In this document: positions 1 to 64,000 of the stretch, one piece after another
Layout: each line of letters begins with the position of its first letter
How positions within the stretch are numbered: the first letter of the stretch is position 1
Origin: Candidatus Omnitrophota bacterium
GTDB taxonomy: Bacteria; Omnitrophota; Gorgyraeia; Zapsychrales; Fredricksoniimonadaceae
Direction of reading: 5' to 3'
DNA length: 64,000 nt
Assembly (NCBI GenBank): GCA_903860135.1
Contig: CAIOPG010000016.1
Coordinates: 2,674 to 66,673, forward strand
Made by a program: the position numbers and the translations under genes
Notes under the pieces: model-generated
What the model was told of the DNA's origin: nothing
Database searches by the model: none
Seen by the model: the letters and a program-made list of their open reading frames with translations, nothing else

Positions 1-343
1 CGGCCTTTCTGCTGACCCATGACCACAACCTTTTCACCTGCAAGCGTCGCCAGACCGCCAACGATCGCTTGATCATCCGCAAAAAGCCGGTCGCCATGAA
101 GCTCAATAAAGTCTGTGGTGATCATCCGGATATAATCAAGGGTGTACGGACGCTTCGGATGGCGCGCGATCTGGACACGTTGCCATGAGGAAAGATGGCT
201 GTAGGCCTTGGCCTTGGCTATCTCGAGTTTCTGCTCCAGCTTCCGGATCTCAGGCCCCAGCTCGACGTGCTTGTCGCTCAAACGCTGAAGCTCGGCGATC
301 TTTTGCTCCATCTCGATGATCGGTTTTTCAAATTCTAATGCCA
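1..343 (-). CDS. accA: acetyl-CoA carboxylase carboxyltransferase alpha subunit, N-terminal ~114 aa (gene runs off window start)
   Basis: Minus-strand translation from ATG at ~343 gives MALEFEKPIIEMEQKIAELQRLSDKHVELGPEIRKLEQKLE...RHPKRPYTLDYI...IELHGDRLFADD, a typical AccA N-terminus. Not in the ORF track because it is truncated by the window edge. Confidence 0.8.
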
Positions 344-358
344 TGAGCCAACTCTCCT

Positions 359-1156
359 CTAGTCAACGATCACAACTTCTGTGCCGCGCGGAACGATCTT
401 ATAAAGCTCTTCCACATCCTCGTTGCGCATGCGTACGCACCCGGCCGTAACCTGCTGGCCGATCTTGTCCGGCTGGACCGTACCATGGATCCCGTAACTT
501 GGAATATCAAAACCCAGCCAGCGTGACCCCAGCACATTCTCCGGACTTTCAGGAGGGATCGCCGCACCCGCCTTGTACCAGACAGGATCTTCCTGCTTGG
601 TCACGATCTTGAATGTCCCCACCGGTGTTGAATTATTGGCACCGGTCGATACATTATATCCCTTCAATATCTCGTCATCGCTCTTGAGCGTTAATGTATT
701 CTGCGATTTATCCACATGGATTGCAAATTTCCCGGTCCAGATACGTAAATGCTGGCCCAAGCGCACCATATCCGAACTAAGGCCATTGGACTGCTTGACC
801 AAAGCCATGGTGACATTGTACTGCTTGCAGATTTTACCGAGTGTATCCCCCGCTACGATCGTATGAATAATGGTCTTGGGTGTCGGAATATTGGAAAAAA
901 GAACCTTCATATTCAGATCATACAGGTCCTGCTGTACCTGCTCGATATCCTTGTAATCCGGATGATCCGCAAGAATCTGCTGATAGGCCGCCTTGGCCTC
1001 GAGCATCTTGCCTTCCGTTGACAAAGACTTGGCCTGACGGTAAAGCTCTCCTCCGGCATCACCTGAAAGCCGGGGCAGCTTGTTCCCGCCCTGACCACAA
1101 CCTGCGGACATCAGCATAAATCCCATCACCACGAACACAACCAAACATTTCTTCAC
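359..1156 (-). CDS. L,D-transpeptidase (YkuD domain) lipoprotein with LysM domain
   Basis: Track ORF 359..1192. An internal GTG preceded by GAAGGAGG gives MKKCLVVFVVMGFMLMSAGC (lipobox). LysM-like segment HTIVAGDTLGKICKQYNV. YkuD catalytic region GIHGT...AGCVRM. Confidence 0.8.
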   Translation of the reverse strand: MKKCLVVFVVMGFMLMSAGCGQGGNKLPRLSGDAGGELYRQAKSLSTEGKMLEAKAAYQQILADHPDYKDIEQVQQDLYDLNMKVLFSNIPTPKTIIHTIVAGDTLGKICKQYNVTMALVKQSNGLSSDMVRLGQHLRIWTGKFAIHVDKSQNTLTLKSDDEILKGYNVSTGANNSTPVGTFKIVTKQEDPVWYKAGAAIPPESPENVLGSRWLGFDIPSYGIHGTVQPDKIGQQVTAGCVRMRNEDVEELYKIVPRGTEVVIVD

Positions 1157-1167
1157 AACCGCCTCCT

Positions 1168-1635
1168 TCAATAGAACAAAACAGCGAGACATACGCCGAG
1201 AATAGACCCGACAAGGACCTGGATGGGGGTATGCCCCACAAATTCCTTGATGCGGGACATTTCAACCTGTTTATGCCAATACATATCATCAATGACCTTG
1301 TTCAAAACCTCCGCCTGCTCGCCCGACTGCCGCCTGACGCCCTGGGCATCAAACATGGTAACCATGGCAAAAACAGCCGCCAGCGCGAACATGCCAGAAT
1401 TGAACCCGTATTCCATGCCACAGCTTGTCGCCAAAGCTGCCACGCCAGCCGCGTGACTGGAGGGCATCCCCCCTGTCCCGATAAACCAGCGAAAACTGAA
1501 CCGCTTACCGCGCAGGATATTGATCGCGATCTTGATCCCCTGGCCAATGATCCAGACGGAGATCGTGATAATAAATATCTTGTTGTGCACGATCTGAACA
1601 AAAATACTCGGAAGATCAAAACTGGGTATATGCAA
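1168..1635 (-). CDS. DUF212 / PAP2-superfamily-like membrane protein
   Basis: GTGGMPSSHAAGVAAL motif and hydrophobic helices. Size ~150 aa is typical of the divergent PAP2 (YuiD-like) family. Confidence 0.55.
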   Translation of the reverse strand: MHIPSFDLPSIFVQIVHNKIFIITISVWIIGQGIKIAINILRGKRFSFRWFIGTGGMPSSHAAGVAALATSCGMEYGFNSGMFALAAVFAMVTMFDAQGVRRQSGEQAEVLNKVIDDMYWHKQVEMSRIKEFVGHTPIQVLVGSILGVCLAVLFY

Positions 1636-1901
1636 AGGGTTTTATCCAAAAGATGCTGGTTGCTTATACGCCCGGTACACCTGATACCTGTCCGGACGAC
1701 CACAGGAGCATTATTATATTGTATAAGTTATAAAAAGCAAGGGTGTTTTCCCGCATTGTCCGGATGGGAAAAACACCGTCATTTGACCAAAACCCGGGGT
1801 TATGCTATCCTCTGGCTATCAAAACGGACCCCCGGCCGTATATTTTATCCGCTTTATCCCGCACGCACCCCCTTTTAATTCTATAAACAGGGGGTTTCTT
1901 C

Positions 1902-2984
1902 ATGCTTGCCAGATCATTCAGTTTTGGGCTCAACGGACTTGACGCTTACCCGATCACCATTGAAGTGGATGTCGCCAAAGGCTTGCCCGCGTTCACCATT
2001 GTCGGTCTGCCAGACAGTGCCATCCGCGAAAGCAAGGAACGCGTCCGCTCGGCGATCAAGAACTCGCATTTCACGTTCCCGTCAGCGAGGATAACGATCA
2101 ACCTCGCGCCTGCGGATACGCCAAAGGAAGGCCCCTGCTTCGACCTGCCCATTGCGCTGGGTCTGCTGGCGGCCACAGAACAACTGCCGGTCGCAACCTT
2201 GTCCCGTTTCGCCTCGCTCGGTGAACTTTCCCTCACCGGCAAGATCCAGTCCGTTTCAGGTTGCCTTCCGGCCGCCATCGCCTCGACCTGCCAACGCGAA
2301 GAAACCCTCGAAGGGCTGCTTGTCCCCCAGGCCAATGCCGAGGAAGCCGCCCTGGCTGAACATGCCCGGATATTCCCTTTCCGAACCCTTGAAGCAGTCG
2401 TTTGTTTTCTCCACACCCCTGAAGGCATCGGGGCGTTCACGCCCACCCATGATGCCGCAACGCTCGAGGATATCCCGGCGGGGCTCAATTTTGCGGATGT
2501 CAAAGGGCAAAGCCTGGCCAAACGGGGACTTGAAATTGCCTCTGCCGGCGGGCACAATGTCCTGATGATCGGGCCTCCGGGCAGTGGCAAGACCATGCTG
2601 GCCAGAAGATTTCCCTCGATCCTGCCACCTATGACCCGCGCGGAAGCCCTTGAGATCACCAAGATCCACTCCATCACAGGCTATGCCCGCACCGAGCGGA
2701 TGCTCATTGCCCAGCGCCCTTTCCGCACCCCGCATCACAGCGCATCGATGGTCTCTTTAGTCGGCGGTGGTTCAGATCCCAAACCCGGGGAGGTCACCCT
2801 GGCGCACAATGGCGTTCTTTTCCTGGATGAATTACCAGAATTCGGCCGCAATGCCCTCGAAGCCCTGCGGCAACCCCTGGAAGACCGGTGCGTAACCATT
2901 GCGCGTGCCTCAAAAACCCTGCGTTTCCCGTCAAAGTTCACGCTCCTGGCCGCCATGAACCCCTGCCCGTGCATCACAATCTGA
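1902..2984 (+). pseudogene. comM: comM/yifB (Mg-chelatase-like AAA+ ATPase) 5' portion, interrupted after the MNPCPC motif by an insertion
   Basis: N-terminal YifB domain, Walker [11 protein letters not shown] and LFLDELPEF. The ORF ends ...[11 protein letters not shown], whereas ComM normally continues MNPCPCG. The missing C-terminus is found at 16759..17247. Confidence 0.85.
2955..2972. repeat. left junction repeat ATGAACCCCTGCCCGTGC (candidate attL core)
   Basis: An 18-bp copy of comM codons MNPCPC. A near-identical copy (16/18) sits at 16762..16779 at the other end of the AT-rich insert. Confidence 0.6.
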
Positions 2985-2998
2985 ATACTAAATTGTTA

Positions 2999-3712
2999 TC
3001 ATAATTCCCCTAAATCAGGGAAGCTCTCAACCTTTCTAGGCAAGCTTTCTAATAAACTTGCCACTGGAGAGGGTGAAAGATAATTGTATTTCTTTAGGAG
3101 ATATATCATCTCCATTAATGGTCCTAGTAAAGTCATCCCGCAGGTCAACTTTGAACTAGTGCTTGTAATCAGTTCACCTAGCAAGTCATTAAAATATAAA
3201 ACCTTCATATCTCCAAACAAATCAATCTTGCTGAATTCGCTGTGAGATATTTCCTTTTTACTGCTAAAAATAACAGTCTTAGAAAATACATCTTTCCTTT
3301 TTATTGCATAGAATAGAGCATGCGAGTGGGGAGGCTCACCTATTGTTTCATAAGTATAATCTGGACTATTGCGCAAGTCATCCCTCTGACAACAATCTAA
3401 ATACACATGATATTGCCCACCTTGATCAATGGCTAAAAGTTGATTATCGACACCAATCAATGCAGGCTCGCGATAAAGCTCATACGGTGCATTCTCAATA
3501 ATATGCTGCTCTCTTGTAAAACTAATCCATAATTTGATTAATTCACGATATGTTGATCCAAATATATCGTCGTAATTCATTTTCTTATCAATATTAATAC
3601 TGCTAAATTTATCGTGCTGCATATATACATTTCTTCTGCTGCTAGATTTCATAATTTTCCTTTCGTTAGAGTTCATACAGCTCAATATCAATATCATCCT
3701 TAGTTGAAACAT
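2999..3712 (-). CDS. hypothetical protein (element cargo, AT-rich)
   Basis: 237-aa ORF at the extreme left end of the insert. No recognisable motif. The real start may be the internal MKSSSRRN. Confidence 0.4.
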   Translation of the reverse strand: MFQLRMILILSCMNSNERKIMKSSSRRNVYMQHDKFSSINIDKKMNYDDIFGSTYRELIKLWISFTREQHIIENAPYELYREPALIGVDNQLLAIDQGGQYHVYLDCCQRDDLRNSPDYTYETIGEPPHSHALFYAIKRKDVFSKTVIFSSKKEISHSEFSKIDLFGDMKVLYFNDLLGELITSTSSKLTCGMTLLGPLMEMIYLLKKYNYLSPSPVASLLESLPRKVESFPDLGEL

Positions 3713-5141
3713 GAATCACTTTGACTAACTCGGTCAGAATCTCCCGCTGCGTTCGTGGTGTTAGCTTGAGAAAGGCTCCCTTCAAGTCCTTAACCCGGCG
3801 TAGCAAGGTTACACGCTTATCACGAGCCTTAGGATTAACATCAAGGATAAGTCGCTCCCTTAATGTCTGTAACTTCTCTAAGTCTTTGGCGATGTTATCC
3901 ATTCGCTCCACCAACAAGTCTTTAGAGATTGCTCCATCCTCAAACAGCTCGAGTAACTTCTTCTGCTTGCCCAGCATCTTGTTCAGATTTCTTTCCACTC
4001 CTTTCAACTCCTCTGCCGGTTTATCCTGCTTCAATCGTTCCAATACCTTCTCAGCATCGTGCTCATCAAAATGAAGGTTCGCATACTGCTGAATCTTTTC
4101 TAGAACGACCTTCTCCAAGTTCTGCTTATTGATAGAGACTCCTAAACATACATTTGGCCCTTTGCTTATGTGGTTATGACATCGGTAATAGCTAAAGGAT
4201 TTCCCGTTCTGCTTACTCGTACACTGACCACAAAGAGATCCGCCGCACTCAGTACACCGCATCAGACCTGATAGAAGATAAAACTCTCCTGAACGATGCT
4301 GTTTTATGTAGCGTCGTTGCTTTACTAGAGCCTGAACTCTCTCATACTGCTCCTCGGTGATAATCGGAGTGAAATCACCCTTCCTCACAGTCCATTTATC
4401 CTTAGGCAAGTAAACCTTTGAACCACCGGCTCGCTTCCCGTAGGTGTAGTACCCCATGTAAGGTGGGCTTGTCAGCACTCTTCTCACGGTTGTTGCCGCC
4501 CAAGTCTGTCCTCGCTTGGTTGTGTACGCCTTCTTATTCATCCAATGCGTCAGGCCCCTAAGCGTTCGGATTTCCTCAAACTTGGTGTACATTGCTCTTA
4601 CGACTTTAGCCTCAGCACCATTAATCACTAACCCCTTATCCTTAACGTCGTAGCCATATGGTGGCTGCCCTCCACAGAAATCACCACGATCTGCCTTGTG
4701 ATACATCGCATCTTTTACACGTTCAACTGTGATCGACCGCTCCCATTCGGCCAAACTACCCAAGATCGTCAACATCAACCTACCCGTGGGCGAAGTCGTG
4801 TCTAAATTTTCACTTAGCGATATAAAGCTAACGTCGTGCTTACTAAGAAGGTCTACGAAATCCAGCAAGTCCCTAACATTCCGCGCCACCCTGTCAAACT
4901 TGTAAACGACGACAGTCCCAACAGAACCATCCGCAATCCGTGCTAGAAGTTGGCTAAAAGCAGGCCTATTGATACTCGCGGCGGAGTAACCGTTATCAAC
5001 AAAGTGTTCTGCTCGAGTGAGGTTCTTTCTTGCTACTTCCTGCTCGAGCCACTCCTTCTGCCGAGGCACAGACAGCCCTTTATCACGTTGGATGTCTGTC
5101 GACACCCTAGAGTACAGAGCTGTGACCTTAGATGTCATCAC
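3666..5141 (-). CDS. large serine recombinase (candidate integrase of the element)
   Basis: N-terminal resolvase catalytic domain (LYSRVSTDIQRDKGLSVPRQ). Recombinase domain. Cys-rich zinc-ribbon segment (CTECGGSLCGQC...YYRCHNH). C-terminal coiled coil. 491 aa. Confidence 0.9.
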   Translation of the reverse strand: MMTSKVTALYSRVSTDIQRDKGLSVPRQKEWLEQEVARKNLTRAEHFVDNGYSAASINRPAFSQLLARIADGSVGTVVVYKFDRVARNVRDLLDFVDLLSKHDVSFISLSENLDTTSPTGRLMLTILGSLAEWERSITVERVKDAMYHKADRGDFCGGQPPYGYDVKDKGLVINGAEAKVVRAMYTKFEEIRTLRGLTHWMNKKAYTTKRGQTWAATTVRRVLTSPPYMGYYTYGKRAGGSKVYLPKDKWTVRKGDFTPIITEEQYERVQALVKQRRYIKQHRSGEFYLLSGLMRCTECGGSLCGQCTSKQNGKSFSYYRCHNHISKGPNVCLGVSINKQNLEKVVLEKIQQYANLHFDEHDAEKVLERLKQDKPAEELKGVERNLNKMLGKQKKLLELFEDGAISKDLLVERMDNIAKDLEKLQTLRERLILDVNPKARDKRVTLLRRVKDLKGAFLKLTPRTQREILTELVKVIHVSTKDDIDIELYEL

Positions 5142-5276
5142 ACATCAAGATTGCACGTAGAATCCTCGTTCGTCTTTCACGCCGCTCACTCTCATCAACT
5201 TTGACAGAATGAACCTTAACGATAATCCCGTGAACAATCTCCCTTCCTTCAGCTCTTTCTTTAAGTTCAATAGTCA
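5127..5276 (-). CDS. small 49-aa ORF overlapping the recombinase start (candidate recombination directionality factor or regulator)
   Basis: MTIELKERAEGREIVHGIIVKVHSVKVDESERRERRTRILRAILMCDDI. Basic C-terminus. Sits between the MCM-like gene and the recombinase. Below the 60-aa track cutoff. Coordinates approximate. Confidence 0.3.
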
Positions 5277-5280
5277 TAAA

Positions 5281-7368
5281 TCACACCTTATCAAGATTAA
5301 CGTCAACCTCATACTGCTGCTCCGTTGTGGGATTGCCACCATCTTCATCAAAGTACTGCTCGAAGAATTTGTTACCCTTAACAGTCTTGCGACATCCTTT
5401 GGCTGTTCGCACAATGAGCCCATGCTTGAAAAGAATCTCCATGCTGGCTCTTATTGGTTTATCACCAACGCTTAATGACTTCTCAAGCGTCTCTTGCTTA
5501 ACAAATTCATGTGATAAAACAGCCTTGAGAACCTGCATCATTGTTCCTTTATAATTTTCATCAACTTTCCTCGACTTAATATCGGCAGTAATGCGTTTAT
5601 AATCATCAAGGTCTAAATTTTCATTGATGTGCATCGCTGACACATACTTATCAAATCGGCAATTGTCATGATCGTAAACTTGTTGCAACTTCTTAACTAG
5701 AAACAGGACATGACCCTGCTTAACAACAATCTTTTCATGACTCTCATCGGTTGAATGCAACAACGCTGCAAGGCCTACCGACATCCTGGCCAATTTCTCA
5801 TGAATATCAGTCAGCACTAATGGGATTGTCGGATCTTCATACTTGTTGAGCATTAGATCTGATTGGCGCAGAATCTCGTTAGTAGCCTCCTTTTCGAATA
5901 CGACATCATTAATCCCCTTCCGCCACGCCCATAAAATACTTTGCTGAAGAAGCTTAGGCGTTATGGACTGATGAACTTTCTCACGTTCCTCATCCAACAT
6001 GAGAATGACCTTTCTAGGGACATCCCCCCGTCGGACACAAATAACGACATCTAATCGCCTAATATCCGCCGGTCGCTGATAATTAATAGCTGTTATCGGG
6101 TATTGAAAGTTATCCATTGGCTCTCCACTAACAGGATTCGCCAAGAATACATACCGAACTCTACATGGATGCTCAGCTTTAACTGACTTCGTGACAATCA
6201 TTACGCCACTTGATCTTGCGCTGCTAAATTCTTCCATCTCTTCGGACTTAAACTTCTGAGCTTCGTCGACAACTACAGCTTTCTTATCATTCAATGGCCC
6301 AACGCCCCATGTAATTATTCGCTGATTGTTTATCACAGTATCGAGGCTGTAACCTAATCCTGTTCGTGATGATGCACTTCCACTTGTCATTTGGCCAATA
6401 CCAATACCCCGAACAAGTCGCTCCACTAATGTTGATTTTCCCTGTGCAGTATCGCCCATCACCATCATTTCACCCCAACCCTTAGTCTTCGCTCCGTTAA
6501 ACTTAAACTGAAGCACGGTGTGAAAAGTAATCAGCACAAATAGCAGAATATTTACGCGGCACTCACCATAAATCTTGGTGATGTTCGCAGTAACGTCTTT
6601 AAGTGTTCTATTCACTGCGATTTCTATCAACTCTGGACTATCATGGACCGCTCGAAATTTCTTAAACTCTGACTTGATGCTATCCGTTGTTTCCTGTGCA
6701 TCAATATCTGTCCTAAGTGGTTCGACTGCTTGAACAAATAAAGTTGCAGCCTGTGTCTTGGGATGTGGTACAACTACGCCGGTAAGACGAAAATGCCCGT
6801 CAGTCTTTATCAAGTTCCCAGCTAGGTAAACAATCTTCTGTCTATAGTCCCGGCCCTTCTCATCAACTAATTCGCCATTATCCCCTTCATTAATAACCTG
6901 TGCCTGAGGTACTACAACCAGTTCTTGCACGGCTGTATACGCCACAAGCCGTATCGACAATCGGCAATCTTCACTAACTTGAGCCTGTAACGACTTCTTG
7001 ATAATCCGCTCCACCTGATCAGAATCTTTTCGACAGAGCGTCAGTATCGTTGGGTCTGTCGCTTCAAATCGAATAGATGAACCTTTTCGATAGCTACAAT
7101 TGCCACACGCGGATCTGTTCTTATCAACGAACGCACACTCCACTGCAAACTGCACCGGCACTTGAAAGCTTTCCACTGCGGCAGTAATCCTTACATCAAC
7201 CTGAACTCGTTTATTGACATACTCTGACTTCTCAATATCAGTCAAATGCACAGCAACTGGTGGAATGCTTTCGTCAATTTGTATAGCTCTACTCGGATGA
7301 GTACTACATTCAACAACCCTCTTCTTAGACATTAGGATTTCCCTTTCTTTTCTTTGGTTTAATCCCAA
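5281..7368 (-). CDS. MCM-like AAA+ ATPase / putative replicative helicase of the element
   Basis: Walker A MMVMGDTAQGKSTL resembles MCM GDPGxAKSQ. Walker B VVVDEAQKF. N-terminal CxxC pair (SACGNCSY). C-terminal winged-helix-like tail. 695 aa. Confidence 0.5.
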   Translation of the reverse strand: MGLNQRKEREILMSKKRVVECSTHPSRAIQIDESIPPVAVHLTDIEKSEYVNKRVQVDVRITAAVESFQVPVQFAVECAFVDKNRSACGNCSYRKGSSIRFEATDPTILTLCRKDSDQVERIIKKSLQAQVSEDCRLSIRLVAYTAVQELVVVPQAQVINEGDNGELVDEKGRDYRQKIVYLAGNLIKTDGHFRLTGVVVPHPKTQAATLFVQAVEPLRTDIDAQETTDSIKSEFKKFRAVHDSPELIEIAVNRTLKDVTANITKIYGECRVNILLFVLITFHTVLQFKFNGAKTKGWGEMMVMGDTAQGKSTLVERLVRGIGIGQMTSGSASSRTGLGYSLDTVINNQRIITWGVGPLNDKKAVVVDEAQKFKSEEMEEFSSARSSGVMIVTKSVKAEHPCRVRYVFLANPVSGEPMDNFQYPITAINYQRPADIRRLDVVICVRRGDVPRKVILMLDEEREKVHQSITPKLLQQSILWAWRKGINDVVFEKEATNEILRQSDLMLNKYEDPTIPLVLTDIHEKLARMSVGLAALLHSTDESHEKIVVKQGHVLFLVKKLQQVYDHDNCRFDKYVSAMHINENLDLDDYKRITADIKSRKVDENYKGTMMQVLKAVLSHEFVKQETLEKSLSVGDKPIRASMEILFKHGLIVRTAKGCRKTVKGNKFFEQYFDEDGGNPTTEQQYEVDVNLDKV

Positions 7369-7909
7369 ATGCCAACATAATTGCTTTTGAGAATCGTTCC
7401 CTTTTTTCAGGAGTGAGATTGCTCAACTCATTCATCGGATCATTAACAAAGAAATAATAATATGTTCCCCAATAAATCAAACACTGTTTAATACAGGTCA
7501 AACATGTGGCATTCTTTACATCCATCCTTAATTCCTTCTTACATTCACTGCACATCAAACTTGACCGAATCACAAGTTGGGTTTTTACGCATTTATTACA
7601 CAGCCAGACACCTTTTTGCTGTATTAAATCTTTCCTACTAAAAAGTTTCGTCTCAGAATCCTCAAGATTGATGTTCAGTGTATTTATTCTCATAGCAACT
7701 GCTCGATTAGTTAGACAATCTGACCCACACTTAAGACACTGACAACGCTTTACATAGAGATTGCTGTTACCCTTAACTGAAAGATTACACAATTTCCCCA
7801 TAAGCGTTTGATCATCATCAATAATATGTGTGTTACTAACTTCCTTCATAAACTCAGAGTCCACAACTCTTCCCATATCACCATGTCTACTTCGTATTTC
7901 TATTACCAT
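7325..7909 (-). CDS. Cys-rich (multi CxxC) zinc-finger-like protein
   Basis: CQCLKCGSDC, CNKC, CSECKK, CLTCIKQC. No homology recognised. Confidence 0.45.
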   Translation of the reverse strand: MVIEIRSRHGDMGRVVDSEFMKEVSNTHIIDDDQTLMGKLCNLSVKGNSNLYVKRCQCLKCGSDCLTNRAVAMRINTLNINLEDSETKLFSRKDLIQQKGVWLCNKCVKTQLVIRSSLMCSECKKELRMDVKNATCLTCIKQCLIYWGTYYYFFVNDPMNELSNLTPEKRERFSKAIMLAFGIKPKKRKGNPNV

Positions 7910-7963
7910 TTCTCCTCCTAATTGTTACCGTTCTTCTATTCATTATTTCTATAAACTTAATTC

Positions 7964-8326
7964 TCAACCATGTACCATTTCGAATTGCAATGCTTTACGT
8001 TTCTTGGCATTGAAATACTCAGCAAATTCAACATTCAATCTCAATGCACGTTTCATTTGGCATACACAACCACTGCCATCACATACATCAGGTTTAAGCT
8101 GACACTCCAAACAGGCCACCTTATCCATATGCTTTACGAACTGTTCAATGCACGCCCTACATATCCAGGATCTCTTGGGGTAACCTTTAATAGATATTCC
8201 TTCCACAAGTTCTTCAATGTCATTACACAAACAACAAATATCACCAGCTCCAGCGTACTTTCGTCTCTTGCCATACAAATTAAAGAATTCATCGACTGTT
8301 ATTGGCTTTCTAACTGATTTATTCAT
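7964..8326 (-). CDS. Cys-rich zinc-finger-like small protein
   Basis: CCLCND, CRAC, CLEC, CDGSGCVC. Confidence 0.45.
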   Translation of the reverse strand: MNKSVRKPITVDEFFNLYGKRRKYAGAGDICCLCNDIEELVEGISIKGYPKRSWICRACIEQFVKHMDKVACLECQLKPDVCDGSGCVCQMKRALRLNVEFAEYFNAKKRKALQFEMVHG

Positions 8327-8652
8327 ATTCCCCTCTTTCCTTTGCCCACTGTTCTTATATCCATACTCATATTTAATCCGTCATCTCTTGTCAGAAGTAA
8401 GCTAACACTCGATCTAAGCCCGGCCAAAGAAGCAAACGCCTCTAATCTCTCACTAATTTCAACTATCTCTTTTGCAGCAGCACAGTCACTTCGTTGCCGT
8501 AGGTTACATTTGCCATACAACCCCTCAAAAGTTAACCTTCCACTGCTACCTGAACAATAACAATGGTCACATTTAAAACCCATTAGCGAACCTTGACCTT
8601 GCCCATCCTTAACTACTAGCCCATCTACCTTCCTGCTCATATTGCTCTTCAT
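8323..8652 (-). CDS. Cys-containing small protein
   Basis: CDHCYCSGSSG ... CNLRQRSDC. Start overlaps the upstream gene by 4 nt (coupled). Confidence 0.4.
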   Translation of the reverse strand: MKSNMSRKVDGLVVKDGQGQGSLMGFKCDHCYCSGSSGRLTFEGLYGKCNLRQRSDCAAAKEIVEISERLEAFASLAGLRSSVSLLLTRDDGLNMSMDIRTVGKGKRGI

Positions 8653-8701
8653 ACACGTTCCTTTCTTTATTCCACACTGTGGAATGTTCGGTTAAAAAAT
8701 T

Positions 8702-9259
8702 TTACTGGGCGATCAACTCGGACATCTTGTTAAAATATTCTTTAAAATCCAACACTCTCTTGCGAAAATCAGACCATATTTCAGCCTGCTTCTTCCGAAG
8801 CTCCAAAAATTCTTTCTTAGCTTGTTTCTTGGAATTAGAGTCAAATTTATCTTTAGAGAACTCAAATTCACCTGTAGGCCCCATCATCCATGACATAAGC
8901 TGTAAATTAAGGTTAATAATATCTTCTCCCTCCTCCTCATCCAGATCGAACTCAACCTGTGCAAAATTAAATATCTTAACCTCCAGATCACAAAATTCCT
9001 TTAACTCAGATAATGGGATGTGTGCCGTACGAAGTAACAGAATCATTCTAAAGAATTCAACTTCTGCGGATGTATAACTACTCTTTGCCCCGTGCGCACC
9101 ACTTGCCCCGGTTGCCAGTTTCCTGCGAGAAGATGAACGCCGCAAATTTAAAGCATCTTCCATCTTCCAAAGCCAAGCACTGGAAACTCCAACTCTTTGG
9201 CAAACTTCTTGTCCTGTGAAATCATTATCTTCTTTTGACATGAGCAAAGTATTCCACAC
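8702..9259 (-). CDS. helix-turn-helix (MerR/excisionase-like) DNA-binding protein
   Basis: N-terminal FTGQEVCQRVGVSSAWLWKMED resembles MerR-type/AlpA HTH. Acidic coiled-coil C-terminus. Immediately downstream of the second recombinase. Confidence 0.5.
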   Translation of the reverse strand: MWNTLLMSKEDNDFTGQEVCQRVGVSSAWLWKMEDALNLRRSSSRRKLATGASGAHGAKSSYTSAEVEFFRMILLLRTAHIPLSELKEFCDLEVKIFNFAQVEFDLDEEEGEDIINLNLQLMSWMMGPTGEFEFSKDKFDSNSKKQAKKEFLELRKKQAEIWSDFRKRVLDFKEYFNKMSELIAQ

Positions 9260-9282
9260 TGGGGAATAAAAGTCAAGGAAAA

Positions 9283-10155
9283 TTATTTTGCTCTATGTCC
9301 AACAAGATTATTTTCAGACACGTGAGGTATCGCGTGTCTAGCCACAATACACCTCTGAACCTTATCGAATACTTTCTCGTCGATAATCTTTTCAACTGCG
9401 CCGGGCTTCTCGATACAATCGCCACCCCATCCTCTAGCCTTAACCTTTCTAAATCCCCATCGGGCTGCACCCTTATAAACCGGGTTGGTCAGAATTCTCT
9501 GTACCTTTTTGCTCGAAAATAATTTTCCGTATGAACTTTTTACGCCTACCTTATTTAGCACCGTTGCCACAGCCGTCATGTTCTTGCGCTTAAGAAATTC
9601 TCGAAAGATCTGCTCCACTATCGGCTTAGTATTGTCATCAATAATCAGACGCTTGCCTTCCACTTTATAGCCAAGTGGTGGCCGCCCTCCCAAAAACTGC
9701 CCGGTCAAAGATGCCATTGCATTCCTACATCTAATACCTCCAGAGGTGGCCTCATACTCACCAAACACGCCCAAGACTGAGAACAGCACCCTTCCTCCCG
9801 GGCTCTTGGTATCAATCAGCTCAACGACTGACTCGAGGCCAACACCACAGCGGCGAAACTCATAGTCCAAATTCAGCAGATCCCTAACATTGCGAGAAAT
9901 TCGATCGAACCGCCAAGTCAGCACAACATTAAAGTCTGCCTTCTCCTTCATATCTTGAAGCAACTGCGCCAAAGCCGGGCGACGTATAGGCGGAAGCGTA
10001 CCAGAATAAGCCTCATCAGTATAAACCCGGACCAACGTTCCACCTTGGGCTGTGATGTAAGCCTCACACCGAGCTCTCATCGCCGATAAACTACAACCAT
10101 CCTCTACCTGAGAATTGCTACTTACACGCAGATAAACTACGAAAGCCTTGCTCAC
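9283..10155 (-). CDS. serine recombinase (resolvase/invertase-size) second recombinase
   Basis: VVYLRVSSNSQ catalytic serine region. DRISRNVRDLL motif shared with the large recombinase (DRVARNVRDLL). 290 aa. Confidence 0.85.
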   Translation of the reverse strand: MSKAFVVYLRVSSNSQVEDGCSLSAMRARCEAYITAQGGTLVRVYTDEAYSGTLPPIRRPALAQLLQDMKEKADFNVVLTWRFDRISRNVRDLLNLDYEFRRCGVGLESVVELIDTKSPGGRVLFSVLGVFGEYEATSGGIRCRNAMASLTGQFLGGRPPLGYKVEGKRLIIDDNTKPIVEQIFREFLKRKNMTAVATVLNKVGVKSSYGKLFSSKKVQRILTNPVYKGAARWGFRKVKARGWGGDCIEKPGAVEKIIDEKVFDKVQRCIVARHAIPHVSENNLVGHRAK

Positions 10156-10306
10156 TTTACCCTCCCTTGTTCGCCATCCAACTCGTAAGCGTTCTCTAAT
10201 TTATAATCTTCAACCCTGATAGTCCCGCAACGGCATCGAAATGTGATCTCGATGCACTCATCGCCATGATTGCGTTTCAACTCCATCCATGCGTGATGAC
10301 AGTTCT

Positions 10307-10879
10307 TCACTTTCCCCACTGCTCCTTGTCCAGTCGCTCACCCTCAAGGTACAGGTCATGAGCCAAGACATACAGCTCAGGATATGAGAGCTCGATCTTA
10401 GCCTGCCTAACCATCCGCGCACAGACTCGCACCGCCACCAACTCACCCTTGCACGTAAATACTGGGTCAAGGGTCGGAACCTTACAAAAATAGGCCTGCA
10501 AATCCTTCATCTGTCGCCAAGGCTTAGCCTTAAACATGGCCTCACCTCTGTACTCCTTTATCAAATTCCATTTCAGAGGACTGTTCGTGTAAAAATCACC
10601 CCATTGAACTTCCTTACACTCTTTCAGATCTCGACACACAATCCTCTCAAAATTAGGAGGAAGAATTAAACCACTACTCCCTAAGATTTTACTAATCCTT
10701 GCCAGCTCCTGCCTCAGCCAAGCTCGGAAATCTTCAACCGAGGTACCGGGTGGAGAATCCTTGGCATACCATATTTCATCAGTACTCATCACACCTCCAT
10801 ATATATTCCTATAAAGCAGAAATCCCTCTTTCCGTGGCATTTCTCCACGTCCAGAGGGCACAAAGGGAATCGAGGGCAA
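10307..10879 (-). CDS. hypothetical protein
   Basis: 190-aa ORF with no recognisable motif. Probable start at MSTDEIWYAKD. Confidence 0.4.
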   Translation of the reverse strand: MPSIPFVPSGRGEMPRKEGFLLYRNIYGGVMSTDEIWYAKDSPPGTSVEDFRAWLRQELARISKILGSSGLILPPNFERIVCRDLKECKEVQWGDFYTNSPLKWNLIKEYRGEAMFKAKPWRQMKDLQAYFCKVPTLDPVFTCKGELVAVRVCARMVRQAKIELSYPELYVLAHDLYLEGERLDKEQWGK

Positions 10880-11403
10880 CCCTCGAGAACATATCTATAT
10901 CCCAATAAAATTAAAACACAGAGAAAGCTCAGACACAATATTGAAACTGAGTAAATATTTTAGAGAGATATAAAACCATTAACAAAACACTCACTCTTTA
11001 AACAGGAAAGTACTAAGGGTTAATTAAAACCACTTAACCCTGCTTAAAATATTTCTAAACGATTTTAGATAGAAGAGAAATACTTTAAAAATTAAGAAGA
11101 ATATTTTAAAGTTGGTTGCTTTACAGAACTAGTACAGGTATGCCGGGAAGAACTTCCCTCTGTACCCTTTGCTCCCTTGAAAGAGCTGAGAACTCTTTCA
11201 ACAAGTTAATTATGATTAATTATTATGGGCAACCTACTATAACCATTTACCTATACTGAGAACGCTTGTCTACTCCTAAGCATCCAATAAAAAGAAAGTG
11301 CCATATACTATCGAGTAAGTAGTAAAAGAATAATGACGATCCAGAAATATAAGGCATTAAATTCTGTCTTTACCTGTTGAGATACTCGGACGGAGAAATG
11401 CTA
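10880..11403. other. 524-bp AT-rich non-coding region with a hairpin and short reiterated motifs (candidate origin or regulatory region of the element)
   Basis: No ORF. Hairpin GGGTTAAttaaaaccacTTAACCC at ~11017-11040. Repeated TTTTAGAGAGATA / TTTTAGATAGAAGAGA / AATATTTT motifs. Confidence 0.4.
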
Positions 11404-11964
11404 CTAGTTTAACCGCTTGTAAACAGCCAACCAATCATTAGCAATAACACTTTGTGCTGCACGGAGCTCCATCTGTCCAGAGCAGACCTGTTCGTGTAGG
11501 TAATTCTCAACCTTATCTTTCTCGTGGAATCCCGGCCTAGGCTCCGCTGGTTCAGGCCAGAGATTAGCAATGTCATTGGACCCACCGAGTTCTAACGGCA
11601 CCAAGTGATCTACTTCATACTCACCTTTAACACGATGCTCGACGCCATACTCAGCATAAACATCACGCTTCAATGCTACTGTAACATTTCTCATGGTCTT
11701 GGTGTAACCCGACACACAAATCTCGGCCACCGTTGCCTGTTCAAACACTGCACCGGGTGTGCAGGCCTTGTCCGGCAGTGATCCCTGCTTTACACAGTTA
11801 AAGTCTTTAGTCCTAGCACCAATAGTTGGCGTTGATTGAACAGTCTGCTGGACCTGCTGAGGTTGCGGTGTCTGTTTGTACTGCTCAGAGATAATCCAAG
11901 CAACAAGAATTAGCAACAGGAAGAATGCTGCGATCACTAAAAGGTTTCTGGCGTTAGTGTTCAA
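11404..11964 (-). CDS. membrane-anchored HNH endonuclease family protein
   Basis: N-terminal TM helix LLVIAAFFLLLILVAWI. HNH signature YEVDHLVPLELGGSNDIANLWPE. Confidence 0.65.
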   Translation of the reverse strand: MNTNARNLLVIAAFFLLLILVAWIISEQYKQTPQPQQVQQTVQSTPTIGARTKDFNCVKQGSLPDKACTPGAVFEQATVAEICVSGYTKTMRNVTVALKRDVYAEYGVEHRVKGEYEVDHLVPLELGGSNDIANLWPEPAEPRPGFHEKDKVENYLHEQVCSGQMELRAAQSVIANDWLAVYKRLN

Positions 11965-12173
11965 CCCGCATCCTCCTGATCGACCAGACCCTTCTTGGTA
12001 AAAATCTGCTTTCCATCTTCACTGTACTCGATCTCAGCGTCATCTGGGGTTAAAATTACCAGAGCAACACCCGGATCTTTGGAAAGGATCTCCACCCTAC
12101 CATCCTCATGAAACTTTATGACAACTTTCTTCGGCTTCTCTTTTTCCATAATTTCCCCAAGGTTTACAGACAA
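11961..12173 (-). CDS. small hypothetical protein translationally coupled to the HNH gene
   Basis: 4-nt overlap with the HNH start. Probable start MEKEKPKKVVIKFHEDG. Acidic C-terminus. Confidence 0.35.
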   Translation of the reverse strand: MSVNLGEIMEKEKPKKVVIKFHEDGRVEILSKDPGVALVILTPDDAEIEYSEDGKQIFTKKGLVDQEDAG

Positions 12174-12251
12174 TTATGAACAATAGTGAACATTTAACGA
12201 CTTCTATGTACCCAAAGTCGTAGAATAAGTAAACTTTCTTCCGATTTACTC

Positions 12252-12280
12252 TTGACAAGATAATGGTTTAGTATACTATA
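12252..12280 (+). promoter_or_regulatory. sigma70-like promoter for ORF 12303
   Basis: TTGACA ... TATACT/TACTAT, followed by GGAGGAAATT-ATG. Confidence 0.35.
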
Positions 12281-12302
12281 TGAAGTAAGAACGGAGGAAA
12301 TT

Positions 12303-12698
12303 ATGAGTGAAAGAACTGTTAATCCAGTATTGTTTACAAAGCCTAGATCAAAACTATCGTCAAAGACATTGACCATGAGCCCTAAAGGCGGGTTCATGTT
12401 CTCCTCCGGTGCCTGCCATGAGTGGGATCTGCTCAAGTATAAGTTCTGCATTCTTGGTTACGATCCTGTAGAAAAAGCAGTGTGTTTCCAGTTCGTAGAC
12501 TTAGCTGACTACGTTGGTGCAATAAAACTCACCATTCGTAAAGCTGGCAACCTATCCCTTCAATCAGGAGCCTTCTTTGCCTTCAACAGATTAGACCCAA
12601 AAGAACTCGCGGGCCGGTACAGCATTGTTAAGCAGGATCTCCCTGAAAAAGGCACATGGTTTGTTGCCTTCCTAGACTCTAACCACTCTAAAAAGTAA
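12303..12698 (+). CDS. hypothetical protein
   Basis: 131 aa with a strong RBS. Only plus-strand gene in this part of the element besides the putative endonuclease. Confidence 0.45.
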   Translation: MSERTVNPVLFTKPRSKLSSKTLTMSPKGGFMFSSGACHEWDLLKYKFCILGYDPVEKAVCFQFVDLADYVGAIKLTIRKAGNLSLQSGAFFAFNRLDPKELAGRYSIVKQDLPEKGTWFVAFLDSNHSKK

Positions 12699-12709
12699 AA
12701 AACATGGCA

Positions 12710-12776
12710 AACATTTACATTGATGGGCGCACCACAAGAAGAACTCCAGAATCTTCTTGTGCCAACTGTAAATGTT
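12710..12776. promoter_or_regulatory. nested inverted repeats between ORF 12303 and the putative endonuclease gene
   Basis: Outer arms AACATTTACA / TGTAAATGTT. Inner arms CACAAGAAGA / TCTTCTTGTG. No downstream T-run, so more likely an operator or attenuator than an intrinsic terminator. Confidence 0.35.
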
Positions 12777-12954
12777 GGGGGAGCCTCCAAAGCTCTCCCA
12801 GCCATGTTTTTATGTTATGAGTATACATCAAGCTAATCTATGACGCAAGGTTGACCTTATTTTTCATCCCCTGTCCTTCTAACCATGCTTAAATATCTTC
12901 GTTACATTATTTGTATATTCGGTATTATACTATTATAAAAATTGTTACCAATAA

Positions 12955-15003
12955 ATGACATCAACTACTAATCCTCAACAAATAATCAACCTATCAATTC
13001 ACGGTGATAATATCGTTGAGTGCGAACGCGCTTGGGCATTAATCAAAGATGCGTTCAATTGCCACTCAAGCACACCTTCAATTATCCCCGATTCAATTAT
13101 TGCCCCTAACTTTGAAGCATCCTCTCAAGAATATAATATTCAACTTCGTGCAGTATTTCTCCCTGGGTTTAACCGATGGAGTCCAGATATTCTAGCCCAT
13201 ATTAAGAATCGCGGCGCTATGTTACGTGAGGCTGCCGATGCTATTATTTGCCTAAATCTAACATCTAAAGATAATCAACCCATTCAAATCCCGTTGTTAG
13301 CAATCGAATTCTGTGGAGCCTTAGCTGCAGGGAATCAAGCTTGGCAACGCTGCGGTCGAGCATTAGCTTTTTCGGCAGCTAAGATTCCTTATATTTATTT
13401 AGCAGAACTAGGCGGATTTGAGTTAGATGAAGATAGAAATATAAAAGCTGTACGATTGCCTAACCCATTAATCCCATTTGCTTATCTAACATTATCATTC
13501 CAATCCGATACATTCGCATTACCCGTTTTCATTCCAAATGCGGCAGCAGATAAAACAGCCTTGACCAACTTTCATAATTGTTTTGGTTTACCTAATTTGC
13601 TCGAGCTAATTCGCCACGCTATCTTAAACACAAACCCATCCTCCTCAGCCAATGCTTTAACAGCTAAAACACTCGCACTCGTTAATATTCTATCGGACAA
13701 TCGAAAGCAAAAAGTTAAGAATACCTTTACTCCTCCACTATGGGAAGAATGGCTTAAAACAATCCATAATGATCAGACTGCTGCTACTTACATTGCACAA
13801 CAAGCACTTAGTTGGGGAAAAACAGCATATATAGCCGGACTAACTCAAACCACAAAGAATGTTATCAACTCCGCGCCGAAATATGCGATTGGCGCCGGAG
13901 CATCTCAAGTCCCAATCTGTGTAGTTCCCGCAAGCCAACGCGTCAATTTTGCTAACTTTATCATCACGCAATATCCAAAGTTAACACCTCAATTTCGTAA
14001 TTGGCTTAAAGAAGACCGGCCTCTTGGTATTTGCTGGGTAATGGGATTCAAACCTCGAGGGGATGACGCTCGACCTGATCGTGGACTTCCCCCTCTAGCT
14101 CGTATGATATTTGGACCCAAGACTGATCTCTTAACATTTGTCTATGGACCTGCCAAACCATTCTCCTGGCCCTTATTGCACAATAAACCACAACAATTAG
14201 CTAATCAAAATGGGCTTTGGGAAGCAATCTTAGCAATGAGCGATGCAATATTGGTAGACAGCATTACGGATAAAAATATTACAGATAAAGGCTACCTTCG
14301 CAGCCACTGGCATAAGGCTCAATCACCAATACCTCCATCTCCACTCCCGGTTAGTGTTATCACTCCAACATCACTCGGAGAGAATGATGTTGACACCGTA
14401 ATACACCTCCTAATGACTTCCAATAAAGAAATAGTATTCGAAGGTATGTGCAACCCGCCCGGCGGAGATTGGAGTGGTATTTCAATTAAGGATAGTGCTA
14501 ATAATGTAACTCTGGAGAAGCGTTGGCTTTCCCTGCCAAGGGTTAGCGCACAACAACACAAAAGACCAGACCATGTCTTTCAAATATTCTTTCCGAATAA
14601 GCTTCCGATTATTCTCTCAGTTGAATCTAAGGAGAAATCATCTGACGTCGAGCCAAATATCGGCGAAAGACTTTCTGGCTACATTCAACAGCTTATGAAA
14701 GTTCCATCCTCCGTAGAACGAGAGTTCCCCAAAGGAGCTTGGAAGGTATCAGTCGATAAAATTGATCTAAAGAAATTTAGATTCGCATCAGCTGTGGCAT
14801 TCTTATCAGATAGTAATAATGAATTAGAAATTGCCAAAAAGAAATCTCAAGCAGATTTGATAATTGGAATAACGATATCAGCTAACGGAAAAGATGCGGA
14901 ATTGAAACTGCTTGCAGGATCACCTATTGGAACAGAATTGCTCACATCAATTCATTCCTTAACAAAAATATCAAGACTACCTATAAAAGCCTCAATAATT
15001 TAA
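12955..15003 (+). CDS. large uncharacterised protein, candidate restriction endonuclease of a two-methyltransferase R-M module
   Basis: 682 aa. Convergent with, and 12 nt overlapping, the Dam-family methyltransferase gene. C-terminal half has a PD...ESK arrangement (RPDHVFQIF...ILSVESKEK) compatible with a PD-(D/E)xK nuclease. No methyltransferase motifs. Confidence 0.45.
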   Translation: MTSTTNPQQIINLSIHGDNIVECERAWALIKDAFNCHSSTPSIIPDSIIAPNFEASSQEYNIQLRAVFLPGFNRWSPDILAHIKNRGAMLREAADAIICLNLTSKDNQPIQIPLLAIEFCGALAAGNQAWQRCGRALAFSAAKIPYIYLAELGGFELDEDRNIKAVRLPNPLIPFAYLTLSFQSDTFALPVFIPNAAADKTALTNFHNCFGLPNLLELIRHAILNTNPSSSANALTAKTLALVNILSDNRKQKVKNTFTPPLWEEWLKTIHNDQTAATYIAQQALSWGKTAYIAGLTQTTKNVINSAPKYAIGAGASQVPICVVPASQRVNFANFIITQYPKLTPQFRNWLKEDRPLGICWVMGFKPRGDDARPDRGLPPLARMIFGPKTDLLTFVYGPAKPFSWPLLHNKPQQLANQNGLWEAILAMSDAILVDSITDKNITDKGYLRSHWHKAQSPIPPSPLPVSVITPTSLGENDVDTVIHLLMTSNKEIVFEGMCNPPGGDWSGISIKDSANNVTLEKRWLSLPRVSAQQHKRPDHVFQIFFPNKLPIILSVESKEKSSDVEPNIGERLSGYIQQLMKVPSSVEREFPKGAWKVSVDKIDLKKFRFASAVAFLSDSNNELEIAKKKSQADLIIGITISANGKDAELKLLAGSPIGTELLTSIHSLTKISRLPIKASII

Positions 15004-15810
15004 ATACAAAGACTCCTCCACCATATTCTTCGTCTTATCTATTACTTTTCTGAAACTCGAATAACCTGAGCGCAAAAGAAAATGCCTCTTATATAATGAT
15101 TTCGGAATTTCTACAGAATAATCTTTCTCCGTACTCTTCCCATCGAACGACAATGCGTATTTTATCTTCTTCTTATTTAAACGATTCAATTCATCAAGAA
15201 ACTCACTAAAATTAATTGTGCCATAATATCGCCCCTTTGTATAAAAATATGGCGGATCTAAATATACAAAATCTCCAGTTTCAACTCTCGCCAAAGTCTT
15301 TCTATAATCACCGACACAAAAGTCAACTGGCTTCACAACCTCTTGCCACTCTACTAGAATTCCCGCCAATCTTTCAGGCTGGATGCCTCTTCTTGTATGA
15401 TGTAATGAATTGTTAAACTCCCCATTCTTATTAAATCTAATAAGCCCATTCACGCATGTCCTAGAAAGAAAGAAGAGATCATATGGACTATGTGTTTCAT
15501 TAAACCGATTACGAACATCATAAAAGACTAAATGACCGTCGGCCTTCAATCTATTCCACTCCTTCTGATAATAAGTCAACAAACTATCTGGAGAATCTTG
15601 AACGACTTTCCATAAATCAATAAGCGGCTTACAAATATCACTGCAAACAGCAATCTTAGGTCGAAGATATGAAATTATAGATCCCCCACCAATAAATGGC
15701 TCGTAATAGCACCCTAAATCCTGAGGGAACTTACTCACTATCTCTTTAGCTTGACTTCGTTTACTACCTGTCCATTTAATGATTGGCATCAATGAATTTC
15801 CAAGTCTCAT
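14992..15810 (-). CDS. Dam-family (alpha-class) N6-adenine DNA methyltransferase, DpnM-like
   Basis: IIKWTGSKR (the KWAGGK-type motif of the Dam family). Motif I EPFIGGGS precedes motif IV TGDFVYLDPPY. Confidence 0.85.
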   Translation of the reverse strand: MRLGNSLMPIIKWTGSKRSQAKEIVSKFPQDLGCYYEPFIGGGSIISYLRPKIAVCSDICKPLIDLWKVVQDSPDSLLTYYQKEWNRLKADGHLVFYDVRNRFNETHSPYDLFFLSRTCVNGLIRFNKNGEFNNSLHHTRRGIQPERLAGILVEWQEVVKPVDFCVGDYRKTLARVETGDFVYLDPPYFYTKGRYYGTINFSEFLDELNRLNKKKIKYALSFDGKSTEKDYSVEIPKSLYKRHFLLRSGYSSFRKVIDKTKNMVEESLYLNY

Positions 15811-16640
15811 CGTGATTCATCCCCTTTTACAAAAAGGTCAGGCTCGGTAAATTCAACCCTTTCTTTCGCGAGTTTAATATATTCCTCACTTATTTCAAAT
15901 GCAATATATCGACGATCCAACATTTTTGCGGCTACACATTCTGTTCCAGACCCACAAAATGGAATCAAACAAACATCTCCCGGCTTACTCGCAATAGAAA
16001 TAATTCTATCTGCTATTCTAATAGGCTTCTGAGTTGGATGAGAACCATACTTCCGTTCAACTTTCGTCTTATTATTGGGAATATCCCAGACGGTTCTCAT
16101 CTGCTTCCCCTTCTTCTTCAACAAGTCTTCAGCAAAATCACCATTCTTAGTATACGGATAATTAAAGAAATACTTTCGCTTCCCTTTACCATAATGGCCC
16201 CATAACAACGTTTCATGACTTGCAGTCAAACGCCGCCCTGACAAATTGGGGAATGAATTCCTTTTATACCAAACAACCTCATTAATAATTTCAATTCCTA
16301 GAAGTTGAAATACGAAGTTTATAACTCCAATATTATGATATGTTCCATATACCCAAATAGAGCCTGTAGGCTTCAACAATCGCTTTGCTTCAGTCAACCA
16401 AGCTAGAGTGAAATTAAAATATTCACTTAGCCCCATACAGTCCCAATCTTCCATCACTTTATTCCAAACGCCACCCATGCCCTTCAACTCAACACTTTTA
16501 TCCCATCCCCACTTATTGCCTTTCGACAAATTATATGGTGGATCAGCAATAATTAAGTCGATTGAGGAATCTGGCAAGGCCTTCATCCCGTCGACACAAT
16601 CCTGATGTATTATTGAATTTAGAGATTTTTCTATCTGCAT
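15807..16640 (-). CDS. beta-class N6A/N4C DNA methyltransferase, DpnA-like
   Basis: DLIIADPPYN near the N-terminus and SHPTQKP...IPFCGSGTECVAAKMLDRRYIAFEISEEY near the C-terminus (D12-class order, collinear with DpnA). ATGA overlap with the Dam-family gene. Confidence 0.85.
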   Translation of the reverse strand: MQIEKSLNSIIHQDCVDGMKALPDSSIDLIIADPPYNLSKGNKWGWDKSVELKGMGGVWNKVMEDWDCMGLSEYFNFTLAWLTEAKRLLKPTGSIWVYGTYHNIGVINFVFQLLGIEIINEVVWYKRNSFPNLSGRRLTASHETLLWGHYGKGKRKYFFNYPYTKNGDFAEDLLKKKGKQMRTVWDIPNNKTKVERKYGSHPTQKPIRIADRIISIASKPGDVCLIPFCGSGTECVAAKMLDRRYIAFEISEEYIKLAKERVEFTEPDLFVKGDESR

Positions 16641-16758
16641 ATTTTAATTTATCCCACATTGTAATAACATAAACTACTCAAGACAAGGTATTTAGCATTT
16701 TCGCAATATTAACATTTCATTATAACAACCCAACCTCCACAACAACGGTTTTAATTTC

Positions 16759-17247
16759 GTGATGAATCCCTGCCCATGCGGCCACCTGGGCGACCGCAAC
16801 AAAGCCTGCCGCTGCAGCAGCGCGCAGATCCAGCGCTACCAGATAAAGATCTCGGGCCCCTTGCTTGACCGCATCGATATTCATCTGGATGTCCCGGCCC
16901 TCAAGACTGATGACCTGTTGAATGCGCCTTCGGGCGAATCGTCCGAAACGATCCGGGCGCGTGTCCTGACAGCGCGTGAACGCCAGCTGGAACGTTTTAA
17001 AGGCGAGGACGTTTTTGCCAACACCCAGATGTCACACCGCCACATCCGCAAACACTGTGCCCTGGATAAAGCCGCGCAAAAACTGCTGAAAGATGCGGTA
17101 GAAACCCTAGGGATCTCGGCCCGCGCCCACGACAAGATCCTGCGCCTGGCCCGCACGATCGCCGACATCGACGGGGCTGACACGATCAACACAGGACATC
17201 TCTCTGAAGCTATCGGGTACAGGACGCTGGACAGGACAAGCACATGA
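16759..17247 (+). pseudogene. comM: comM/yifB 3' portion (C-terminal domain) separated from its 5' part by the insertion
   Basis: MNPCPCGHLGD...LLDRIDIHLDV... matches the ComM/YifB C-terminus. Continues exactly where 1902..2984 breaks off. Confidence 0.85.
16762..16779. repeat. right junction repeat ATGAATCCCTGCCCATGC (candidate attR core)
   Basis: Second copy of the MNPCPC-coding 18-mer, 2 mismatches to the left copy. The comM reading frame resumes here. Confidence 0.6.
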
Positions 17248-17867
17248 TCCAGCTACAGAAAACATTTACATCACATACGAAAAGAAACCGTGTGACATCC
17301 AAAACAACACTTATCCTCACAGAAAGAATTCAACAACGCATATTCTTTGTCCGTAACAAGAAAATCATGCTGGACAAAGACCTCGCTCTTTTGTACGACG
17401 TTGAAACCCGCACACTCAACCAGGCCGTTAAACGTAATGCCCGAAGATTCCCCGAAGATTTCATGTTCCAATTGACTAAGAAAGAATTAACTGAGGTTAT
17501 CACAAACTGTGATAACCTCCCGGATCTAAAGTTCAACCCGTCCCGTCCATACGCTTTTACAGAACACGGCATCCTTATGCTCTCCAGCGTCCTTAACAGC
17601 GAAAAAGCTATCGAAGTTAACATCCAGATCATGCGGACATTCACACAACTGCGGGCGCTGATGGCAACACACAAAGACCTTCAACTCAAGATCACGGCGT
17701 TAGAAAAGCAGTACAACCGGCAATTCAAAATCGTCTTTGAAGCCATCAGAAAACTCATAGAACCGTCTTTAGCACCACAAAGACAAAAACTACCGATCGG
17801 ATTTCATGCAAGGGCGACAGAGGAAACCCCCTCTCACCCCTTGGGCTGTTGCAGAAGGCAGAAATGA
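17244..17867 (+). CDS. ORF6N domain-containing protein
   Basis: IFFVRNKKIMLDKDLALLYDVETRTLNQAVKRNARRFPEDFMFQLT is the ORF6N signature. Overlaps the comM stop by 4 nt. Confidence 0.7.
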   Translation: MIQLQKTFTSHTKRNRVTSKTTLILTERIQQRIFFVRNKKIMLDKDLALLYDVETRTLNQAVKRNARRFPEDFMFQLTKKELTEVITNCDNLPDLKFNPSRPYAFTEHGILMLSSVLNSEKAIEVNIQIMRTFTQLRALMATHKDLQLKITALEKQYNRQFKIVFEAIRKLIEPSLAPQRQKLPIGFHARATEETPSHPLGCCRRQK

Positions 17868-18190
17868 TAAAGTTTATGGCAATTTTCCTCGGCCTGGGGG
17901 CCGTCGACGATAAATTTAACGCCGGTGCGATAATCATCTTCGTCATTCATGGGAAAACACCAGGCCACCTCTGCTGTAAAATTGACCTGCCCCTCAAAAG
18001 GGATCTCCAGGATAATGCGCACTTTCTCCCCTTTAGAGAGGTGCTGGGCGGCCTGAAAACATCCTCCGCGATGATGGATATCAACAATACGCATGATGTC
18101 ATACCGGGCTGGCCCGTCAATGATACGGTATTTTGCCGGCAGATCAACCGCGATCCTTATCCATTCCCTCTGTTCACGGCCTTCGCGCAT
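17834..18190 (-). CDS. PilZ domain protein
   Basis: RxxxR (REQREWIR) plus D-I-H-H-R-G-G elements of the c-di-GMP-binding PilZ motif. 118 aa. Confidence 0.55.
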   Translation of the reverse strand: MREGREQREWIRIAVDLPAKYRIIDGPARYDIMRIVDIHHRGGCFQAAQHLSKGEKVRIILEIPFEGQVNFTAEVAWCFPMNDEDDYRTGVKFIVDGPQAEENCHKLYHFCLLQQPKG

Positions 18191-18202
18191 ACCACCCTCC
18201 TG

Positions 18203-19138
18203 TTAGACATCCTTGATATTCTTCTGCAATACCGGAATCTCTATCCCCTCGGCCTTGAAGGCCGCGATCATCCTGCGGTTGATGTCAAAACGGACATCCC
18301 AGTAATTTTTCTGCGGGCACCACAACCGCGCAAAAACATTAATCCCTAGGTCCGTAAAATCCGTAATCCCGACCTGCGGCGGCTTATCCGCGGCCACATG
18401 CGGATTACTGCGGACAATGCCTTCAAGGAGATGGATCGCCCTGTCCACATCAGCCCGGTAACTGACCAGGACCGAGACATCCACGCGCTTGCAATTTGAA
18501 TAGTTATGGATGACCTCTCCAACAATATGCTTGTTAGGGATAACCACCGTCTCATTATCCAACGTTGAAATAACGGTACAGGAAAGTTTCATGTCCACGA
18601 CTTCTCCGACGACACCAGCCACCTCGATGATCTCGCCGACCTTGAAAGGCTTTGTGAAGATAAGCGTCGCGCCGGAAGCATAATTCGACAACGGCCCCTG
18701 AAGCGCAAAGCTCGTACCAAACCCCACCACAGAAATGCCGGCGATAAATGGCGCAATCTCAATACCGAACTTACTGAGTGCCACCACAAGGGCGAACAGC
18801 ATAATGACCAGACGGATCGCCCCTGCCATGAATTTTGATACGGTGATATCCACCTGCCGGTCATCAAAATATTTCTGCGCCCCGCGCGCGGCATATTGCG
18901 CGATGAACCATCCCAGCGCAAGAACAACACATCCGCCAAGCACCTGAAACGCATACTTGACCACATACAGCATGACCATATGCAGGACTTCTTGAACCGC
19001 CCCCAAATGCTCTTGTGCCACAGTTCCAGCCAGTCCGGCTGTCTCCGCCGCCGATGCCGACGCAATAGAAAATAAAAATCCCGATAAACACAATAAAACA
19101 CGCGACATGATCAACGACCTCCTGTTAAATATACACAA
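18203..19138 (-). CDS. mechanosensitive ion channel, MscS family
   Basis: TM helices followed by the conserved MscS beta domain (FKVGEIIEVAGVVGEVVDMKLSCTVISTLDNETVVIPNK). Confidence 0.85.
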   Translation of the reverse strand: MCIFNRRSLIMSRVLLCLSGFLFSIASASAAETAGLAGTVAQEHLGAVQEVLHMVMLYVVKYAFQVLGGCVVLALGWFIAQYAARGAQKYFDDRQVDITVSKFMAGAIRLVIMLFALVVALSKFGIEIAPFIAGISVVGFGTSFALQGPLSNYASGATLIFTKPFKVGEIIEVAGVVGEVVDMKLSCTVISTLDNETVVIPNKHIVGEVIHNYSNCKRVDVSVLVSYRADVDRAIHLLEGIVRSNPHVAADKPPQVGITDFTDLGINVFARLWCPQKNYWDVRFDINRRMIAAFKAEGIEIPVLQKNIKDV

Positions 19139-19266
19139 ACAACCCGAACCTCCTGCTTTAATCGCACATCATTAAAGCATGGAGGTCCGGTCGTTACAAG
19201 ATAAAAGAAACAGACATACTGCGCACCGATCAATTTACACAGCGGACGAATGGCGCTCTCCTTACG

Positions 19267-19956
19267 TTATTGAACGATATCCCCTTTAAGAGATACCGTA
19301 TACCCCTTGATGGCAAGGCTCTTGCCCGAACGCTTGAGCGCCTCTTTCACGATCGCCACCGTTGCTCCACAACAAGGCACTTCCATCCGCAGCACAGTCA
19401 CAGACCTGATGTTATTCAGATGAAAAATATCCCCGAGTTTCACCGCATATTCTTCCGTGTCCTCATCGAGCTTTGGGCAGAAAATAACCAACACCTTCCC
19501 CTTCAGGAACGCCTGATGGAAATCCCCATGAGCAAACGCCACACAATCCGCGCTCACGACCAGATCAGCATCTTGGAAGAATGGCGCCGAAGGGCTAAGC
19601 AAACGCAACTGCACCGGCCACTGCCTTAACGCCGAAGTTGACGGGCTGTGTGCCTCTGCCGAAGCGCACGGTGCCTCCTGCCTGAAATCCTGCGTCAGGC
19701 TCCCCGGGCATCCACACGGTAACATTTCATGATGCACAGGCTCCGGCGCAACAAAGTCGCCAGCCTCACGCTCCTCCAGAGAAATAGCCCCCTGCGGGCA
19801 CTCTCCCAAACATGCCCCCAACCCATCGCACAAAGCGTCCCCGACCAAGCGCGCCTTTCCCCCGATGATCCTGATCGCCCCTTCATGGCACGAAGGGATG
19901 CACGCGCCGCAACCATTGCATTTAACCTCGTCGATCTTTACGATTTTTCTACGCAT
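19267..19956 (-). CDS. 4Fe-4S dicluster domain protein
   Basis: CNGCGACIPSC and CDGLGACLGECP ferredoxin motifs plus C-terminal PCCG. Sits downstream of an Rrf2 regulator. Confidence 0.55.
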   Translation of the reverse strand: MRRKIVKIDEVKCNGCGACIPSCHEGAIRIIGGKARLVGDALCDGLGACLGECPQGAISLEEREAGDFVAPEPVHHEMLPCGCPGSLTQDFRQEAPCASAEAHSPSTSALRQWPVQLRLLSPSAPFFQDADLVVSADCVAFAHGDFHQAFLKGKVLVIFCPKLDEDTEEYAVKLGDIFHLNNIRSVTVLRMEVPCCGATVAIVKEALKRSGKSLAIKGYTVSLKGDIVQ

Positions 19957-20006
19957 AACACTCCTTAGTAATAGGATGATATAGGTATCGTTAATGTATA
20001 AAAAAA

Positions 20007-20408
20007 TTATTTCTTCATCAAATCCGCTAGCGTTACCCCTTTTAACCGATCCACCAACATTTTCTCCGCGGCCTTAAGTTCCCGGCGCAAAGGACACACC
20101 GCCACGCACGAACAAATTTTCTTCTGGAAAAGGCAGTCACTGAGCGACAAATCCCCCTGAAAGATCCGCATCAGCTCGATGAGCCGTATCTTCGCCGGCG
20201 GCAACGCAAGGGTAAATCCCCCCTTATACCCTTTGACCGACACCAGATACCCCTCCTTCTGCAACTGCTGAAGGATCTTGCGCATAAAAGGCCTGGGCAA
20301 TTTCAAGTCGCGGTGAATATCCGCCGTCGAAACCCTCTGCCCCCTGCGCCCCCCCATATAAAGAAGCGCCCGTGCCGCGTAGTCTGTGTTACGTGTCAGA
20401 AGGTTCAT
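20007..20408 (-). CDS. Rrf2-family transcriptional regulator (three-Cys Fe-S type)
   Basis: Rrf2 HTH (MNLLTRNTDYAARALLYMG) and C-x6-C-x3-C cluster (CLFQKKICSCVAVC). Start refined to MNLL. Confidence 0.8.
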   Translation of the reverse strand: MNLLTRNTDYAARALLYMGGRRGQRVSTADIHRDLKLPRPFMRKILQQLQKEGYLVSVKGYKGGFTLALPPAKIRLIELMRIFQGDLSLSDCLFQKKICSCVAVCPLRRELKAAEKMLVDRLKGVTLADLMKK

Positions 20409-20462
20409 GCAATAATGATACCACCACTGTATCATTAGTCAAGAAAAAAACACATCTGCCTG

Positions 20463-20882
20463 CTATACCACCGTTGCAACCCTTAATACCCGTGCCGCCG
20501 CAAGAAGTGCCTTGTCATACGTAAATAGCGGCACGCCCATTTCTATCGCCAAAGAAAGATAGGCCGCGTCATAAATGGTCAACTTATGTTCTTTGGCCAG
20601 ATCAAACGCGGCAAGGCTATCGATAAAATAATTGCGCGGATTTCTTATAACAACATGATAATGCCGTATGACATCAAAAATGGCCTGCTGTGTTTCCAGC
20701 GCTAGCCTGCCTCTGCGGAAAGAATTCAACACAATATTGAGCATTTCATATTCAAATATCACCGGAGCGAACAAGTGGAACTGATGCATGTTCTTAATCA
20801 CATGCTGATACGCTGAAGAATCTTCATCCGACAAAAACCATGATGCCGCCACACTAGCATCTATGACCGCTTCACTTTTCAT
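20463..20882 (-). CDS. vapC: PIN-domain toxin (VapC-like)
   Basis: VIDASVAASWF N-terminus and conserved PIN Asp positions. Paired with the upstream small antitoxin gene. Confidence 0.8.
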   Translation of the reverse strand: MKSEAVIDASVAASWFLSDEDSSAYQHVIKNMHQFHLFAPVIFEYEMLNIVLNSFRRGRLALETQQAIFDVIRHYHVVIRNPRNYFIDSLAAFDLAKEHKLTIYDAAYLSLAIEMGVPLFTYDKALLAAARVLRVATVV

Positions 20883-20885
20883 GCG

Positions 20886-21128
20886 CTAAGCCCGCCCTTC
20901 CCGTTTCCAGGCATTAATCTCATCGATTGTTGTTTGCTTAAATGCCTTGCGAATGTCCCTGATCTTAATCATCAGATTCCCCGGCTCATCCAAAGGGTCG
21001 CTCCTGACAGGCACGATCCTCGCCACAGGCACATTATTCTTCAAAATAACATGTTCTTCACCCAACTGGATATTATTGACGATCTGCGACAAATTACTTC
21101 TGGTTTCAAGTATCCCGCTTTGCGTCAT
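20886..21128 (-). CDS. Phd/YefM-type antitoxin
   Basis: 80 aa. SNLSQIVNNIQLGEEHVILKNNVPVARIVP is a typical Phd/YefM N-terminal fold. 3-nt gap to the VapC gene. Confidence 0.7.
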   Translation of the reverse strand: MTQSGILETRSNLSQIVNNIQLGEEHVILKNNVPVARIVPVRSDPLDEPGNLMIKIRDIRKAFKQTTIDEINAWKREGRA

Positions 21129-21359
21129 ACGGCACCTCCATTTCTATCTGTACATCTGAAGTGTACAACGACAATCAATCCGTGTCAATGTAATCGAAAG
21201 CCCCCGCGCCAACACGCACTCAACACACCATCATTTGAAATTTCACCTTTATTATCCGGATTATTGCGATCAACATCCCATTGCGCCGGATTGTTGATAA
21301 CATAATCCTGAATCCTGTTTAATTCACATTCATCCCCCCTCGCGCAACCGCAATATATT

Positions 21360-21752
21360 TCAGACGACTGACAAAGCGGTGCGGACGGCGTCGAGGAGTT
21401 CTTTGTTGTCCCAGGGTTTTTCGAAGATGCGGTATATTTCGCCGTCATTGAGGATGCGGGGGATTCTGGCGAGATCCAGGTAGCCGGAGATCAGGATCGC
21501 CTGGATGTGGCCATAGCGTGCCTTGACATGATGCAGGAACTCATCACCGGACATGTGCGGCATCCGATGGTCCACAATGATCAGATCGACAGCCCCGGCG
21601 CGGGTTTCGAGGATCGCAAGCCCTTTAAGACCATCTTCAGCTGTCAGGACTTCGTAATGTTCAAACGCCAGGCAACGCTCTAAACTATGCAGGATCCCGG
21701 GCTCATCGTCAACGCACAGGATAACAGGACGCCTCAAGGCACTGGCGGACAT
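21360..21752 (-). CDS. single-domain response regulator (CheY-like receiver)
   Basis: ILCVDDE...DLIIVDHRMPHMSG...K receiver signature. Start refined to MSASALRRP, abutting hisI. Confidence 0.8.
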   Translation of the reverse strand: MSASALRRPVILCVDDEPGILHSLERCLAFEHYEVLTAEDGLKGLAILETRAGAVDLIIVDHRMPHMSGDEFLHHVKARYGHIQAILISGYLDLARIPRILNDGEIYRIFEKPWDNKELLDAVRTALSVV

Positions 21753-21756
21753 CGGA

Positions 21757-22188
21757 TCAATACTCCAGATGATCGTCCTTGATCCGCCGGTAATAACAGC
21801 CGAAACGGGTCTGGCCCGAAGCATCCTTGACGTGGCAAGACCCCTTGCCTTTCATCGTCACCAGATAAAGGAGCGAATTCTGTTCACAATTGACCCTGAC
21901 CTCGACGATCTGAAGCTCGTCGCCCGAAGTCTTGCCCTTGATCCATAATTCATGGCGCGAGGTGCTCCAGAAGGTGGCGATACCTGAAGCAAGCGTATGG
22001 CGCAAGGCCGTCTCATTGGCATAAGCCAGGATCAGGACGTCCTTGGTGACCGCATCCTGGACCACAACCGGCACAACCGGTTCCTGGCTCTGCCCGATCT
22101 TGGCCAGCTTGTCAAAATCGATCAGGATATCGGTATTGTTCTCGAGAACAGCGCTGGTCACATTCCCGGCATAATTCTTGCGGTTCAT
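21757..22188 (-). CDS. hisI: phosphoribosyl-AMP cyclohydrolase
   Basis: FWSTSRHELWIKGKTSG...VNCEQNSLLYLV...GSCH matches the HisI core. Confidence 0.8.
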   Translation of the reverse strand: MNRKNYAGNVTSAVLENNTDILIDFDKLAKIGQSQEPVVPVVVQDAVTKDVLILAYANETALRHTLASGIATFWSTSRHELWIKGKTSGDELQIVEVRVNCEQNSLLYLVTMKGKGSCHVKDASGQTRFGCYYRRIKDDHLEY

Positions 22189-22197
22189 AAAAACCCC

Positions 22198-23217
22198 TTA
22201 TTTGGCGTAAAGTTTCGCGAATTGGCGCGGCTTTCTGGTCTTCCAGTTGGCATTATGATAGGCATAACTGACGATGAGCGGCAGGACGCTGGTCGCTTCC
22301 GCGTACACCATCTGCTCAAACACCGTGTCCACCTTACCCCACGAGGCCGCTTCCTTGAGCGTCGAACTCGAACAAGCCCCGTCGCGCACATCGGCCACCG
22401 TGATCTGGACCGCATACTTGTGCATCGGGACCTCCACCCCGAGGACCTCGGCGCAAACAACCGTGTCCTGCGCGAAATTCTTGGGTACGCCCCCGCCGAT
22501 CATAAAAAGCCCCGACGTAGCCGACTTCATCTTGATCTGGGTCAGTTCATAGAAATCCTTCACAGAATCGATGGACATATGCGCTGTCGGATGCTTCACC
22601 TGGTGCAGCACAAGCCCGAATCCCGCCGATGAATCACTAAAGGCCGGGCAGAAGATCGGCACACCGTGCTCATACGCCGTCTGGACCAACGAATCCTTCT
22701 TCTTGCCGTTCTTGACAAGGTACTTCCCCATTTCATGGATGAATTCGCGCGACGAATACGGGCGCGGCTCCAGGCTATCAGCGATCACCCCGATAGCACG
22801 GTCGCACACCTGAAGATTGGTCTCGTCGATATAAGTATCATAAATACGGTCGATGTACAGGGAACGGAGGATCTTGTCATCCACATTCGACGCCGCCTTG
22901 TAATGCTTGAACCCCAGCGCCTCAAAGAAATCCATGTCAACAATCGACGCTCCTGTCGCCACGATCGCGTCGATCATGCCGCACTTGACCATGTCGACAT
23001 AAACCTGCATACAGCCGCCCGCCGACGTACTGCCGGCCAGCGTCAGGATATTGGCGCAATGCTTTTCATTGATCATCTTGACCAGGATATCCGTCGCGCG
23101 CGCCGTATCACGGGACGTGAACGACATGCCGCGCATCGCATCAATGATCTTGGTCGCATCAAATGACTTGATGTCCACATGCTTGATAACATCCTTCAAT
23201 AGATCTTTCTTCTTCAT
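22198..23217 (-). CDS. deoxyhypusine synthase family protein (probable homospermidine/aminobutyl-transferase)
   Basis: DHS-family length and motifs (GGCMQVYVDMVKCGMIDAIVATGASI..., FCPAFSDSSAGFGL). Confidence 0.75.
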   Translation of the reverse strand: MKKKDLLKDVIKHVDIKSFDATKIIDAMRGMSFTSRDTARATDILVKMINEKHCANILTLAGSTSAGGCMQVYVDMVKCGMIDAIVATGASIVDMDFFEALGFKHYKAASNVDDKILRSLYIDRIYDTYIDETNLQVCDRAIGVIADSLEPRPYSSREFIHEMGKYLVKNGKKKDSLVQTAYEHGVPIFCPAFSDSSAGFGLVLHQVKHPTAHMSIDSVKDFYELTQIKMKSATSGLFMIGGGVPKNFAQDTVVCAEVLGVEVPMHKYAVQITVADVRDGACSSSTLKEAASWGKVDTVFEQMVYAEATSVLPLIVSYAYHNANWKTRKPRQFAKLYAK

Positions 23218-23320
23218 CGCGTCATCTCTCCTTGTTAAACAGGCTCATGTCCGGGTTAAAATCAAAATCCGCGGCAAAGTTATCCCGCGGATCTGAAAGA
23301 TCAAGGCCGATCACCGGCCC

Positions 23321-23950
23321 TTAACGCACACTCAAAACAGGATAAACATAATTCGAGAAACAGATCGCCACCAGTGCCGTCCCGTATTTCTTTTTCGGGA
23401 TAAAGCTCTCGGTCGTCAGTTTCTCGTCGCGCAATTCATATTCTTCTTCAAACCCGTTCTTGTAAAGGGTCTGAAGGCTCGCATGCAGTTGTTCGCCCGC
23501 TTCCTGCGCCGTCAACGAACCGTTATATTCGCACACCAGCCCGCCGTAACGCTGACGGGTCTTGCGGTTGTAAAGCCAACCGTAAATGATCCCCGCCGTG
23601 GCGCGCACACCCTTTTCCATGCTCGCGCAAGCCATGATCGTCTCGATCACGCAACCGTGCACCAGATCCCTGGGCTTGGGGATCAGGCGGGCAATGCCCG
23701 GCATGATCGACGAATAAGTCATGATATTGTAACGCTCGATGCCGGCATCGCGCAAAGCCAGGTGAAATGAACCCGCATGCACCGTGATGTCGCACTCGCC
23801 CACGCCGCTCGTGACAAAATAATCCTTGGGGATACGGGCGCCAAAAGTAACGGCCTGAAACGGCTTTTCATTAACAAGGCCTTCGGCATCGATCACAATA
23901 TCATCCAGATTGACAGGCGTGCTGACAACAGCATGCGCGGTATTTTTCAT
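23321..23950 (-). CDS. pdaD: pyruvoyl-dependent arginine decarboxylase
   Basis: FVTSGVGE ... SFHLALRDAGIERYNIMTYSSIMP resembles PdaD/AaxB. Start refined to MKNTAH (track ORF extends to 24004). Confidence 0.7.
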   Translation of the reverse strand: MKNTAHAVVSTPVNLDDIVIDAEGLVNEKPFQAVTFGARIPKDYFVTSGVGECDITVHAGSFHLALRDAGIERYNIMTYSSIMPGIARLIPKPRDLVHGCVIETIMACASMEKGVRATAGIIYGWLYNRKTRQRYGGLVCEYNGSLTAQEAGEQLHASLQTLYKNGFEEEYELRDEKLTTESFIPKKKYGTALVAICFSNYVYPVLSVR

Positions 23951-24188
23951 CTCTCGCTGATCCTTTTTTCCTGTGGTTGACCCATTAAATGCCCCACCCG
24001 ACACAACGGCATACTGAACATGATCCCGAACGGTATTTTATTTTACTTCCCCCGTCGAGAACAGGACAGAATGAAAATGTCCCTGAACGAACCGGAAATG
24101 ATAGATGAAAATTTAACACCAAATGCCACGCAATGCAAATAAAAATTTCATTCCTGACTGAATTTCGCCGGTATGCCGATCAACGCCC

Positions 24189-24341
24189 TCAACAACACTT
24201 CTTGCTCTTGTCCTGGTCTTTGGGATCCGAACCGCAACAGCATGAACCGCAGCTTGATGCCTTCTCGGCCAGTTTCTTGTCCAGCGCTTCAAACATACGC
24301 GCAAAAAAACCCTTTTTCACTTCTTTCTTCTCTGACCCCAT
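24189..24341 (-). CDS. small (50 aa) Cys-rich peptide
   Basis: AGGAGG RBS 6 nt before ATG. MGSEKKEVKKGFFARMFEALDKKLAEKASSCGSCCCGSDPKDQDKSKKCC. Track ORF 24189..24401 includes a likely false 5' extension. Confidence 0.45.
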   Translation of the reverse strand: MGSEKKEVKKGFFARMFEALDKKLAEKASSCGSCCCGSDPKDQDKSKKCC

Positions 24342-24431
24342 AAGAACCTCCTGTTTTATTTTCTGATAATCCCAGAAACCTGTTTTATTTTCTACCCTCA
24401 AACGCGAGATTGTGGTAATATTTGTCCCGCT

Positions 24432-24503
24432 GTCCCCTTAGCTTAACGGATAAAGCACAAGCCTCCGAAGCTTGGGATGAGGGTTCGATTCCCCCAGGGG
24501 GCG
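24432..24503 (+). tRNA. tRNA-Arg (anticodon CCG)
   Basis: Acceptor stem GTCCCCT/AGGGGGC. D-stem GCTT/AAGC. Anticodon stem CAAGC/GCTTG with loop CTCCGAA. T-loop GGTTCGATTCC. Followed by a T-run. Confidence 0.85.
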
Positions 24504-24562
24504 CTTTTTTCATCCACTTTGTTTCTTCTTCCAAAATATAAATGTAACGCCATCGACGATCC

Positions 24563-25609
24563 TCAGGCGGGGATCTGCTGGGAAAGGCAATGGCAGGTCC
24601 CCAGCCCAACGATGATGGCGCTGGCATCAACAGGAACGATCTTGCGCGTCTTAAAGACGCCCGCCAGGGTTCTGATCGCTTCTTGATCTTGCGGACAATT
24701 GAAAACCGGCAACAGGACGATCCCGTTGGCAATATAGAAATTCGCGTAACTGGCCGGCAGACGCTCGTCCTTGCGGTAATAAACAGGCGCGGGCATCGGC
24801 AGCGTCACGATACGCAACGGTTGCCCGTCAAGATCACGAAAACTTTTCAGGTCTGCCAGGTTCCTGGCAAGAACAGCGTGATTATCGTCAGCCTTATTTT
24901 CTTCGACCACCGTGACGATCGTCCGGGCATCGACAAACCGGGCAATATCGTCAATGTGGCCATTGGTATCATCACCGGCAATACCGTCCTTGAGCCAGAG
25001 CACCTTCTTCACCCCCAGCCCGGCACATAGCAGCTTCTCGATCTTGCGCCTAGACAGGGACGGATTTCGATTCTTGTTAAGCAGGCAGGCTTCTGTGGTC
25101 AACAGAAGACCGGTGCCATTGACATCGATCGCGCCACCTTCCATAACCCAGGGAAACGCAAAACATGCCGTACCCAGGAAGTCCGCCATCTGGCGCGCGA
25201 TACGGTTGTCCTTCGCGCACGGGTATTTCCCGCCCCAGGCATTGAAGATCCAGTCCGTGGCAACGATCTTGCCCGTCGTTGCCTCCTTAAGGAAGATGGC
25301 TCCGTGATCACGGCACCAGGCATCATTGGTCGGGAAATGATGATAAAAAACATTCTTCAATGCCTTGCGCCGAACAAGTTTCCGCCGGAGAACCCGCTCC
25401 GTGGCCAGGTCATTGACATTAACGTGCACTTCCTCGACTTTGGCCAGCGCCGCAACCATGTCGGCAAAGCCGTCTTGCGCGCCTTTTAACGCCGTGAAGA
25501 AACTTTTGGGGTTATGTGGATACGAAAGCCATGTGCCCCGGTGAGGCTCCCACTCGGCGGGCATCCGGTAACCACAAGCGCCCAGATCGTGCGGAGGAAA
25601 TTTATTCAT
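24563..25609 (-). CDS. aguA: agmatine deiminase
   Basis: Start refined to MNKFPPHDLGACGYRMPAEWEPHRGTWLSYPH (porphyranase-type AguA N-terminus). Conserved C-terminal GTCHCLSQQ catalytic Cys. Confidence 0.85.
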   Translation of the reverse strand: MNKFPPHDLGACGYRMPAEWEPHRGTWLSYPHNPKSFFTALKGAQDGFADMVAALAKVEEVHVNVNDLATERVLRRKLVRRKALKNVFYHHFPTNDAWCRDHGAIFLKEATTGKIVATDWIFNAWGGKYPCAKDNRIARQMADFLGTACFAFPWVMEGGAIDVNGTGLLLTTEACLLNKNRNPSLSRRKIEKLLCAGLGVKKVLWLKDGIAGDDTNGHIDDIARFVDARTIVTVVEENKADDNHAVLARNLADLKSFRDLDGQPLRIVTLPMPAPVYYRKDERLPASYANFYIANGIVLLPVFNCPQDQEAIRTLAGVFKTRKIVPVDASAIIVGLGTCHCLSQQIPA

Positions 25610-26522
25610 CGGCGTACCGCTTGAGGATATCGCCATAACTGTCAATGCGCCGGTCACGCAAGAACGGCCACTGCACACGCTTGGAAGCAATGACATCCAG
25701 ATCCACAGCGACGACCAGGGCCTCTTCTTTGTCCGGCGACGCGCGTTTGATAATCGTGCCGTAAGGATCCGCCACAAAACTGCCTCCCCAGAATTCAATG
25801 CCCTCTTGACCGCCAGGATCAGCCTCAAAACCAACACGATTAGCCGCCGCCACATAACAGCCGTTGGCAATGGCATGCGACCGCTGGATCGTCTCCCAAG
25901 AGGTCTGCTGGCGTTGCCCATACTCCGCCTTATCCTGCGGCAGCCAGCCGATGGCCGTAGGATAAAAAATGATCTGCGCGCCCAAGAGCGCGGTCACGCG
26001 CGCCGCCTCGGGATACCACTGATCCCAGCAAATGAGGACACCGATAGCCGCATATTTTGTCTTAAACACCTTATAGCCAAGGTCGCCCGGCGCGAAATAG
26101 AACTTTTCATAAAACTGGGGATCATCGGGGATATGCATCTTGCGGTACTTGCCAAGATATTTCCCGTCAGCATCGAGCACCGCCGCCGTATTGTGATAAA
26201 CCCCTTCGGCGCGCTTTTCAAACAGAGATGCCACAATAACAGCCTTATGCGCTTTGGCAAAAACCGACAACTCACGGATCACCGACGCCTTTGCGTCCAC
26301 CGGTTCCGCCAGCTTGAAAAGGTCATATGATTCCTGCTGGCAAAAATACGGCGACTTGAAAAGCTCCTGCGTGCAAATGATTTTCGCGCCACCTTTAACC
26401 GCACGCGCCATCAGGTCAAGCGTTTTGTCGAAGTTCTTTTGCAACGACACAGCCGCCGTTGTCTGAATAAGGGCAATACCAAGTTTGGACACACAGGCCT
26501 CTTCCGTAGGAAAGGTGATCAA
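25602..26522 (-). CDS. aguB: N-carbamoylputrescine amidohydrolase (nitrilase superfamily)
   Basis: CN-hydrolase E-K-C triad context (IICTQELF..., GVLICWDQWYPEAAR). Overlaps the aguA start. Confidence 0.8.
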   Translation of the reverse strand: MITFPTEEACVSKLGIALIQTTAAVSLQKNFDKTLDLMARAVKGGAKIICTQELFKSPYFCQQESYDLFKLAEPVDAKASVIRELSVFAKAHKAVIVASLFEKRAEGVYHNTAAVLDADGKYLGKYRKMHIPDDPQFYEKFYFAPGDLGYKVFKTKYAAIGVLICWDQWYPEAARVTALLGAQIIFYPTAIGWLPQDKAEYGQRQQTSWETIQRSHAIANGCYVAAANRVGFEADPGGQEGIEFWGGSFVADPYGTIIKRASPDKEEALVVAVDLDVIASKRVQWPFLRDRRIDSYGDILKRYADE

Positions 26523-29074
26523 AAACGCTTCTGGTACGTCATGCGGATAATATGCTCGGTCTCAAGAACAGGTGCCGTGTAGAACGACAAGGCCGGATCA
26601 GTGATCGAGGTGTTCACAAAGTACGCTGGGCCAACACCATACTCCAGCGAGAAAACATTGTCCCTGGGCGCGATATAGCGCCCTTCGAGGAAAATATTAT
26701 GATACCCTTGGTAAGAAAGGGTCTTATCCTTGTTCAGCTGGATCAAATTGTAAGCACGAGAATAAGTATACCGCGCGAAAAAGCCCAGAGATTTTGTTGG
26801 CACCAGGCTTGTCTCTGCGCCCAAATGCTGCATATTATCATCAATATTACCGGCAAAGCCATTAGGATTGCGGGTATAATCAAAATAAAGATCCCAGATA
26901 TCGGTCGGCTTAAGGTGCAGGCCTGTCTTGAAAATATTGTAATATGGATACTTCGGCTGAGAGAAAAACCCCTGGTCATAAAGCCACGGGAGATCGGTGC
27001 GGTAACGCCGGCCATCCTGAGTAAAAACACGCGTACTCATACCATCAAAAAGCCCGCGCGGGAACGTATCCTCGGCAAGCGTGGAATCATTCGTGAACTC
27101 CCAGACGCCATTGACATCCGCCCACGCTGTCAATTCATACCGGGCACCGACCGTGCGTGTTTTAAGATTACGGTCTTCCCCTCCTTTAACAATATCATTA
27201 AGAAGATAATCACCGGTATCATTGTTAACGATGAACGGGTCTTCGCCGGCCCGGCTCTTGGGAAGCGTATGCAAGACGAGAAGACCTTTGACCGTCAGCT
27301 TCTCGTCCACTTTCTTTGTTACCCCCATCCTTGCCACTGTTTCTATCTTCCTGTTATCATTGGTCGTCACATGCCGGACATCAGCCATACCGTCGAGCGT
27401 ACCATCCATAAGCTGGGTATCCCCGCGCCAGCCAACCACATTGCGGCCATAATCAAGCCCGTTGCCAATGGCGAACGCTTCCTGGTCCCCTTCAGACAAG
27501 GTAGCCACAGCTCCCGGCATATTCCGGTAGATCGATGGATAAAACGTCAAATGCCGGCTCCAGAACGAATCCTTGCGCGTCACATGATAATTGGACAGAC
27601 TAGACTCAAAATTCTTGTCCATGCGCCCTACAAACATCTTGCTTTTAAAAAAATTGACCTTATCCGAGAAAGCCCTCCGGGAAAGATAATCCGTATCCAC
27701 ACGGTAAAAAGCGCTGGAAATGGCCTCGAGCGAAAGATAATACGCCTGCCCCCGTTTCTCGGAAGCGTAATAAGAGTTAGCCACATCATTATGGCTGACG
27801 GACGTGCTTATCTGGCCAGCCACCTTAAGTTTATCAAAAGGCACAAACGCGCCATCCACACCACCGACATAATTCTCTTTGTCGAGCTTTTCATTGACAA
27901 ACCCATGGTGCATGTTGGCCGTCGCGCCAACGTAGGCTTTATCATCAAAGAAATGCTTCAGACGGGCACTGCCCGGCACCGCCGTAACCTCGTGATAATC
28001 CTGCCATAATGTTTTTGGCGTCGCCACCGTTGCCTGAAAACGCGTGTTTTCGTCAGTTTTGATATCAACAGACGCACCGCGCAACGCCGTCAAACGCGTA
28101 CCATCGCTGTCACGGGTCGCAAACGCAAACCCGCGATCCCATTTGCCGATACTGTAATCCTCGGGAAGCCCTGTGATATGATTGATCTGCCCGCCGCGCC
28201 AGTCGTGCAGCCAGGGGCTTTCTTCCCACCAGCTTCTGTTATTAGAGAGACGGATCGGTTCATCGGTCGTGAGCGCCTGATCCTGGTACGCCATCGGAAA
28301 AACCCGGAGTTTAGACGTGTCGTTAGGCTTGACATCAAACCACAATTCACGGATCGGCTGGAAGGTTTCTTTAACATCCATCGCCGGGACATCAAAACTG
28401 TCGCACATACCCCATTCATTGCAAATAGTTGAACCCATAGCGGTTGCAGGAACACGCCCATCTTTGACCTTGATCTCCGGCAGACCAAGATATCCGCCAA
28501 ACTTTAAGGTATTGACTGAATGATTAACGGTATACCCATTATTGCCCCAATATAATTGCTGAACGCGCGCCGTATCCCCCCAGCCGCTGTTCACGGTCAC
28601 AACCCCGGTCCTTCCTGTATAGCTCCAAGGATCTGCCGTGACATTCAAATGCATGGCCACAGCATTCTTAACCGCTGTGTCCACAACAACTTTAAGACGG
28701 GAATAAATAGCCGGATCATAGGTATTGGTACGGTTATTGAGGTCATCGCTCGAAAGGATGCGCCAATTGCGCTCGTTCAAGTCAGCATTGGCCCGATTAA
28801 AAACCGTCTGGCCGTCAGATTCGATCCCGAAAGAAGAACGTACCTCACCGGAAACTTTGGTTTTAATATCCAGCTTCTCATGCCCTACAACACGCCCGGG
28901 CCCCCTCGCCACTGAAAGCTCCGAAGCAACCGCCCCCTCCCGCTCCGCTAGGTCAAGAGCCGCCTGAACCATTCCCATATGCCCCACTCCTTCCACGCGG
29001 TCTTCAACCGCACCCCAAGCCGTCCCCACCAAGGAAATGCCCAAAACCATCAATATGGAAAGAAGTTTTTTCAT
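26519..29074 (-). CDS. large outer-membrane beta-barrel protein (function unknown; possible substrate channel)
   Basis: Signal peptide MKKLLSILMVLGISLVGTAWG. Alternating aromatic beta-strand pattern. C-terminal ...TYQKRF (terminal Phe). 851 aa. Co-directional with aguB and aguA. Confidence 0.5.
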   Translation of the reverse strand: MKKLLSILMVLGISLVGTAWGAVEDRVEGVGHMGMVQAALDLAEREGAVASELSVARGPGRVVGHEKLDIKTKVSGEVRSSFGIESDGQTVFNRANADLNERNWRILSSDDLNNRTNTYDPAIYSRLKVVVDTAVKNAVAMHLNVTADPWSYTGRTGVVTVNSGWGDTARVQQLYWGNNGYTVNHSVNTLKFGGYLGLPEIKVKDGRVPATAMGSTICNEWGMCDSFDVPAMDVKETFQPIRELWFDVKPNDTSKLRVFPMAYQDQALTTDEPIRLSNNRSWWEESPWLHDWRGGQINHITGLPEDYSIGKWDRGFAFATRDSDGTRLTALRGASVDIKTDENTRFQATVATPKTLWQDYHEVTAVPGSARLKHFFDDKAYVGATANMHHGFVNEKLDKENYVGGVDGAFVPFDKLKVAGQISTSVSHNDVANSYYASEKRGQAYYLSLEAISSAFYRVDTDYLSRRAFSDKVNFFKSKMFVGRMDKNFESSLSNYHVTRKDSFWSRHLTFYPSIYRNMPGAVATLSEGDQEAFAIGNGLDYGRNVVGWRGDTQLMDGTLDGMADVRHVTTNDNRKIETVARMGVTKKVDEKLTVKGLLVLHTLPKSRAGEDPFIVNNDTGDYLLNDIVKGGEDRNLKTRTVGARYELTAWADVNGVWEFTNDSTLAEDTFPRGLFDGMSTRVFTQDGRRYRTDLPWLYDQGFFSQPKYPYYNIFKTGLHLKPTDIWDLYFDYTRNPNGFAGNIDDNMQHLGAETSLVPTKSLGFFARYTYSRAYNLIQLNKDKTLSYQGYHNIFLEGRYIAPRDNVFSLEYGVGPAYFVNTSITDPALSFYTAPVLETEHIIRMTYQKRF

Positions 29075-29294
29075 GATATTTTTCCCTTTTATTTCCTTAA
29101 ATATAACTTATATAGATATAAAAATCAATCGTTTTCCGAAGGCGATCGATCGTAAATCGTCTGTTCGCGCATCATATAATCGATAAATGTTTCCCCAATC
29201 CCCAGCCATTGTTTTTTTCTACTTGTCCATCGGCTAAATACAGTTTATACTTAGTCAAGGTGGTGTGTGATTCTACAATAAAAATAGACGATAG

Positions 29295-30116
29295 GTGAAC
29301 GGATCAATGATCAAGATACTTGTGATCGATGATGAAATCGGAATTTGTGATATCATAGCCAGAACATTTTCCGGTATTGGGTTTAACGTGTCTGCCGCAA
29401 CTTCCGCTGAAAGGGCGCGTGCCCTGTTTCGCAAAGCCAAACCGCGTATTGTGTTCCTTGATCTTGTGGTGGGTGCCGTTGACGGGCTTGATCTTCTCAA
29501 TGAATTCAAAAAAGAAGATCCGGAATTGATTGTTATTGTGGTCACTGCCAGGGGTGAGCCAATGGCGCGGACAGAAGCACTCCAACGCGGGGCGGATGAA
29601 TATATTACCAAGCCTTTTAACCGGCATTACCTGCGGGATATTGTGACGTCCAAGATCAAAGGCGTGCTTGATCGAAGGGATACTGTAACCCGCCCCAAAA
29701 TACTACTGGTAGATGATGAGTCGCGCTTACGCGCAGGGCTTAGGCATTATATCGAACCGCGTTTTGATGCCGATATACTCGAGGCCGGGGATATCCCGGA
29801 GGCACTTGAAAAAATCCGGGAGAATCGCCCGGATGTGATATTCCTTGATATTAAACTGCCGGGTCTAAGCGGCATTGATGCCATTGGCATAATCAAAAAT
29901 TTAAACCCGTCATCCAGGATCGTGATCGTAAGTGCCTGGCAAAGTGCCGAAGTTGTAAGCCGGGCACTTGCGCTGGGGGTTGACGATTATCTTGGCAAAC
30001 CCGTCTCACTGCCAGTGCTCGGTGAAAAACTCAAAGATCTTCTTTCAAACAGTGGCAAGCTGATCGAAAAAAAGGTTGATCGAGACATGGAAAACACCTA
30101 CGCCCATTCTTCATGA
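29295..30116 (+). CDS. tandem-receiver (REC-REC) response regulator without an output domain
   Basis: Two receiver domains (ILVIDDE...FLDLVVG...K and ILLVDDE...FLDIKLPGLSG...K). Confidence 0.8.
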   Translation: MNGSMIKILVIDDEIGICDIIARTFSGIGFNVSAATSAERARALFRKAKPRIVFLDLVVGAVDGLDLLNEFKKEDPELIVIVVTARGEPMARTEALQRGADEYITKPFNRHYLRDIVTSKIKGVLDRRDTVTRPKILLVDDESRLRAGLRHYIEPRFDADILEAGDIPEALEKIRENRPDVIFLDIKLPGLSGIDAIGIIKNLNPSSRIVIVSAWQSAEVVSRALALGVDDYLGKPVSLPVLGEKLKDLLSNSGKLIEKKVDRDMENTYAHSS

Positions 30117-32009
30117 TCACTTCTTCAAGGCTTCAAGTTCTTCCCAACGGCGATAGATTTCAAGGATTTCAAAGGCAAGGGCGGCAGAACCAGCTGTGAC
30201 GCGGGTGATTTCCTGCTGGTCTTTCTTATAGAATTCAACATCAGCGAGCAAGGCGCACAAGGTAGCCTGTTCCGCTTCAAGTTTTTCGATCTTTCTGGGA
30301 ATATTTTCTAGTTCCTTGCTGTCTTTAGAGGAAAGCTTTGAAACCGTGCGTGGCTTCTCCACGACTGCCACCTTGGGAGCCTCTGGTCGTTCATTCTTGG
30401 ACGGCGTAACACCCGGCCGACGCTGGTTAAGCCAGTCATCATACCCGCCCGGATATTCATTAACCTCTCCACCACCTTCAAGCACGATCGTCGATGTCAC
30501 AACATTGTTAAGGAACGAACGGTCATGGCTAACAAGGATCAGCGTTCCCTCATAGGCCACAAGGATCTGCTCAAGCAATTCCAGCGTTTCCATATCAAGG
30601 TCATTGGTCGGCTCATCCATAACCAGCAAATTCGCTGGGCGCGTGAAAAGCCTGGCCAACAGCAGGCGATTGCGCTCCCCGCCGGAAAGCACCTTGACGG
30701 GTGTCCGTGCACGGTCGGGAGAAAAAAGAAAATCTTCAAGATAGCCAATGATATGCCGCGGCTTGCCATTGATAACGACCGTTTCGCACTGCCCGGCGAT
30801 ATTTTCCATGACCGTTTTATTCTCGTCGATGGCTTCGCGCATCTGGTCAAAGTAGGCCACCTGCAGGTCGGTTCCGAGGCGGATCGTCCCCTTCGACGGC
30901 TCCTGCTTGCCGATCAAAATGCGCAGCAAGGTGCTCTTGCCTGACCCGTTGGGACCGATAACGCCAATCTTGTCACCACGCATGATGTTCGTTGAAAAAT
31001 CCCTGATCAGGCACAATGCATCATACGTCTGCCCCAGGCGCGACGCCTTGATGACCAGGTGCCCCGATTCATCGGTTTCCTGCAGGCGAAACTTGACCTG
31101 GCCTTCGCGTGACCGCCGCGCCTGACGGACCACGCGCATTTCTTCGAGCGCCTTCACACGGCCCTCATTACGGCACCGACGCGCCTCGACGCCCCGGCGG
31201 ATCCAAACTTCTTCCCCACCCAACTTTTTATCGAAACGCTCTTGAGAGACGGTTTCCATGCGCAAGGCCAATTCCTTACGTTCCAGGAAGGTCCGGTAAT
31301 CACACGACCAGCTCATCAGATGGCCGCGATCCAGTTCAATGATGCGGTTGGCCACGTGCTCCATGAACATCCGGTCATGCGTCACAAAAAACACAGTGCC
31401 GGGATATTTTCGTAAAAACCCTTCCAACCATTCAATCGAATCGATATCCAGGTGATTGGTCGGCTCGTCGAGCAAAAGCACATCCGGCTTAAGGACCAAC
31501 GCCCGCGCCATGAGCACACGGCGTTTCTGCCCGCCGGACAAACAAGCGAAGTCTATCGACAGGTCGATCTTCATCTTGGCGATGACATCCTCGATCTGAT
31601 GATCGAGTTCCCAGCTGTTAGTACGGTCCAGCTCGGCCTGCAACGCATCGAGCCGGCTCATGAGCTCCGGCGTGTATTCCGTATGCAGGCGGTTGCTGAC
31701 ATGGTGATAATCACTGAGCAGGGTCGCCCGCGGGCCAAGGCCCGACGCAACAATATCAAATACATCCCCGCTCAAATCGCGCGGCACTTCCTGGGCTAGA
31801 AAAGCAATGCTAATGCCCTTTTGATGCACAACCTGGCCGTTATCCACGCCAAGTTCACGGGCCATGACTTTCATAAGCGTGCTCTTGCCTGTGCCGTTAC
31901 GGCCCAGCAACGCGGTACGTTCGCCGGATTCTATCTGAAGGGAAAGTTTGTCGAAAAGTTTTGGCCCGCCAAAAGCGAGGGAAATTTCCTGAAGACCGAT
32001 CAATGCCAT
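30117..32009 (-). CDS. ABC-F family ATPase (Uup/YheS-like, two ABC domains plus C-terminal coiled coil)
   Basis: Two Walker A (GRNGTGKST, GPNGSGKST) and two LSGGQ/LSGGE signatures. No TM domain. Confidence 0.85.
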   Translation of the reverse strand: MALIGLQEISLAFGGPKLFDKLSLQIESGERTALLGRNGTGKSTLMKVMARELGVDNGQVVHQKGISIAFLAQEVPRDLSGDVFDIVASGLGPRATLLSDYHHVSNRLHTEYTPELMSRLDALQAELDRTNSWELDHQIEDVIAKMKIDLSIDFACLSGGQKRRVLMARALVLKPDVLLLDEPTNHLDIDSIEWLEGFLRKYPGTVFFVTHDRMFMEHVANRIIELDRGHLMSWSCDYRTFLERKELALRMETVSQERFDKKLGGEEVWIRRGVEARRCRNEGRVKALEEMRVVRQARRSREGQVKFRLQETDESGHLVIKASRLGQTYDALCLIRDFSTNIMRGDKIGVIGPNGSGKSTLLRILIGKQEPSKGTIRLGTDLQVAYFDQMREAIDENKTVMENIAGQCETVVINGKPRHIIGYLEDFLFSPDRARTPVKVLSGGERNRLLLARLFTRPANLLVMDEPTNDLDMETLELLEQILVAYEGTLILVSHDRSFLNNVVTSTIVLEGGGEVNEYPGGYDDWLNQRRPGVTPSKNERPEAPKVAVVEKPRTVSKLSSKDSKELENIPRKIEKLEAEQATLCALLADVEFYKKDQQEITRVTAGSAALAFEILEIYRRWEELEALKK

Positions 32010-32071
32010 AATGACTGTAACATCCTGCCGTACAATAAATGTTTAACGCCCCGCGCGCTCGCCGCCAATGA

Positions 32072-33013
32072 TCATAATCTGGCCAATACCGCGGTCAAGC
32101 AGCTTTCAGCCATGAACCCACTGCCTTCAAAATCCGTATCCTGCCCCAGGCATTGGATATCATTCACCTTGCGCCCTTTGGCCGCTGTTTTAATAATGCT
32201 CTGCAAATGTGAATGGATCATTTCGCTATGATTGGTCGCCACAAACAGAACCCCATCCGGCTCAAGCAGTTTGATGCACAAGGCAACCACCTGCGGCAAG
32301 TCTTTCTTAACGACAAATGTCTTGCCTTCAAAACGCGCAAAAGACGGCGGATCAAGGATGATCATATTAAACCGGTTGTCTTTCTTGACGCCGCGCTCCA
32401 AATATTCCACAGCATCGGCACGGATAAACTCGTTCTTCTCCGGCAAGACCCCATTCAACTCATAGTTCACCCTGGCCCGGTCAAGTGCCTTGCGGCTCAC
32501 ATCCACATTCACAACCGACGCCGCGCCCTGCTTGCGGCAATGCAGCCCGAACGCGCAGGTATACGCAAAAAGATTCAGGACCTTCCGCGCCTTGGCCAGA
32601 CTGGCCACACGCCGGCGATTGGCGCGCATATCCAGAAAAAGACCAGTGTTGAGCGTATCCTTCATATCCACGCTGAATTTGACCCCATGCTCCTCGACCA
32701 TCGTCGATGACAACCCGTCGATCCACACACGTGTCAGCAGGTCTTCCGCCCGCGAAGATGCCGATTGAGTCCGATCCTTGATAACAAAATACTTCGCGCC
32801 GAGACCTCGGACAAAATGAACCAGTGCCTCTTGCTCGTCAAGCCAGCGCTCTTCAAATACCTGGGCCACAAAATGCTGATCATGCTGTTCGAGCACAAGA
32901 CCGTCGAGTCCGTCGCCGTAACCGTTCACAATGCGAATGGCATTGGTGAACGCACGCAGATTTTCACGTTTAACCCATGCGGCCTGCAGTAATCCCGACA
33001 GCGGGGTATCCAC
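32072..33013 (-). CDS. class I SAM-dependent (rRNA) methyltransferase, RlmI/RlmK-like
   Basis: VLNLFAYTCAFGL...VVNVDVS SAM-binding motif and ILDPP motif IV. Confidence 0.65.
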   Translation of the reverse strand: MDTPLSGLLQAAWVKRENLRAFTNAIRIVNGYGDGLDGLVLEQHDQHFVAQVFEERWLDEQEALVHFVRGLGAKYFVIKDRTQSASSRAEDLLTRVWIDGLSSTMVEEHGVKFSVDMKDTLNTGLFLDMRANRRRVASLAKARKVLNLFAYTCAFGLHCRKQGAASVVNVDVSRKALDRARVNYELNGVLPEKNEFIRADAVEYLERGVKKDNRFNMIILDPPSFARFEGKTFVVKKDLPQVVALCIKLLEPDGVLFVATNHSEMIHSHLQSIIKTAAKGRKVNDIQCLGQDTDFEGSGFMAESCLTAVLARL

Positions 33014-33015
33014 GG

Positions 33016-34011
33016 TCAGACCCCGATCTGGTCAAGCATGGCTTTATTGGTTGGAAATTTGGAGAGGCGCTCGGTCAGCGATTGCATCGCTTCAACCGCA
33101 TTGAGATCTGCCAGCGCGCGGCGCAACATCTGGACTTTTTTATGTTCGGGTGCCGGGAGCAGGAGCTCCTCACGGCGCGTGCCACTTTTGGCAATATTGA
33201 TCGCGGGAAAAATACGGCGCTGGGATATCTCACGCGCCAGCACGACTTCCATATTGCCAGTCCCCTTGAATTCCTCAAAAATAACCTCATCCATACGGCT
33301 TCCGGTCTCGATCAGGATAGTCGCCAGAATCGACAGCGATCCGCCGTTCTCGATCTTGCGGGCCGCGCCGAAAATGCGCCGCGGCACTTCCATGGCCCTT
33401 GCATCCAAGCCACCAGAGATCGTCCGCCCGCCACCACGGCGTTCGGCATTGTGCACGCGCGCCAGACGGGTCAATGAATCGATGAGAACCATAACATTTT
33501 CACCAGCTCCGGCTTCACGGATCGCCTGACGCATCAACGCATCAGCCGTGGCCACATGATGCTCATATTGCTGATCAGTCGATGAAGCCCGGACATCGGC
33601 CGCAACACTGCGCTTGAAATCCGTAACCTCCTCGGGGCGCTCGTCGATCAAAAGGCAATAAAGCTTCATCGTGGGACATGCCTTGGCAACGGCTTGACAA
33701 ATGTGCTTGAGGAAGGTGGTCTTGCCCGAACCCGGAGGCGCCACAATAAGGCCGCGCTGACCCATACCGATCGGACAAATGATATCCATGGCGCGCATGG
33801 TCAACTCACTGCTACCATCTTCAAGACGGATACGCGGCGAAGGATCCACAGGTGTGCCCGTAAAGAACTTGCGCTCCCCTTCATCAACCGATAAGCGCGG
33901 TGAGATCGGACGAATGGAAGTGACTGAACGCGAGCCTGGTTGCCGCGGACCTGATGGCCGCGGACCCCGGTTACCCGGGTGTGTACGTTTATTATCAGTA
34001 ATTTTTTTCAT
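33016..34011 (-). CDS. rho: transcription termination factor Rho (ATPase domain intact, N-terminal OB domain absent and replaced by an RG-rich segment)
   Basis: RIRLEDGSSELTMRAMDIICPIGMGQRGLIVAPPGSGKT aligns with the Rho linker/P-loop. Q- and R-loop regions present. Only ~55 residues precede it, versus ~135 in canonical Rho. Confidence 0.75.
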   Translation of the reverse strand: MKKITDNKRTHPGNRGPRPSGPRQPGSRSVTSIRPISPRLSVDEGERKFFTGTPVDPSPRIRLEDGSSELTMRAMDIICPIGMGQRGLIVAPPGSGKTTFLKHICQAVAKACPTMKLYCLLIDERPEEVTDFKRSVAADVRASSTDQQYEHHVATADALMRQAIREAGAGENVMVLIDSLTRLARVHNAERRGGGRTISGGLDARAMEVPRRIFGAARKIENGGSLSILATILIETGSRMDEVIFEEFKGTGNMEVVLAREISQRRIFPAINIAKSGTRREELLLPAPEHKKVQMLRRALADLNAVEAMQSLTERLSKFPTNKAMLDQIGV

Positions 34012-34226
34012 GGATAATGTCTTGGGGGTTTAATCCGCATTTTTCTTAAAAAGAGATCATGCGGGTTGAATCTGGGCCTTTTCTTAACGATGCCATTGTG
34101 GAAGGCCAGTTGAAATAACAACGCAAATTTTTGTGCCAACGGTGAAAGACCGGTAAAGCACAATCCAGATTTAACCATGCGCCAGATTCGATATTTTATA
34201 TGGAAGGGACGACACAGTCAAGAAAA

Positions 34227-34270
34227 TATAAGAAAGCCCTTCAACTTATTGGCTGAAGGGCTTTCTTATA
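34227..34270. terminator. strong hairpin downstream of the csp gene (likely intrinsic terminator)
   Basis: TATAAGAAAGCCCTTCA-acttattggc-TGAAGGGCTTTCTTATA, a 17-bp perfect stem with T-rich flanks. Confidence 0.6.
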
Positions 34271-34285
34271 GAACTTTTAAAGCTA

Positions 34286-34486
34286 TTACAGCTTCACGAC
34301 GTTCTTGGCTTGCTCGCCTTTTGGACCCTGGGCGATTTCAAACTCGACCGCCTGGCCGTCGCTCAGCGTTCTGTGGCCTTCACCCTGAATTTCGCTGTGA
34401 TGTACGAATACATCTTTGCCAGACTCTGGTGTAATAAAGCCAAACCCCTTTTTGTCGTCGAACCACTTCACTTTACCTTTGACCAT
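34286..34486 (-). CDS. cspA: cold-shock protein (CspA family)
   Basis: [12 protein letters not shown] (RNP1) and VFVHH (RNP2). 66 aa. Confidence 0.9.
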
Positions 34487-34632
34487 GAAACCTTCTCCTT
34501 GTTATTGAATTTGAGCAAATACTGGCGGATCCAACAAGAAACCACTACGGTCTAAGATCACTTCACCAATTTGCTCAGGCTCAAGTATGCCCCAATATAA
34601 TTTATTTGTCAAGCAGTGTTTTCAACAAAAAT

Positions 34633-35538
34633 TTATTTCAACGGATCGCGGACATCGGCTGAAAATTGGGTCAACAGGTCCGCGCGCGACCTCGTCGGAA
34701 GAACAACAATATCCACATCGGCCGAAAGGATCTGCCGGGCTTCAAGGATTTCAAAAAGAGTTTCCGCGACCTCTTTATCCGCCGCCACACGCTGAAGTTC
34801 GGCACCCACGATCTGGGAACGGATAGCTGCCGCGCGCGCAAATTCGGTGGCCGCATCCTTTTCAGCGGTACTGCTGATGATGTTGACCGTATTGGCACCA
34901 TCCTGGCGAATAGCCGATGTGACCTGGCGCAAGCGGTTAACCACCTTCTCTTCGATCTGCTTGACCATGCCCACATCACGGAAATGAACCTTGCGGATAT
35001 AGACCGACCCCAACCCATAACCCCACTCATTGGAAAGCGGCGACACTTCTTCACGCACCGTCAGGCTCATCGCATGGCGGTTGTCAAGCATATTGGCAAG
35101 CTTCATATTGCTCAGACAGCGCACCGTGGCACTGCTGACATTAGCGCGCAGGGAACCGCGCGGGTCAAGGTTACGGAACACATGCGCCACAGGATCCGTA
35201 ATGTACATCTCGTACCAGACGCCAATGCCCATCGGCGCGCCTTCTTCAGAATTAACAGGATTACTACGGATGTATTCTTGATCAAGGCGGGTATCGCGGA
35301 TATGGCACTGCCCGAAAATATTAACAATGACGGCACTGGCCCCCAGTTCCAGCCAAAGAAAATGCAGACCCGGCTCACGGACAACACCAATAACCGTGCC
35401 AAAAAGGACATAAACACGCGCCTCGTTCTCGTTGACCACCGCAAAAACACCCAGAGAATACAAAACACCGAGAATGACCGGCTCAAGGATAAAACACGCC
35501 ACAACAACAAACGGGACAATAAATAATGGCTCTATCAT
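34633..35538 (-). CDS. SPFH/band-7 (stomatin-like) membrane protein
   Basis: N-terminal TM followed by an SPFH domain pattern. Confidence 0.7.
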   Translation of the reverse strand: MIEPLFIVPFVVVACFILEPVILGVLYSLGVFAVVNENEARVYVLFGTVIGVVREPGLHFLWLELGASAVIVNIFGQCHIRDTRLDQEYIRSNPVNSEEGAPMGIGVWYEMYITDPVAHVFRNLDPRGSLRANVSSATVRCLSNMKLANMLDNRHAMSLTVREEVSPLSNEWGYGLGSVYIRKVHFRDVGMVKQIEEKVVNRLRQVTSAIRQDGANTVNIISSTAEKDAATEFARAAAIRSQIVGAELQRVAADKEVAETLFEILEARQILSADVDIVVLPTRSRADLLTQFSADVRDPLK

Positions 35539-36572
35539 CTGTCAGCCTCCACAATAACTCTCCGGGCCTTGCTGAAGAGTTGCAGTTTATAGTTGCGCAA
35601 ATAAAGGCGCATGGCTTCGGTGCCGCTCGCCTTGAGGATCGCCAACTGCTCGGACAACTGCCTGATGAGCTGAACCTCGGCCTGAGCCTTCAGCGTCTCG
35701 ATCTCGACCGCTTTCTTGGACTGCACGATCTTCTGGTCGGCCCCGGCCTGCGACAGGCTGATCTCCGAAGAAACCTGGTTGTGGGCGGTATTGATGGCGG
35801 CAAGAGCAGATTCCACATCAAGCGGCGGATCGATCTCGGTGATCAGCGCCGTCTCAAACGTGATCCCGTAACGTGCCCCGGAAGCCACGCACTCTTTTTC
35901 CATATGGGCATTGAGATTGCTGAGATTTTTCCGGAGGTCATTGATCGATATGCCGGAAATATGGCTCGAGGAAACAGGCACCTCATGCCCGGGCTCTCCG
36001 ATCTTGGCCACCGGCGCTTCGAACTTGGCAATGCGTTCCCTGAGAACAGAAACAAAATACCCCATGACATGCGAAATTGGTTTGCGCACACCAAAAAGAT
36101 AGGCGTAAAGATTCTTTTCATCGACCTTATAACGGATCTGGCCCTTAAGGCCAGTATTCAACTGATCCTTGGTCACCGCCTCGAGCGCAGTGCCTCGGTC
36201 ATTGGCCAGCGAACTGTCAGGGTCAAAGGCGATGCTCGCCGTCTGGGTCGCAATAGACACCTTAAAGACTTGCTGCCACGGGAACTTGAAATAAAGGCCT
36301 GGATCCGTCACCTCAAGGAGCGGATAACGGTAGCGCGCCTTCTCTTCAGGATCAAGCACCGCCGACATCGGATCATCCGCGGTGGTCTTATCCCCGAACC
36401 GTGGTGCCCGGCCGAACGTCGTCACGATCGCCCGCTCGTTCTGGTCAACGGTATAGATCCCGGTGAACAGGCAACGCAATACAAACCATATCCAGATACC
36501 CAACACGATCGCTCCTACCATACGCCTCCTCCGATTTAAAGTTCCGCCGAAGAATTTCGTCCAGTCTAACAA
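35535..36572 (-). CDS. SPFH/band-7 family protein, second of an adjacent pair
   Basis: TM helix and SPFH-like domain with a C-terminal coiled coil. 4-nt overlap with the downstream SPFH gene. Confidence 0.65.
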   Translation of the reverse strand: MLDWTKFFGGTLNRRRRMVGAIVLGIWIWFVLRCLFTGIYTVDQNERAIVTTFGRAPRFGDKTTADDPMSAVLDPEEKARYRYPLLEVTDPGLYFKFPWQQVFKVSIATQTASIAFDPDSSLANDRGTALEAVTKDQLNTGLKGQIRYKVDEKNLYAYLFGVRKPISHVMGYFVSVLRERIAKFEAPVAKIGEPGHEVPVSSSHISGISINDLRKNLSNLNAHMEKECVASGARYGITFETALITEIDPPLDVESALAAINTAHNQVSSEISLSQAGADQKIVQSKKAVEIETLKAQAEVQLIRQLSEQLAILKASGTEAMRLYLRNYKLQLFSKARRVIVEADR

Positions 36573-36635
36573 TATTTGCCCGATAGGGCAAACAGATGTT
36601 ATGAATCAATAGATATTGCTACTCTCATCATGTGT

Positions 36636-37490
36636 TCAAATGTGTCCGAGCCGCCGTTTGAATGTTTTCCACGGAAAAAGCGTGCCGGGGCATTCGGTCC
36701 TAGCGCCGAAGACCTGACCGTGGCCAAGGATATTGCGCTCCGGGATATGATAGTATTGCTTCAGATGATCCACAAGGCGGATCAAAGCGGCCAGCTGAGC
36801 TTCTGGCACATGTTCCTGGCTGAAGTTCCCCACCAGGCATATCCCGATCGCCTTGGCATTCATACCGGAAGCCTTGCAATGCGCACCGTCTTTCTGGGCA
36901 ACCCAGCGGGGGGTCGCATCCACATGCCCGGCGATGGAGCCTTTGGTGCCGTTATCAACAATGAAATCATAGCCCGTTCCATCAAAACCCCGGTGTAAAT
37001 GGGCCTTAAAAAGAGACATGGCATTGTCCGCATCGGTCGCGCTGTGATGGATAATGATATATTTCCATTTACGCGAAGGGAACACCGGGATAACCTCCCG
37101 GAGCGGTGCGGCCAAGGGGATCATGACCGTCTGCCCCATCTTAAGATCCGCAGGCTCTTTGAAATGATTGCGCAATAGAATATCATTCACCGTGACATCG
37201 TACATCCGGCTCAGGCGAAAGACCGTTTCGCCTGGAACAACCATATGCGCCATATCATGACGTGGCCCGGGAATCGGCGAAAGGCCCAGGGGTAATGTTA
37301 CCGGCCCCGATCGAACCGACGGAGAAATCATTGGCGGCGTGGCGCAGGAAGTCATCCCCAGCACCAGCACCACAAACATCCCCCGCCAGATCCATGGGCT
37401 GATAGTCCTGTGCAGATCGATCATTCTTTTCATGCTAGGAAATTGTCCTTTTTTGTAGCCAGCATGCCCCTGCTCAGGGACGCCGGACAC
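36636..37490 (-). CDS. N-acetylmuramoyl-L-alanine amidase (Amidase_2/PGRP fold) with LysM domain
   Basis: LysM (HMVVPGETVFRLSRMYDVTVNDIL). Amidase_2 Zn-binding context (IIIHHSATD..., HVPEAQLAALIRLVDHL, C-terminal TECPG). Confidence 0.8.
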   Translation of the reverse strand: MSGVPEQGHAGYKKGQFPSMKRMIDLHRTISPWIWRGMFVVLVLGMTSCATPPMISPSVRSGPVTLPLGLSPIPGPRHDMAHMVVPGETVFRLSRMYDVTVNDILLRNHFKEPADLKMGQTVMIPLAAPLREVIPVFPSRKWKYIIIHHSATDADNAMSLFKAHLHRGFDGTGYDFIVDNGTKGSIAGHVDATPRWVAQKDGAHCKASGMNAKAIGICLVGNFSQEHVPEAQLAALIRLVDHLKQYYHIPERNILGHGQVFGARTECPGTLFPWKTFKRRLGHI

Positions 37491-38079
37491 TGCGCACCGT
37501 CTTCACCCAAAACACCTCGCAAGCCCCGCCACCTGAATCCTCACGGGTCAATGATGTATTCCAGTGCCAGCCGTCTGTCTTTGTTACATCCACAAGAAAG
37601 CCTTCCAGATCAACCACATCAAAACGCCGCACAGCCGCGATCTTTCTCAAAACATTCTTATTATCCGCAAGGATGTGATGATTGGCCGAATGGCGCACGA
37701 CCTCATCGGCCGCTACCGGCAATTCGCCTTTCCAAGTATAATTATACCAGCGCCCGTCCTGCGAGATCTTTAAGGCATTGATCAGGGCTGCCTGACTCAT
37801 GACACCCCAACCGAGGGCCAGATCATATGGCGCCAGAATATCCTCGTCATATCCGGCCCAATAATGATGCCGGGAAAGAACAAGCGCTTTAATCCAATAA
37901 TGTGCCCGGGGAGAAATTGTATACGCGCCTTTTGTCCATGGCGCAGGCAGATCCTCTGTTGCCTGGATCGGCTCAGCGGGTGCGGCAGAACCTTTCCACG
38001 CGGCCCTTGGCAGCGGCCCACAAAAATGCCACGCCAAAAAAGCAATAATTGTATAAAAAAGGATTTTCTTCAGTGTCAC
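37474..38079 (-). CDS. hypothetical secreted/membrane-anchored protein
   Basis: N-terminal hydrophobic segment ILFYTIIAFLAWHF. No recognised domain. Confidence 0.4.
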   Translation of the reverse strand: MTLKKILFYTIIAFLAWHFCGPLPRAAWKGSAAPAEPIQATEDLPAPWTKGAYTISPRAHYWIKALVLSRHHYWAGYDEDILAPYDLALGWGVMSQAALINALKISQDGRWYNYTWKGELPVAADEVVRHSANHHILADNKNVLRKIAAVRRFDVVDLEGFLVDVTKTDGWHWNTSLTREDSGGGACEVFWVKTVRSVRRP

Positions 38080-38196
38080 AATCCATCATTCCCTGAATGC
38101 CGATAAACCCGGATTGTGCATTAGCCACCAGGAAAATGCCCGGGCAATGGATTATAACAAGAAAAGATCTTCATGCCAGAACTTGAAAAGAATTCT

Positions 38197-40155
38197 TTAC
38201 TCGTAACGCAGGGCTTCGATAGGATTTAGATTGGCGGCCTGTATCGCCGGGCGCAGGCCGAAGACAATACCAACAGCGATGGAAAAAGCCGCGGCCATGA
38301 CGATCGATCCCAAAGACACCTTGGTCGCCCAGCCCGCGACTGCCGACAAAATCCAAGCGGTGCCTGTACCGAGGACAATGCCGATCAATCCGCCGATCAC
38401 CGTCATCAGGACAGCTTCGATCAAGAACTGGGAAATAATATCCGACTTGCGCGCGCCGATCGCTTTGCGCAGGCCGATCTCACGCGTGCGCTCGGTCACC
38501 GACACCAGCATGATGTTCATGATCCCGATGCCGCCGACCAGAAGTGATATCGCGGCAATGGACCCCAACAGAAGTGTCATGGTCTGGGTGGTGCTCTCAA
38601 GCGTTGCCTGGATCTCAGCCATATTGCGGATCTGGAAAGAATCTTCCTTGTCTTTCTCCTGTTTATGCCGCTTGATAATAAGGGATCTCAATGACTCCTG
38701 GGCCTGCTCCATCAACGCCGCATCAGCAACTTCAACATCGATCGAATCAACATACTGCTTGCCCAACAGCCGGTACATGGCCGTCGTTACAGGAACCATG
38801 ACCACATCATCCTCATCATGCCAGCCCGAAGCTCCTTTTTCCGGCAGGACGCCGATCACCCTGAAACTGACGCGATTGACGCGGATATCCCGGCCGACCG
38901 GATTGTCATCACCGAAAAGCTGCACGGCCACCGTCTTGCCGACCAAGGCAACACGCTCGCGCATCCTTAATTCCTCGGCCGTGAAAAATCTTCCCAACAC
39001 AGGATTGGCAGAACGCATGCCGGCATAATCAACCCCTGCCCCCTGCACCTGCGTGCTCCAGTTCTTGTCACCTGCAACAAGCTGAACACGACCAGATACC
39101 GTCGGTGACACCCGCCTGACTTCCATCAGGCGCGCCATGGCCTGCGCATCATCAAGGGTAAAACGTGTCACCGCACCCGCTCCGAGCGACACCCCGCCCA
39201 TCTGGGAAGACCCCGGCCTTACCATAAGCAAATTCGAACCCAATGATGACAGGCGCTGAGCGATCGCATCTTTGGCACCCTGACCGAGGGCCAGCATGGC
39301 AATGACTGCCGCCACGCCGATCAGGATCCCCAACATGGATAATAATGACCGCATACGGTTGGAAAGGATAGCATGGGCCGACTGCCGGACATGGTCTGTC
39401 CATTCCGCGCGACCGCCGACACGGACTGGCCCCGCCAGTGCCTGATCGATCGAGGCGAGGTCCACACGCGCCGGAGGACATGCTGCATCCTTTATTTCAT
39501 CGGAAACAATCCGGCCATCGCGCATCAGGATAATCCGCCGGGCATGCTCGGCCACTTCCCGTTCATGGGTCACCAGGACAATCGTCTTGCCCTGCGCGTT
39601 GAGTTCCCTTAAGATGGCCATGATCTCGGCTTCGCTTTTGGTATCCAGGTTTCCCGTCGGCTCATCCGCGAAGATGATCACCGGGTCATTGACCAGCGCC
39701 CTGGCAATGGCCACACGCTGGCGTTCCCCGCCTGACAGTTCGTTGGGCTGATGATCTGCCCTGGCCCCCAGCCCCACAGCCTTGATCCTGGCCGACGCGC
39801 GTTCGCGTAGATGCTGTTTACCGGCATAGATCAACGGCAGGGCGATATTATCCAGTGCCGTGATCCTGGGCAAAAGATGAAACTGCTGGAACACAAAACC
39901 AGCAGTCTGATTGCGCAGCACAGCCAACTGATCATCACCCAAGCGGCTGATGTCGTGGCCGTTAAGAAAATACGCGCCGGCATCCGGGCGATCCAAGAAA
40001 CCCAGGACATGCAGCATGGTCGATTTCCCGGAACCCGACGGCCCCATGATCGCGACAAAATCGCCAGCTTTGATCGTGAGTGAAACATCCTGCAAGGCAC
40101 GCACCTGGGCAGTGCCCATCTGATACGTCTTGCTGATATGCTTGAGTTCAATCAT
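38197..40155 (-). CDS. macB: MacB-type ABC transporter (fused ATPase plus FtsX-like permease)
   Basis: N-terminal ABC ATPase (GPSGSGKST, LSGGERQR). Large periplasmic domain. C-terminal FtsX-like TM helices. Confidence 0.85.
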   Translation of the reverse strand: MIELKHISKTYQMGTAQVRALQDVSLTIKAGDFVAIMGPSGSGKSTMLHVLGFLDRPDAGAYFLNGHDISRLGDDQLAVLRNQTAGFVFQQFHLLPRITALDNIALPLIYAGKQHLRERASARIKAVGLGARADHQPNELSGGERQRVAIARALVNDPVIIFADEPTGNLDTKSEAEIMAILRELNAQGKTIVLVTHEREVAEHARRIILMRDGRIVSDEIKDAACPPARVDLASIDQALAGPVRVGGRAEWTDHVRQSAHAILSNRMRSLLSMLGILIGVAAVIAMLALGQGAKDAIAQRLSSLGSNLLMVRPGSSQMGGVSLGAGAVTRFTLDDAQAMARLMEVRRVSPTVSGRVQLVAGDKNWSTQVQGAGVDYAGMRSANPVLGRFFTAEELRMRERVALVGKTVAVQLFGDDNPVGRDIRVNRVSFRVIGVLPEKGASGWHDEDDVVMVPVTTAMYRLLGKQYVDSIDVEVADAALMEQAQESLRSLIIKRHKQEKDKEDSFQIRNMAEIQATLESTTQTMTLLLGSIAAISLLVGGIGIMNIMLVSVTERTREIGLRKAIGARKSDIISQFLIEAVLMTVIGGLIGIVLGTGTAWILSAVAGWATKVSLGSIVMAAAFSIAVGIVFGLRPAIQAANLNPIEALRYE

Positions 40156-40166
40156 GAGATGTTCCT

Positions 40167-41138
40167 TTAATGCGCCCCGCGCCTTCCGCCAGGACCTGCG
40201 GGCATAAAAGGACTGCCCGCCTTCTTGGCGGTACCCTTAGTTCCCTTGCTCACAACAGACACGATTAAAACCTTGTCATCTTCTGCAAGCCCGCGGGTGA
40301 CCTGCACATTCTCGCCGTCGGATAATCCCAGCTCGACTTCCTGCACAAGCGGCTTGACTCCGCGGCCCTGACCGATGAGAATAAAATTCTTGCCGTTTTC
40401 TTTGGTCACAGCTTGCTGGGATACGAGAAGCAAATGCTCCTGACTTGACTGGATGATCTTGACATTGGCACTCATGCCCGAACGAAAAACCTCCGGCACC
40501 TGTTCTGGGACAATATCAACGGCATAGATCGTTACATTGCTCACGGTTTTGGATTCGTAAGATACATGATCCACCTTGGCCTTGACCTCCATTTGTGGAT
40601 AGGCGTCGAGGGTGATCACAGCCTCCTGGCCCAGCTTGACCTTGCCGATATCTGTTTCGTCGACCTGAGTCTCAACAATCAGCCGGTCGGAAAGAACGAT
40701 CACCGCATCAGCCTGTGTCACGGTCTGCCCCGGCTCAACCGCCTTAACGATCACATCACCGTCAATGGGCGCGATCAGAGGCGTTGGTTTATATACATCC
40801 TCCCAGCTCTTCATTGTCGACGCCCCCTGCAGACGGGCCGCGTCCATAAGAGCCGCACGGTCCGTCGAGCTCATGAGCGCAAGGATATCCCCGGTTTTCA
40901 CCTTCTGCCCTTCAACCACAAGGATCTTTTCAATACGCCCGCTGATCGGCGGCTTGATCTCAAGGCGGTTCTGCGGCTGAACAGTGCCCGTAGCTGTAAT
41001 CGATACCTCGATCTTGCCGTAAAACGGCTTGACCCGCTTGTACGCAATCGCCTTTGCAGAACCTCGTCCAAAGAAGACCCACACCCCGATAACAACACAA
41101 AAAACACCAAGCACCATGGCAATATTTCGTTTATTCAT
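40167..41138 (-). CDS. macA: periplasmic adaptor subunit (HlyD/MacA family)
   Basis: TM anchor, coiled-coil, lipoyl and beta-barrel arrangement. Start refined to MNKRNIAMVLGV. Confidence 0.8.
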   Translation of the reverse strand: MNKRNIAMVLGVFCVVIGVWVFFGRGSAKAIAYKRVKPFYGKIEVSITATGTVQPQNRLEIKPPISGRIEKILVVEGQKVKTGDILALMSSTDRAALMDAARLQGASTMKSWEDVYKPTPLIAPIDGDVIVKAVEPGQTVTQADAVIVLSDRLIVETQVDETDIGKVKLGQEAVITLDAYPQMEVKAKVDHVSYESKTVSNVTIYAVDIVPEQVPEVFRSGMSANVKIIQSSQEHLLLVSQQAVTKENGKNFILIGQGRGVKPLVQEVELGLSDGENVQVTRGLAEDDKVLIVSVVSKGTKGTAKKAGSPFMPAGPGGRRGAH

Positions 41139-42405
41139 CGATCGTCTCCCCTTTAGCCTGGAGCCAGCTGGCTTCCGCCAGCAACGCATTGGTTTTGGCC
41201 TGTAATAAAGACTTCTGGTTCTTCACCAGGTCATCCTCGATGATCGTCCAGTCATTAAACGTGGCAAGGCCGGACTTGTATTGCGCTTCGACAATTTCCG
41301 CGCGCTGACGGGCTGCCTGAAAGAATTTCTCCTGGACCGCCGCTTGATCGACATCATTGATCCACTGTGTCCATGCCTGTGCCAGCGTAAATATCACGCC
41401 ATCACGACCACTGCGGGCATCAGCTTCAGCCTGCTGATAAGCCGCTTTAGCTTTGGCCAGCGCCGCCTGTTGTTGGCCACCCTGAAAGATCGGGAAAGAC
41501 ACACTGATACCGGCGGACCAGTTGCTTGTTTGCGGCGGCCATCCGGCATCACTCTTCCCGGCACCGGCATCGGCATACACCTGCGGAAAGAAATCAGACC
41601 TGGCCGACTTTACGCCAAAACGCGCCGCCTCTTTCTGCGCGACAAGATTCTTGAGCAACGGTGTCATCGCAACCAAGGTTTCAAATTCAGGCCTGGCACG
41701 ATCGATTTCAACGACGGTAAGATCCCCAGTCGCCGTGAGTGCCGCGAATTTAACACGCCCCAACGCCTTTAGCAAGCGCCGCTGGTATAGTTCAATAGAC
41801 CGCTCGGCCGTAACACAATCAAGCTCTGCCTGCGCCGCATTCGCCTCAGCGGTCAAGAGCGAACCTTTATGTTCGCGCCCCCCCTGATATTGCAACGTCA
41901 CCATTGCCATATTCTGCCGGCGACGGCTCAGGATATTTTGCGTGACATTGAGATTTTCCTGCGCGCTTAAAAGGCCGATAAAGGCGGTGTCTAATTCAAG
42001 GCGCACATTGGAAGAAACGACCTGATAATTGTATGTCGCGGATTTGACCTGCTCCTGCGCAGCGGCAAGATCATGCGATGCCTTGAACCCGTCAAACAAA
42101 AGCTGACGGCCGCTGATGCGATAAGAATACGCATCGGCCTGCTGCCGGGCCATTGTCTTGCTGGTATCTGCCCCGGCATTGGCCGATAACTGCGGCAAAG
42201 CCGCACTGCGCACGATCCCTGTATTGGCTTGAGCCGCCTTCAACTTCTGACGGGCTGACATCAATTCGGGATTGTTGTCGCGCGCCTCACGCACCGCCAT
42301 TGCCCAGGACAATGGCTCATCCCCGGCGGCATAGGCCAGCGGAATAACCATAAAACAGAAAACAACAATAACAGCCACTTTCTTCAACGCCATAATACCC
42401 TTCAC
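41131..42405 (-). CDS. TolC-family outer membrane efflux protein
   Basis: Signal peptide and two repeated coiled-coil/beta halves typical of the OEP/TolC family. Confidence 0.8.
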   Translation of the reverse strand: MKGIMALKKVAVIVVFCFMVIPLAYAAGDEPLSWAMAVREARDNNPELMSARQKLKAAQANTGIVRSAALPQLSANAGADTSKTMARQQADAYSYRISGRQLLFDGFKASHDLAAAQEQVKSATYNYQVVSSNVRLELDTAFIGLLSAQENLNVTQNILSRRRQNMAMVTLQYQGGREHKGSLLTAEANAAQAELDCVTAERSIELYQRRLLKALGRVKFAALTATGDLTVVEIDRARPEFETLVAMTPLLKNLVAQKEAARFGVKSARSDFFPQVYADAGAGKSDAGWPPQTSNWSAGISVSFPIFQGGQQQAALAKAKAAYQQAEADARSGRDGVIFTLAQAWTQWINDVDQAAVQEKFFQAARQRAEIVEAQYKSGLATFNDWTIIEDDLVKNQKSLLQAKTNALLAEASWLQAKGETIDE

Positions 42406-42566
42406 TTTCCCTAATGCCCGCTAAAAACATTCTTGCCGTGCCGCACATTGTGTTAGACACAGCTTAACCCTAAAAAGTTACATGAATATGGAAATATTAT
42501 TGAAAAAGGTCCGCCATAACGACGGACCCTGTAAGCACTTCTCCTGAAACAATAATCTCCCCGTGC

Positions 42567-43193
42567 TTATATCACGTAACGGATCACCCATTCCGTCGAC
42601 GGAAGGGTTAGCTTCACTTCTTTATAGTTTGTCCCTAAGACCCCGAAAGCTTCAGCCTCTTTGCCCGAGCAAATGATCTGGTACGCCTTGGCCTTATCCA
42701 GCCCCACCGCCTTCAAAAAGAAAGGCGTACGCACCATCATCGACACAAGCCCGGCAACCTTGCCGTCTTTCATGACAGGATACCGCATCGCGATCAGCCT
42801 GGGCTGAACCATACTGCCATGCGCCGGCTCGGAAAGCTGTGGCCCGGGGCTTTCTTTCAATAACTTCTGAAACAGATGAAGCTCCTTGACGCCCTTGAGA
42901 TCAAACCCGCGCGCCAGAAAATGCGACGGAAATAAAACCTGCCGGATCACCCAGTTCTCATCGATGAAAGATCCTCCAAAAATCCCCGGAACCCCGGCAA
43001 TGACAGGTTTCATGGCCTCGCGAAAAGTCAAATAATTTGGCTGCGCATCAGCCGCCAGCTTCAATTTGGCAAACGTGTCATCAAAATACGCCTGTACTTT
43101 CTGCCCCACAGGATCATCCGCCGGAACAGGCGCGGCCAACGCCATGGTTCCCATGGTCAATAACAACGTGATCCCCATCAAGAACTTTTTCAT
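42567..43193 (-). CDS. hypothetical secreted protein
   Basis: Signal peptide MKKFLMGITLLLTMGTMALA. No recognised domain. Confidence 0.45.
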   Translation of the reverse strand: MKKFLMGITLLLTMGTMALAAPVPADDPVGQKVQAYFDDTFAKLKLAADAQPNYLTFREAMKPVIAGVPGIFGGSFIDENWVIRQVLFPSHFLARGFDLKGVKELHLFQKLLKESPGPQLSEPAHGSMVQPRLIAMRYPVMKDGKVAGLVSMMVRTPFFLKAVGLDKAKAYQIICSGKEAEAFGVLGTNYKEVKLTLPSTEWVIRYVI

Positions 43194-43242
43194 ACAACCC
43201 CCTGTTTCATTAATAATGTTTTCTACACCCGCGCGACACAGC

Positions 43243-44277
43243 CTACCTGATCCAACCCACAGCCTTTTCGATATCCAGCGCCTTGAACATCCCCAGAGCT
43301 ACCGCACGCCGCGCCGCCTCCCCCAGCCCAAGACCACACGCATCCAAGAGCGACAACCCCTCGACCATAAAACCGTACGCGTCACGCGCCACAGGCGTCA
43401 ATTCCTCCTGAAATTGATGGAATACCGCCTTGTCGACCGGCAAATCACCTTCCATCTCTTTAAGTCGTTTCCCTGCCGCACGATGCTGGTACGTCATCAG
43501 GGAAAGGGCATAATTATGACGCCGTTCAATATGATCACGAGCCAGATCCCGCATATCATCGGCAAGCTGACAACCCAATCCAAATTTGCCCAGCCCCTGG
43601 CGTGCCAACGCCATCACCCGGAGGTCAACCTCCTTCTCGATCCGTTCCGGGCCAAACAACGGCAGATGAAACAACAACCCTGTTTTCAACTGATGGATCG
43701 TATTCAATACATATTCAGGCCGGGGACGTTTAACGATACCCGCCTCCTCGGAGGCCTCTTCGGCCGCACTGGGCAAAAGCACCTGCAATGTGCCGTCGGC
43801 GACGATCCGCGCCTGTTCTGGTGTGATCACCCCGCCGGACACCGCCTCTGCAATGAACCGCCCCATGATCCTATCCGCCGCCATGACAGCTACTACCTGA
43901 CGCATGACACGCGAGTCTGCCGGCATCTTGATCGGGAAAAAAACCTTGTCCTCATCATCGAGCAGATTATCCGCCGATGTCACCCAAATACGGAATAAAT
44001 AATTGATCCGCCCATAGAACAGCCGCCGTTCCGGGGCAATATCCAGAAGGGCATACACCGCCTGAAAAAATGTTGAGAAAAAATTGCGGTGCGGCATATA
44101 CATAGCCGCCGGAAGTGCTCCGGCGCTGATCACAAAATCTCCGGGCGTTCCCCGCGGAGAAACCATGATCTCCCTGCCGACCCGGTCAACATCACCGAGG
44201 CAAAGGCAACATTCCTTAAATGCCCCCACAAGCACCTTGTTCTCAACAAAAGCACGGCCGATATCGAGCACCGACAT
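43243..44277 (-). CDS. squalene/phytoene synthase-like (class I isoprenoid synthase fold) protein, tentative
   Basis: Asp-rich segments ADNLLDDED and QLADDMRDLARD resemble the two trans-IPPS head-to-head motifs. Weak. Confidence 0.3.
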   Translation of the reverse strand: MSVLDIGRAFVENKVLVGAFKECCLCLGDVDRVGREIMVSPRGTPGDFVISAGALPAAMYMPHRNFFSTFFQAVYALLDIAPERRLFYGRINYLFRIWVTSADNLLDDEDKVFFPIKMPADSRVMRQVVAVMAADRIMGRFIAEAVSGGVITPEQARIVADGTLQVLLPSAAEEASEEAGIVKRPRPEYVLNTIHQLKTGLLFHLPLFGPERIEKEVDLRVMALARQGLGKFGLGCQLADDMRDLARDHIERRHNYALSLMTYQHRAAGKRLKEMEGDLPVDKAVFHQFQEELTPVARDAYGFMVEGLSLLDACGLGLGEAARRAVALGMFKALDIEKAVGWIR

Positions 44278-45176
44278 CAGGAACTCTTCCTGTAATAATG
44301 CTGCAAATATGCCTCCAGATCCATCTTTCCCCGCTGTGCGGTCGGAGCGCTATTGACAGAAAAGAAAAGGATCAGTTGCCCCATGGCATAATACTGAAAC
44401 GAAAACGGCCGGATAAGAACCAGCATCAACCGGCAGATCCACGCCGGGATGGAAATCATCCGGATCGGCTTATCCCATAATTTAAAACAGGCTGTGCCGA
44501 TCTGACGCCAGGTCATGTCGCGCGGCCCGCCAATAGACGTATACGTATTGGCCAATAACAGCGTATCGTCAACCATCAGGGCTGCCAGTTCTTCGACTTC
44601 AACCGGCGTACTGACCGCATTGCCATTACCAATGATATACATCGGCCCCTTGCGGGCAAGCTCGGCCATGCCAACGAAATCAGCCATAAACCCGCCGGAA
44701 CGAACGATAATCCACGCCAACCCGCTTTTCTTCAATGCTTCTTCAAACTTGAACTTAGCCTCCATCAAAGGCACGCCCTGGCGCGCCCCAAGATCTGTTC
44801 CCGCCGGAGATATAACAACAAACTTCCTGACCCCCGCCCGTTTCGCCTCGGCCAGCAGGTTCATGTTCCCCTGATAATCCACATCCATGTGCGTTAATTT
44901 ACCGCGGATCCGCGTGATGCCAACGACCGAGACAACCACGTCGATCCCGGCGCAGGTCCCGTGCAGGGATTCAGGCCGCGTCACATCCCCCAGGATCTTG
45001 GAAGATAAGCCTTCGATACCATTAAATTCGCGCTCAAAGAGAGACAACCCCGATGGATTGACCCCTTTCTTGTTAAATGCCCCCACCAGTGCCCGCCCCA
45101 ACACTCCGCCAACGCCCGCGATCAAAATATTATCCGCCATACCTGTCTCCCCGGTTACGATCTCCTCCTTCAACAA
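44277..45176 (-). CDS. NAD(P)-binding NmrA-like/atypical SDR protein
   Basis: Rossmann N-terminus ILIAGVGGVLGRALVGAF. Confidence 0.6.
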   Translation of the reverse strand: MLKEEIVTGETGMADNILIAGVGGVLGRALVGAFNKKGVNPSGLSLFEREFNGIEGLSSKILGDVTRPESLHGTCAGIDVVVSVVGITRIRGKLTHMDVDYQGNMNLLAEAKRAGVRKFVVISPAGTDLGARQGVPLMEAKFKFEEALKKSGLAWIIVRSGGFMADFVGMAELARKGPMYIIGNGNAVSTPVEVEELAALMVDDTLLLANTYTSIGGPRDMTWRQIGTACFKLWDKPIRMISIPAWICRLMLVLIRPFSFQYYAMGQLILFFSVNSAPTAQRGKMDLEAYLQHYYRKSS

Positions 45177-45185
45177 TAAAGCACC

Positions 45186-45407
45186 CTATTCAAAATAAAC
45201 GTGCTTGATCATCCGCCAATGCAGAGCCAAATGAACAATAACAAGAACGGACAGCACCAGCCCGCCAAAAGCATGGACCAGATAAACCACATGTTCCTGT
45301 TCTTTGGGTAACTCCATAAAGAAAAGAACCGCGCTGGTAATAACCTGAACAATGAAGAAAACAAAAAGAAGAAAATTGCCCCACAACAAACATCGCGCCT
45401 TATTCAT
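45186..45407 (-). CDS. small membrane protein
   Basis: Two hydrophobic helices. Start refined to MNKARCLLWGNF. Confidence 0.4.
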   Translation of the reverse strand: MNKARCLLWGNFLLFVFFIVQVITSAVLFFMELPKEQEHVVYLVHAFGGLVLSVLVIVHLALHWRMIKHVYFE

Positions 45408-45600
45408 ACATTTCTCCTTTATATGACACCACGCCACCGATCTCCTGTGCCGGTCCGACATGTATTAATTATCCCATAAATTTAAAAGCATAAAAGCATC
45501 TCCTGCGCCAAACAGGTGTCTTAAACGCAAACTATGGCATAAAAAATAAAAAACCCCGCAAAAACTTGCAGGGTTCAAAGGATACACTGAGGCAATGCTG

Positions 45601-46140
45601 TTACAACCCGTATTTCTTAAGTTTATACCAAAGATTACGTTCGGAAATACCCAGCAGGCGTGCCGCCTCCGCCTTAACACCGCCGGCGGCATAAAGCGCT
45701 TTCTGGATCGCCTCTTTTTCTTTAATATCGATCTGTGCTTGCAGGTCAAAGCCAGCCTGAGGCAAAACATTCTCTGCGAAAACCTTGGGCATGGCCTTGC
45801 TGACCGACTGCACCAGCTCCTCGACGCTGAAAGGCTTACGGATATAATCACAGGCACCATGCTTCAATGTTTTTACCGCTGTATCCACATCCGCGTACGC
45901 GGTTGTCACCACGATCGGCAACTTGATGCCCAGGCGCTCCATTTCGTAAATGAGCTCCACCCCGCCCATGACCGGCATCCGCACATCGGTCACAACCACA
46001 TCCACCTGTTTGTCAAACAGGACTTTCAGCGCCTCTTCACCATTGGCCGCCGTCAGCACATTGAACCCATATTCGGGAAGCCCCAGGCGCAACACGCGCA
46101 GAAGGCGCGGCTCATCGTCCACAATAAGCATGGTAGGCAT
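45601..46140 (-). CDS. response regulator (receiver plus Fis-type HTH, no AAA+ domain)
   Basis: LIVDDE...VVTDVRMP...K receiver. C-terminal EKEAIQKALYAAGGVKAEAARLLGISERNLWYKLKKYGL. Confidence 0.8.
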   Translation of the reverse strand: MPTMLIVDDEPRLLRVLRLGLPEYGFNVLTAANGEEALKVLFDKQVDVVVTDVRMPVMGGVELIYEMERLGIKLPIVVTTAYADVDTAVKTLKHGACDYIRKPFSVEELVQSVSKAMPKVFAENVLPQAGFDLQAQIDIKEKEAIQKALYAAGGVKAEAARLLGISERNLWYKLKKYGL

Positions 46141-46141
46141 A

Positions 46142-47455
46142 TTATATCCTCAGGGGCAAATAGACCGCAAATACAGCGCCGTGCGGGAGCGCGTCGGCAA
46201 CTTCGATCCTGCCGCCATGTTCTTCCACAATACGCCGGACAACCGTCAACCCGATCCCAAAACCGTAAGGCTTTGTCGTGTACATCAGGTCAAATATCTT
46301 CTGTTTTTGCGCAGGATTAAGCCCGACACCATGATCTTTCACCACCAGCACATACTCTCTCCCGACGACTTTCGTTACGATCTCAATACTGCCTTTTTCA
46401 GGAGACGCCTCAATGGCATTCAGCAAAAGGTTCATCAGCACCTGCCTGATCCCCGCCGCATGGCATGGCAAAAACACCCCTAGCGACTCATCCTTGATCT
46501 GCAGGACAAGCCCTGCGGTCTCAAGCTTAACGGCAAACAAGGCCGCCACCTGCTGGACCAGCGCCGCAATATCCACGGGAATCTTGGGCTTATTGTCCAC
46601 CCGATGCAGGTTCAACAGATCTGTCAACAACTCATCAACCCGTTCCACTTCAGAAGAAATATCCTGCGCCAGCGCCGCTACATCCCCTGCAGAACGCCGG
46701 GCAATGATCCCTGCCGCACTTTTGACGATCCCCAGCGGATTACGGATCTCATGCGCCAGGTGCTGGACCAGCGCCGCGAGTGCCAGTTGCCTTTGCTGAT
46801 CCACCAATTGACGCGCCTGACGATGCAACACCCTGATACTGTAACCACTGATACCCAGGACCAGCAGGATCACGATCAGCATGAAATAAATACTGCCTTC
46901 GTGCGCCTTGGAACGTGATCTTTGGGATTTCTCGAGCGACGTACGGATGCTCCCAAAATAAAATTGACGCAATAACTGGGTCGTCGCCTGCAATTGCCCG
47001 ATCGAACGGATCAGCGCCACCGCGGCCAAAGGATTGGACTTGGACGGCAACACATCAATGACCCGGGTCAATTCCAGGAAATACCGATGCGCCTTTCCGA
47101 GCAGGATAGCTTCCTCTTCTTCATGCGTCACAAGGCCAGTCCCCCGCGACGCTTCCTGCTCGGCACGCCCCCAGTCATATAATAACCGTGCCATAGCGTC
47201 AGACTTCGCTTTTAATTGCTCAAACGTCAATAGGCCGGCTTGCCAGCCTGTAATATCCGTCGCTATTTCCTTAAAAACATCTTCGGCGGCAACCATCCGC
47301 TGATACTCCGTCCATTCCTCCTCCAATTGCAGCTGATGGATGCGGATACCCTCAAGATAATGTAGGCCAATGCCCCCCATGATCACAATGACCAGGCCCA
47401 GAACCGTGAACGCCCACATGATCCTGCGCGTAAGGATCAACGACATCGATGCCAT
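46142..47455 (-). CDS. sensor histidine kinase
   Basis: TM segments. H-box LAHEIRNPLGIV. HATPase N-, G1- and G2-boxes (GVGLNPAQ, GFGIGL). Confidence 0.85.
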   Translation of the reverse strand: MASMSLILTRRIMWAFTVLGLVIVIMGGIGLHYLEGIRIHQLQLEEEWTEYQRMVAAEDVFKEIATDITGWQAGLLTFEQLKAKSDAMARLLYDWGRAEQEASRGTGLVTHEEEEAILLGKAHRYFLELTRVIDVLPSKSNPLAAVALIRSIGQLQATTQLLRQFYFGSIRTSLEKSQRSRSKAHEGSIYFMLIVILLVLGISGYSIRVLHRQARQLVDQQRQLALAALVQHLAHEIRNPLGIVKSAAGIIARRSAGDVAALAQDISSEVERVDELLTDLLNLHRVDNKPKIPVDIAALVQQVAALFAVKLETAGLVLQIKDESLGVFLPCHAAGIRQVLMNLLLNAIEASPEKGSIEIVTKVVGREYVLVVKDHGVGLNPAQKQKIFDLMYTTKPYGFGIGLTVVRRIVEEHGGRIEVADALPHGAVFAVYLPLRI

Positions 47456-47461
47456 AACACA

Positions 47462-48193
47462 TCACCCTTTGACAATGGTCCCCGAGAATAATTCCCTCAC
47501 CCCGCGCTGATCCTGGATATACACTTCCGGCGGGAATTCGATGCTGTTTTTAACTTGTGCCGCGATCAGATCATCCAAGAATGCCTTCTGTAATTCATTG
47601 TCGGGATCATGCAAGGGATACGTGCTCAGGTCATTGACCAGCACCATGACCGGCTCGCGGGCAAATTCAACGGTCTTGAGGATCTTTTTGACAAGGACAT
47701 AAAGAAAATTCGGCTTGTCATTGAAAAGTTCAACGGCGGTCTTAAAGAGGATCTTGCCCCATGGCTCGTCGACAAGCTTCTGAAGAATACCATAAACCGA
47801 CGAATACTTGATCAGCATTGCCTCACCGGTCTTGAGCCTCAAAGAGGAATTCACCAGAACCTGGGCCAGTTCCCGGGCATTGAACGACCCTGTTTCCTGA
47901 TGCACATCAAACGTCAGAAGATCAAACGTATGTACACCACGCATCATAACCGCCGCATCTTTCACCGAACGGTCCAGCAGATCTCTGGTCGATTCCCACA
48001 GGAAATCCTCATCCTTGCGGATGATCGTCACGGCCAGGAGTTTACACGCCTGCCCTTCGCGCACGGCCGTGAATGACTGCACCCGGCCCATGGGATTGCC
48101 CTGATAATAGATTTCTTCAAAACGCGGGAGATAATTAAAAAGGTTGGATGAAGCAAAGCCTGTATGAACCAAATTGATCCGCTGAGAACTCAT
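47462..48193 (-). CDS. hypothetical protein co-transcribed with the two-component system
   Basis: 243 aa with no recognised domain. 7-nt gap to the kinase gene. Confidence 0.45.
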   Translation of the reverse strand: MSSQRINLVHTGFASSNLFNYLPRFEEIYYQGNPMGRVQSFTAVREGQACKLLAVTIIRKDEDFLWESTRDLLDRSVKDAAVMMRGVHTFDLLTFDVHQETGSFNARELAQVLVNSSLRLKTGEAMLIKYSSVYGILQKLVDEPWGKILFKTAVELFNDKPNFLYVLVKKILKTVEFAREPVMVLVNDLSTYPLHDPDNELQKAFLDDLIAAQVKNSIEFPPEVYIQDQRGVRELFSGTIVKG

Positions 48194-48635
48194 ACCATCC
48201 CTTATCTGGCAAATCTATTCATACACCTGATTCCGGAACAACCTGACCCGGATCAATGACCGCATCCGCCGACTTTTTCTCAAGCTTCTTCTGCTTCTTT
48301 TCCTCGGCCTTTTTTTTGCGGCTTAATTCTTTCTGGTACTTCTGGTAAGAATAATTATCTCGTCCCACAGTATTCTCCTTGATGCCGGCCTAAAGATACA
48401 GATCACCGGAAACAACTATTAACGGCTTTGACGGGCCGAGATCACATTGTCTTTGGGCCGCTGGATAGAGCAGGAATGACAATATGCCTCATGATTATAA
48501 ATACTCAACACATTCTTGCAGTGCGGACGCTTGCACTTCCTGCCCTGACGGGACGTCACAGGTGGCTTGATATTAACTCCTTTTTAGACAGAATACTTGA
48601 CGAAAATAATACCTTCAACTCAATTGAAAAATTTA

Positions 48636-50258
48636 TTATAGCACTTTCAGCATGACTTGGGGAGAATTAGTCGGCGGGGTGTCGAATAATTTGATCGCAG
48701 GATTGCGGTCCGCAAAGTATTTGAACGACCAGGGCGTCTGAAAAAGAATGACCCGGCGCCGTTGGTCGTCGGTCGCGAGGGCCGCCTCACGTGGCAGGAT
48801 GTCTTTGAGCATCTCATCCTTGAAATCCGGGGCAAGCCAGCGCAAGATCTTCCAGGGCTGCATTTCAAGCCTTGAGGCCGAGCCGTATTCATCTTTAAGC
48901 CGGTACTGCAGGACTTCAAATTGCAACGGCCCAACCGCACCAAGCATCGGCGTCGCGTGGTAGGAATGGTCGACTGTAAAGGACTGGACAATATCCTCGG
49001 CCAGCAGATGGTCGATGCCCTTGCGGAATGCCTTTGAGCTCGACGCGGCCATATTATTCAAATACGCGAAACATTCCGGCGCAAAGCGCGGGATCTCCTC
49101 GAGGACAAGCCCGGGATCCGTGCTGATCGTGTCGCCGATCCTAAAATCAAGCTTGGTGACAAACCCCATCACATCCCCCGGATACGCCTCGGCCATCAAT
49201 TCGCGGCTGCGACCAAAAAGATTATAGGAATCTCCCAGGCGGATCTCGCGGCCGGTGCGGAAATGGAACACCTTCATCTCACGGTAAAACCGCCCCGAAC
49301 AAACCCTGGCAAAAACCACACGGTCCCGGTGCAACGGGTTCATGTTCGTCTGGACCTTAAAAATAAACGCAGAGAAATCAGGATGATCGAGCGGAATGAC
49401 CACATCGTTTGACCGGCGCGGCATGGGCGGCGGTGAATAGCGCAAGAACTCTTTGAGCAGATATTCCACCCCGAAATTATTAGCCGCACTGCCGAAGAAA
49501 ACCGGCGTTGTCTTGCCCTCAAGCACTGCCTGGCTGTCAAACCCACCATGCGCGCCGTCGAGCATTTCAAGTTCTTCGACGACTTCAAGGTAGGTTCCTT
49601 CCGATAACAACGCCTTGACCAAAGGATCGGCAAGCCCGTGCACCGACACCGGCGCCCGGTAAACCCCGCCCGGCACCCGTTCAAAAAGATGCACTTCCTT
49701 TTTTGTCCGATCATAAATGCCCTTGAAATCCGGACCATTGCCCAGTGGCCAGTTCACCGGAAAGGCATGCAAATGAAGTTCTTTTTCAAGCTGATCAATA
49801 AGTTCCAGCGGCGACTTGGAAGGACGATCAAGCTTGTTCATGAATGTAAAAATCGGGATACCGCGTTTGCGGCAGATCTGAAAAAGCTTGAGCGTCTGGC
49901 TCTCGATCCCCTTACCTGCGTCAATCACCATGATGACCGCATCGACGGCCATAAGGACACGGTACGTATCTTCCGAGAAATCCTTATGCCCCGGCGTATC
50001 GAGCAGGTTCAGGCGGTAATCCTCATAATCGAACTGCAACACCGTCGATGAGATCGAGATCCCGCGCTGTTTCTCAAGCTCCATCCAGTCAGACGCCGTC
50101 TCGCTCTGCTTCTTCTTCGCCGTCACCGACCCCGCCAGATCCAGTGCCCCGCCATAAAGGAGCAGTTTCTCCGTCAATGTCGTTTTCCCGGCATCCGGAT
50201 GCGAAATGATCGCAAACGTCCGGCGCCGTGCCGCTTCTGTCATGATTTCGTTGTTCAT
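48636..50258 (-). CDS. prfC: peptide chain release factor 3
   Basis: RRRTFAIISHPDAGKTTLTEKLL...DTPGH...FMNKLDR GTPase motifs collinear with RF3. Confidence 0.9.
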   Translation of the reverse strand: MNNEIMTEAARRRTFAIISHPDAGKTTLTEKLLLYGGALDLAGSVTAKKKQSETASDWMELEKQRGISISSTVLQFDYEDYRLNLLDTPGHKDFSEDTYRVLMAVDAVIMVIDAGKGIESQTLKLFQICRKRGIPIFTFMNKLDRPSKSPLELIDQLEKELHLHAFPVNWPLGNGPDFKGIYDRTKKEVHLFERVPGGVYRAPVSVHGLADPLVKALLSEGTYLEVVEELEMLDGAHGGFDSQAVLEGKTTPVFFGSAANNFGVEYLLKEFLRYSPPPMPRRSNDVVIPLDHPDFSAFIFKVQTNMNPLHRDRVVFARVCSGRFYREMKVFHFRTGREIRLGDSYNLFGRSRELMAEAYPGDVMGFVTKLDFRIGDTISTDPGLVLEEIPRFAPECFAYLNNMAASSSKAFRKGIDHLLAEDIVQSFTVDHSYHATPMLGAVGPLQFEVLQYRLKDEYGSASRLEMQPWKILRWLAPDFKDEMLKDILPREAALATDDQRRRVILFQTPWSFKYFADRNPAIKLFDTPPTNSPQVMLKVL

Positions 50259-50417
50259 ACCAAGATTGCACCCTAAAGAATAACCATTCGATCAGTTCAA
50301 ACAAATTAATTGGACGTCGGGAACAATACACCATGTTTTTAACCTTGTCAAATCTTCAGCCTTGGATAATAAAAGATCACTACCCAACCCCTTGATTCAT
50401 CCTATAATGGACAACCT

Positions 50418-52199
50418 ATGACAGCCTTGAATATCCTTCGTTCCGTATTCGGTTATGACTCTTTCAGGCCCTTGCAGGATGTTTGTATCCGGTCGGTGCT
50501 TGCCAAGAAAGACACGCTCCTCATCATGCCGACGGGCGGCGGGAAATCGTTGTGTTATCAGATCCCGGGGCTGATGTTCCACGGGCTGACGGTGGTCATT
50601 TCACCACTGATCTCTTTGATGAAAGACCAGGTCAGCCAGCTTAAGAACCTGGGTGTTGAGGCAGAGGTCTTGAACAGTTCGCTGTCCTGGGATGAATATG
50701 ATGCGAATAAAAGCCGTATCTTAAGCGGGAAAACCAAACTGCTCTTCTGCGCGCCGGAAACCTTGTTCAAGGAAGAAATCCTGGCCATGCTCGCCGCCTG
50801 CCGGGTCGATTGCATCACCATTGATGAAGCGCATTGCATTTCGGAATGGGGGCATGATTTTCGTCCGGAATACCGCCGGATCAAAGACCTGCGCGACCAA
50901 TTCCCGCAGGCGGTATTCCTCGCGGTCACAGCCACCGCCACCGAGCGCGTGCGCCGGGATATTATCGGAAACCTTGCCCTTAGAGATCCCTCGGAACTCG
51001 TGGCCAGCTTCAACCGGGATAATCTTTTCTACGAAGTCATCCCCAAGAATAACGCCACCGACCAGACGATCGATTATCTCCGGAAATTCAAAGGACAAAG
51101 CGGGATCATTTATTGTTTTTCGCGTAAACAGGTCGACAGCCTGACACTGGACATCAAAAAAGCCGGGTTCAAGGCCCTGCCCTACCACGCGGGCCTGGCC
51201 GATGATGTCCGCCATAAGAACCAGGAACTTTTTATCCGCGACGATGTCCCGATCATGGTGGCCACGATCGCCTTTGGCATGGGGATCAACAAGCCCAATG
51301 TGCGCTTTGTCATCCACTATGACCTGCCCAAAAATATTGAATCCTATTACCAGGAAACCGGGCGCGCCGGGCGTGACGGGCTTCCGGCCCAATGCCTCCT
51401 GCTATTCAGTGCCGGAGACGCGGCCAAGATCAAATATTTCATTGACCAGAAAGAAGATCCGGCACAAAAGCGCGTGGCGCAGAACCACTTAAATGCCATT
51501 ATCGCCTATGCCCAGAGCCGCCAGTGCCGCCGGATCCCGCTGTTGACCTATTTCGGCGAAAACCACACCGCCACAGATTGCGCCCTGTGCGACAACTGCG
51601 TCACACCGCAGGCCACTGCCGTTGACCTGAGCCTCCCCGCCATCCTGTTCCTGCAATGTGTTTCCGAAACCGGCGAACGCTTCGGTGCCCTGCACCTCAT
51701 CAATATCCTGCGCGGCAGTGAAGCGGAGAAAATCCTGCATTACGGGCATCAGCATAATAGATCCTTCGGGACCGGGCGCGACTGGACCATCAAGCAATGG
51801 CAGGATCTTGTGTCTCAATTGCTGACCCAATCCCTTCTGAAGAAAGACGATGACTACGGCGTCCTCAGCTTCACCGCCGGATCCCTTGAACTCCTGAGCC
51901 GCCGCCGCACCTTCAAGGGCTTCACCCCCAGGAAAGATACCGTTCCGGTCAAATCCGTCAGGGTTAAATCCAGCGAAGATTATGACACCGACCTCTTCGA
52001 GCGCCTGCGCGCCGAGCGCAAGGAAATCGCCGACCGCAACGGCGTCCCGCCCTATATCATCTTCTCGGATAAATCCCTGATCGACATGTGCCAGCGCAAG
52101 CCCAGGACAAAGGCAGAATTCGCGCATGTGTTCGGGGTGGGCGAACAGAAACTGGAAAGATTCAGCGCGGCGTTCCTGCGGGTGATCCATGGGAAATAA
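50418..52199 (+). CDS. recQ: ATP-dependent DNA helicase RecQ
   Basis: MPTGGGKSLCYQ, DEAHCISEWGHDFRPEY, Zn-binding Cys cluster (CRR...CDNC), RQC and HRDC regions. Confidence 0.9.
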   Translation: MTALNILRSVFGYDSFRPLQDVCIRSVLAKKDTLLIMPTGGGKSLCYQIPGLMFHGLTVVISPLISLMKDQVSQLKNLGVEAEVLNSSLSWDEYDANKSRILSGKTKLLFCAPETLFKEEILAMLAACRVDCITIDEAHCISEWGHDFRPEYRRIKDLRDQFPQAVFLAVTATATERVRRDIIGNLALRDPSELVASFNRDNLFYEVIPKNNATDQTIDYLRKFKGQSGIIYCFSRKQVDSLTLDIKKAGFKALPYHAGLADDVRHKNQELFIRDDVPIMVATIAFGMGINKPNVRFVIHYDLPKNIESYYQETGRAGRDGLPAQCLLLFSAGDAAKIKYFIDQKEDPAQKRVAQNHLNAIIAYAQSRQCRRIPLLTYFGENHTATDCALCDNCVTPQATAVDLSLPAILFLQCVSETGERFGALHLINILRGSEAEKILHYGHQHNRSFGTGRDWTIKQWQDLVSQLLTQSLLKKDDDYGVLSFTAGSLELLSRRRTFKGFTPRKDTVPVKSVRVKSSEDYDTDLFERLRAERKEIADRNGVPPYIIFSDKSLIDMCQRKPRTKAEFAHVFGVGEQKLERFSAAFLRVIHGK

Positions 52200-52380
52200 A
52201 ATTGACCAGGTGCGTCAGCCTCGCTGAACACACCTGGTCAATCAAAACGCTTGCGCTTACCCCTGATTATTTTTCATCCTTACTCTTCTGCAATTCCAGC
52301 ACCTTAAAAAGCAAGAAGCCGATAATAATAGCCTGAAGCAACACCGCTGTTTCAAGAAATGCGATCATATGAGCCTCTCC

Positions 52381-53427
52381 TTATTCCTTCGCCTCGTTGA
52401 ACATGCCCTTGAAAATACCGTTTAAGTCCATCAAACTGGTTGAATTCTGACCGATCGGCACCGCGAAGACCCTGAATTTGTCAGGGATGTTCTCCGCAAA
52501 CTTGAGTGCCACGACATTCTGGCCGCCGCCCAACGCTTCGGCCTGGAGCTTCTTGCCTTCGGCATCCGCTTTATAATTAGCAAGCTTACCTGCCGCCTGC
52601 TGTTCAAGCTTGTAACGCTCAGCTTCAGCCTCGATCTTGACTGACTGGGCACGACCTTCGGCATCCTGCACCGCTTTGAGCTTACTACCGCGGGCTTCGG
52701 CTTCCTGACGCTTGGATTCTTCTTCCTGGGCCAGCGCGCGATTCTTGTTGATCTCCACCTGCTGGGCCGCGAGCTTTTTCTGCTCAATGGCATGCTCAAA
52801 TTCCGTGCTGAAGGCAAAATGACGGATCAAAGCATCCTGGATCATGATCGCCGGGAATTTAGCGACGGAATTCTGCAGGCGGGTCGCGATCTCTTTCTGG
52901 ATCACATCGCGCACCTTGCCGCTGTAGATCTCTTCGGCGGTATAACTGCCGATAGCAATACGTGCTTCCGAGCGGATTTGCGGCAACAGGATCTGATCCT
53001 CGTAATTAGGCCCGATCGACTGATGCAAGACCGGCACATCCTTGCTCTTGAGCGCATACAGGATAGTCAGGTCAACGCGAATATTCTGCCCGTCATTGGT
53101 CTTTAGCTCAAGCGTGTAATTGTCACTGCCTTCGCTCTTGACCACATCGCCCGGGAAGGCCCGCGCCGCGACATGATAAACCACGATATCCGTCGAGATC
53201 TTATTATAAACATGGTACCCAACGCCCAGCGGCATATCGAGGACTTTACCCTGCACCTTGTCGACCTCAACCCCCACTTCCGTGGACTTGATATCCACGA
53301 TACCAACGAACATCCAGAATGCCACCATAACAACAACGATCCCGCCGAGAAAAAAAGTAGATTTATGATCCATGTGATAATCCCCTGGTTTTATATTGTT
53401 CCAGATATCCTTGATCCGTTCTTCCAT
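52381..53427 (-). CDS. SPFH/prohibitin-family membrane protein
   Basis: TM helix, SPFH domain and long Ala/Glu-rich coiled coil. Confidence 0.7.
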   Translation of the reverse strand: MEERIKDIWNNIKPGDYHMDHKSTFFLGGIVVVMVAFWMFVGIVDIKSTEVGVEVDKVQGKVLDMPLGVGYHVYNKISTDIVVYHVAARAFPGDVVKSEGSDNYTLELKTNDGQNIRVDLTILYALKSKDVPVLHQSIGPNYEDQILLPQIRSEARIAIGSYTAEEIYSGKVRDVIQKEIATRLQNSVAKFPAIMIQDALIRHFAFSTEFEHAIEQKKLAAQQVEINKNRALAQEEESKRQEAEARGSKLKAVQDAEGRAQSVKIEAEAERYKLEQQAAGKLANYKADAEGKKLQAEALGGGQNVVALKFAENIPDKFRVFAVPIGQNSTSLMDLNGIFKGMFNEAKE

Positions 53428-53488
53428 AACACCACCTCCTGAAGCTTGCTGGATTTTGACCAGTATAGCAGAAAATAATTTGTTCCGA

Positions 53489-53743
53489 TTATCTCTCGAT
53501 CAATTCCATATACAACCTGTCAGGCGCAATATCCGCGCCATTAGGCCAGCAGATCGTCCCCAGCTCAGCATCAACCTTCATCTGGGAAAACTTTTTCGGG
53601 TCGAGTAACCCTTTAAATACACCCCTTCCTAAATATTTTCGCAGATCTAAAACGCCCCTTTTCAAATCATCAAAAACAAATTCAACGCTATAATCTTTGA
53701 TGATCCTGGCTTCAATGACCTCTCGGGCTACGATATTTTTCAT
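53489..53743 (-). CDS. DUF2442 family protein
   Basis: Start refined to MKNIVAREV... (ATGA overlap with upstream gene). F.DG..g.vDl...Wpng.D motif family. Confidence 0.65.
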   Translation of the reverse strand: MKNIVAREVIEARIIKDYSVEFVFDDLKRGVLDLRKYLGRGVFKGLLDPKKFSQMKVDAELGTICWPNGADIAPDRLYMELIER

Positions 53744-54000
53744 AATAACGGCTCTATTGTTTTCAATTTGCCATCTTTTTGGGCGATATTCCAATCGATC
53801 ATCAATTCCTTTTCATGCATCTTCGACCACTCCTTGATCAAGCGCGTCGCCCTGGGAGGAAGTTTCCCGGCAATCAAACGACAACCATCTATACTAAAAA
53901 CCCCAAGCTGACCTTCATATTTTGCATGAAAATGAGGTGGATGATGATCCTGAAAAAACATGAGAATACTAATACCATAGAATCTTGAAATAACAGGCAT
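53740..54000 (-). CDS. DUF4160 family protein
   Basis: FYGISILMFFQDHHPPHFHAKYEG is the DUF4160 signature. Forms a common two-gene module with DUF2442. Confidence 0.7.
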   Translation of the reverse strand: MPVISRFYGISILMFFQDHHPPHFHAKYEGQLGVFSIDGCRLIAGKLPPRATRLIKEWSKMHEKELMIDWNIAQKDGKLKTIEPLL

Positions 54001-54091
54001 ATTTTTCCCTAAGAAAGAATTCAGATTTCAACCTACAATTCTTAAATATTTAGTATAACAGAAAAACACTTTTTGCCCCTATAAAAAGCAG

Positions 54092-54111
54092 TTACACTAC
54101 TTTTCCTTAAG
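54092..54111 (+). repeat. copy A of repeat family (TTACACTACTTTTCCTTAAG)
   Basis: Matches the consensus GGAACACACTACTTTTCCTTATA also found at 54239-54255 (inverted), 59285-59311 and 59803-59827. Confidence 0.6.
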
Positions 54112-54238
54112 AAAACTTTCTCCCGTCTATTGCCCCGCTGAATTACATGATGTGACTGCTCCATTGGGAGGGGATAAAATGATTAATTTAGCAGTTAATA
54201 TTCTCCATCAGGGCTACAAATTTTGATCAGTGCTGCCT

Positions 54239-54255
54239 CAAAAGTAGTGTGTCCC
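54239..54255 (-). repeat. copy B of repeat family (GGGACACACTACTTTTG, inverted relative to copy A)
   Basis: Inverted pair with copy A ~145 bp apart. Directly abuts the premature stop of the DUF1016 fragment. Confidence 0.6.
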
Positions 54256-54263
54256 TGGTTTCT

Positions 54264-54659
54264 CTAAAAAAGAGCCTCATCAATATCTTTACTCTCTGAA
54301 ATAATCGCAATGTTGTGTCCCCAAGGGACTCGGGTTAATTGGGCAACAACTTGTTGCCCAATTGCAGCCCCCTGTCCATAGAATGCATACCATTGCCGAA
54401 TGTACTTCAAATTTCTTTCCGAGAATCCTTTCATATCGGGAAATTCATTCATTAGATCTTTACTTAAACGAGATAATAATCCATCACCCCATTTAGATTT
54501 CTTTTGTTGAATACTAATATCCGCTCCGATGCTCAAATATAAATTAAGCAACTCGGTATTAACTGAAACAGCCGCTTTAATCTGAGAAGAGCGCACTCTT
54601 GTTTTAATATCAGCAAGCCAGTTTTTATACTCTTGATCAATAATCTTAGATGATTTCAT
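54264..54659 (-). pseudogene. DUF1016 (YhcG-like, PDDEXK nuclease family) N-terminal fragment
   Basis: SKWGDGLLSRLSKDLMNEFPDMKGFSERNLKYIRQWYAFY...VPWGHN matches the DUF1016 N-terminal region. Full-length proteins are ~340 aa. This ORF stops at 131 aa exactly at repeat copy B. Confidence 0.55.
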
Positions 54660-54724
54660 GTTTTATCTCCGACTTACCATAACAATTGATACGCAACAAA
54701 GAATTACCGTCCATACAAAACTAT

Positions 54725-55573
54725 TCACATCAATTTATCAATCTGAGCACACTCGCTTTGAGTAAGCTCGAAATTAAAGATTTCTTGGTCTTCATGCATA
54801 TGTGCTTCAGATGTTGTGCCGATGAGAGGGATAATATCGTTCTGGATCAAGGCGCGAAACAGGATATGGGCCGGAGAGCATTGGTAATGTGCGGCCAGAT
54901 TCTGAAAGACGCTGTGCGCTAGAAGATGGGGATTAGCCGTGATGATCCAGAACCCCTCGTAAAGAATACCCCGCTCCCGGCAAAAAGTCCTGATGGAACG
55001 ATCGTATCCAGTCTCTTGATAAAAGCGGTTTTGAACGACTGCCGGCTTGATGCGCGCCGCTTGATACAACCACTCCAGGTCTTCAAGTTCGTAACAATTG
55101 CTGATGCCTAGTTGCCGAACACTCCCGCTGTCGACACCTGCCTCCATCGCCTGCCAGACCTCCCGCATTTGCGCTTCAGTCTGCAAAGGGGAATGCAGGA
55201 GCAGACAGTCCAGCACATCGGTCCGAAGATTGCGCAGTGAGGCGATCAATGACTGGCTAACTTGTTGCGCCAGACTTGCCGATGGATCATAGGGGATATT
55301 CCCGGGATCCTGCCCCCTCACGGGAGTAAACTTACTCTGAATGTAAAGGTCACTGCGCGTGAGCCCTGTATCCAAAGCCAGCGCTATCCCTTCACCCACA
55401 CCCGGTTCGTTGTAATGTTTTGGCTGACAGGCGGTATCGATGCCGCGGAATCCCGACCTGATGGCCGTTGCGACAAGAGGCGCAGTGCGATCCTTTTTCC
55501 AGGCTGTGCCGTAAAGGATCTGGGGAATGCTAACACCACTACTGGACACCAAGCGAGTCTTTTCACCGCTCAT
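54725..55573 (-). CDS. aldo/keto reductase
   Basis: ILYGTAW, GFRGIDTAC ... and the AKR catalytic tetrad context. Confidence 0.8.
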   Translation of the reverse strand: MSGEKTRLVSSSGVSIPQILYGTAWKKDRTAPLVATAIRSGFRGIDTACQPKHYNEPGVGEGIALALDTGLTRSDLYIQSKFTPVRGQDPGNIPYDPSASLAQQVSQSLIASLRNLRTDVLDCLLLHSPLQTEAQMREVWQAMEAGVDSGSVRQLGISNCYELEDLEWLYQAARIKPAVVQNRFYQETGYDRSIRTFCRERGILYEGFWIITANPHLLAHSVFQNLAAHYQCSPAHILFRALIQNDIIPLIGTTSEAHMHEDQEIFNFELTQSECAQIDKLM

Positions 55574-55837
55574 GACTGTCTTTACCCCTCATTGTGGTGA
55601 CAAACACCATTTCTTACTACTTACCATAACAACCGACCTGCCATGTGTTCACAAACTTTTAGAACTGCGTTCTAAACCTTGCTAAAGGAATGAACGACGT
55701 TGACGCATCATTTTTGCCCTTTGCAACGTTTAACAAGCCTATCTGCAGTCCTGATATCCGTTCTACTTGATTAATAACTCCTACTTGAACACCAATAAAA
55801 TCAAGGGCGCGGTTATAAACACCCACCTGAAGCTTGC

Positions 55838-56440
55838 TCATGATGTTACTACTTTCATGGATGCTATGATTGTCAGGACGCCGTTACGAACCATCATCAC
55901 ACCTATAGCGGCCAGTAAAAGATACATAACCTTTGATAGCGCGCGTGCCCCACTCGCCCCGATCAGACGAATGAGTCTGTCTGAAAAGAAAAACACCACG
56001 CCCACAATAACTAAATTGGAAAGAACGGACACTAGCGTCACCGCCCAGCCATACTGATTCATCTGCATCAAAGCCAGCGTCAGCACGGCCGGCCCAACGA
56101 TCAATGGCGTCCCGATCGGCACAACAGCCAGATCCGATGGCTTAACCTTTCTGGTCTGCAACGACCGTCCCATCAAATCCGCCATCGATAAACAAAAAAG
56201 GATAGCACCGCCAGCGATCATAAAATCGCCAATACCAATACCTAGAAAACCAAGTAGAAATTTCCCAAGGAAGATAAAACTGATGGCCAGGATCGTAGCC
56301 GTAGCCAACGATTGAAAAATAATACTGCGCTTTTGCTCACGAGACAACCCTTGGGTTAAACCAGCAAAAACAGCCAAAATCCCAAGAGAATCAACAGCGA
56401 AGAACATGGGAATAAACGCCAAAAGAATGTCATTAAACAT
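55838..56440 (-). CDS. MarC-family (UPF0056) membrane protein
   Basis: Six hydrophobic helices. FIPMFFAVDSLGILAVF N-terminus typical of MarC. Confidence 0.75.
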   Translation of the reverse strand: MFNDILLAFIPMFFAVDSLGILAVFAGLTQGLSREQKRSIIFQSLATATILAISFIFLGKFLLGFLGIGIGDFMIAGGAILFCLSMADLMGRSLQTRKVKPSDLAVVPIGTPLIVGPAVLTLALMQMNQYGWAVTLVSVLSNLVIVGVVFFFSDRLIRLIGASGARALSKVMYLLLAAIGVMMVRNGVLTIIASMKVVTS

Positions 56441-56622
56441 GGCTTGCTACCGCCGATCTTTTAAAAATCTGAATATAATCTTTAACTGGTCATCCACTGA
56501 CCACTCCCACTTGCCATAATCCCCGGCCACCTTCAGGTTGTGAGAACTAGGGACGCTTTTGTAACCATTGCAAGATATAGACTTACGAGATGCGAAATAA
56601 TTCTGTGCCTAAATTGTGCCAA

Positions 56623-57666
56623 CTACTTTTTAACCTGCCAGGCCTTTTGATCCACACTTGAAATATGCTCCGCCATATCCTGGACCTTCACATACCACAG
56701 CTTCCCCTTCTTCTGAGCCTTGAGTTCTCCGCGATTGATCAGGTTGCGCAGGTAATCCTGGGAGTAATCATAAAGCTGGGCCAAGTCACGCAAAGGCACA
56801 ACGGCATCCTTGTTCATGCTCCTTGTTGTGCCGTTCTTCATCCGCTTAACACTTTCAGCCAACCGCTCCAGGACGATCTTTTTCAAACCCGTCAATGGAA
56901 CATCTGTAATGATCCCTTCCGCTTGCTCCAAGGATAACTTCTTCCCTTTCTCAAGCCTCCGATTGATCTCCTCAAAACAATCATCCCCCTGCTCCAGGGC
57001 ATTGTAATAAAGGTCTCGGTCCAACTTGGAGAACCCCTTGATCGCAATATTAAGATGTCCACTGCCTATGAGGATATAATTCAAAAGGATGCGCCCGGCA
57101 CGACCATTGCCATCCCTGAAAGGATGTATCGTTTCAAACCATGTATGGGTCAAAGCCGCCAGCGTTACAGGCGAATACTTTGACAGCTTCAAGTGCCTGT
57201 TGGTCCAGCGAACCATCAAATCAACAGCCTCACGCACATAAAAATGATCGATCGGTTTGAACTTAGACTGCGTCACTTCGGCTGTTGTCTTACGAAAGTC
57301 CCCGATCTCGCCAATATAAGTGCCAAGTTCCCTCTCATACCTCATGAGGATCGTGTGGATCTGCTTAACATCCGCCATGCGCAGGCAAAACTCTCCCTCA
57401 CGCCACTGGTTATACGCATACTCATAGATGGTACTCGCCGCCTCAAAATACCCAAGGATCGCCGCAGCCTTCTCTTTATTGGTCTTGCTGTTATGCTCCA
57501 GGACATCGATCAGCTCCTGCCGATTGGCAAAGACGCCCTCGATGGCAATAGAATTGCGAATCTCCTCCCGAAAGAGCGAATACCACTCCGCGTTCTGGAC
57601 GGTAACAAGCCGATCGTCATTGGACCGTAACGCCGCGATGGCCTTCTTCAAACCTTTTTCATCCAT
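56623..57666 (-). CDS. Fic family protein
   Basis: Fic motif HPFRDGNGRAGR. C-terminal winged-helix-like region. Confidence 0.85.
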   Translation of the reverse strand: MDEKGLKKAIAALRSNDDRLVTVQNAEWYSLFREEIRNSIAIEGVFANRQELIDVLEHNSKTNKEKAAAILGYFEAASTIYEYAYNQWREGEFCLRMADVKQIHTILMRYERELGTYIGEIGDFRKTTAEVTQSKFKPIDHFYVREAVDLMVRWTNRHLKLSKYSPVTLAALTHTWFETIHPFRDGNGRAGRILLNYILIGSGHLNIAIKGFSKLDRDLYYNALEQGDDCFEEINRRLEKGKKLSLEQAEGIITDVPLTGLKKIVLERLAESVKRMKNGTTRSMNKDAVVPLRDLAQLYDYSQDYLRNLINRGELKAQKKGKLWYVKVQDMAEHISSVDQKAWQVKK

Positions 57667-57681
57667 AAATACAACCCTTTA

Positions 57682-57893
57682 TTTGCGAACCACCTTATAT
57701 GGTTCGGAAATAGTATATCCTATCAGCGACGATATGCAAGGAATAATATCTCGAATCTATCGAACTTTGCGAACCAAGATCCCAGGAACAAAAACGCGCC
57801 TTTGGCGAACCAGTCAACATGGTTCGCAAATTAATAGACATCCTCCGACGAGACTGACATCTAAATACGGGAATTAATCGAACTTTACGAACC
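57682..57893. promoter_or_regulatory. repeat-dense region upstream of fic: two palindromes and two direct repeats sharing a GCGAACC half-site
   Basis: TTTGCGAACC-N9-GGTTCGGAAA (~57682-57710). TTTGGCGAACC-N9-GGTTCGCAAA (~57801-57830). CGAACTTTGCGAACC (~57761-57775). CGAACTTTACGAACC (~57879-57893). Confidence 0.4.
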
Positions 57894-58032
57894 TTTCGAA
57901 GATCATGTTATGAGGGCGATGGTCAATGTTGTAACTATTAACGACATATATACTTACGAGACGCGTCTAAAAAATGTGCCCCCGGATTAATCTCAGATTA
58001 TCAGCAGGCTCGGGATCGGGATGACACGCGAG

Positions 58033-59238
58033 TCATTTCTTTGGCGGGCGCTCGCCAAAGTACTGGTAATAGTTGGTTTCAATCGTGGCATTGAAAAGCT
58101 TACGCACCTTGTCCGGCTTGGCGCGCTTAAAAAAATCCGGGAACCGCTGGTCAGGCGTCAGAAAATACAGGGACCAGCCGGTCTTATTCTTCAACATTTT
58201 GTTGAGCGCAATATAGACCCCTGTGAGTTCCTTAAGACTCCCGATATGTATGCCGTACGGCGGATTGGAGATCATGACGCCGTATTGTTTGTCGATCCAC
58301 AGGTCCTTGATATCTTTCTGTTCAAAGGTGATGTCCTTTAAAACGCCGGCTCGCAGGGCATTGGCTTTAGCGTCCTTAATGCGCTGGGGATCAATGTCAG
58401 AGCCGAATATCAAAAGATTCCCCTCGGGAAGGATCGCCGCGCGAGCCGCATTGCGGGCATCGTCCCAGGCTTTTTTATCGATCTGAGCCCAGGCCTCGGC
58501 AGCAAAAGAACGGTTGAGGCCTGGTGCGATGTTGCGCCCGATCATGGCCGCTTCGATCAGAATGGTCCCTGCCCCACACATCGGGTCAATGAGGATCCGG
58601 TCTTTGTCCCAAAAGCTCAAAAGGACAAGTGCGGCCGCCATGGTCTCTCTGATGGGCGCTTCCCCCCTATCCATCCGATAACCCCGCTTGTGAAGCCCCC
58701 GCCCCGTTGCATCGAGCGTGAGGGTCGCCACATTGTTGGTGATCGCGATCTCGACGATGAACTCGGGGCCCGTCTCGGGAAGAGCCGTTTCACCGCGATC
58801 TCGATCTGAGCCCAAAGGGCGAGGCTCGCTTCGTTTCGCGGGGAGACGGCCAAAGAATTTCTCTTGAAGACGGTTCACGATCGCTCTTTTGACAATGGAT
58901 TGGCAGGCCCTGATACTCATAAGTGTGGAGCGCACGCATTTGCCGGTGACCGTGATCATCGCATCTTTCGGGATCCATTCCTCCCAAAGGACCGCACTTG
59001 TGCCGTCGAACAATTGATCAAAATCACCCGCCGGAAATTTCGCGATCTTAAGGAGCACGCGGTCCGAGACCCGCAGGGAAATATTGAGCCGCGGGATATC
59101 ATCAAAGGTGGCGGCAAACTCAATCCGCCCATCAGCTGTGGCGTAATCCGTAATCCCCAAGGCCTCAAGCTCGCGCTTGACAACAGCCTCCAACCCAAAG
59201 GCGCACGTAACGATCAGAGTAATACTTGTCGCGTTCAT
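58033..59238 (-). CDS. THUMP-domain class I SAM-dependent RNA methyltransferase (RlmL/YpsC family)
   Basis: N-terminal THUMP-like region and MTase motifs (DPMCGAGT, MISNPPYG). Confidence 0.7.
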   Translation of the reverse strand: MNATSITLIVTCAFGLEAVVKRELEALGITDYATADGRIEFAATFDDIPRLNISLRVSDRVLLKIAKFPAGDFDQLFDGTSAVLWEEWIPKDAMITVTGKCVRSTLMSIRACQSIVKRAIVNRLQEKFFGRLPAKRSEPRPLGSDRDRGETALPETGPEFIVEIAITNNVATLTLDATGRGLHKRGYRMDRGEAPIRETMAAALVLLSFWDKDRILIDPMCGAGTILIEAAMIGRNIAPGLNRSFAAEAWAQIDKKAWDDARNAARAAILPEGNLLIFGSDIDPQRIKDAKANALRAGVLKDITFEQKDIKDLWIDKQYGVMISNPPYGIHIGSLKELTGVYIALNKMLKNKTGWSLYFLTPDQRFPDFFKRAKPDKVRKLFNATIETNYYQYFGERPPKK

Positions 59239-59263
59239 ATTTTAGACACCTTAAGTTTTCTTA

Positions 59264-59407
59264 ATAACATTTCGTAAAAAAACAGGAACACACTACTTTT
59301 TCCTTATAATCAATGAGCTGACTGGCCGCGACCTTAACTTCAGCCTTATCATTCGGTGGCAGCTGCTTGATCGAGCGATCAAATGAGAGTTTAAACTCAA
59401 ATCTCAT
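59264..59407 (-). pseudogene. RelE/ParE-like toxin gene remnant (first ~35 codons), truncated at repeat copy C
   Basis: ATG overlaps the upstream antitoxin stop (ATGA). MRFEFKLSFDRSIKQLPPNDKAEVKVAASQLID then reads into the repeat (YKEKVVCSCFF) and stops. Confidence 0.4.
59285..59311 (+). repeat. copy C of repeat family (GGAACACACTACTTTTTCCTTATAATC)
   Basis: Direct-orientation copy. Sits at the truncation point of the relE-like remnant. Confidence 0.6.
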
Positions 59408-59673
59408 AAGCTGGCAAGATGGTTCTTGGCTGATTCATCGCTTGAGAAAGTTTTCCCCTTCTCGGACGCTAATTTCTCAATCTTCTGCCACTCCTTGGGT
59501 GTATACGGGGATTTAGCAGTTACTTCACACGGCATCAGCATGATGCCATTCTTGCCAATACCAAAAGCGATTGAAGACCCTTCCTCAAGATGCAAAAGCT
59601 TGCGAATCCGGCTGGGAATAGTGACCTGCCCCTTGGTTGTTACTTTGGCAGTCTCGATAATAGTCATACCCAT
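59404..59673 (-). CDS. AbrB/MazE/SpoVT-type DNA-binding antitoxin-like protein
   Basis: TKGQVTIPSRIRKLLHLEEGSSIAF swapped-hairpin motif. 89 aa. Confidence 0.7.
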   Translation of the reverse strand: MGMTIIETAKVTTKGQVTIPSRIRKLLHLEEGSSIAFGIGKNGIMLMPCEVTAKSPYTPKEWQKIEKLASEKGKTFSSDESAKNHLASL

Positions 59674-59802
59674 TGTCCTTTCGTTATTATTCCTTACTTC
59701 CTTACAGTAAGGATATAATACTTTCGACTCAACGTCAACTTTTCATCATGATCCATATAATCCGCGACAATCTATACGTCATATGCCCATCGGTTAAAAC
59801 CC

Positions 59803-59827
59803 GGAACACACTACTTTCCTTATAGAC
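59803..59827 (+). repeat. copy D of repeat family (GGAACACACTACTTTCCTTATAGAC)
   Basis: Direct copy ~520 bp from copy C. Together they bracket the mazE-like/relE-remnant cassette. Confidence 0.6.
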
Positions 59828-59889
59828 TCCTTTATATTAAATGACCGTTCCCCGTTAATTCAAGCTAAAGCAACTTATCATAATCCCTG

Positions 59890-60285
59890 CTACAAATTCA
59901 TTGTACGATCCATGTCCCGACGCTCTTTTTTGGTTGGACGGCCTTCGCCTTTAGCACGACGCGGCACCCATCCACCCTTAATAAGTGCAAGCTTATCTTT
60001 CTCCGCTTGAGGCGTTATGTCTTCACAACACTCTTTGACAAGCACAGCCCCAACACGCTTATCAATGCATTTCAAAACTCGATACTGCCAACTCAGACCA
60101 TCTTTGCGGACAACAATCACCTGGCCAACACTAACGACCCGTGAAGGCTTCACCTCCTGCCCGTCAATATTGACCTTATGCCTTTTACACAAATCCGTTG
60201 CCACCGGTCGTGTCTTGCAAATCCGCACGGACCATAACCATTTGTCAACACGAACACTCATGGGAACAGAATCCATAAGCGTCAC
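59890..60285 (-). CDS. RNA-binding S4 domain protein (Hsp15/HslR-like)
   Basis: VRVDKWLWSVRICKTRPVATDLCKRHKVNIDGQEVKPSRVVSVGQVIVV is an S4 fold like Hsp15. Basic C-terminal tail. Confidence 0.65.
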   Translation of the reverse strand: MTLMDSVPMSVRVDKWLWSVRICKTRPVATDLCKRHKVNIDGQEVKPSRVVSVGQVIVVRKDGLSWQYRVLKCIDKRVGAVLVKECCEDITPQAEKDKLALIKGGWVPRRAKGEGRPTKKERRDMDRTMNL

Positions 60286-60566
60286 AGATCCCCAAATTTA
60301 TAATGCTTACGCACGGCCTTTTTAACGTGCCAAGTACAGCTTAATCCTTTCGGAAATGTCACAAGGTCGCTCTTACCAAATGAAACAGTCTCAAACGGCG
60401 TTTTAACTGTCACATCACCATCGAGGAATAAACAGATCTCCTGTTCATCATATTGCCAATCAAACGTTGAGACTTCTTTGGTCCATATCGGCCAGGATCT
60501 TACACCCAAATCAATAAGCTTTTGCTCCGTCGGCTTTTCAACTATTACCTTAAGCGTATGTGACAT
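60282..60566 (-). CDS. small cupin-domain protein
   Basis: 94 aa. Pattern ICLFLDGDVTV...DLVTFPKGLSCTWHV is typical of the DUF861/cupin_3 type. Confidence 0.55.
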   Translation of the reverse strand: MSHTLKVIVEKPTEQKLIDLGVRSWPIWTKEVSTFDWQYDEQEICLFLDGDVTVKTPFETVSFGKSDLVTFPKGLSCTWHVKKAVRKHYKFGDL

Positions 60567-60752
60567 TAATTACCCCCCTACTTGCCATAATAACCGGCCT
60601 ATTAAACCCGGATTGTGCAATAGCCGTCTTTCATCGACGCAACCGTTGGCACAAAAACATGCGTTGTTATTTCAACTGGCCTTCCACAATTTTACCGTCT
60701 AGGAAAGGCCCGGGTTCAACCCGCATTACCTCTGTCTATTGAAAAATGCGGG

Positions 60753-61751
60753 TTAAACAATTCGATACCTTGCCGAGCGGGTATGCCCTTCCTTGGCAAC
60801 GACTCCTGCCGCGATCAAAGGCGCAATCAATTGATTAACTCGGGCACGATTGACATGCATGACACGGCAAATATCTCCTGAGCCTAAAACCCCCTGTTTA
60901 GTCAATAAATCAAGCAATTCGCGCTGTTTAGGCGTCCACTCCCTGCCATCGGCCTTAATTGAACGTAACCGTTCAGCCAAGCTCTCCATAGATGTCTGAA
61001 GGCCCAAAGCAAAATATTCTATCCAGTAAGTATAATCATAATCCATTTCATGCGTTTCATTGATCATCTGGTAATATTTTGCCCGATTAGCTGCAAAATA
61101 TTCATCCAACCCTAAAGAATGCGCCGGATCATACCCGCCCTGTAATAAAATCCATTGCGATAAAGCCCGCGCCATACGGCCATTCCCGTCAACAAACGGA
61201 TGAATCGCAACAAATTCATGATGAAATATCGCGCTTCGAATGATCGGGTGTTCCTGTTTTGACTTCAATAACCAGGTCTGAAGCTCGCTCATCCGCCTTA
61301 AGACATCTTTGGGCGAAGGGGGCGTATATATAACTTGATGCTTTGCGTTGACGACATAATTCTGCAACTTACGCCAACATCCCGAACGTGCAACTGGCAG
61401 AAGGCCTTTTGTCATTTGTGCGTGAAGGGAACGTATTCGGGCTGTCGTGCAGGCAGTGTCCTGATGCGCAATGATCCAACGAAGCACAGCAATACAATTC
61501 TTTACTTCAGTCTTTTGCTTTGATTCCGCATCAACATCTTTCCCGTCAACAAGCGCAGCCACTTGTGCTAATGATAATGTGTTTCCTTCTATCCATGTTG
61601 AAGAATGCGCGTCGCGACCAAGCGCATCACGCGTGACCTTGATTCTAACGAGGGATTCAGCAGAAAGGCTTTTTAACGCAGATGATAAGAGTATTGTCCG
61701 TTCCAGGCAAGCCGAAAGATAGTTTGTTAAACGATATGTTGGACTAAACAT
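60753..61751 (-). CDS. Fic family protein (second paralogue)
   Basis: Fic motif HPFVDGNGRMAR. C-terminal wHTH-like region. Confidence 0.8.
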   Translation of the reverse strand: MFSPTYRLTNYLSACLERTILLSSALKSLSAESLVRIKVTRDALGRDAHSSTWIEGNTLSLAQVAALVDGKDVDAESKQKTEVKNCIAVLRWIIAHQDTACTTARIRSLHAQMTKGLLPVARSGCWRKLQNYVVNAKHQVIYTPPSPKDVLRRMSELQTWLLKSKQEHPIIRSAIFHHEFVAIHPFVDGNGRMARALSQWILLQGGYDPAHSLGLDEYFAANRAKYYQMINETHEMDYDYTYWIEYFALGLQTSMESLAERLRSIKADGREWTPKQRELLDLLTKQGVLGSGDICRVMHVNRARVNQLIAPLIAAGVVAKEGHTRSARYRIV

Positions 61752-61839
61752 GAAGGAATCCTAACACATTGTATAGTGTTTGTATAGTACATTGTATAGG
61801 ACTCTCCGCAGGCTCAACGGAACGGTTTAAAACCACTCC

Positions 61840-63453
61840 CTACCATTCCACCGGGAAATAATCTTTGAGGAATTTGCCGCACCAGTGTTCGCCGGTCAGG
61901 ATGCCGTTGAAAAAGGGGTCGCATACTCGGGCGGCTCCGTCGACAATATCCAAAGGCGGCTGGAAGTCGTGTTCTTTCTGCTTGCGCATGGAGATGGCAA
62001 AAGGATCTTCGTCCGTCACCCAGCCGGTATCAACGGCATTCATGAAAATGCCGTATTTGGCCAGGTCGCTCGCCGACGTGTGGGTCAGCATGTTGAGCGC
62101 GGCCTTGGCCATGTTGGTGTGCGGATGACGGTCGGTCTTGACGAACCGATGAAACTTGCCTTCCATCGCCGATACATTCACAATATGTTTCTGCCCCGTA
62201 TTCTGGCGCTTCATCATCCAGGACAACTTATTGCAAAGCACAAACGGCGCAATGGCATTGACCAGCTGAAGCTCGATCATCTCGGACGTCGGGATATCAC
62301 CGAGGCGCAGGCGCCAACTGTTGGTTTCACGCAAATCAACCTGCTGAAGATCCGCGTCCAGCTTGCCGTCAGGGAATACTTTTTCGACAGAAAGGGATTC
62401 GTCATGCACATACGGAACCTGCGAAAGTTTGGCGGACGCACACAGGCCAACTCCGGTCATTTTTCCGTTCCAGGCCACAGGTAGGGATGATTCAGCCACA
62501 CGCGGCGCATCTCTGGGGTCAAGCCCCAGCTCCTTCTTGCACTGCTCAAAAGGACGGAGCAAGCACTGGACTTCAGGTGATAAGTCCTCAAAGTGCAGGG
62601 CTTCATTGGCGATCATGTGCGCATAAAATCCCGGCGGACGACGCACCGTCTGAGCGGCATTATTGACCAGAAGATCAAGCCGGTCATATTTTTGTTCGAT
62701 AAACTTACAAAACATCTCCACACTCGGCGTATGCCGCAGGTCAAGCCCGTAAATGTGCAGGCGGTCGCCCCACTGCTTAAAGTCCGCCTCACGGGCATAC
62801 CGCATCGCACTATCGACGGGAAAGCGTGTTGTGGCAATCACGCGTGCACCGGAGCGCAGCATCATGAGCGCCGCCTGATACCCAATCTTCAGGCGCGACC
62901 CCGTGATCACCGCCACCTGCCCCTCGAGCGATGCTATCTGAAACCGCTTGGCATAATTAAATTCAGCACATTTGGGGCACATCGAATCATAAAAGAAATG
63001 CACCTTCGTAAATTCCTGCTTGCAGACATAACAGGAATCCGGCTTGATAAGCTCCATGCCCTCTCCCGCCGCCTCACGCGCCGGACCTTCCAGGCATTGG
63101 GGTGCCGTGAATACCGCCGCTTCGCGCGCCGCCCGGATCCCGGTTGCCGCACGCGCCTTACGTTCATGCGTATCGATCTGCTGTTTCTTCAGACGAACCC
63201 TGTCGCGCTTGCGTTTTTCAAACTCAACCCGGTCGGGCCGCGAGATCATCCCGGCGGCCTTTCGCAAAGCCACACTTTGCGCCGTTGATAAACCAGCTAA
63301 TTGAGAACTGTCCTGAACCAGTCCTTCCAAAACACGAATGCACTGCTCAATATCCTGCGGTGTGTGCTGTGACGTTGACATTATTTCCTGTTCACAATTT
63401 ATTATATTTCGTATGCCGCCCGTGGCATTTTGCAACGGGATACTTCTCGGCAT
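61840..63453 (-). CDS. short-chain dehydrogenase/reductase-like protein with N-terminal extension containing a CxxC...CxxC pair
   Basis: [14 protein letters not shown] Rossmann motif and NNAA. N-terminal CYVCKQ...CPKCAE. 537 aa. Confidence 0.6.
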
Positions 63454-63739
63454 TCTTCTTCATTTTGGAGTCGATCGCCTGTGGCAAGTCTATATCAAGA
63501 TCATGCGCCAGTTCAAAAAGATACCACGCCACATCCGCCAACTCGTCAGCGATCTCATCGCGGCACTCTTTGCCGTGCCGCACGACTTCTTCGGCGGATT
63601 TCCACTGAAAATGCTCCATGACCTCACCCGCTTCCAAAACCAGCGACAAGGCCACATCCTTGTGATTATGGAACTGCTTCCAGTCCCGGGCCTCACGGAA
63701 TTGCATGATCTTAGCTGTAATGTCTTTTATCTCACCCAT
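63392..63739 (-). CDS. MazG-like nucleotide pyrophosphohydrolase (small type)
   Basis: FQEARDW...EVAELFE-type pattern ([36 protein letters not shown]). Confidence 0.7.
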
Positions 63740-63998
63740 GACTTCTCTCCGGTGCTACTGGCTTTGCAGGAGCATCTTCTCTGGTCCCGCGATTGCGGAT
63801 AATAAGCCCGTCGAGAAAACGCCGCAGGAGCTGATCGCCGCAAGGCATGTATTGCGGCTGATCCTCTTTACGAAAGATCGCCGACAATTCCGATGATGTG
63901 GTCTCAAATTCTGCCAGGCGCAGGATCTCCATGATGTCCGTGTCCCTCAAGTGCAGGGCGACACGGAGTTTCTTCATAATGTCATTGTTCGTAAGCAT
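63732..63998 (-). CDS. DUF1456 family protein
   Basis: MLTNNDIMKKLRVALHLRDTD...FLDGLIIRNRG matches the DUF1456 (YehS-like) pattern. Start codon 3 nt from the window end. Confidence 0.6.
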   Translation of the reverse strand: MLTNNDIMKKLRVALHLRDTDIMEILRLAEFETTSSELSAIFRKEDQPQYMPCGDQLLRRFLDGLIIRNRGTREDAPAKPVAPERSHG

Positions 63999-64000
63999 GC

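Follow-up and report, generated by a model that had tools for sequence, protein, structure and literature searches.

An island of foreign DNA, 13.8 kb in length, interrupts the comM (yifB) gene of an Omnitrophota bacterium, and was very probably inserted at a specific site by the large serine recombinase (LSR) that it encodes. The island is a real and precisely bounded mobile element. All coordinates refer to the window, by which we mean the whole 64-kb stretch of DNA that was analysed.

A precisely bounded island splits comM

An insertion of 13,805 bp splits the comM gene at its MNPCPC codons, which stand at 2955-2972 and again at 16762-16779. The 5' part of the gene (1902..2972, forward strand) is host-derived as far as the crossover and matches Pfam ChlI together with positions 2-161 of the 207 in the Mg_chelatase profile. 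Its open reading frame (1902..2984, 360 aa) runs past the crossover into three element-encoded codons (ITI) and then a stop. The 3' part (16762..17247, forward strand), host-derived from the crossover onwards, matches Mg_chelatase positions 156-206 and the whole of Mg_chelatase_C, within a reading frame (16759..17247) that begins (V)MNPCPCGHLGD. Because the profile matches cover positions 2-161 and 156-206, the two halves overlap by exactly six duplicated codons. In a preliminary description of this DNA, the comM frame was said to break off at 2984 and to resume at 16762; the ends of the reading frames and the coverage of the Pfam profiles both agree.

The same description placed an imperfect 18-bp direct repeat at the island boundaries. 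Both copies were recovered (ATGAACCCCTGCCCGTGC at 2955-2972 and ATGAATCCCTGCCCATGC at 16762-16779), and these were the sole two matches to the pattern in the window with up to three mismatches allowed. The island had also been called richer in AT than its flanks, as base composition bears out: its GC content is 0.415 (41.5%) versus 0.516 (51.6%) for the rest of the window, with 13.8-kb windows of host DNA ranging from 0.489 to 0.538. A k-mer profile was equally distinct, the tetranucleotide correlation with the host being 0.21 for the island and 0.93-0.97 for chunks of the host itself.

An uninterrupted comM was found in a near-identical genome. Joining the two halves in silico gives a protein with 100% identity to the intact 512-aa ComM encoded there (P0068); the joined ComM was in turn aligned with 80 intact ComMs over residues 1-509. 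The contig encoding P0068 (L087), which derives from a different run (SRR26280456), retains the synteny and neighbours of the host and aligns contiguously to window positions 1-2968 (98.4%) and 16762-17507 (98.1%) with a 14-bp overlap. This syntenic, 98%-identical empty site upholds the original proposal that an integrated mobile element disrupts comM at the MNPCPC codons. ComM function is presumably lost while the island is present.

The possibility of an assembly artefact, raised at the outset, was addressed with a second, separately assembled contig (Logan ERR4195066_62828, 22,017 bp). It is 100% identical to window positions 2451-24467 and spans both junctions.

The island comprises 15 ORFs, of which all 15 were scanned against Pfam, 10 against PHROGs and nine against NCBIfam. 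Across these scans no capsid, terminase, tail or lysis genes were found, and neither a packaging-hijack gene nor a repressor was recognised. Among the 10 ORFs scanned, PHROGs matches were confined to the two recombinases, the helicase and a weak HNH assignment. Relaxase, type IV coupling protein and secretion genes were absent from the Pfam (15/15) and NCBIfam (9/15) results. Additionally, no recombination directionality factor was recognised in the island. No named family fits the element as a whole.

Attachment sites and crossover

The left repeat copy constitutes the attL core (2955..2972, forward strand), with the crossover falling in 2961-2968 (CCCTGCCC) and a likely TG dinucleotide at 2964-2965. 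The right copy constitutes the attR core (16762..16779, forward strand), with the corresponding interval at 16768-16775 and the likely TG at 16771-16772. A three-way comparison identified C6 and G15 in attL, T6 and A15 in attR, and C6 and A15 in attB; these polymorphisms confine the crossover to the 8 bp of CCCTGCCC. The interval is based on two third-codon-position polymorphisms, and parsimony supports it only moderately because two of the six next bases are different in the empty-site strain. The reconstructed attP reads ...TTTCGTGATGAATCCC-TG-CCCGTGCATCACAATC... and contains a perfect GTGATG/CATCAC inverted repeat symmetric about the TG. From this 6-bp symmetry of attP, the central TG is probably the crossover dinucleotide.

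Searches with exact attP patterns gave 0 matches in viral contigs and 0 in metagenome contigs. No excised circle or free attP was therefore detected; the island may still be able to excise and replicate.

A probable integrase with relatives at the same site

The 491-aa LSR reported some 700 bp from the left junction was confirmed by its three domains and by a stop codon at that distance. The gene (3666..5141, reverse strand) encodes a protein, here LSR491, with Pfam matches to Resolvase (8.8e-39, residues 8-154), Recombinase (7e-23) and Zn_ribbon_recom (5e-12), and a match to the phrog_95 integrase family (8e-123). Matches in the PDB were to the TP901-1, SPbeta, A118 (recombinase and zinc-ribbon domains) and phiC31 integrases. 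In an alignment of 18 sequences, R12, S14, Q18, R84 and R87 are invariant and C296, C299 and C321 nearly so; a heptad-like segment suggestive of a coiled coil was noted by eye at approximately residues 380-450. As judged from its sequence, LSR491 is a complete large serine recombinase. It is the best candidate for the integrase, and we infer that it, rather than the 290-aa recombinase described below, catalysed integration.

Two more specific recombinase assignments were considered and rejected on NCBIfam scores. LSR491 scored 173.6 bits against a cut-off of 375 for the XisF-type excision recombinases (NF041201). For the SCC recombinases, it scored 201 (CcrB) and 180 (CcrC) against cut-offs of 900, and the 290-aa protein scored 131 against 900 for CcrC.

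All six LSR relatives (34-56% identity to LSR491) adjoin one half of comM, broken at the NPCPCG codons. In L003, L004/L005, L006 and L088 (47-56% identity), the comM 5' half lies alongside the recombinase gene and ends AMNPCP(C/F); in L089-L091 (45%) and L002 (34%), it is the 3' half that lies alongside, beginning ..CPCG... Where the junction of a relative was read, ~10-70 bp separate the crossover from the LSR stop codon. In the island, unlike these relatives, an ORF of 650 bp separates the LSR gene from attL, so that the attP arm beside the LSR may be rearranged. This ORF (2999..3652, reverse strand; 217 aa, or 237 aa from the furthest start) is a gene call in L001. It returned no match in Pfam, PHROGs, NCBIfam or PADLOC, and an AlphaFold2 single-sequence model was unusable (pLDDT 36).

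When the 15 island ORFs were compared by tblastn with L002, L003, L004 and L006, matches came from the two recombinases alone and fell only at recombinase genes. Thus, in the ~10 kb read beside each LSR of these four elements, no cargo is shared with the island besides recombinases. The closest LSR relative in the IMG/VR viral contigs is 33% identical, and identity between LSR491 and phage integrases in GenBank is at most 33%. Among 1512 windows of comM nucleotide sequence from 71 diverse genes, the 24-nt window containing the crossover ranks 6th for conservation, with the maximum no more than 5 nt away. Unrelated elements and distant LSR lineages would converge on this site because it is the most conserved nucleotide stretch of comM.

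A helicase and a short recombinase

The preliminary description listed an MCM-like helicase, a second recombinase, an HNH nuclease and a two-methyltransferase restriction-modification module among the cargo. All of these labels stood except that of the HNH nuclease.

The helicase gene (5281..7332, reverse strand) encodes an AAA+ protein of 683 aa as called, or 695 aa from a TTG at 7368. It matches Pfam MCM (3e-8) and phrog_18685 (4e-80, profile positions 452-1015 of 1028), and is 28-31% identical to the 'MCM domain family protein' of Bacillus phage phBC6A51 and related primase-helicases. It thus corresponds to the helicase part of phage primase-helicases of the BcMCM type, without the N-terminal primase. 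Its homologues are 830-1040 aa in length and possess AEP or Toprim N-termini, and no primase remnant was found in the island by tblastn. With the MCM domain present and the primase absent, the island protein would be expected to work like the helicase half only. Autonomous replication of the island is doubtful, since its helicase lacks the primase that nearly all homologues have.

The second recombinase (9283..10155, reverse strand; 290 aa) contains the Pfam Resolvase and Recombinase domains and lacks both the zinc ribbon and the coiled coil. The catalytic R, S, Q and R are conserved, and its alignment stops exactly past the recombinase domain. Its nearest representatives are 281-303 aa long. 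It is 46% identical to a 293-aa protein in one other element, L092, where the gene lies ~0.7 kb upstream of an AEP-MCM gene (45% identical to the island helicase) with one small ORF between them. The pairing of helicase and short recombinase therefore recurs in L092, an element that carries a tyrosine integrase.

Other island ORFs

Three ORFs between the helicase and the short recombinase, all on the reverse strand, contain multiple cysteines. The first (7325..7909, 194 aa) has 12 Cys with four CxxC motifs and the second (7964..8326, 120 aa) has 10 Cys with three; no significant family match was obtained for either in Pfam, PHROGs or PADLOC. The third (8323..8652, 109 aa) has 5 Cys and no family match in Pfam or PHROGs. 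Two further reverse-strand ORFs are gene calls in L001 and returned no match in Pfam, PHROGs, NCBIfam or PADLOC: one at 8702..9241 (179 aa, or 185 aa from the furthest start) and one at 10307..10789 (160 aa, or 190 aa from the furthest start). The N-terminus of the 179-aa product resembles a helix-turn-helix by eye, which might make it a regulator or a directionality factor. An AT-rich intergenic region (10880..11403; GC ~0.36) with short direct and inverted repeats of the AAATATTTTA type may serve as an origin or in regulation.

The ORF that had been labelled an HNH nuclease (11404..11964, reverse strand; 186 aa) encodes a product whose N-terminus includes a hydrophobic segment and in which EVDHLVPLELGGSNDIANLWP may be an HNH motif. 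It matched the HNH endonuclease family phrog_6050 at E=0.008 only, with no nuclease match in Pfam or the PDB. We do not retain the label, its basis being that score and a motif read by eye. A forward-strand ORF at 12303..12698 (131 aa), a gene call in L001, had no match in Pfam or NCBIfam.

A BsmI-family restriction-modification module

At the right of the island, a forward-strand gene (12955..15003) encodes a 682-aa endonuclease of the BsmI type IIS family, matching BsmI in the PDB (9ezd; E=1e-96, residues 14-658) and the PADLOC model REase_II PDLC03434 (7e-131). Two methyltransferase genes follow on the reverse strand. The first (14992..15810, 272 aa) encodes a DNA adenine methyltransferase of the D12/Dam class, with a Pfam MethyltransfD12 match (8e-35) and a score above the cut-off for TIGR00571 dam; the second (15807..16640, 277 aa) encodes an N6/N4 DNA methyltransferase (Pfam N6_N4_Mtase, 1e-51). 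The 277-aa protein corresponds to positions 5-262 (1e-118) and the 272-aa protein to positions 357-626 of PDLC03302, a fused MTase_II model of 626 positions. By homology, then, the endonuclease and the two methyltransferases form a type IIS restriction-modification system of the BsmI family, and the PDB and PADLOC matches sharpen the earlier label of a two-methyltransferase module. BsmI restriction-modification is of type IIS, with an asymmetric site and two methyltransferase activities. No depletion of GAATGC was observed in the island or in the host.

Proposed mechanism and alternative explanations

We propose that the LSR encoded at 3666..5141 recombines a short attP on the element with an attB in the host consisting of the comM codons for AMNPCPCG. 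Strand exchange would take place inside CCCTGCCC, with the central TG as the likeliest point, and integration would yield attL and attR with ComM cut inside its AAA+ module. The cargo comprises a replication and maintenance pair, the BsmI-like system and ~8 ORFs with no assigned function, and includes neither recognised capsid nor conjugation genes. The short serine recombinase might serve as a resolvase or have another helicase-linked role. In the restriction-modification system, one methyltransferase would act on each DNA strand, and its role could be defence, addiction or both.

Could the island instead be a decayed prophage or a PICI-type phage satellite with helper-dependent transfer, its LSR and BcMCM-type helicase belonging to a remnant or parasite of a temperate phage with comM as its integration site? 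Helicases of this family are characteristic of phages (examples being those of prophage phBC6A51, of Microbacterium phages and of a phage-like replication module in L094), the best PHROG of LSR491 is a phage integrase family, a Phage_CP76 gene is present in the relative L004, and known phages use the same comM site. The 13.8-kb length is also satellite-like, as is the arrangement of an integrase, a replication gene and small ORFs. Conversely, no phage structural, lysis, packaging-hijack or repressor gene was recognised in the scans (Pfam on all 15 ORFs, PHROGs on 10, NCBIfam on nine), PHROGs matches among those 10 ORFs do not extend beyond the ones listed above, and the nearest LSR in the IMG/VR viral contigs is distant at 33% identity. 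On balance we regard a phage or satellite origin as unlikely. A domesticated element whose regulated excision restores comM conditionally, as for skin/sigK, fdxN/XisF or the Listeria comK phage, is more improbable still. Such a role would suit the precise join, which restores an unbroken ComM and leaves no scar in the protein, the sub-threshold XisF match of LSR491 and the recurrent targeting of competence genes by LSRs (PMC10083194). However, the XisF equivalog cut-off is not reached, and the element is polymorphic, being missing from the 98%-identical genome. Moreover, the unrelated cargo of relatives at the same site fits selfish elements rather than a fixed developmental switch. We also know of nothing reported on competence in Omnitrophota, which counts against this explanation.

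Two other origins appear scarcely credible. Tn7-like AbaR/AbGRI islands in Acinetobacter classically insert in comM, as do other mobile elements (PMC11472951), and the serine recombinases might be mere cargo of such a transposon or of a tyrosine-recombinase island. Among island ORFs of at least 80 aa, however, there is no TnsA/B/C-like, DDE transposase or tyrosine-recombinase gene; the boundaries resemble a short attP/attB core, with no terminal inverted repeats and 5-bp duplication; and six LSR relatives occupy the same junction with different cargo. Equally hard to sustain is an assembly or binning artefact in which foreign DNA was fused to two pieces of comM. In its favour, the sequence comes from a metagenome-assembled genome, and island and flanks differ sharply in composition. 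Against this, the 22-kb Logan contig reproduces both junctions, the architecture is repeated in six other assemblies, and the break falls exactly at a known LSR target.

Comparison with known systems

To our knowledge, comM-targeting LSR elements have not been described from the phylum Omnitrophota or for the clade of LSR491. The preliminary description had suggested that comM is an uncommon place for a serine recombinase. This does not hold, since ComM-type genes are the top LSR target (PMC10083194) and both sr1WO and ANDSL2_ph1 behave likewise. Durrant et al. (2022) found homologues of Mg-chelatase/ATP-dependent protease, which we take to be the ComM/YifB family, to be the commonest site-specific LSR target, accounting for 12.4% of predicted site-specific LSRs (PMC10083194). 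At the level of the gene, the elements described there resemble the island in using the same class of integrase and the same family of target genes, and in disrupting a competence-related gene from within. In both cases distant LSRs converge on one conserved site while the cargo varies.

The Wolbachia sr1WO prophages integrate in a Mg-chelatase gene by means of an LSR (Bordenstein and Bordenstein 2022, PMC9203015). Compared at the gene level, they too are flanked by the halves of the gene, and their boundaries were likewise set by aligning the locus with an uninterrupted copy from a relative. They differ in being complete tailed prophages of tens of kb in an alphaproteobacterial endosymbiont, whereas the Omnitrophota island has no structural genes. 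In Acetoanaerobium phage ANDSL2_ph1 (PP197248.1), the gene for a 546-aa LSR is convergent with a Mg_chelatase fragment that spans profile positions 1-161 and terminates in AAMNPCPCV*. Both the point of truncation and the geometry match those at attL of the island; ANDSL2_ph1 is, however, a 36-kb Firmicute phage with lysis genes. We note that this comM fragment lies inside a record labelled as a complete genome from culture supernatant.

In the AbaR/AbGRI islands of Acinetobacter baumannii, comM is interrupted in its Mg-chelatase domain and ComM function is lost (PMC11472951). The target gene is the same and defence or accessory cargo is common (PMC11472951), but those islands move by Tn7-type transposition, in contrast to the serine-recombinase site-specific recombination proposed here for an island with no Tns genes. 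Listeria A118/phi10403S in comK and the SPbeta/skin elements likewise integrate by an LSR inside a competence or developmental gene that precise excision would restore. Their target genes differ, and the Omnitrophota island is polymorphic in the population, with no evidence of regulated excision.

For the cargo, the helicase region is homologous to BcMCM of the Bacillus cereus prophage phBC6A51 (31% identity over 75% of the query), but the island protein has no AEP primase-polymerase domain at its N-terminus, nor does the rest of the island encode a primase. The endonuclease is homologous to BsmI over its full length, while the island methyltransferases correspond to the two halves of the fused MTase_II model. 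Serine integrases in comM were already known, and the Omnitrophota island is a further example with its own cargo.

comM is interrupted by a compositionally foreign island

The preliminary description had placed comM (yifB) in two pieces within the window, and this was borne out by ORF calls together with Pfam coverage of both halves. The 5' part (1902..2984) matches ChlI and, of the 207 positions in the Mg_chelatase profile, 2-161; the 3' part (16759..17247) begins (V)MNPCPCGHLGD and covers Mg_chelatase positions 156-206 followed by Mg_chelatase_C. The two copies of the 18-bp repeat at the junctions (2955-2972 and 16762-16779) differ at two bases, and no other match to the repeat pattern was found in the window with 3 mismatches tolerated. 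Long terminal repeats were looked for and none was found.

The insert had also been described as AT-richer than its flanks. Its GC content is indeed 0.415, compared with 0.516 in the remaining window, and the lowest value of any host window of 13.8 kb is 0.489. In tetranucleotide usage the island correlates with the host at 0.21 and host chunks at 0.93-0.97. The DNA between the repeats is compositionally foreign. As a check on assembly, a Logan contig assembled separately from run ERR4195066 was found to be 100% identical to window 2451-24467; this contig crosses both junctions, and thus the split is not an artefact of a single assembly pipeline.

Two features of the host flank were observed in passing. 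A PhdYeFM-antitoxin/PIN-toxin pair is located at ~20463-21128 (-) (3340-4005 in the gene table of L093). At 53489-54659 lies a low-GC patch (0.39-0.45). On visual inspection, two small overlapping ORFs within it (86 and 101 aa) are similar to a DUF4160/DUF2442 pair and a 131-aa ORF is similar to the N-terminal portion of a YhcG-type nuclease; the patch may be a further small foreign insert.

A near-identical genome carries the unoccupied site

The two halves of comM were joined in silico at MNPCPC and the join was used to query the protein database. The search returned P0068, a 512-aa ComM that is 100% identical across 100% of the join. Its contig, L087, originates from another run (SRR26280456) and shares the neighbours of the window both upstream (ACCA carboxyltransferase, LysM-YkuD and DUF212) and downstream (the start of the ORF6N gene). 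L087 is 98.4% identical to window 1-2968 and 98.1% identical to window 16762-17507, the two alignments sharing 14 bp of L087. The search for an empty site suggested in the preliminary description has therefore succeeded, L087 showing attB unoccupied in a near-identical genome. The observation stands confirmed, with exact boundaries for the island. The ORF6N/KilA-N-type gene at 17244-17867 (+), which overlaps the stop codon of comM (ATGA), is phage-like in look; it is nevertheless part of the host backbone, since L087 (5045-5308) contains its start.

Other searches were less productive. An exact attB pattern gave 0 matches in metagenome_contigs; the pattern was over-strict, and missed the empty site because the true site differs at TGT GGG. 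A scan of genome_contigs with the rejoined ComM recovered intact ComMs at 48-55% identity only, among them neither a close relative nor a split copy.

The attB sequence (GCCGCCATGAACCCCTGCCCATGCGGCCACCTG) reads GCCGCC ATGAACCCCTGCCCATGT GGGCAC. Repeat position 6 is C in attL, T in attR and C in attB, and position 15 is G in attL, A in attR and A in attB. The simplest reading of these bases would place the exchange between positions 6 and 15, within CCCTGCCC (2961-2968; 16768-16775), bearing in mind that both informative positions are third-codon positions and that the empty-site strain also differs at 2 of the 6 following bases. The reconstructed attP (...TTTC GTGATG AATCCC TG CCCGTG CATCAC AATC...; TTTCGTGATGAATCCCTGCCCGTGCATCACAATCTG) has a perfect 6-bp inverted repeat symmetric about TG; a weaker symmetry, GCC/GGC, is seen in attB with comparable spacing. 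On the strength of this symmetry, TG (2964-2965; 16771-16772) is put forward as the putative crossover dinucleotide. Exact attP patterns gave 0 matches in both viral_contigs and metagenome_contigs.

The probable integrase and its relatives share comM as target

The island's 491-aa large serine recombinase (LSR491; 3666..5141, - strand) possesses Resolvase, Recombinase and Zn_ribbon_recom domains, matches the phrog_95 integrase at 8e-123 and has PDB matches to the TP901-1, SPbeta, A118 and phiC31 integrases. It falls under the equivalog cut-offs for XisF, CcrA, CcrB and CcrC. Alignment of 18 sequences shows conservation of its catalytic Arg and Ser residues as well as of the cysteines of the zinc ribbon, and LSR491 is a complete large serine recombinase.

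Some 17 relatives at 37-58% identity were present in the protein database, some of them labelled Omnitrophota, and the genomic context of six LSR relatives was inspected. Those on L003 (56% identity), L004/L005 (48%), L006 (48%) and L088 (47%) are convergent with a comM 5' half, which ends AMNPCPF on L003 and AMNPCPC on the others. The relatives on L089-L091 (45%) and L002 (34%) are co-directional with a comM 3' half, starting ..ACPCG.. on the former; on L002, from a high-GC organism, the half lies at ..GCPCG.., in frame with the LSR. The host synteny of the window (DUF212, LysM-YkuD, ACCA) is common to L003, L004 and L006, while the neighbours on L088 differ.

Orientation relative to comM thus varies among related LSRs: the gene is convergent with the 5' half in the window and on L003, L004, L006 and L088, and runs co-directionally into the 3' half on L089-L091 (11400-11700) and L002 (11300-12042). 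On L002 the two are called as one gene, an in-frame LSR::ComM-C fusion of 669 aa. These opposite orientations imply an attP core that, in some lineages, is flipped with respect to the integrase gene.

When all island proteins were compared by tblastn with L002, L003, L004 and L006, only the two recombinases gave matches, and only at recombinase genes. Across the ~10 kb read beside these LSRs no non-recombinase cargo is common to them and the island; integrase and target thus form the conserved unit, and the cargo is interchangeable. An IMG/VR scan with the LSR alignment gave a best match of 33% identity and a ComM fragment within 3 kb in 0 of 80 loci, a count that is uninformative because viral contigs have probably been trimmed of host DNA.

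An ORF of 217-237 aa (2999-3652, -) with no detectable homologues sits between the LSR stop codon and attL; where the junction was read in relatives, only ~10-70 bp separate LSR stop and crossover. The ORF may represent an accessory gene inserted there, or a directionality factor. A third att-like copy, a sign of tandem elements that would explain its position, is absent from the window. A single-sequence AlphaFold2 model of the 237-aa form had a pLDDT of 36 and was not usable.

The cargo combines replication-type and restriction-modification genes

The MCM-like helicase (5281..7332/7368) shares homology with the helicase region of the BcMCM-type primase-helicases known from Bacillus and Microbacterium phages. 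Homologues in the databases measure 830-1040 aa and bear AEP or Toprim primase N-termini; the island helicase has no primase part, and tblastn detected no primase remnant in the island. Three small Cys-rich ORFs, with 12, 10 and 5 cysteines, received no assignment, nor did four further ORFs. No primase remnants were found upstream of the helicase, and the Cys-rich ORFs are not a decayed primase.

A second, short serine recombinase (9283..10155) has a catalytic and a recombinase domain, and its sequence terminates at the very point at which a zinc ribbon would follow. Its nearest representatives among 1.8 billion proteins are likewise 281-303 aa long, indicating a real short form rather than a pseudogene. 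The counterpart of window 5281-10155 on L092, a 13.4-kb metagenome contig, lies at 4748-9367. There, the gene for a serine recombinase of 293 aa, likewise lacking a zinc ribbon (46% identical), is followed after ~0.7 kb, in which one small ORF is located, by an AEP-MCM primase-helicase gene (45% identity). HTH_17 and tyrosine integrase genes are present on the contig as well. Short recombinase and helicase appear to travel as a portable module and to join different integrases, and we infer that the short recombinase belongs to a replication and maintenance module (e.g. multimer resolution) and is not the integrase. We raise, as a tentative and rather doubtful proposal, that a ~290-aa serine recombinase lacking a zinc ribbon and a BcMCM-type helicase constitute the conserved core around which an undescribed family of plasmid- or satellite-like small integrative replicons is built, its members swapping integration modules. 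The integration module would be the comM-targeting LSR here and the tyrosine integrase with the excisionase-like HTH_17 gene on L092, and the short recombinase would serve replication-linked resolution rather than integration.

The restriction-modification genes comprise a BsmI-family type IIS endonuclease (12955..15003; PDB 9ezd, E=1e-96; PADLOC REase_II, 7e-131), a D12/Dam-class methyltransferase (14992..15810) and an N6_N4-class methyltransferase (15807..16640). A single fused MTase_II model of 626 aa is matched by both methyltransferases, in its C-terminal half by the D12/Dam-class enzyme and in its N-terminal half by the N6_N4-class enzyme. Two methyltransferases, one per strand, are expected for an asymmetric site. 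No avoidance of the BsmI site (GAATGC) was seen. Separately, GATC is very frequent in host DNA (1-2965 and 16771-64000), with 500 sites in 50.2 kb (~1 per 100 bp; 2.6x the base-composition expectation and 1.31x the order-2 Markov expectation); the island (2966-16770) has 47 sites in 13.8 kb (0.84x order-2) despite its own Dam-class methyltransferase.

The earlier HNH nuclease label for 11404..11964 survives only as a weak one (an E=0.008 match and a motif read by eye). Beyond the restriction-modification genes, PADLOC gave a single chance-level match (194-aa ORF, E=0.0037). Rfam and ARAGORN found no non-coding RNA or tRNA in the island, promoter and terminator counts were at chance level, and a search for tandem repeats and iterons gave nothing convincing. 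The AT-rich intergenic stretch of 520 bp at 10880-11403 (GC ~0.36) contains several repeats of AAATATTTTA type, both direct and inverted, and is a candidate for the island's origin or for a regulatory region.

Integration mechanism and alternatives

The best-supported account, in which we place high confidence, is that a small island would have entered comM by LSR-mediated attP x attB integration, bringing with it a replication-type module and a restriction-modification system. Present-day mobility and autonomous replication are proposed with lower confidence than the integration itself. A decayed prophage or phage satellite, an origin that overlaps with this account, is judged unlikely. No structural phage gene, relaxase or transposase was found among the island ORFs. 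A Tn7-like or tyrosine-recombinase element is given next to no weight. A domesticated comM switch is very improbable. An assembly artefact, given the separately assembled contig across both junctions, would be extraordinary.

The island leaves the understanding of how such elements work unchanged. To our knowledge, characterised mobile elements and genetic tools are almost absent from Omnitrophota. The island is a cleanly delimited element of this phylum with attB, attL and attR defined, attP inferred and the LSR complete; integration vectors are built from defined LSR/att pairs of this sort. The helicase and short-recombinase pair, the two LSR orientations and the extra ORF between LSR and attL are possibly worth follow-up.

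comM as a target of serine recombinases

A codon alignment was made of 71 diverse intact comM genes from the genome_contigs scan. The 24-nt window centred on the crossover ranked 6 of 1512 for nucleotide conservation, with the maximum <=5 nt away: the LSR site is the best-conserved DNA of comM. The same codons are used, in two orientations, by LSR lineages down to 34% identity, and the high conservation of the site fits its repeated capture by distant lineages. This position bears on why comM is a hotspot.

Tn7-like AbaR islands and defence islands are also well known to target comM; according to one proposal, losing ComM shields mobile elements from curing by transformation (PMC11472951). The preliminary description stands in substance; what falls is the feature behind its apparent novelty, namely the supposed rarity of serine recombinases at comM. 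A magnesium-chelatase-type annotation is the target of 12.4% of predicted site-specific LSRs, and competence genes in general are over-represented as LSR targets (Durrant et al., PMC10083194); we take the annotation to mean the ComM/YifB family. The sr1WO prophages of Wolbachia show LSR-driven integration in a magnesium chelatase gene (Bordenstein and Bordenstein 2022, PMC9203015). In the GenBank record of Acetoanaerobium phage ANDSL2_ph1 (PP197248.1), a 546-aa LSR is convergent with an Mg_chelatase fragment that spans positions 1-161 of the profile and terminates in AAMNPCPCV*, matching the geometry of the island's attL. In the region 2656-4816, this 186-aa fragment is internal to a record styled a complete genome from culture supernatant, and represents either a comM piece carried by the phage beside attP or host DNA within the record. 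Set beside these systems, a serine recombinase in comM is the rule, not the exception.

Follow-up and report, generated by a model that had tools for sequence, protein, structure and literature searches.

An MCM-family helicase gene without a fused primase, preceded by three Cys-rich orphan genes, in a comM-integrated element of Candidatus Omnitrophota

Nearly all known MCM helicases of bacterial mobile elements are fused to a primase. BcMCM, encoded by the Bacillus cereus prophage phBC6A51, has helicase, primase, and polymerase activities (PMC3273815, PMC2715239), and its hexamer formation and 3′-5′ helicase activity are established (PMC3273815). A 64,000-nucleotide stretch of DNA from a Candidatus Omnitrophota bacterium (the window) raises the question of what accompanies such a helicase when the primase is absent. 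It encodes an MCM-like AAA+ protein beside three small Cys-rich proteins, and an original prediction, made from the sequence alone, took these four genes for a candidate replication module of a mobile element. Genes for BamD, MacB, and Uup mark the host as a diderm bacterium.

All four ORFs are on the minus strand, with the helicase gene at 5281..7332, orf194 (194 aa) at 7325..7909, orf120 (120 aa) at 7964..8326, and orf109 (109 aa) at 8323..8652. Transcription thus runs from orf109 through orf120 and orf194 to the MCM gene, and the three Cys-rich genes are upstream of the helicase gene; the original description of four ORFs on one strand with overlapping or coupled starts was accurate, but its placement of the small genes immediately downstream has to be reversed. 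The mechanically called helicase ORF (5281-7368) comprises 695 aa from TTG 7368, and the start at ATG 7332, which gives 683 aa and is the one used in public gene calls, is more likely.

The MCM-family helicase and its missing primase

The proposal of an MCM-like helicase was borne out by profile, motifs, fold, and homology to BcMCM. The Pfam MCM P-loop domain (PF00493) matches residues 263-442 of the 695/683-aa protein with 33.4 bits against a gathering cutoff of 23.3, and the protein is neither a protease nor a McrB-type ATPase. The protein also matches phrog_18685 (3.9e-80), its sequence matches in the PDB are MCM2-8 subunits exclusively, and tblastn aligns residues 135-656 with BcMCM at 31% identity (E = 1e-59). 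An AF2 model (pLDDT 81) returned only MCM proteins among the top 50 Foldseek matches, both MCM2-7 and archaeal MCM, with E values of about 1e-24 and 550-700 aligned columns.

The catalytic motifs comprise a Walker A of the GDxxxxKS type, MVMGDTAQGKST (G293-D-T-A-Q-G-K299-S), a Walker B of VVVDE (D356-E357), a sensor-1 A-N399-P, and an arginine-finger motif, D423-I-R-R426-L-D428, at the SRFD position; all are invariant or nearly so in 18 homologs and align to the motifs of MCM7 and MCM5. The N-terminal Cys motif noted at the outset belongs to a set of four invariant cysteines (C66, C76, C79, and C123), predicted from the alignment to be of the Zn type, in a part of the model that is beta-rich (residues 42-205, pLDDT about 80). 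The suggested winged-helix-like tail probably corresponds to a helix-helix-helix-strand-strand topology in the model (residues 592-649), and the winged-helix profile RuvB_C matches the protein with E = 9e-4, its 19.5 bits falling short of the 24.7 threshold. As judged from sequence and model, the protein is an MCM-family AAA+ helicase of the hexameric type, with intact ATPase motifs, belonging to the phage and mobile-element clade that includes BcMCM.

Within this clade, the primase-MCM family (phrog_18685), found in Microbacterium and Bacillus phages, shares with the window protein a homologous MCM part, the motifs, the four N-terminal cysteines, a location on mobile elements, and probably the C-terminal winged helix. 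The window protein differs in having no fused primase, whether AEP (with a PriL/PriCT-like region) or DnaG-type (zf-CHC2 and Toprim), in its diderm host, and in being encoded on a small integrative element devoid of phage structural genes. The archaeal and eukaryotic MCM proteins (MCM2-7, SsoMCM) have the same fold, the GDxxxxKS form of Walker A, and an arginine finger at the SRFD position, but identity to them is about 15%, the Walker A of the window protein contains a canonical GKS, and it is not a cellular replicative helicase.

The fusion in the relatives, and its absence here, were missed in the earlier reading of the sequence. An N-terminal extension of 160-490 aa is present in 77/77 complete relatives, nearly all of which have a fused primase (five relatives without an extension are cut by contig ends and were left out of the 77), whereas the window helicase begins at the MCM N-domain, with neither extension nor primase domain. 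Its closest subclade forms a gradient: one member, P0003, has a full AEP-TOTE domain, the catalytic part is gone from a second, the 5′-truncated P0002, and the extension is altogether missing from the window protein.

A primase relic was looked for in all six reading frames of the island and not found, either by phmmer with the 77 primase extensions or by profile HMMs of the AEP and DnaG types, the best match to the DnaG-type N-terminal HMM having E = 0.31 only. No Toprim domain was found anywhere in the island, and the N-terminus of P0003 had no significant tblastn match in the element. The small ORFs were also considered as a frameshifted or decayed primase and rejected as such, since BLASTP against 17 homologs, phmmer, profile HMMs, and tblastn gave no significant match. 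The helicase is otherwise ordinary, and the unusual part is the three Cys-rich orphans in the primase's place.

The integrative element within comM

The four genes belong to a 13.8-kb element integrated within comM and bounded by att repeats. The 5′ part of comM is an ORF (1902-2984) that reaches profile position 350 of 499, with the left repeat, ATGAACCCCTGCCCGTGC (2955..2972), at its end. The right repeat, ATGAATCCCTGCCCATGC (16762..16779), is identical to the left one at 16/18 positions and is found where the 3′ part of comM begins (16759-17247; Mg_chelatase_C, 2e-34). Downstream of the MCM gene and in the same direction is a 491-aa large serine recombinase (3666..5141, minus strand) with Resolvase, Recombinase, and Zn_ribbon_recom domains and a match to the integrase family phrog_95 (8e-123), which is probably the integrase. 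A 290-aa serine recombinase (9283..10155, minus strand), which lacks a zinc ribbon and has the Pfam Resolvase and Recombinase domains, is probably a resolvase. It shares 46% identity (E = 8e-76) with a recombinase encoded upstream of the AEP-MCM gene of L002, the closest related element, in which the adjacency of recombinase and MCM genes is conserved.

Between this recombinase gene and the Cys-rich genes is an orphan gene, orf179 (8702..9241, minus strand), flanked by two palindromes. One copy, a perfect 7-1-7 palindrome, TTCCACAGTGTGGAA (8670..8684), is in the gap that separates orf179 from orf109, and the second, TTCCCCAGTGTGGAA (9252..9266), is just upstream of orf179. These are the only two sites in 64 kb at ≤2 mismatches, against 0.15 expected, and are predicted to be operator-like. 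A weak Pfam HTH_31 match (E = 0.031) covers residues 9-38 of the 185-aa ORF that starts at GTG 9259, or approximately residues 3-32 of orf179, making orf179 a candidate regulator of the operon.

The element also has a restriction-modification (R-M) cargo (12955..16640) that comprises a type II restriction enzyme (12955-15003, plus strand; PADLOC REase_II, 7e-131) and two DNA methyltransferases identified by Pfam, one of the D12 class (14992-15810, minus strand) and one of the N6_N4 class (15807-16640, minus strand). The element was found in one sample only. When sister elements of the subclade formed by the window protein, P0002, and P0003 were sought in genomes, metagenomes, and viral contigs, the already known JGI contig was the sole match.

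Since the four genes are part of a discrete 13.8-kb integrated element that also encodes recombinases, a replication module is plausible, and this much of the original proposal stands. On balance, it is somewhat more probable than not that the region is an operon for replication and regulation, belonging to a cryptic integrative element that interrupts comM.

A comparable organization is known from SCCmec elements, which encode the MCM-like helicases Cch or Cch2, the small partners MP or LP1413, and the CcrAB serine recombinases (PMC7581432, PMC5862659), with CCPol-MP-Cch2 as a precedent for small partners beside an MCM-like helicase and serine recombinases (PMC7581432). The window element follows a similar logic, with site-specific integration, no phage or conjugation genes, and two serine recombinases near an MCM-like helicase gene that is preceded by small genes. 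It differs in its target, comM rather than rlmH, and in that DUF927/Cch, CCPol, MP, and LP1413 have no match here by Pfam or NCBIfam. The resemblance is one of organization only, and by this analogy the small proteins may be partners of the helicase.

The three Cys-rich orphan genes

The small ORFs look like genuine genes by their ribosome-binding sites, coupled starts, and codon bias. The orf109 stop and orf120 start overlap as ATGA, the 3′ end of orf194 extends 8 nt into the MCM gene, and orf194 is preceded by a 54-nt gap with an AGGAGG site 5 nt upstream, while an AAGGAA site is upstream of orf109. Together they span 1269/1328 nt, an arrangement of three ORFs of at least 100 aa that occurred in 0/5000 shuffled sequences, with even one such ORF in 0.7%. 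Purines occupy codon position 1 at a frequency of 0.63-0.70, compared with 0.43-0.50 in antisense ORFs. Cysteine accounts for 6.4% of their residues; base composition would predict 3.3% (P = 0.001), and the remaining proteins of the island have 1.8%.

The Cys motifs reported initially (CQCLKCGSDC, CCLCND, CDGSGCVC, and CDHCYC), like the Walker A/B motifs and N-terminal CxxC of the helicase, are all present. The 12 cysteines of orf194 are clustered as C56xC58xxC61xxxC65, C104xxC107, C120xxC123, and C136xxC139xxxC143, and the 10 of orf120 as C31CxC34, C56xxC59, C72xxC75, and C82x4C87xC89. Both proteins have a ribbon motif of the form CxxC…WxCxxC (CLKC…GVWLCNKC in orf194 and CCLC…SWICRAC in orf120), and their mutual similarity was reached by 1/2000 shuffles, which suggests that they are weak paralogs. 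The motif is absent from orf109, which has five cysteines (C28xxC31xC33, C49, and C57) and is dissimilar to both.

No homologs of orf120 were found among 5.8e9 clustered proteins, and none of orf194 among 1.84e9 representatives in a full HMMER search. The 90%-identity cluster of orf109 is a singleton, and this protein has no match in viral, phage, and plasmid collections; a concatenated orf109 and orf179 query of a large database returned only the entry of orf179 itself, the entry of orf109 also being missing from the output. Homologs of the small ORFs were likewise absent from phage and plasmid tblastn searches, a viral scan, and all ORFs of 83 loci, and there was no match in Pfam, PHROGs, PADLOC, NCBIfam, or the PDB. 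None thus has a detectable homolog at the sequence level, an outcome that the original prediction had itself listed as counting against it, and conservation, by which function is usually recognized, cannot be demonstrated for the small proteins. A single-sequence AF2 model of orf194 was uninformative (pLDDT 33). Zinc proteins of the Ogr/Delta and HNH types were ruled out for the small ORFs, which have no Pfam match and are missing the HNH histidines.

The closest likeness found is to small proteins encoded upstream of primase-MCM genes elsewhere. The CxxC…WxCxxC motif occurs in 18/8077 ORFs, where about 2.7 would be expected, and its distinct carriers number about 11, of which 6 are directly upstream of primase-MCM genes. 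Cys-rich small genes in general are enriched in this slot (7/37 versus 78/1158, p = 0.013). Seven proteins that combine RHH and zinc-ribbon parts (loci L033, L055, L061, L067, L072, L076, and L077) were aligned as family A3, which matches the primase zf-CHC2 domain by hhalign with a probability of 93% (E = 4e-7). Their genes end between -21 and +12 nt from the MCM start, apart from that of L067, which is one gene further upstream at -436.

Like orf194 and orf120, the A3 proteins are encoded upstream of an MCM gene on the same strand with coupling, and have the CxxC…WxCxxC ribbon, to whose columns the window ORFs align better than composition-matched shuffles. By hhalign, orf194 aligns to A3 with a score of 30.3 (P = 7e-4), reached by 0/100 shuffles, and orf120 with P = 0.008, reached by 1/100, at probabilities of 5-37%; HMMER scores against A3 are not significant and are near or within the shuffle range (reached by 13/1000 for orf120 and 852/1000 for orf194). 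The A3 genes are in phage contigs and directly precede DnaG-type primase-MCM genes. An RHH domain (RHH_1 matches 3/7 A3 members) and a conserved xSSG tail after the ribbon are both missing from the window ORFs, which have extra Cys clusters, and orf194, orf120, and orf109 have no Pfam RHH match at E ≤ 0.1. Nor do the small ORFs have a Pfam match to zf-CHC2 itself (PF01807); an HMM of the zf-CHC2-type zinc-binding domain gave orf194 a score of 3.0, reached by 19/1000 shuffles, and orf120 no score. The early guess at zinc-ribbon primase or loader accessory proteins may be right; what links the small ORFs to ribbon proteins preceding primase-MCM genes is a motif-level, statistically weak likeness, and the resemblance of orf194 and orf120 to A3 is inconclusive.

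It is possible, if not the favored interpretation, that the helicase replicates the element while the Cys-rich genes are lineage-specific accessory genes unrelated to replication, such as regulators, anti-defence genes, or "morons", brought in by DNA that replaced the 5′ primase-coding part. Their status as strict orphans fits such an origin, as does their GC3 (0.33-0.35), which resembles that of the R-M cargo and is lower than the values for the MCM gene (0.41) and the recombinases (0.47-0.52). L002, the closest relative, has no counterpart of the Cys-rich genes and contains one unrelated 102-aa ORF instead, and about 7% of small phage genes are Cys-rich in any case. Arguing against it are the tight translational coupling of the small genes to the helicase gene, their position inside an operon under predicted operator control, and the ribbon signature that orf194 and orf120 have in common with proteins in the same slot of other primase-MCM loci.

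Proposed role and significance

An element without a primase could be in decay. The MCM protein would then be the leftover of a 5′-truncated primase-helicase in a non-replicating element, and the small ORFs young or non-functional, a reading that is improbable overall even though the window MCM is the sole complete family member lacking the extension, its sister P0002 is 5′-truncated too, the small ORFs are orphans, and a search for origin-like iterons found no convincing tandem repeats. The ATPase motifs and four Zn-type cysteines persist intact in a 683-aa ORF, the three long ORFs have Shine-Dalgarno sites and a gene-like codon bias in an arrangement that shuffling did not reproduce, and both recombinases, the R-M genes, and the att repeats are intact. 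Least credible is an MCM-type ATPase serving a conflict or defence system, with the R-M genes or in a TOTE-like manner, as might be suggested by the Pfam "TOTE conflict system" AEP domain of the closest fused relative and by the R-M system on the element, since PADLOC has no match for the helicase or its neighbors, the R-M block is several kb from the helicase gene with its own transcription units, about 340 viral (phage) contigs have the family as a core gene, for which annotations of cultured phages give primase/helicase, and BcMCM is a biochemically established replicative-type enzyme.

If the region is a replication and regulation operon, the large serine recombinase would excise the element at the 18-bp att repeats, restoring comM, a step suggested by the repeats themselves. 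The MCM helicase would unwind the circular form for replication, the 290-aa recombinase would resolve multimers, and orf179 would control the operon through the palindromes. The three orphans, predicted to bind zinc, would be made together with the helicase, and orf194 and orf120 at least may serve as subunits that recognize DNA or partner the helicase, for instance by recognizing an origin or template or by recruiting a host primase, thereby functionally replacing part of the lost primase module. A more specific proposal, which we regard as unlikely though worth stating, is that the orphan ribbon proteins are a stand-alone replacement of the primase module, in which they would recognize template or origin as free subunits and load the MCM protein or act as its partner, followed by recruitment of host DnaG or by a new kind of priming together with the helicase; it draws on analogy with the zinc-binding domain of primases and with MP, which turns the CCPol of SCCmec into a primase.

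Should the small genes prove unrelated to replication, or the element be decaying, the locus would be one more cryptic comM-integrated island with an R-M system. Otherwise, a complete primase-less MCM gene with three coupled orphan ribbon genes would offer a natural experiment on host priming versus separate small partners. The recurrence of zinc-ribbon proteins resembling the primase's own zinc-binding domain upstream of phage primase-MCM genes may matter more broadly, as these proteins may represent an unrecognized and possibly general accessory component of primase-MCM replication modules.

Gene order and identity of the helicase

The three small cysteine-rich genes and the helicase are arranged as one minus-strand operon, in which orf109 (8652 to 8323), orf120 (8326 to 7964) and orf194 (7909 to 7325) precede, in order of transcription, the MCM helicase gene (7368 or 7332 to 5281). 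Public gene calls start the helicase at the ATG at 7332, giving a product of 683 amino acids (P0001). The original prediction located all four ORFs correctly and placed the cysteine-rich genes downstream of the helicase; because all four are on the minus strand, the small genes instead lie upstream. Each gene is preceded by a Shine-Dalgarno-like site (AAGGAA, GAGGGG, AGGAGG, and AAGGGA), with an ATGA overlap joining orf109 to orf120 and an 8-nt overlap joining orf194 to the helicase gene.

Chance does not explain the small ORFs. Together they cover 1269 of 1328 nt, and three ORFs of at least 100 amino acids appeared in none of 5000 shuffles, with one such ORF in only 0.7%. Their purine fraction at the first codon position (0.63-0.70) is like that of the island's identified genes, compared with 0.43-0.50 in antisense ORFs. 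Cysteine accounts for 6.4% of their residues, where base composition predicts 3.3% (P = 0.001) and the other island proteins have 1.8%; the three ORFs contain eight CxxC motifs compared with three in the other 3074 island residues.

The helicase is intact and is a new member of an already known MCM kind. It matches the Pfam MCM P-loop family at 33.4 bits (curated threshold 23.3) and phrog_18685 at 3.9e-80, and all matches below E = 0.4 in a PDB sequence search were MCM2-8 subunits. In these alignments the MCM Walker A coincides with GDTAQGKS, Walker B with VVVDE, sensor 1 with ANP, and the SRFD arginine finger with IRRLD. Across 18 aligned homologs, the ATPase motif residues and four N-terminal cysteines (C66, C76, C79, and C123 in the 683-residue numbering) show little or no variation. 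An AlphaFold2 model built from that 18-homolog alignment (pLDDT 81, pTM 0.72) has a beta-rich N-domain, an AAA+ core, and a C-terminal helix-helix-helix-strand-strand unit, and its 50 best matches in the PDB are all MCM2-7 or archaeal MCM chains (E about 1e-24, 550-700 aligned columns). The profile, PDB sequence, and structure matches exclude the alternative ATPase families that had been considered for this protein. They also bear out the structural features first read from it: an MCM-type Walker A with an hhhhDE Walker B in both sets of alignments, an N-terminal CxxC among the conserved cysteines, and a C-terminal tail that, judging from the model, may be winged-helix-like.

Absence of a primase

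The helicase belongs to a clade of phage and mobile-element MCM proteins. It matched 51 phage records by tblastn, including the 'MCM domain family protein' of Bacillus phage phBC6A51 (31.5% identity, E = 1e-59), Bacillus phage vB_BboS-125, and 36 Microbacterium phages annotated 'DNA primase/helicase', and about 340 IMG/VR contigs encode relatives. Prophage phBC6A51 is the source of BcMCM, an enzyme with demonstrated helicase, primase, and polymerase activities whose primase-polymerase resides in residues 1-400 (PMC2715239, PMC3273815). Bacterial integrated elements with MCM genes have also been described already, including 'cryptic' ones devoid of phage or conjugation genes (PMC5862659).

Relatives of the helicase are primase-helicase fusions, in which the primase is either an AEP (PF01896 or PF22548 AEP-TOTE) with a PriL-like region or of the DnaG type (zf-CHC2 and Toprim). 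Among 82 relatives with sequence, all 77 complete genes encode an N-terminal extension of 160-490 amino acids (median 350), and the five that lack it are cut by contig ends. The window helicase starts exactly at the MCM N-domain in the 18-homolog alignment. Its closest subclade is a rare one in which only two further members turned up, and the primase declines across it: P0003 (45% identity to the window helicase) has a complete AEP-TOTE domain, P0002 (locus L003 1-300; 47% identity) has only an AEP tail and linker behind a stop codon, and the window protein has nothing. As P0002, the closest relative, keeps only the AEP end behind a stop, the primase catalytic domain has been lost more than once, or stepwise, in this subclade.

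No primase of any known type was detectable in the 13.8-kb element that holds the operon. The idea that the small ORFs are a frameshifted primase remnant was rejected, as neither BLASTP nor phmmer, the latter run with the 77 extensions, returned anything. AEP-type and DnaG-type profile HMMs searched against the whole island in six frames gave a best E of 0.31, a coincidence of cysteine pairs.

Orphan zinc-ribbon genes ahead of the helicase

The three small genes are orphans. Relatives of orf194 were absent from a full HMMER scan of 1.84 billion representative proteins, and those of orf120 from 5.8 billion clusters; the large-database search with orf109 did not return orf109's own entry. Each is a singleton cluster seen in one sample only (sequencing run ERR4195066), and no match to any of the three turned up in phage or plasmid records or among the ORFs of 83 related loci. 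Pfam, PHROGs, PADLOC, NCBIfam, and the PDB yielded only insignificant zinc-finger-type matches, and single-sequence structure prediction of orf194 gave a pLDDT of 33. Both orf194 and orf120 have a W[LI]CxxC-x12-CxEC register and the same order of four cysteine clusters, and their similarity exceeds what composition explains: the Smith-Waterman score of 57, compared with 31.5 ± 5.4 for shuffled sequences, was equalled in 1 of 2000 shuffles. The pair has the look of tandem paralogs that have diverged, each with two predicted zinc sites, and orf109 shows no relation to either.

Several phage loci with a DnaG-type primase-MCM gene have a small cysteine-rich gene that ends at the MCM start codon, and such genes are modestly enriched in the pre-MCM slot (7 of 37, against 78 of 1158; p = 0.013). 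The signature CxxC-x(8-45)-WxCxxC, carried by orf194 (CLKC…GVWLCNKC) and orf120 (CCLC…SWICRAC), occurs in 18 of 8077 ORFs where about 2.7 are expected; once antisense artefacts and duplicates are removed, 6 of about 11 carriers are directly upstream of an MCM gene. Seven phage-contig proteins whose genes directly precede DnaG-type primase-MCM genes form an uncharacterised family without PHROG annotation, A3 (L033 654-965, L055 6604-6996, L061 6448-7032, L067 6213-6587, L072 6658-7005, L076 6536-7012, and L077 6694-7023). These join a CopG-type ribbon-helix-helix domain to a C-terminal zinc ribbon, PxxC[PL]xCG…GxWxCxxCxSSG. By hhalign, this ribbon is similar to the neighbouring primase's own zinc-binding domain, zf-CHC2 (probability 93%, E = 4e-7).

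The window ORFs orf194 and orf120 resemble A3 proteins in their position before the MCM gene and in their kind of ribbon, but lack the ribbon-helix-helix domain. Hhalign aligned the correct columns to A3 (P = 7e-4 for orf194 and 8e-3 for orf120; probabilities 5-37%) and beat composition-matched shuffles in 100 of 100 and 99 of 100 cases, respectively, and HMMER scores approached or fell inside the distribution for shuffles (13 of 1000 for orf120, 852 of 1000 for orf194). The link to A3 is suggestive at the level of sequence, and the two ORFs are not placed in the family because hhalign probabilities are low, HMMER scores approach those of shuffles, and the ribbon-helix-helix domain is absent.

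A second, unrelated family, of proteins of roughly 100 amino acids with 8-9 cysteines, overlaps the primase-MCM start in three phage contigs (L030 6809-7108, L032 6751-7062, and L070 6802-7086), and a DnaJ-like CxxCxGxG zinc-finger protein (L054 6375-6695) occupies the same slot. The position before primase-MCM genes seems to attract small zinc proteins. The shared slot and ribbon signature favor an association of orf194 and orf120 with the helicase; the orphan status of the three small genes would also suit unrelated accessory genes that arrived with the DNA replacing the primase-coding region, an explanation judged rather unlikely.

The comM element and its proposed replication

The MCM and small genes fall within a block of low GC (0.39-0.45, compared with about 0.52). 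This block, the 13.8-kb element, splits comM/yifB, the gene for a Mg-chelatase-like competence ATPase, in its diderm host. The 5′ part of comM (1902-2984) ends at profile position 350 of 499 and the 3′ part is at 16759-17247, the split falling inside the codons for the conserved MNPCPCG motif. Imperfect 18-bp direct repeats with 16 of 18 positions identical mark the junctions at 2955-2972 (ATGAACCCCTGCCCGTGC) and 16762-16779 (ATGAATCCCTGCCCATGC), and excision would be expected to restore an intact comM. Outside the element, an ORF6N-domain (KilA-N/antirepressor-like) gene (17244-17867; Pfam 2.6e-30) begins 4 nt ahead of the stop codon of the comM 3′ part, and could be left over from another mobile element or be the normal follower of comM in the host. 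Every 2-kb bin of the window has negative GC skew (cumulative -4.8), and the minus strand carries most of the long ORFs, so the whole window appears to lie on one replichore with its genes co-oriented; a tRNA-Arg(CCG) is at 24432-24504.

A large serine recombinase gene sits downstream of the MCM gene, and a 290-aa serine recombinase without a zinc-ribbon/coiled-coil domain is encoded upstream (9283-10155). The latter is 46% identical to a recombinase that precedes an AEP-MCM gene in a related locus (L002 4748-5629). Conservation of this short recombinase upstream of MCM in two otherwise different elements, one of which uses a tyrosine integrase, points to a resolvase that specifically serves the replication module. 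Copies of the palindrome TTCCACAGTGTGGAA flank the HTH-like orphan orf179 on both sides, at 8670-8684 and 9252-9266; the 15-bp sequence has the form TTCC(A/C)CAGTGTGGAA. These two are all that the 64-kb window contains, where 0.15 would be expected, and they probably serve as operators for the replication operon. The element has several further orphan genes and restriction-modification cargo (12955-16640). In this cargo a Type II restriction enzyme gene (PADLOC REase_II, 7e-131) faces two methyltransferase genes, one of the D12 N6-adenine class and the other N6_N4, in a convergent layout typical of systems with an asymmetric recognition site. No phage structural or conjugation genes were found in the 13.8 kb.

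In the proposed mechanism, the large serine recombinase would excise the element at its att repeats, the MCM helicase would replicate the circular form, the 290-aa recombinase would resolve multimers, and orf179 would control the operon via the palindromes. The zinc-ribbon proteins would be co-produced as DNA-recognition or partner subunits that make up for the loss of the primase module, while either the host's DnaG or some other activity would supply the primers. SCCmec provides an organisational precedent, by analogy and not homology, with serine recombinases beside an MCM-like helicase and an upstream small protein, MP, that gives CCPol primase activity (PMC7581432). The missing primase would also fit a decaying remnant, an improbable reading of an element with an intact helicase and a coupled operon. 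A defence role for the helicase, which does share the element with restriction-modification genes, is very improbable.

The helicase itself is of a known kind, and what is new here is a primase-less helicase with coupled orphan zinc-ribbon genes, an arrangement that would matter more should the small proteins turn out to partner the helicase or take part in priming.

Follow-up and report, generated by a model that had tools for sequence, protein, structure and literature searches.

A probable BsmI-family Type IIS restriction-modification cassette carried by a serine-recombinase island in comM of a Candidatus Omnitrophota bacterium

The locus described here lies in a 64-kb stretch of DNA from a Candidatus Omnitrophota bacterium (the window) and consists of three ORFs (Table 1). 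The gene for a 682-aa protein converges on a gene for a 272-aa Dam-family methyltransferase, with which it shares 12 nt (14992-15003), and the latter overlaps by 4 nt (ATGA) a gene for a 277-aa beta-class methyltransferase, which makes the two methyltransferase genes look like a single operon. The first-pass annotation, which was made from the sequence alone, described the ORFs, the methyltransferase motifs, and the 12 nt of convergent overlap correctly. Scans for promoters and terminators at the cassette gave nothing better than shuffled sequence, and the cassette has no identifiable controller (C) protein.

As for its surroundings, the cassette occupies the right end of a 13.8-kb integrative island with a GC content of 0.414, against 0.516 outside, in which Pfam and PHROG profiles identify two serine recombinases and an MCM-like helicase. 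The borders of the island are established. An 18-bp imperfect direct repeat, the putative core of the attachment site, is found as ATGAACCCCTGCCCGTGC within comM on the left and as ATGAATCCCTGCCCATGC at the start of the C-terminal comM fragment on the right. The N-terminal comM ORF (1902..2984) breaks off just after the left repeat, and when the two halves are joined at the repeat, they form one uninterrupted YifB/ComM reading frame of ~500 aa. The restriction-modification (R-M) cassette is thus cargo of a serine-recombinase island integrated into comM. No homologues of four neighboring ORFs of the island (10307..10879, 11404..11964, 11961..12173, and 12303..12698) lie next to the cassette in the 80 homologous loci that we compared, and these ORFs are therefore not part of the R-M system.

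Table 1. Features of the comM island and its R-M cassette (positions are those of the window).
Feature	Coordinates	Strand	Basis
Left 18-bp imperfect direct repeat, within comM; putative attachment-site core	2955..2972	+	repeat comparison
Low-GC integrative island, 13.8 kb, R-M cassette at right end	2973..16761	.	GC, Pfam, PHROG
Serine recombinase	3666..5141		Pfam/PHROG
MCM-like helicase	5281..7368		Pfam/PHROG
Serine recombinase	9283..10155		Pfam/PHROG
Type IIS restriction endonuclease of the BsmI family, 682 aa, single chain with two catalytic sites	12955..15003	+	phmmer, PADLOC, AF2/Foldseek
N-terminal (Cb, EcoRI-like) site, predicted bottom-strand cutter: D18, D95, E118-X12-Q131-R132, GNQAWQR patch	13006..13350	+	BsmI alignment
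C-terminal (Ct, FokI-like) site, predicted top-strand cutter: E476, P538-D539-X17-E557-S-K559	14380..14631	+	BsmI alignment
Alpha-class Dam/D12-family N6-adenine DNA methyltransferase, 272 aa, predicted guard of one strand	14992..15810	-	PF02086, TIGR00571, PADLOC
Beta-class CcrM-like N6-adenine DNA methyltransferase, 277 aa, predicted guard of other strand	15807..16640	-	PF01555, CcrM, PADLOC
Right repeat copy, at start of comM C-terminal fragment	16762..16779	+	repeat comparison

The 682-aa protein had been proposed to be an atypically large endonuclease of an unrecognized, perhaps new, family, or else a different defense effector curbed by the methyltransferases. That it is an endonuclease is borne out by its full-length homology to BsmI, while the other proposals fail. 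When searched against the PDB with phmmer, it matches BsmI (9EZD/9F38) with an E value of 1e-96, residues 14-658 aligning with residues 5-650 of 676, at 37% identity over 626 aligned columns. Structures of the family have been solved, and 682 aa is a usual length for it. In agreement with this, the PADLOC REase_II model PDLC03434 matches the protein over its full length (7e-131, residues 13-678). An AF2 model (pLDDT 87.6, pTM 0.89) displays the same three-domain fold, composed of an EcoRI-like N-terminal domain, a unique central domain, and a FokI-like C-terminal domain, together with an insulator loop; when this model was compared with the PDB using Foldseek, BsmI was the sole match (TM 0.84, E 1.5e-61). 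Homology and fold are thereby established. The alignment with BsmI is collinear over all three domains, none of which is swapped out, and identity falls to 28.5% in the central, putatively specificity-determining domain. Since Pfam and NCBIfam scans of the protein returned nothing significant, it looked unrecognizable from the letters alone. A DUF4704 match (E 0.007) was below the cut-off and was dismissed as noise. No characterized enzyme nearer than 37% identity was found in homology and PDB searches, and a genome scan revealed no endonuclease relative above 48% identity.

The alignment with BsmI also defines two catalytic sites, in which all the metal-binding and catalytic residues of BsmI are kept. 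In the N-terminal site, D18, D95, E118, Q131, and R132 align with D9, D91, E109, Q122, and R123 of BsmI, and the arrangement A94-D95-X22-E118-X12-Q131-R132 conforms to the (P/A/F)D-Xn-E-X12-QR motif, termed Cb (PMC1950550, PMC11889245). The spacing between E118 and QR is exactly 12 residues, while that between D95 and E118 is 22, as against X13-18 in characterized members (PMC1950550). The GNQAWQR patch, which reads adenine, is identical to that of BsmI, the comparison of base contacts being confined to N118/Q119/Q122. The same region gives a weak PADLOC match to the nicking-endonuclease model PDLC03392 (2.5e-4). In the C-terminal site, E476, D539, E557, and K559 align with E470, D528, E546, and K548 of BsmI; with P538-D539-X17-E557-S-K559 and E476, this is a PD-Xn-EXK (Ct) site, and the insulator loop between E476 and P538 is identical to that of BsmI over GMCNPPGGDWSG. 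The residues of both sites are invariant across 21 diverse homologues. The suggestion that the C-terminal PD...ESK arrangement might be a PD-(D/E)xK site was therefore correct, but the large N-terminal part, once taken for a specificity domain, instead contains a second, EcoRI-like site followed by the central recognition domain.

The assignment of the two methyltransferases to the alpha-class Dam family and to the beta class is upheld by profile matches, and the view of the locus as an R-M module whose two methyltransferases are adenine-specific was right. The 272-aa protein carries KWTGSK, EPFIGGGS, and then DPPY, and matches PF02086 (8e-35) and TIGR00571 (2e-44), although it scores 81 bits against the Escherichia coli Dam equivalog, whose cut-off is 441. 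The 277-aa protein, with DPPY first and FCGSGT last, is a beta-class N6_N4 enzyme (PF01555, 1e-51). It had been called DpnA-like, a likeness that does not extend beyond the beta class: its PDB match to CcrM (6pbd, 5e-53) spans the full length, whereas the entries labeled DpnA (5hek/5hfj) reach 1e-24. In NCBIfam, the CcrM model likewise ranks top, with a score below its cut-off. Both proteins also match PDLC03302, a single PADLOC model of fused beta-class and Dam-family methyltransferases, the 277-aa protein to the N-terminal half (1e-118) and the 272-aa protein to the C-terminal half (MTase_II, 5e-70). M.Mva1269I is such a fusion, while the two enzymes are here encoded by separate, overlapping genes.

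The three genes are conserved as a set. Both methyltransferase types adjoin the endonuclease homologue in 77/80 loci from many phyla, all but one of these 77 with the order R-> <-Dam <-beta. Taken singly, the Dam-family enzyme adjoins the BsmI-like gene in 79/80 loci (41-57% identity), and the beta-class enzyme is present in 77/80 (50-69% identity); their recognition regions are well conserved over these loci. The first-pass reading was to fall if no homologue had methyltransferases linked to it; we found the opposite, a linkage that is near-universal. This linkage to two amino-methyltransferases, also seen in the window, is typical of the family, and a Dam-family and a CcrM-like enzyme are the normal partner set of BsmI-like endonucleases. 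The endonuclease clade, with members 37-56% identical in more than 200 species, is nearly all labeled "hypothetical protein".

From homology and structural modeling, we consider it highly probable that 12955..16640 is an intact Type IIS R-M cassette of the BsmI/Mva1269I family, with two catalytic sites ("Class II" of PMC3017599, or IIT-like). The cassette is a further member of a known R-M system, and neither a new nuclease family nor a new kind of defense. By analogy with characterized members, we infer its activity, order of cleavage, and methylated bases as follows. The endonuclease would act as a monomer, clamping an asymmetric site between its N-terminal, central, and C-terminal domains. 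As in BsmI and in Mva1269I, the N-terminal xD...E-X12-QR site would start by nicking the bottom strand, after which the C-terminal PD-X17-ESK site would cut the top strand beside the recognition site, leaving a 2-nt 3' overhang. The CcrM-like and Dam-family methyltransferases, presumably co-transcribed convergently to the endonuclease gene, would each shield one strand of the host DNA (m6A), two enzymes being needed because an asymmetric site differs in sequence between its strands.

Which site is recognized? By analogy with BsmI, it is probably GAATGC/GCATTC, an assignment made tentative by the low identity (28.5%) of the central domain to that of BsmI. This divergence would also suit an alternative in which family and mechanism are the same, but the clade keeps the ANTG core and reads other flanking bases, and the enzyme is no BsmI isoschizomer. 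The family already covers at least five specificities (PMC1950550, PMC3017599), and the nearest characterized enzyme found is 37% identical. However, this is higher than the 30.2% identity between BsmI and Mva1269I (PMC11889245), isoschizomers that both read GAATGC. Moreover, the collinear alignment shows no replaced domain, and the conservation of the methyltransferase pair and of the recognition regions over a clade spanning 37-56% identity suggests a single clade specificity. We therefore view a different specificity as unlikely, albeit the most serious of the alternatives. If true, it would provide a new Type IIS/nicking specificity on the solved BsmI scaffold, of use in specificity engineering. 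GAATGC itself occurs 26 times in the 64-kb window versus 32.8 expected, i.e., without significant avoidance, a count that speaks neither for nor against when an island was acquired recently. In a window of this size, site avoidance was uninformative for all of the sequences counted (GAATGC, ACTGG, GCAATG, GCAGTG, GGATG, and GATC).

Two further readings depart from an intact BsmI-type cassette. The first-pass annotation took the pairing of a Dam-family and a DpnA-like methyltransferase for the hallmark of a DpnII/MboI/LlaDCHI-style GATC system, with DpnM-like and DpnA-like enzymes restraining a novel large nuclease or effector. DpnM is indeed the best match of the Dam-family enzyme among solved structures (2e-23), and the second methyltransferase is beta-class, as is DpnA. 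Yet the DpnM match is confined to residues 6-190, the catalytic half, and the beta-class enzyme is nearer to CcrM. The endonuclease is a BsmI homologue by sequence and fold, not one of DpnII type: no DpnII-type enzyme (~280 aa) was found in the cassette, in which the only endonuclease is the BsmI-like one, without a significant Pfam match. The same pair of methyltransferase types accompanies BsmI-like genes in nearly all of the 80 loci, and GATC is over-represented in the window (547 versus 438 expected). We therefore rejected this reading, to which we assign a negligible probability. What the cassette does have in common with those systems is the combination of one endonuclease with two N6-adenine methyltransferases, one from the alpha class (Dam family) and one from the beta class. 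Its endonuclease, however, is unrelated in type to theirs and larger by a factor of about 2.4, and its beta-class enzyme is CcrM-like. In the DpnII system, the second methyltransferase (DpnA) serves single-stranded DNA, whereas here two enzymes would be needed for an asymmetric site.

Alternatively, the cassette might be decaying, its methyltransferases active and its endonuclease disabled by substitutions elsewhere than in the catalytic motifs. This is the fate of many R-M systems carried by mobile islands, and promoter-like sites upstream of the endonuclease gene are no commoner than in shuffled sequence. Against this, the endonuclease ORF is untruncated, with 99% coverage against homologues and no frameshifts or internal stops, every invariant family residue is retained, and the AF2 model folds confidently. 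Decay is therefore quite improbable, and an intact cassette is the reading that we retain.

Among characterized enzymes, BsmI from Geobacillus/Bacillus stearothermophilus NUB36 (GAATGC 1/-1; PDB 9F38, 9EZD, 9EZ5, and 9EZ7) is the closest parallel. It is co-expressed with two methylases from a single operon (PMC11889245), and the window enzyme, likewise accompanied by two methyltransferases, shares its length class, collinear domains, active sites, GNQAWQR patch, insulator loop, and predicted fold. It differs in its modest overall and central-domain identity, in a D95-E118 interval that is 4-5 residues longer, and in its location on a low-GC mobile island. Mva1269I from Micrococcus varians, a BsmI isoschizomer (Armalyte et al. 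2005, as cited in PMC1950550 and PMC3017599), is described as a monomer with an EcoRI-like N-terminal and a FokI-like C-terminal site, cutting the bottom and then the top strand; the motif layout of the window protein matches this published description. Cb (PD-Xn-E-X12-QR) and Ct (PD-Xn-EXK) sites are also shared with BsrI (ACTGG), BtsCI (GGATG), BsrDI (GCAATG), and BtsI (GCAGTG), which have other recognition sequences (PMC1950550, PMC3017599) and cleave beside an ANTG core (PMC1950550). BsrI and BtsCI are monomeric, whereas BsrDI and BtsI are heterodimers with the two sites on separate subunits, unlike the window protein, a single chain with a full-length alignment to BsmI.

Biochemical knowledge of the BsmI family goes back to the 1990s-2000s and structural knowledge to 2025, so that the discovery value of the cassette is small. 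Its value is practical and modest. Neither Pfam nor NCBIfam has a model of the family, with the result that hundreds of homologues are tagged "hypothetical protein" and can pass for novel effectors, a mislabeling that a model based on alignments such as ours would correct. Given its strict co-occurrence with BsmI-like genes, a pair of Dam-family and beta-class methyltransferases is by itself no sign of a GATC system. The locus is also a clean case of an R-M cassette as cargo on a serine-recombinase island in comM.

The 682-aa protein encoded beside the two methyltransferases has no significant match in Pfam or NCBIfam, both of which were scanned, so it is understandable that the first-pass annotation did not recognize it. 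It is matched over its whole length by a PADLOC/REBASE-derived Type II endonuclease model, PDLC03434 (E 7e-131; residues 13-678 aligning with model positions 8-707 of 713), and by the sequence of each solved BsmI structure, 9EZD, 9F38, 9EZ5, and 9EZ7 (E ~1e-96; residues 14-658 against 5-650 of 676), with 37% identity to BsmI over 626 aligned columns. An AlphaFold2 model built with 21 homologues as input is confident (pLDDT 87.6, pTM 0.89), and a Foldseek search of the PDB with this model returned the four BsmI entries with a TM-score of 0.84 (E 1e-59 to 1.5e-61). The sole non-BsmI entry with E < 0.001, an acetyl-CoA carboxylase chain, is noise (TM-score 0.09).

The Type IIS enzyme BsmI (GAATGC 1/-1) works as a monomer whose single chain holds two dissimilar active sites. 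Its EcoRI-like N-terminal domain bears an unusual PD-Xn-E-X12-QR motif and makes the first cut, in the bottom strand; its FokI-like C-terminal domain bears a PD-Xn-EXK motif and cuts the top strand second; between them lies a central domain with its own distinct fold (PMC11889245; PMC1950550; PMC3017599). When the two proteins are aligned, every residue named in the BsmI structure paper is kept in the window protein, including those of both catalytic sites. The PD...ESK nuclease core previously noted in the C-terminal half is thus the C-terminal site; the N-terminal part holds another nuclease site, which had been missed. Also identical are the insulator loop, over GMCNPPGGDWSG, and the GNQAWQR patch, in which N118, Q119, and Q122 of BsmI read the two central adenines, examined by the authors of that study as candidate methylation sites (PMC11889245). 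Aligning 21 diverse homologues showed no variation at the catalytic, GNQAWQR, and insulator-loop positions. The cassette endonuclease is therefore an uncharacterized new member of a known, structurally solved restriction-enzyme family. Neither Pfam nor NCBIfam has a model for this family, and among the best 120 homologues most are unnamed and every source name given is "hypothetical protein," making it an annotation blind spot despite the crystal structures.

Features of the cassette and of the island that carries it
Feature	Position	Strand	Detail
Endonuclease ORF, 682 aa	12955..15003	+	ORF scan
Dam-family methyltransferase, 272 aa	14992..15810	-	ORF scan
Beta-class methyltransferase, 277 aa	15807..16640	-	ORF scan
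N-terminal catalytic site	D18 / D95 / E118 / Q131-R132		BsmI D9 / D91 / E109 / Q122-R123; E-to-QR spacing exactly 12
C-terminal catalytic site	E476 / D539 / E557 / K559		BsmI E470 / D528 / E546 / K548
ComM N-terminal part, 360 aa	1902..2984		Mg_chelatase and ChlI domains; ends just after ATGAACCCCTGCCCGTGC (2955-2972)
comM C-terminal fragment	16759..17247		starts at ATGAATCCCTGCCCATGC (16762-16779)
Large serine recombinase	3666..5141		in island
MCM-like helicase	5281..7368		in island
Second, shorter serine recombinase	9283..10155		in island

The ORF scan recovered all three genes where the first-pass annotation had placed them, with the methyltransferase motifs and the 12-nt convergent overlap between the endonuclease and Dam-family genes. 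The 272-aa protein (KWTGSK, EPFIGGGS, then later DPPY) is a D12/Dam-family alpha-class N6-adenine methyltransferase (PF02086 8e-35; TIGR00571 2e-44), and the 277-aa protein, with DPPY near its N terminus and FCGSGT near its C terminus, is a beta-class N6_N4 methyltransferase (PF01555 1e-51). Their genes share 4 nt (ATGA), which fits a single operon. Both proteins match a single 626-aa PADLOC model, PDLC03302 (beta on 5-262, Dam-like on 357-626), and fused versions of the same pair therefore exist.

Eighty loci with endonuclease homologues, taken from 238 species genomes with a relative, were searched with the two methyltransferases. They come from bacteria and archaea, including CPR/Patescibacteria, Bacteroidota, Chloroflexota, Spirochaetota, Planctomycetota, and Proteobacteria. 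Both methyltransferases directly adjoin the endonuclease gene in 77 of the 80, the opposite of homologues never being linked to methyltransferases. The order is R-> <-Dam <-beta in 76 of these, the other (L037:4213-7980, from a Candidatus Coatesbacteria MAG) being co-directional, with beta, Dam, and endonuclease genes in succession. Three loci lack one or both methyltransferases: in L033 the contig ends within the endonuclease gene, and a contig end is likely also why the beta gene is absent from L019 and L063. No small island ORF neighboring the cassette recurs beside it in the homologous loci, and the functional unit is therefore the three genes.

These findings only partly support the earlier interpretation, although the observation itself was confirmed. 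A new endonuclease family or other effector is not supported, given a BsmI-type enzyme whose methyltransferase pair is near-universally linked to such enzymes. Both the enzyme type and that linkage also speak against a DpnII/MboI/LlaDCHI-type GATC system, which we reject. DpnM is the best match of the Dam-family protein among solved structures (E 2e-23), but only over the catalytic half (residues 6-190), and the beta-class protein is far nearer CcrM (E 5e-53, full length) than entries labeled DpnA (E 1e-24). Two methyltransferases are instead what an asymmetric site would call for, because its sequence differs between strands.

As for which site, the sequence comparison points to GAATGC/GCATTC as the probable target, since the protein aligns collinearly with BsmI along its three domains and has an identical adenine-reading patch, and since its 37% identity exceeds the 30.2% between BsmI and Mva1269I, which are proven isoschizomers (PMC11889245). 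A different site is rather unlikely, even though identity to BsmI is just 28.5% in the central domain, compared with 43-44% in the two catalytic domains, and the wider family includes ACTGG, GGATG, GCAATG, and GCAGTG enzymes. The GAATGC count in the window (26 observed, 32.8 expected) is uninformative for specificity. Across the 80 loci, identity to the window proteins is higher for the methyltransferases (41-57% for Dam-family, 50-69% for beta) than for the endonuclease (37-48%), and the recognition regions of the methyltransferases rank with their most conserved segments, which points to a single specificity for the clade. Separately, GAGTC/GACTC is rarer than expected over the whole window (31 observed, 52.7 expected under a maximal-order Markov model), which might reflect another, PleI/MlyI/HinfI-like, restriction-modification system of the host.

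The cassette, a standard two-methyltransferase partner set plus endonuclease, is carried on a mobile island, at its right end. This 13.8-kb island splits comM/yifB, has a GC content of 0.414 inside versus 0.516 outside, and has copies of an imperfect 18-bp direct repeat (ATGAAYCCCTGCCCRTGC) on either side; when the comM halves are joined at the repeat, one open ComM frame of ~500 aa is restored. Promoter-like hexamers lie upstream of the endonuclease gene (12901-12928, +) and of the methyltransferase operon (16686-16658, -), but shuffled sequence yields such matches at least as often. Several further island ORFs have no family match. A 186-aa ORF (11404-11964, -), which has no Pfam or PHROG match, encodes a protein with a hydrophobic stretch at its N terminus and with an HNH-like motif (EVDHLVPLELGGSNDIANLWPE). 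Just outside the island, a gene for an ORF6N/KilA-N-type DNA-binding protein (17244-17867, +; PF10543 2.6e-30) begins at the comM stop codon, and further downstream (20463-21128, -) the translations, judged by eye, suggest a putative VapC/PIN toxin (139 aa) and antitoxin (80 aa) pair.

Follow-up and report, generated by a model that had tools for sequence, protein, structure and literature searches.

Repeats in a toxin-antitoxin island of Candidatus Omnitrophota look like the ends of a small, largely deleted element rather than integron-like sites

Why does the same short repeat recur between the genes of one genomic island of Candidatus Omnitrophota, next to genes that are cut short? The stretch of DNA that was analysed, which we will call the window, is 64 kb long, and the island (53.5-60.6 kb) is a strain-variable assembly of toxin-antitoxin, Fic and nuclease-type genes. 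A first-pass annotation had recorded four repeat copies in it, A to D, and had proposed that they are either the ends of a small MITE-like element or attC-like cassette boundaries.

A repeat family within a strain-variable island

The four copies were indeed recovered at their places: a search of the 64-kb window gave exactly four occurrences of the core ACACTACTTT, at 54094-54103 (+), 54241-54250 (-), 59290-59299 (+) and 59808-59817 (+), while 0.08 occurrences are expected by chance and 0 of 100 shuffles reached four. The strands of the first two bear out A and B as an inverted pair. The literal 23-mer GGAACACACTACTTTTCCTTATA gave no ungapped match at up to 3 mismatches, because the length of the T run differs in C and D and the GGRAC part is missing from A; once indels are permitted, the copies can be aligned to the consensus AAAAAACCGGGACACACTACTTTTTC. 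With an nhmmer profile, B, C and D are strong matches (E 2e-6 to 1e-5) and A is a diverged one (E 0.006). At least 10 copies are present (Table 1), all of them in 53.5-60.6 kb, and the remaining 57 kb contain none apart from a weak match at 12.47 kb that is probably coding. The short ACTTRCCATAAYAAC copies are tied to the same family by one alignment of 46% identity. The copies are intergenic, mostly directly past a stop codon; GTAG (CTAC) falls within their invariant core, and no stable fold was found for them (single-stranded DNA z-scores from -1.35 to +1.34 for 12 copies or strands).

Table 1. Repeat copies and truncated or neighbouring genes of the island (window coordinates)
Feature	Position	Strand	Sequence and context
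Weak inverted copy	53472..53486	-	GGAACAAATTATTTT; just past DUF2442 stop; 3 mismatches; membership uncertain
Copy A	54082..54111	+	TAAAAAGCAGTTACACTACTTTTCCTTAAG; probable diverged terminal repeat on downstream (3') side of transposase remnant, inverted relative to B; nhmmer E 0.006
RAYT/TIRYT-type Y1 (HUH) transposase remnant	54111..54164	-	first 18 codons MEQSHHVIQRGNRREKVF, then frame enters copy A; called ORF 54042..54164
Copy B	54233..54264	-	minus strand TAGAGAAACCAGGGACACACTACTTTTGAGG; probable upstream terminal repeat of transposase remnant; outer edge is DUF1016 TAG stop; E 1.7e-6
DUF1016 nuclease-family fragment	54264..54659	-	N-terminal 131 aa only; Pfam DUF1016_N profile positions 1-111/137
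Short variant	54672..54688	+	ACTTACCATAACAATTG; directly upstream of ribosome-binding site of DUF1016 fragment
Short variant	55619..55635	+	ACTTACCATAACAACCG; 45 nt upstream of aldo/keto reductase gene
Short variant	56509..56525	+	ACTTGCCATAATCCCCG; upstream of MarC gene
Degenerate copy	56620..56644	+	CAACTACTTTTTAACCTGCCAGGCC; overlaps Fic gene stop codon; core TAG is that stop
Truncated copy	57966..57985	-	CCGGGGGCACATTTTTTAGA; ~50 nt past methyltransferase stop codon
RelE-like toxin pseudogene	59261..59407	-	48-aa ORF; native for 33 codons, after which frame continues into copy C
Copy C	59276..59309	+	solo; 47 nt upstream of RlmL-type methyltransferase start codon, directly downstream of RelE locus; E 4.8e-6
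Deletion junction	59310..59319	.	TCAATGAGCT; lone surviving copy of 9-10-bp direct repeat; from window versus L025 alignment, columns 145-333
AbrB/MazE-type antitoxin gene	59404..59673	-	intact in window
Copy D	59796..59827	+	solo; 63 nt downstream of S4-domain gene stop, 130 nt upstream of AbrB; E 1.2e-5
Short variant	60580..60596	+	ACTTGCCATAATAACCG; 13 nt upstream of cupin gene start codon

Related Omnitrophota (ELA167, here locus L006, as well as L025 and L054) carry the same repeat, where it separates toxin-antitoxin genes and lies at junctions that vary between strains. The site matching the truncated copy at 57966 of the window is occupied by a good copy, TCGGGGACACATTACATTTT, in L054. 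In other samples, assembly is interrupted between the S4 stop codon and D, and two Logan contigs overlap exactly at the degenerate copy at the Fic stop. The copies coincide with strain differences or assembly breaks, and this part of the first-pass interpretation is supported.

The transposase remnant between A and B

A TIRYT profile was built from 19 published TIRYT sequences and searched against 2587 six-frame segments of the window. Its sole match is a segment of the A-B spacer (E 1.1e-5, 22.7 bits; next best E 1.7), which aligns to profile positions 11-37 and spans the hallmark HHVxQRGNxRxxVF motif. The spacer therefore holds the start of a transposase gene, in a part of the window for which the first-pass annotation had stated that there was none. 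B lies ~70 nt upstream of its ATG, and A and B are inverted around it. The catalytic part, with the HUH motif and the catalytic tyrosine, is missing, as the gene is deleted beyond codon 18; this very short piece had no matches in Pfam, NCBIfam, PDB or two large protein searches. The proposed tie of the repeat to a mobile element is supported, and the MITE-like view of the A-B pair keeps its first half, that of the ends of a small element, and loses the second, since the pair is not coding-free and encloses a transposase gene cut to 18 codons. The 30 nt that encode HHVIQRGNR are the exact overlap of two Logan contigs from one sample, which marks a branch in the assembly graph and suggests that the metagenome contains further copies of the transposase gene; an intact TIRYT gene flanked by the repeat of the window was absent from every locus fetched.

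In a TIRtron, inverted repeats enclose the gene of a TIRYT-type Y1 (HUH) transposase akin to those of IS200/IS605; the repeats that flank TIRYT genes have GGGGWSAS in common, and their families comprise single, dimeric and clustered copies (PMC3733652; PMC6006769). The island resembles these elements (Di Nocera et al. 2013, PMC3733652; subclass 2.1 of Quentin et al. 2018, PMC6006769) in the HHVxQRGN N-terminal motif of its Y1 transposase, in the position of the gene between inverted repeats devoid of hairpins, in the moderate number of copies, which are also single, paired and clustered, and, less clearly, in a GGGGWSAS-like motif. The latter is included in the consensus AACCGGGACACACTACTTTTT (CCGGGACACAC in the comparison), but it is short and most copies match it at only 7/8 positions: B has AGGGACAC (7/8) and the L054 copy GGGGACAC (8/8), while C and D read GGAACAC and A is degenerate. 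The island differs from the published cases in that its transposase is an 18-codon stump and in that its repeat has an invariant GTAG, whereas the published terminal repeats are described as unrelated to GTAG repeats. Furthermore, Omnitrophota lie outside both surveys (PMC3733652; PMC6006769), and the copies of the window are concentrated in one toxin-antitoxin island.

The remnant between A and B, the repeats known to flank published TIRYT genes and the consensus together lead us to read A and B as the decayed ends of a TIRtron, and the same evidence leads us to read C, D and at least 6 diverged copies in 53.5-60.6 kb as solo copies. We give a probability of about 0.6 to this explanation, under which an element of the RAYT superfamily has this repeat as its terminal sequence. 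The repeats then look like an ordinary bacterial kind, that is, the ends of a small, largely deleted element plus stray ends, and not like an integron-like site. This would correct an attractive but unsupported integron reading and extend the TIRYT repeat families to Candidatus Omnitrophota. It counts against the explanation that the copies of ELA167 and L047 separate cassettes and that the few kb of sequence around them hold no Y1 gene.

Truncated genes beside the copies

The DUF1016 homologues run on past the point where the gene of the window ends (...EALFYVQKT...), and the TAG stop of the fragment is the triplet directly adjoining B, so that the premature stop abutting this copy is real. 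No C-terminal remnant of DUF1016 was found in the window or in L001, nor was any intact close relative of the fragment. The truncation at the outer edge of B fits an insertion plus a deletion. The same 40-nt arrangement of B, stop codon included, is found in L004 behind a complete VapC gene.

The RelE case is different. C and D lie on either side of the AbrB/MazE gene and the RelE pseudogene. The 48-aa ORF is a RelE-like N-terminus that keeps to an intact 92-aa relative over 33 codons; its frame does run into copy C, as had been noticed. In the near-identical relative L025, however, RelE is intact and an identical copy C is found ~11 nt past its stop codon, while in the window 189 bp that separate two copies of TCAATGAG(C/T)T are gone, corresponding to the 3' 59 codons of RelE and its stop codon. 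The repeat was thus already in place and did not cut RelE, contrary to the initial proposal; at the level of the aligned sequences, the truncation is shown to be a microhomology deletion, with 9-bp direct repeats at its ends that adjoin copy C by coincidence. In L025, it is the N-terminal half of AbrB that is lost.

Under the TIRtron explanation, the element would have inserted into or beside DUF1016, and later deletions would have taken away ~220 C-terminal codons of that gene and left almost nothing of the transposase gene. The solo copies may have been made as in REP and TIR families, by a Y1 transposase copying or mobilising them on single-stranded DNA, and would then have been inherited vertically and have decayed. 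The copies of today would for the most part be passive landmarks, with short-homology deletions and replacements accumulating next to them. Together with the RelE deletion, such a history would account for three pseudogenes, namely DUF1016, RelE and the transposase itself. We know of no experimental demonstration of how TIRYT enzymes act on their repeats. The location of the copies exactly at the strain-variable junctions of a toxin-antitoxin island makes this a reasonable lineage in which to ask whether these enzymes move neighbouring genes.

Other explanations and related systems

A role of the repeat in cassette exchange is possible. If it were a cassette-boundary recombination site, modules of one or two genes (toxin-antitoxin, Fic, nuclease, defence) would be inserted, swapped and lost, through an unseen site-specific recombinase, as in integrons, or through a Y1 transposase excising between direct copies. 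We consider this explanation unlikely, although it is the best of the alternatives. Nearly every unit of one or two genes between 53.5 and 60.6 kb is set apart by a copy, mostly in one orientation, and in ELA167 a copy comes after each of the units Phd/RelE, HigB/HigA and DUF4160/DUF2442. In strain L039 the aldo/keto reductase is preceded by a different gene, and homology to the window begins at the copy at 55619; a homologue of this different gene precedes the same short motif in the unrelated context of L047. The conserved methyltransferase has wholly different neighbours among the relatives, and assemblies break at copies, but such breaks are expected from any dispersed repeat. Against exchange at these sites, no cassette recurs in identical form at a second place (between the window and L006, the DUF2442 proteins share just 45% identity), some breakpoints are intragenic and away from copies (AbrB in L025, the RelE deletion), and L004 has a single copy amid housekeeping genes. 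Hairpins and attC boxes are lacking, and there is no tyrosine recombinase in 74 kb.

It is somewhat more doubtful still that a Y1 (HUH) single-strand transposase drives a cassette system through this repeat, with modules of one or two genes between direct copies excised and re-inserted beside other copies. If true, Omnitrophota would shuffle toxin-antitoxin and defence genes in an integron-like manner, with neither integron integrase nor attC hairpins.

Two known site types are not supported. The island resembles integron attC/CALIN arrays in its short, promoter-poor cassettes, many of them toxin-antitoxin genes, in one orientation and with a repeat per boundary that often overlaps the stop codon. 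It differs from them since the copies do not fold on the bottom strand, have by inspection neither RYYYAAC (R'') nor GTTRRRY (R') boxes, and are in some cases inverted or isolated. No IntI or other tyrosine recombinase was found in the window or within 10 kb past its end, as the first-pass annotation had said of the integrase for its part, and the only recombinases found are two serine recombinases, ~45-50 kb away. The attC-like reading is therefore not supported. The pdif modules of Acinetobacter plasmids (XerC/XerD) are likewise small, include toxin-antitoxin pairs and are bounded by a short repeat, and the short variant TTATGGTAAGT agrees at 9/11 positions with TTATGTTAAAT, which we take to be the XerD arm. 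A dif/pdif site would have two 11-nt arms with a 6-nt spacer between them, but no copy shows this architecture: conservation is limited to a single arm-like half, and the upstream 17 nt differ in each copy.

That the repeat is a shared cis-regulatory sequence (promoter, operator or 5'-leader) of co-regulated island genes seems improbable. Several short copies do lie 6-15 nt upstream of a ribosome-binding site or start codon (54672, 60580; L047), and most copies have the orientation of the genes; but B and the L004 and L054 copies are oppositely oriented, directly past stop codons, the distance from copy to next start varies from 6 to 235 nt, and upstream genes use the core TAG as their stop codon. 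A sigma-70 scan gave 12 sites against 14.7 in shuffled sequence, none at copies, and no Rfam family matched.

Least credible of all is a DDE-type miniature transposon (an IS630/Tc1-like MITE) duplicating its TA target: the ~30-nt repeats A and B, inverted and imperfect, are separated by 170 bp and both have TA on the outer side, and removing the element with one TA gives a DUF1016 frame of F*GQK against the native FYVQK, but flanking TA is weak evidence in AT-rich DNA, the spacing from TA to GGRAC varies from 6 to 13 nt by copy, this is a single inverted pair with all remaining copies solo and no second full-length copy found, no IS630-type gene was seen, and the spacer encodes a fragment of a Y1, not a DDE, transposase.

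The repeat is also close to REP/BIME/REPIN sequences and their RAYTs, which are likewise short intergenic repeats, mostly just 3' of genes and in both orientations, with a conserved GTAG, a Y1 transposase with inverted flanking copies, vertical inheritance and decay. The repeat of the window differs from them in having no palindromic stem-loop and in its far fewer, clustered copies, which within the window show no wide spread. A second Y1 transposase (RAYT, Pfam Y1_Tnp E 0.008) lies ~4 kb past the window end with its own GTAG-tagged palindromic repeats, different in sequence from the repeat described here, which indicates that the lineage hosts such systems.

Copies and extent of the repeat family

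The core of the repeat, ACACTACTTT, is found four times in the 64-kb window, while shuffles of the window give an expectation of 0.08, and the four copies reported in the first-pass annotation are indeed where it placed them. The window belongs to a metagenome contig of 130.8 kb, and proteins with 90% identity or more to its release factor 3, methyltransferase and Fic protein are assigned to Candidatus Omnitrophota. The 23-mer that it proposed for them, taken literally, has no ungapped match in the window, because the length of the T-run differs between copies C and D and because copy A lacks the GGRAC part. Aligning the window copies with those of relatives gives the consensus AAAAAACCGGGACACACTACTTTTTC. 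Read on the gene strand, the copies share a core AAGTAG, with an arm TGTGTCCCGGTTT on its right and a more variable arm, GTTGTTAWGG, on its left, to which the copies of the Omnitrophota MAG ELA167 add GGGGCAGATAACCGC further out. A short variant, ACTTRCCATAAYAAC, is present at four positions and nowhere else in the window. In alignment with full-length copies from ELA167 it matches their inner part, and since the identity is low, we take its membership in the family as probable rather than established. In the remainder of the window, a search with the repeat profile returned nothing comparable except one weak match in a called gene at 12.47 kb (AAAAAGCAGTGTGTTTCC, E 0.005), in which GCAG replaces GTAG and which is probably due to chance.

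Table. Positions of the repeat copies and of other features in and near the window
Feature	Position	Strand	Remark
Copy A	54082-54111	+	core at 54094
Copy B	54233-54264	-	core at 54241
Copy C	59276-59309	+	core at 59290
Copy D	59796-59827	+	core at 59808
Short variant	54672, 55619, 56509, 60580	+
Weak copy	53472-53486		3' of DUF2442 stop codon
Degenerate copy	56620-56644		overlaps Fic stop codon
Degenerate copy	57966-57985		3' of methyltransferase stop codon
Weak profile match	12466-12493		in integrated element
DUF1016_N fragment	54264-54659	-	131 aa
RelE-like ORF	59261-59407	-	48 aa
AbrB/MazE antitoxin	59404-59673	-
RlmL/THUMP-type methyltransferase	58033-59238
Direct repeat, ~75 nt	56545-56612, 57915-57990		brackets Fic gene
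Inverted repeat, 29 nt	57678-57706, 57806-57834		upstream of HTH-Fic gene
Direct repeat, 23 nt	57753-57775, 57871-57893		upstream of HTH-Fic gene
Probable integrated element	1902-20000
ComM-like Mg-chelatase gene	1902-2984		shortened; 360 aa
Large serine recombinase	3666-5141		integrated element
MCM-family helicase	5281-7368		integrated element
Second, smaller serine recombinase	9283-10155		integrated element
Two DNA methyltransferases	14992-16640		integrated element
ORF6N-domain gene			integrated element
Mini CRISPR array	L001 1287-1524 (~window 67715-67952)		beyond window end
Cas2-family gene	L001 1596-1934		beyond window end
Partial inverted CRISPR repeat	L001 2692-2710		beyond window end
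RAYT-type Y1 transposase	L041 5494-6075 (~window 67924-68505)		193 aa; beyond window end
52-nt repeat	L041 5731-5782, 5990-6041, 7778-7829		beyond window end

Outside the window, a one-genome-per-species scan found the extended pattern twice in ELA167 and elsewhere as scattered single matches only, and a metagenome scan added nearly identical contigs. Most matches to a 20-nt pattern in public scans are chance or coding ones, such as the CxxC zinc-finger codon run in loci L023 and L030, and viral contigs gave one chance match. Contig L006 of ELA167 carries four to six copies, which lie between DUF4160/DUF2442, Phd/RelE and HigB/HigA pairs and small ORFs. A single copy on L004 is inverted relative to the genes and stands directly 3' of a complete VapC gene among housekeeping neighbours; it has 40 nt in common with copy B, TAG included. 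In the related locus L054, the methyltransferase stop is followed after 45 nt by a good copy (GGGGACACATTACATTTT), where the window has a truncated one, so that some copies are old and inherited. A motif similar to the short variant, GGGGATTATRRKAAGTDG, occurs three times on an unrelated contig of 40% G+C (L047, 903-3128), directly between defence-type genes (HNH fragment, pP_pnuc_1, DUF6602 and its partner, Metallophos-ORC/CDC6-like) and each time 6-45 nt upstream of the next start codon.

A transposase remnant between copies A and B

This part of the window had been described as devoid of transposases, but a minus-strand Y1 transposase remnant is found in the spacer between A and B, in an ORF of 40 aa that starts with MEQSHHVIQRGNRREKVF. 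It gave no result in NCBIfam, Pfam, a word-indexed protein search, an exhaustive HMMER search or the PDB. As it is too short for such standard searches, a TIRYT profile was purpose-built on 19 published TIRYT sequences (Di Nocera et al., 2013, PMC3733652, Additional file 5) and run against the six-frame translation of the window, 2587 segments in all. The spacer ORF was its sole match (E 1.1e-5; next best E 1.7), aligned to profile positions 11-37, which form the conserved PHHVxQRGNNRQxxFF block. The frame enters copy A after codon 18, and the remainder of the gene is therefore gone. The same profile gave no support to the idea that, in the ELA167 copies, the left arm is a relic of the transposase N-terminus. 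Two Logan contigs of one sample overlap by exactly the 30 nt encoding HHVIQRGNR, which indicates a branch in the assembly graph of that sample and thereby suggests that it holds further copies of the transposase gene.

In TIRtrons, a RAYT-like gene lies between long inverted repeats instead of palindromes, and these repeats share GGGGWSAS and make up families of single, dimeric or grouped members at moderate copy numbers (Di Nocera et al., 2013, PMC3733652). Most TIRYT genes belong to subclass 2.1, and it has been confirmed that no REP-like structures surround them (Quentin et al., 2018, PMC6006769). The repeat described here contains GGGACAC (GGGGACAC in L054), does not fold, forms an inverted pair around a transposase stump and belongs to a small clustered family, and on these grounds we read A and B as the termini of a TIRtron in decay, with AACCGGGACACACTACTTTT as its repeat, and take the remaining copies for solo members of the family. 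Unlike in published TIRtrons, the core here holds an invariant GTAG, a tetranucleotide that is the tag of classical REPs. The best explanation, to which we give a probability of about 0.6, is a repeat family of TIRYT type that surrounds a decayed element.

Truncated genes, variable junctions and cassette exchange

The DUF1016_N fragment covers the 137-position profile up to position 111, and its homologues run on as ...EALFYVQKT. As initially noticed, copy B adjoins this premature stop: the last native residues are ...DEALF, and the outermost triplet of B, at the repeat edge, supplies the TAG. Removing A-B together with one flanking TA leaves the frame F*GQK against an expected FYVQK, which hints, though weakly, at insertion of the element at a TA in DUF1016 and at a later deletion of the rest of the gene. 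The C-terminal part is absent from the window and from L001, a locus that continues past the window end (tblastn; 74 kb), and since no close full-length relative was found (best non-self match 69% identical), this step is an inference. No repeat copy accompanies a further DUF1016 fragment from Omnitrophota (P0042, L045).

The gene calls at copy C, an antitoxin of AbrB/MazE type and a RelE-like frame that reads into the repeat, both hold, but the repeat did not cut RelE as had been thought. On metagenome contig L025, which is almost the same as the window over 58.3-59.5 kb, the RelE-like gene is intact (92 aa) with copy C already in place about 11 nt past its stop codon. In the alignment, the 189 bp missing from the window lie between TCAATGAGCT and TCAATGAGTT, so that the truncation reads as a short-homology deletion beside a pre-existing repeat. 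The decay of this pair is reciprocal: in the window the antitoxin survives and the toxin is lost, and in L025 the toxin survives next to an antitoxin without its N-terminal half (1258-1440), with a different upstream gene. A second apparent short-homology event lies 3' of the methyltransferase, where the window joins CCGGGGGCACATT to TTTTAGACG, in what looks like a fusion of two GCACATT-type stretches that are 65 nt apart in the relative L059.

Several facts keep alive an exchange role of the copies for gene cassettes. In strain L039, a different gene stands upstream of the aldo/keto reductase, homology starts at the copy at 55619, and the frame of that gene ends on the core TAG; the same short motif comes directly after its 83%-identical homologue in the unrelated defence-gene cluster of L047. 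Other assemblies break between the S4 stop and D, at the Fic stop codon and within the A-B spacer. The methyltransferase, at least 90% identical across three related lineages, has completely different neighbours in each (AbrB-RelE and Fic in the window; a CysJ-like reductase and HipBA in L054; Fic/Bro-N genes with IS3 and IS21 transposases in the P0147 contigs) and appears to sit in a hypervariable spot. The only recombinase nearby is, however, the Y1 stump, the two serine recombinases at 3.7-10.2 kb belonging to a separate integrated element. No identical cassette occurs in two places (DUF2442 of the window and of ELA167 are only 45% identical), breakpoints also fall away from the copies, as in the RelE deletion, and dispersed repeats need not be dedicated sites to break assemblies and attract rearrangements. 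Nor do the copies have attC boxes or hairpins: among 12 copies or strands folded as single-stranded DNA, for an attC or REP hairpin, none beat shuffles. We regard exchange driven by a Y1 transposase as unlikely, although it would be considerably more interesting. What stands of the first-pass interpretation is the end of a mobile element and its position at variable junctions, and the attC-like boundary falls.

Other readings were also rejected: no known RNA family was found at 52-64 kb (E<=1), and promoters and terminators were no more numerous than in shuffled sequence, with none at the copies. The short variant was also compared by eye with sigma-54, sigma-70 and dif/Xer sites, and these readings were dropped for lack of a conserved spacing or second half-site.

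Other repeats and elements

The ~75-nt direct repeat, about 75% identical between its copies, lies 3' of both the methyltransferase and the Fic stop codons, and in relatives its downstream end continues into a stretch similar to tRNA-fMet in its 3' half. With an approximate E. coli query, this stretch scores 45 (L059 1508-1538) and 39 (L054 9405-9447), against at most 30 in shuffles, a hint of past integration events at a tRNA-Met gene. No intact tRNA gene, as an integration target, is present in the strain-variable island at 53.5-60.6 kb, and Rfam reports no partial tRNA in L054 or L059. Both repeats upstream of the HTH-Fic gene are built on GGTTCGCAAA and kept in L059; they are probably operator sites for the Fic protein's own HTH domain.

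The probable integrated element lies beside the shortened ComM-like gene. Beyond the window end, the mini CRISPR array (four copies of a 36-nt repeat, GTTACGACTGGACGACAAAATTTAAGTGGTTAGAAT, with a 66-nt period) adjoins a lone Cas2-family gene, with a partial inverted copy on the other side and no other cas genes within 10 kb. The RAYT-type transposase on L041 (Pfam Y1_Tnp, E 0.008; HUH motif PNHLHGIV) comes with a 52-nt repeat that begins with a GTAG-tagged perfect palindrome, GTAGGGAACGGTCGCGACCGTTCCGTAC, and is found within the gene, right after the HUH motif, as well as 3' of it. Half of this palindrome has 9-10 nt in common with the DNA on the far side of copy D (59846-59858, TGACCGTTCCCCG).
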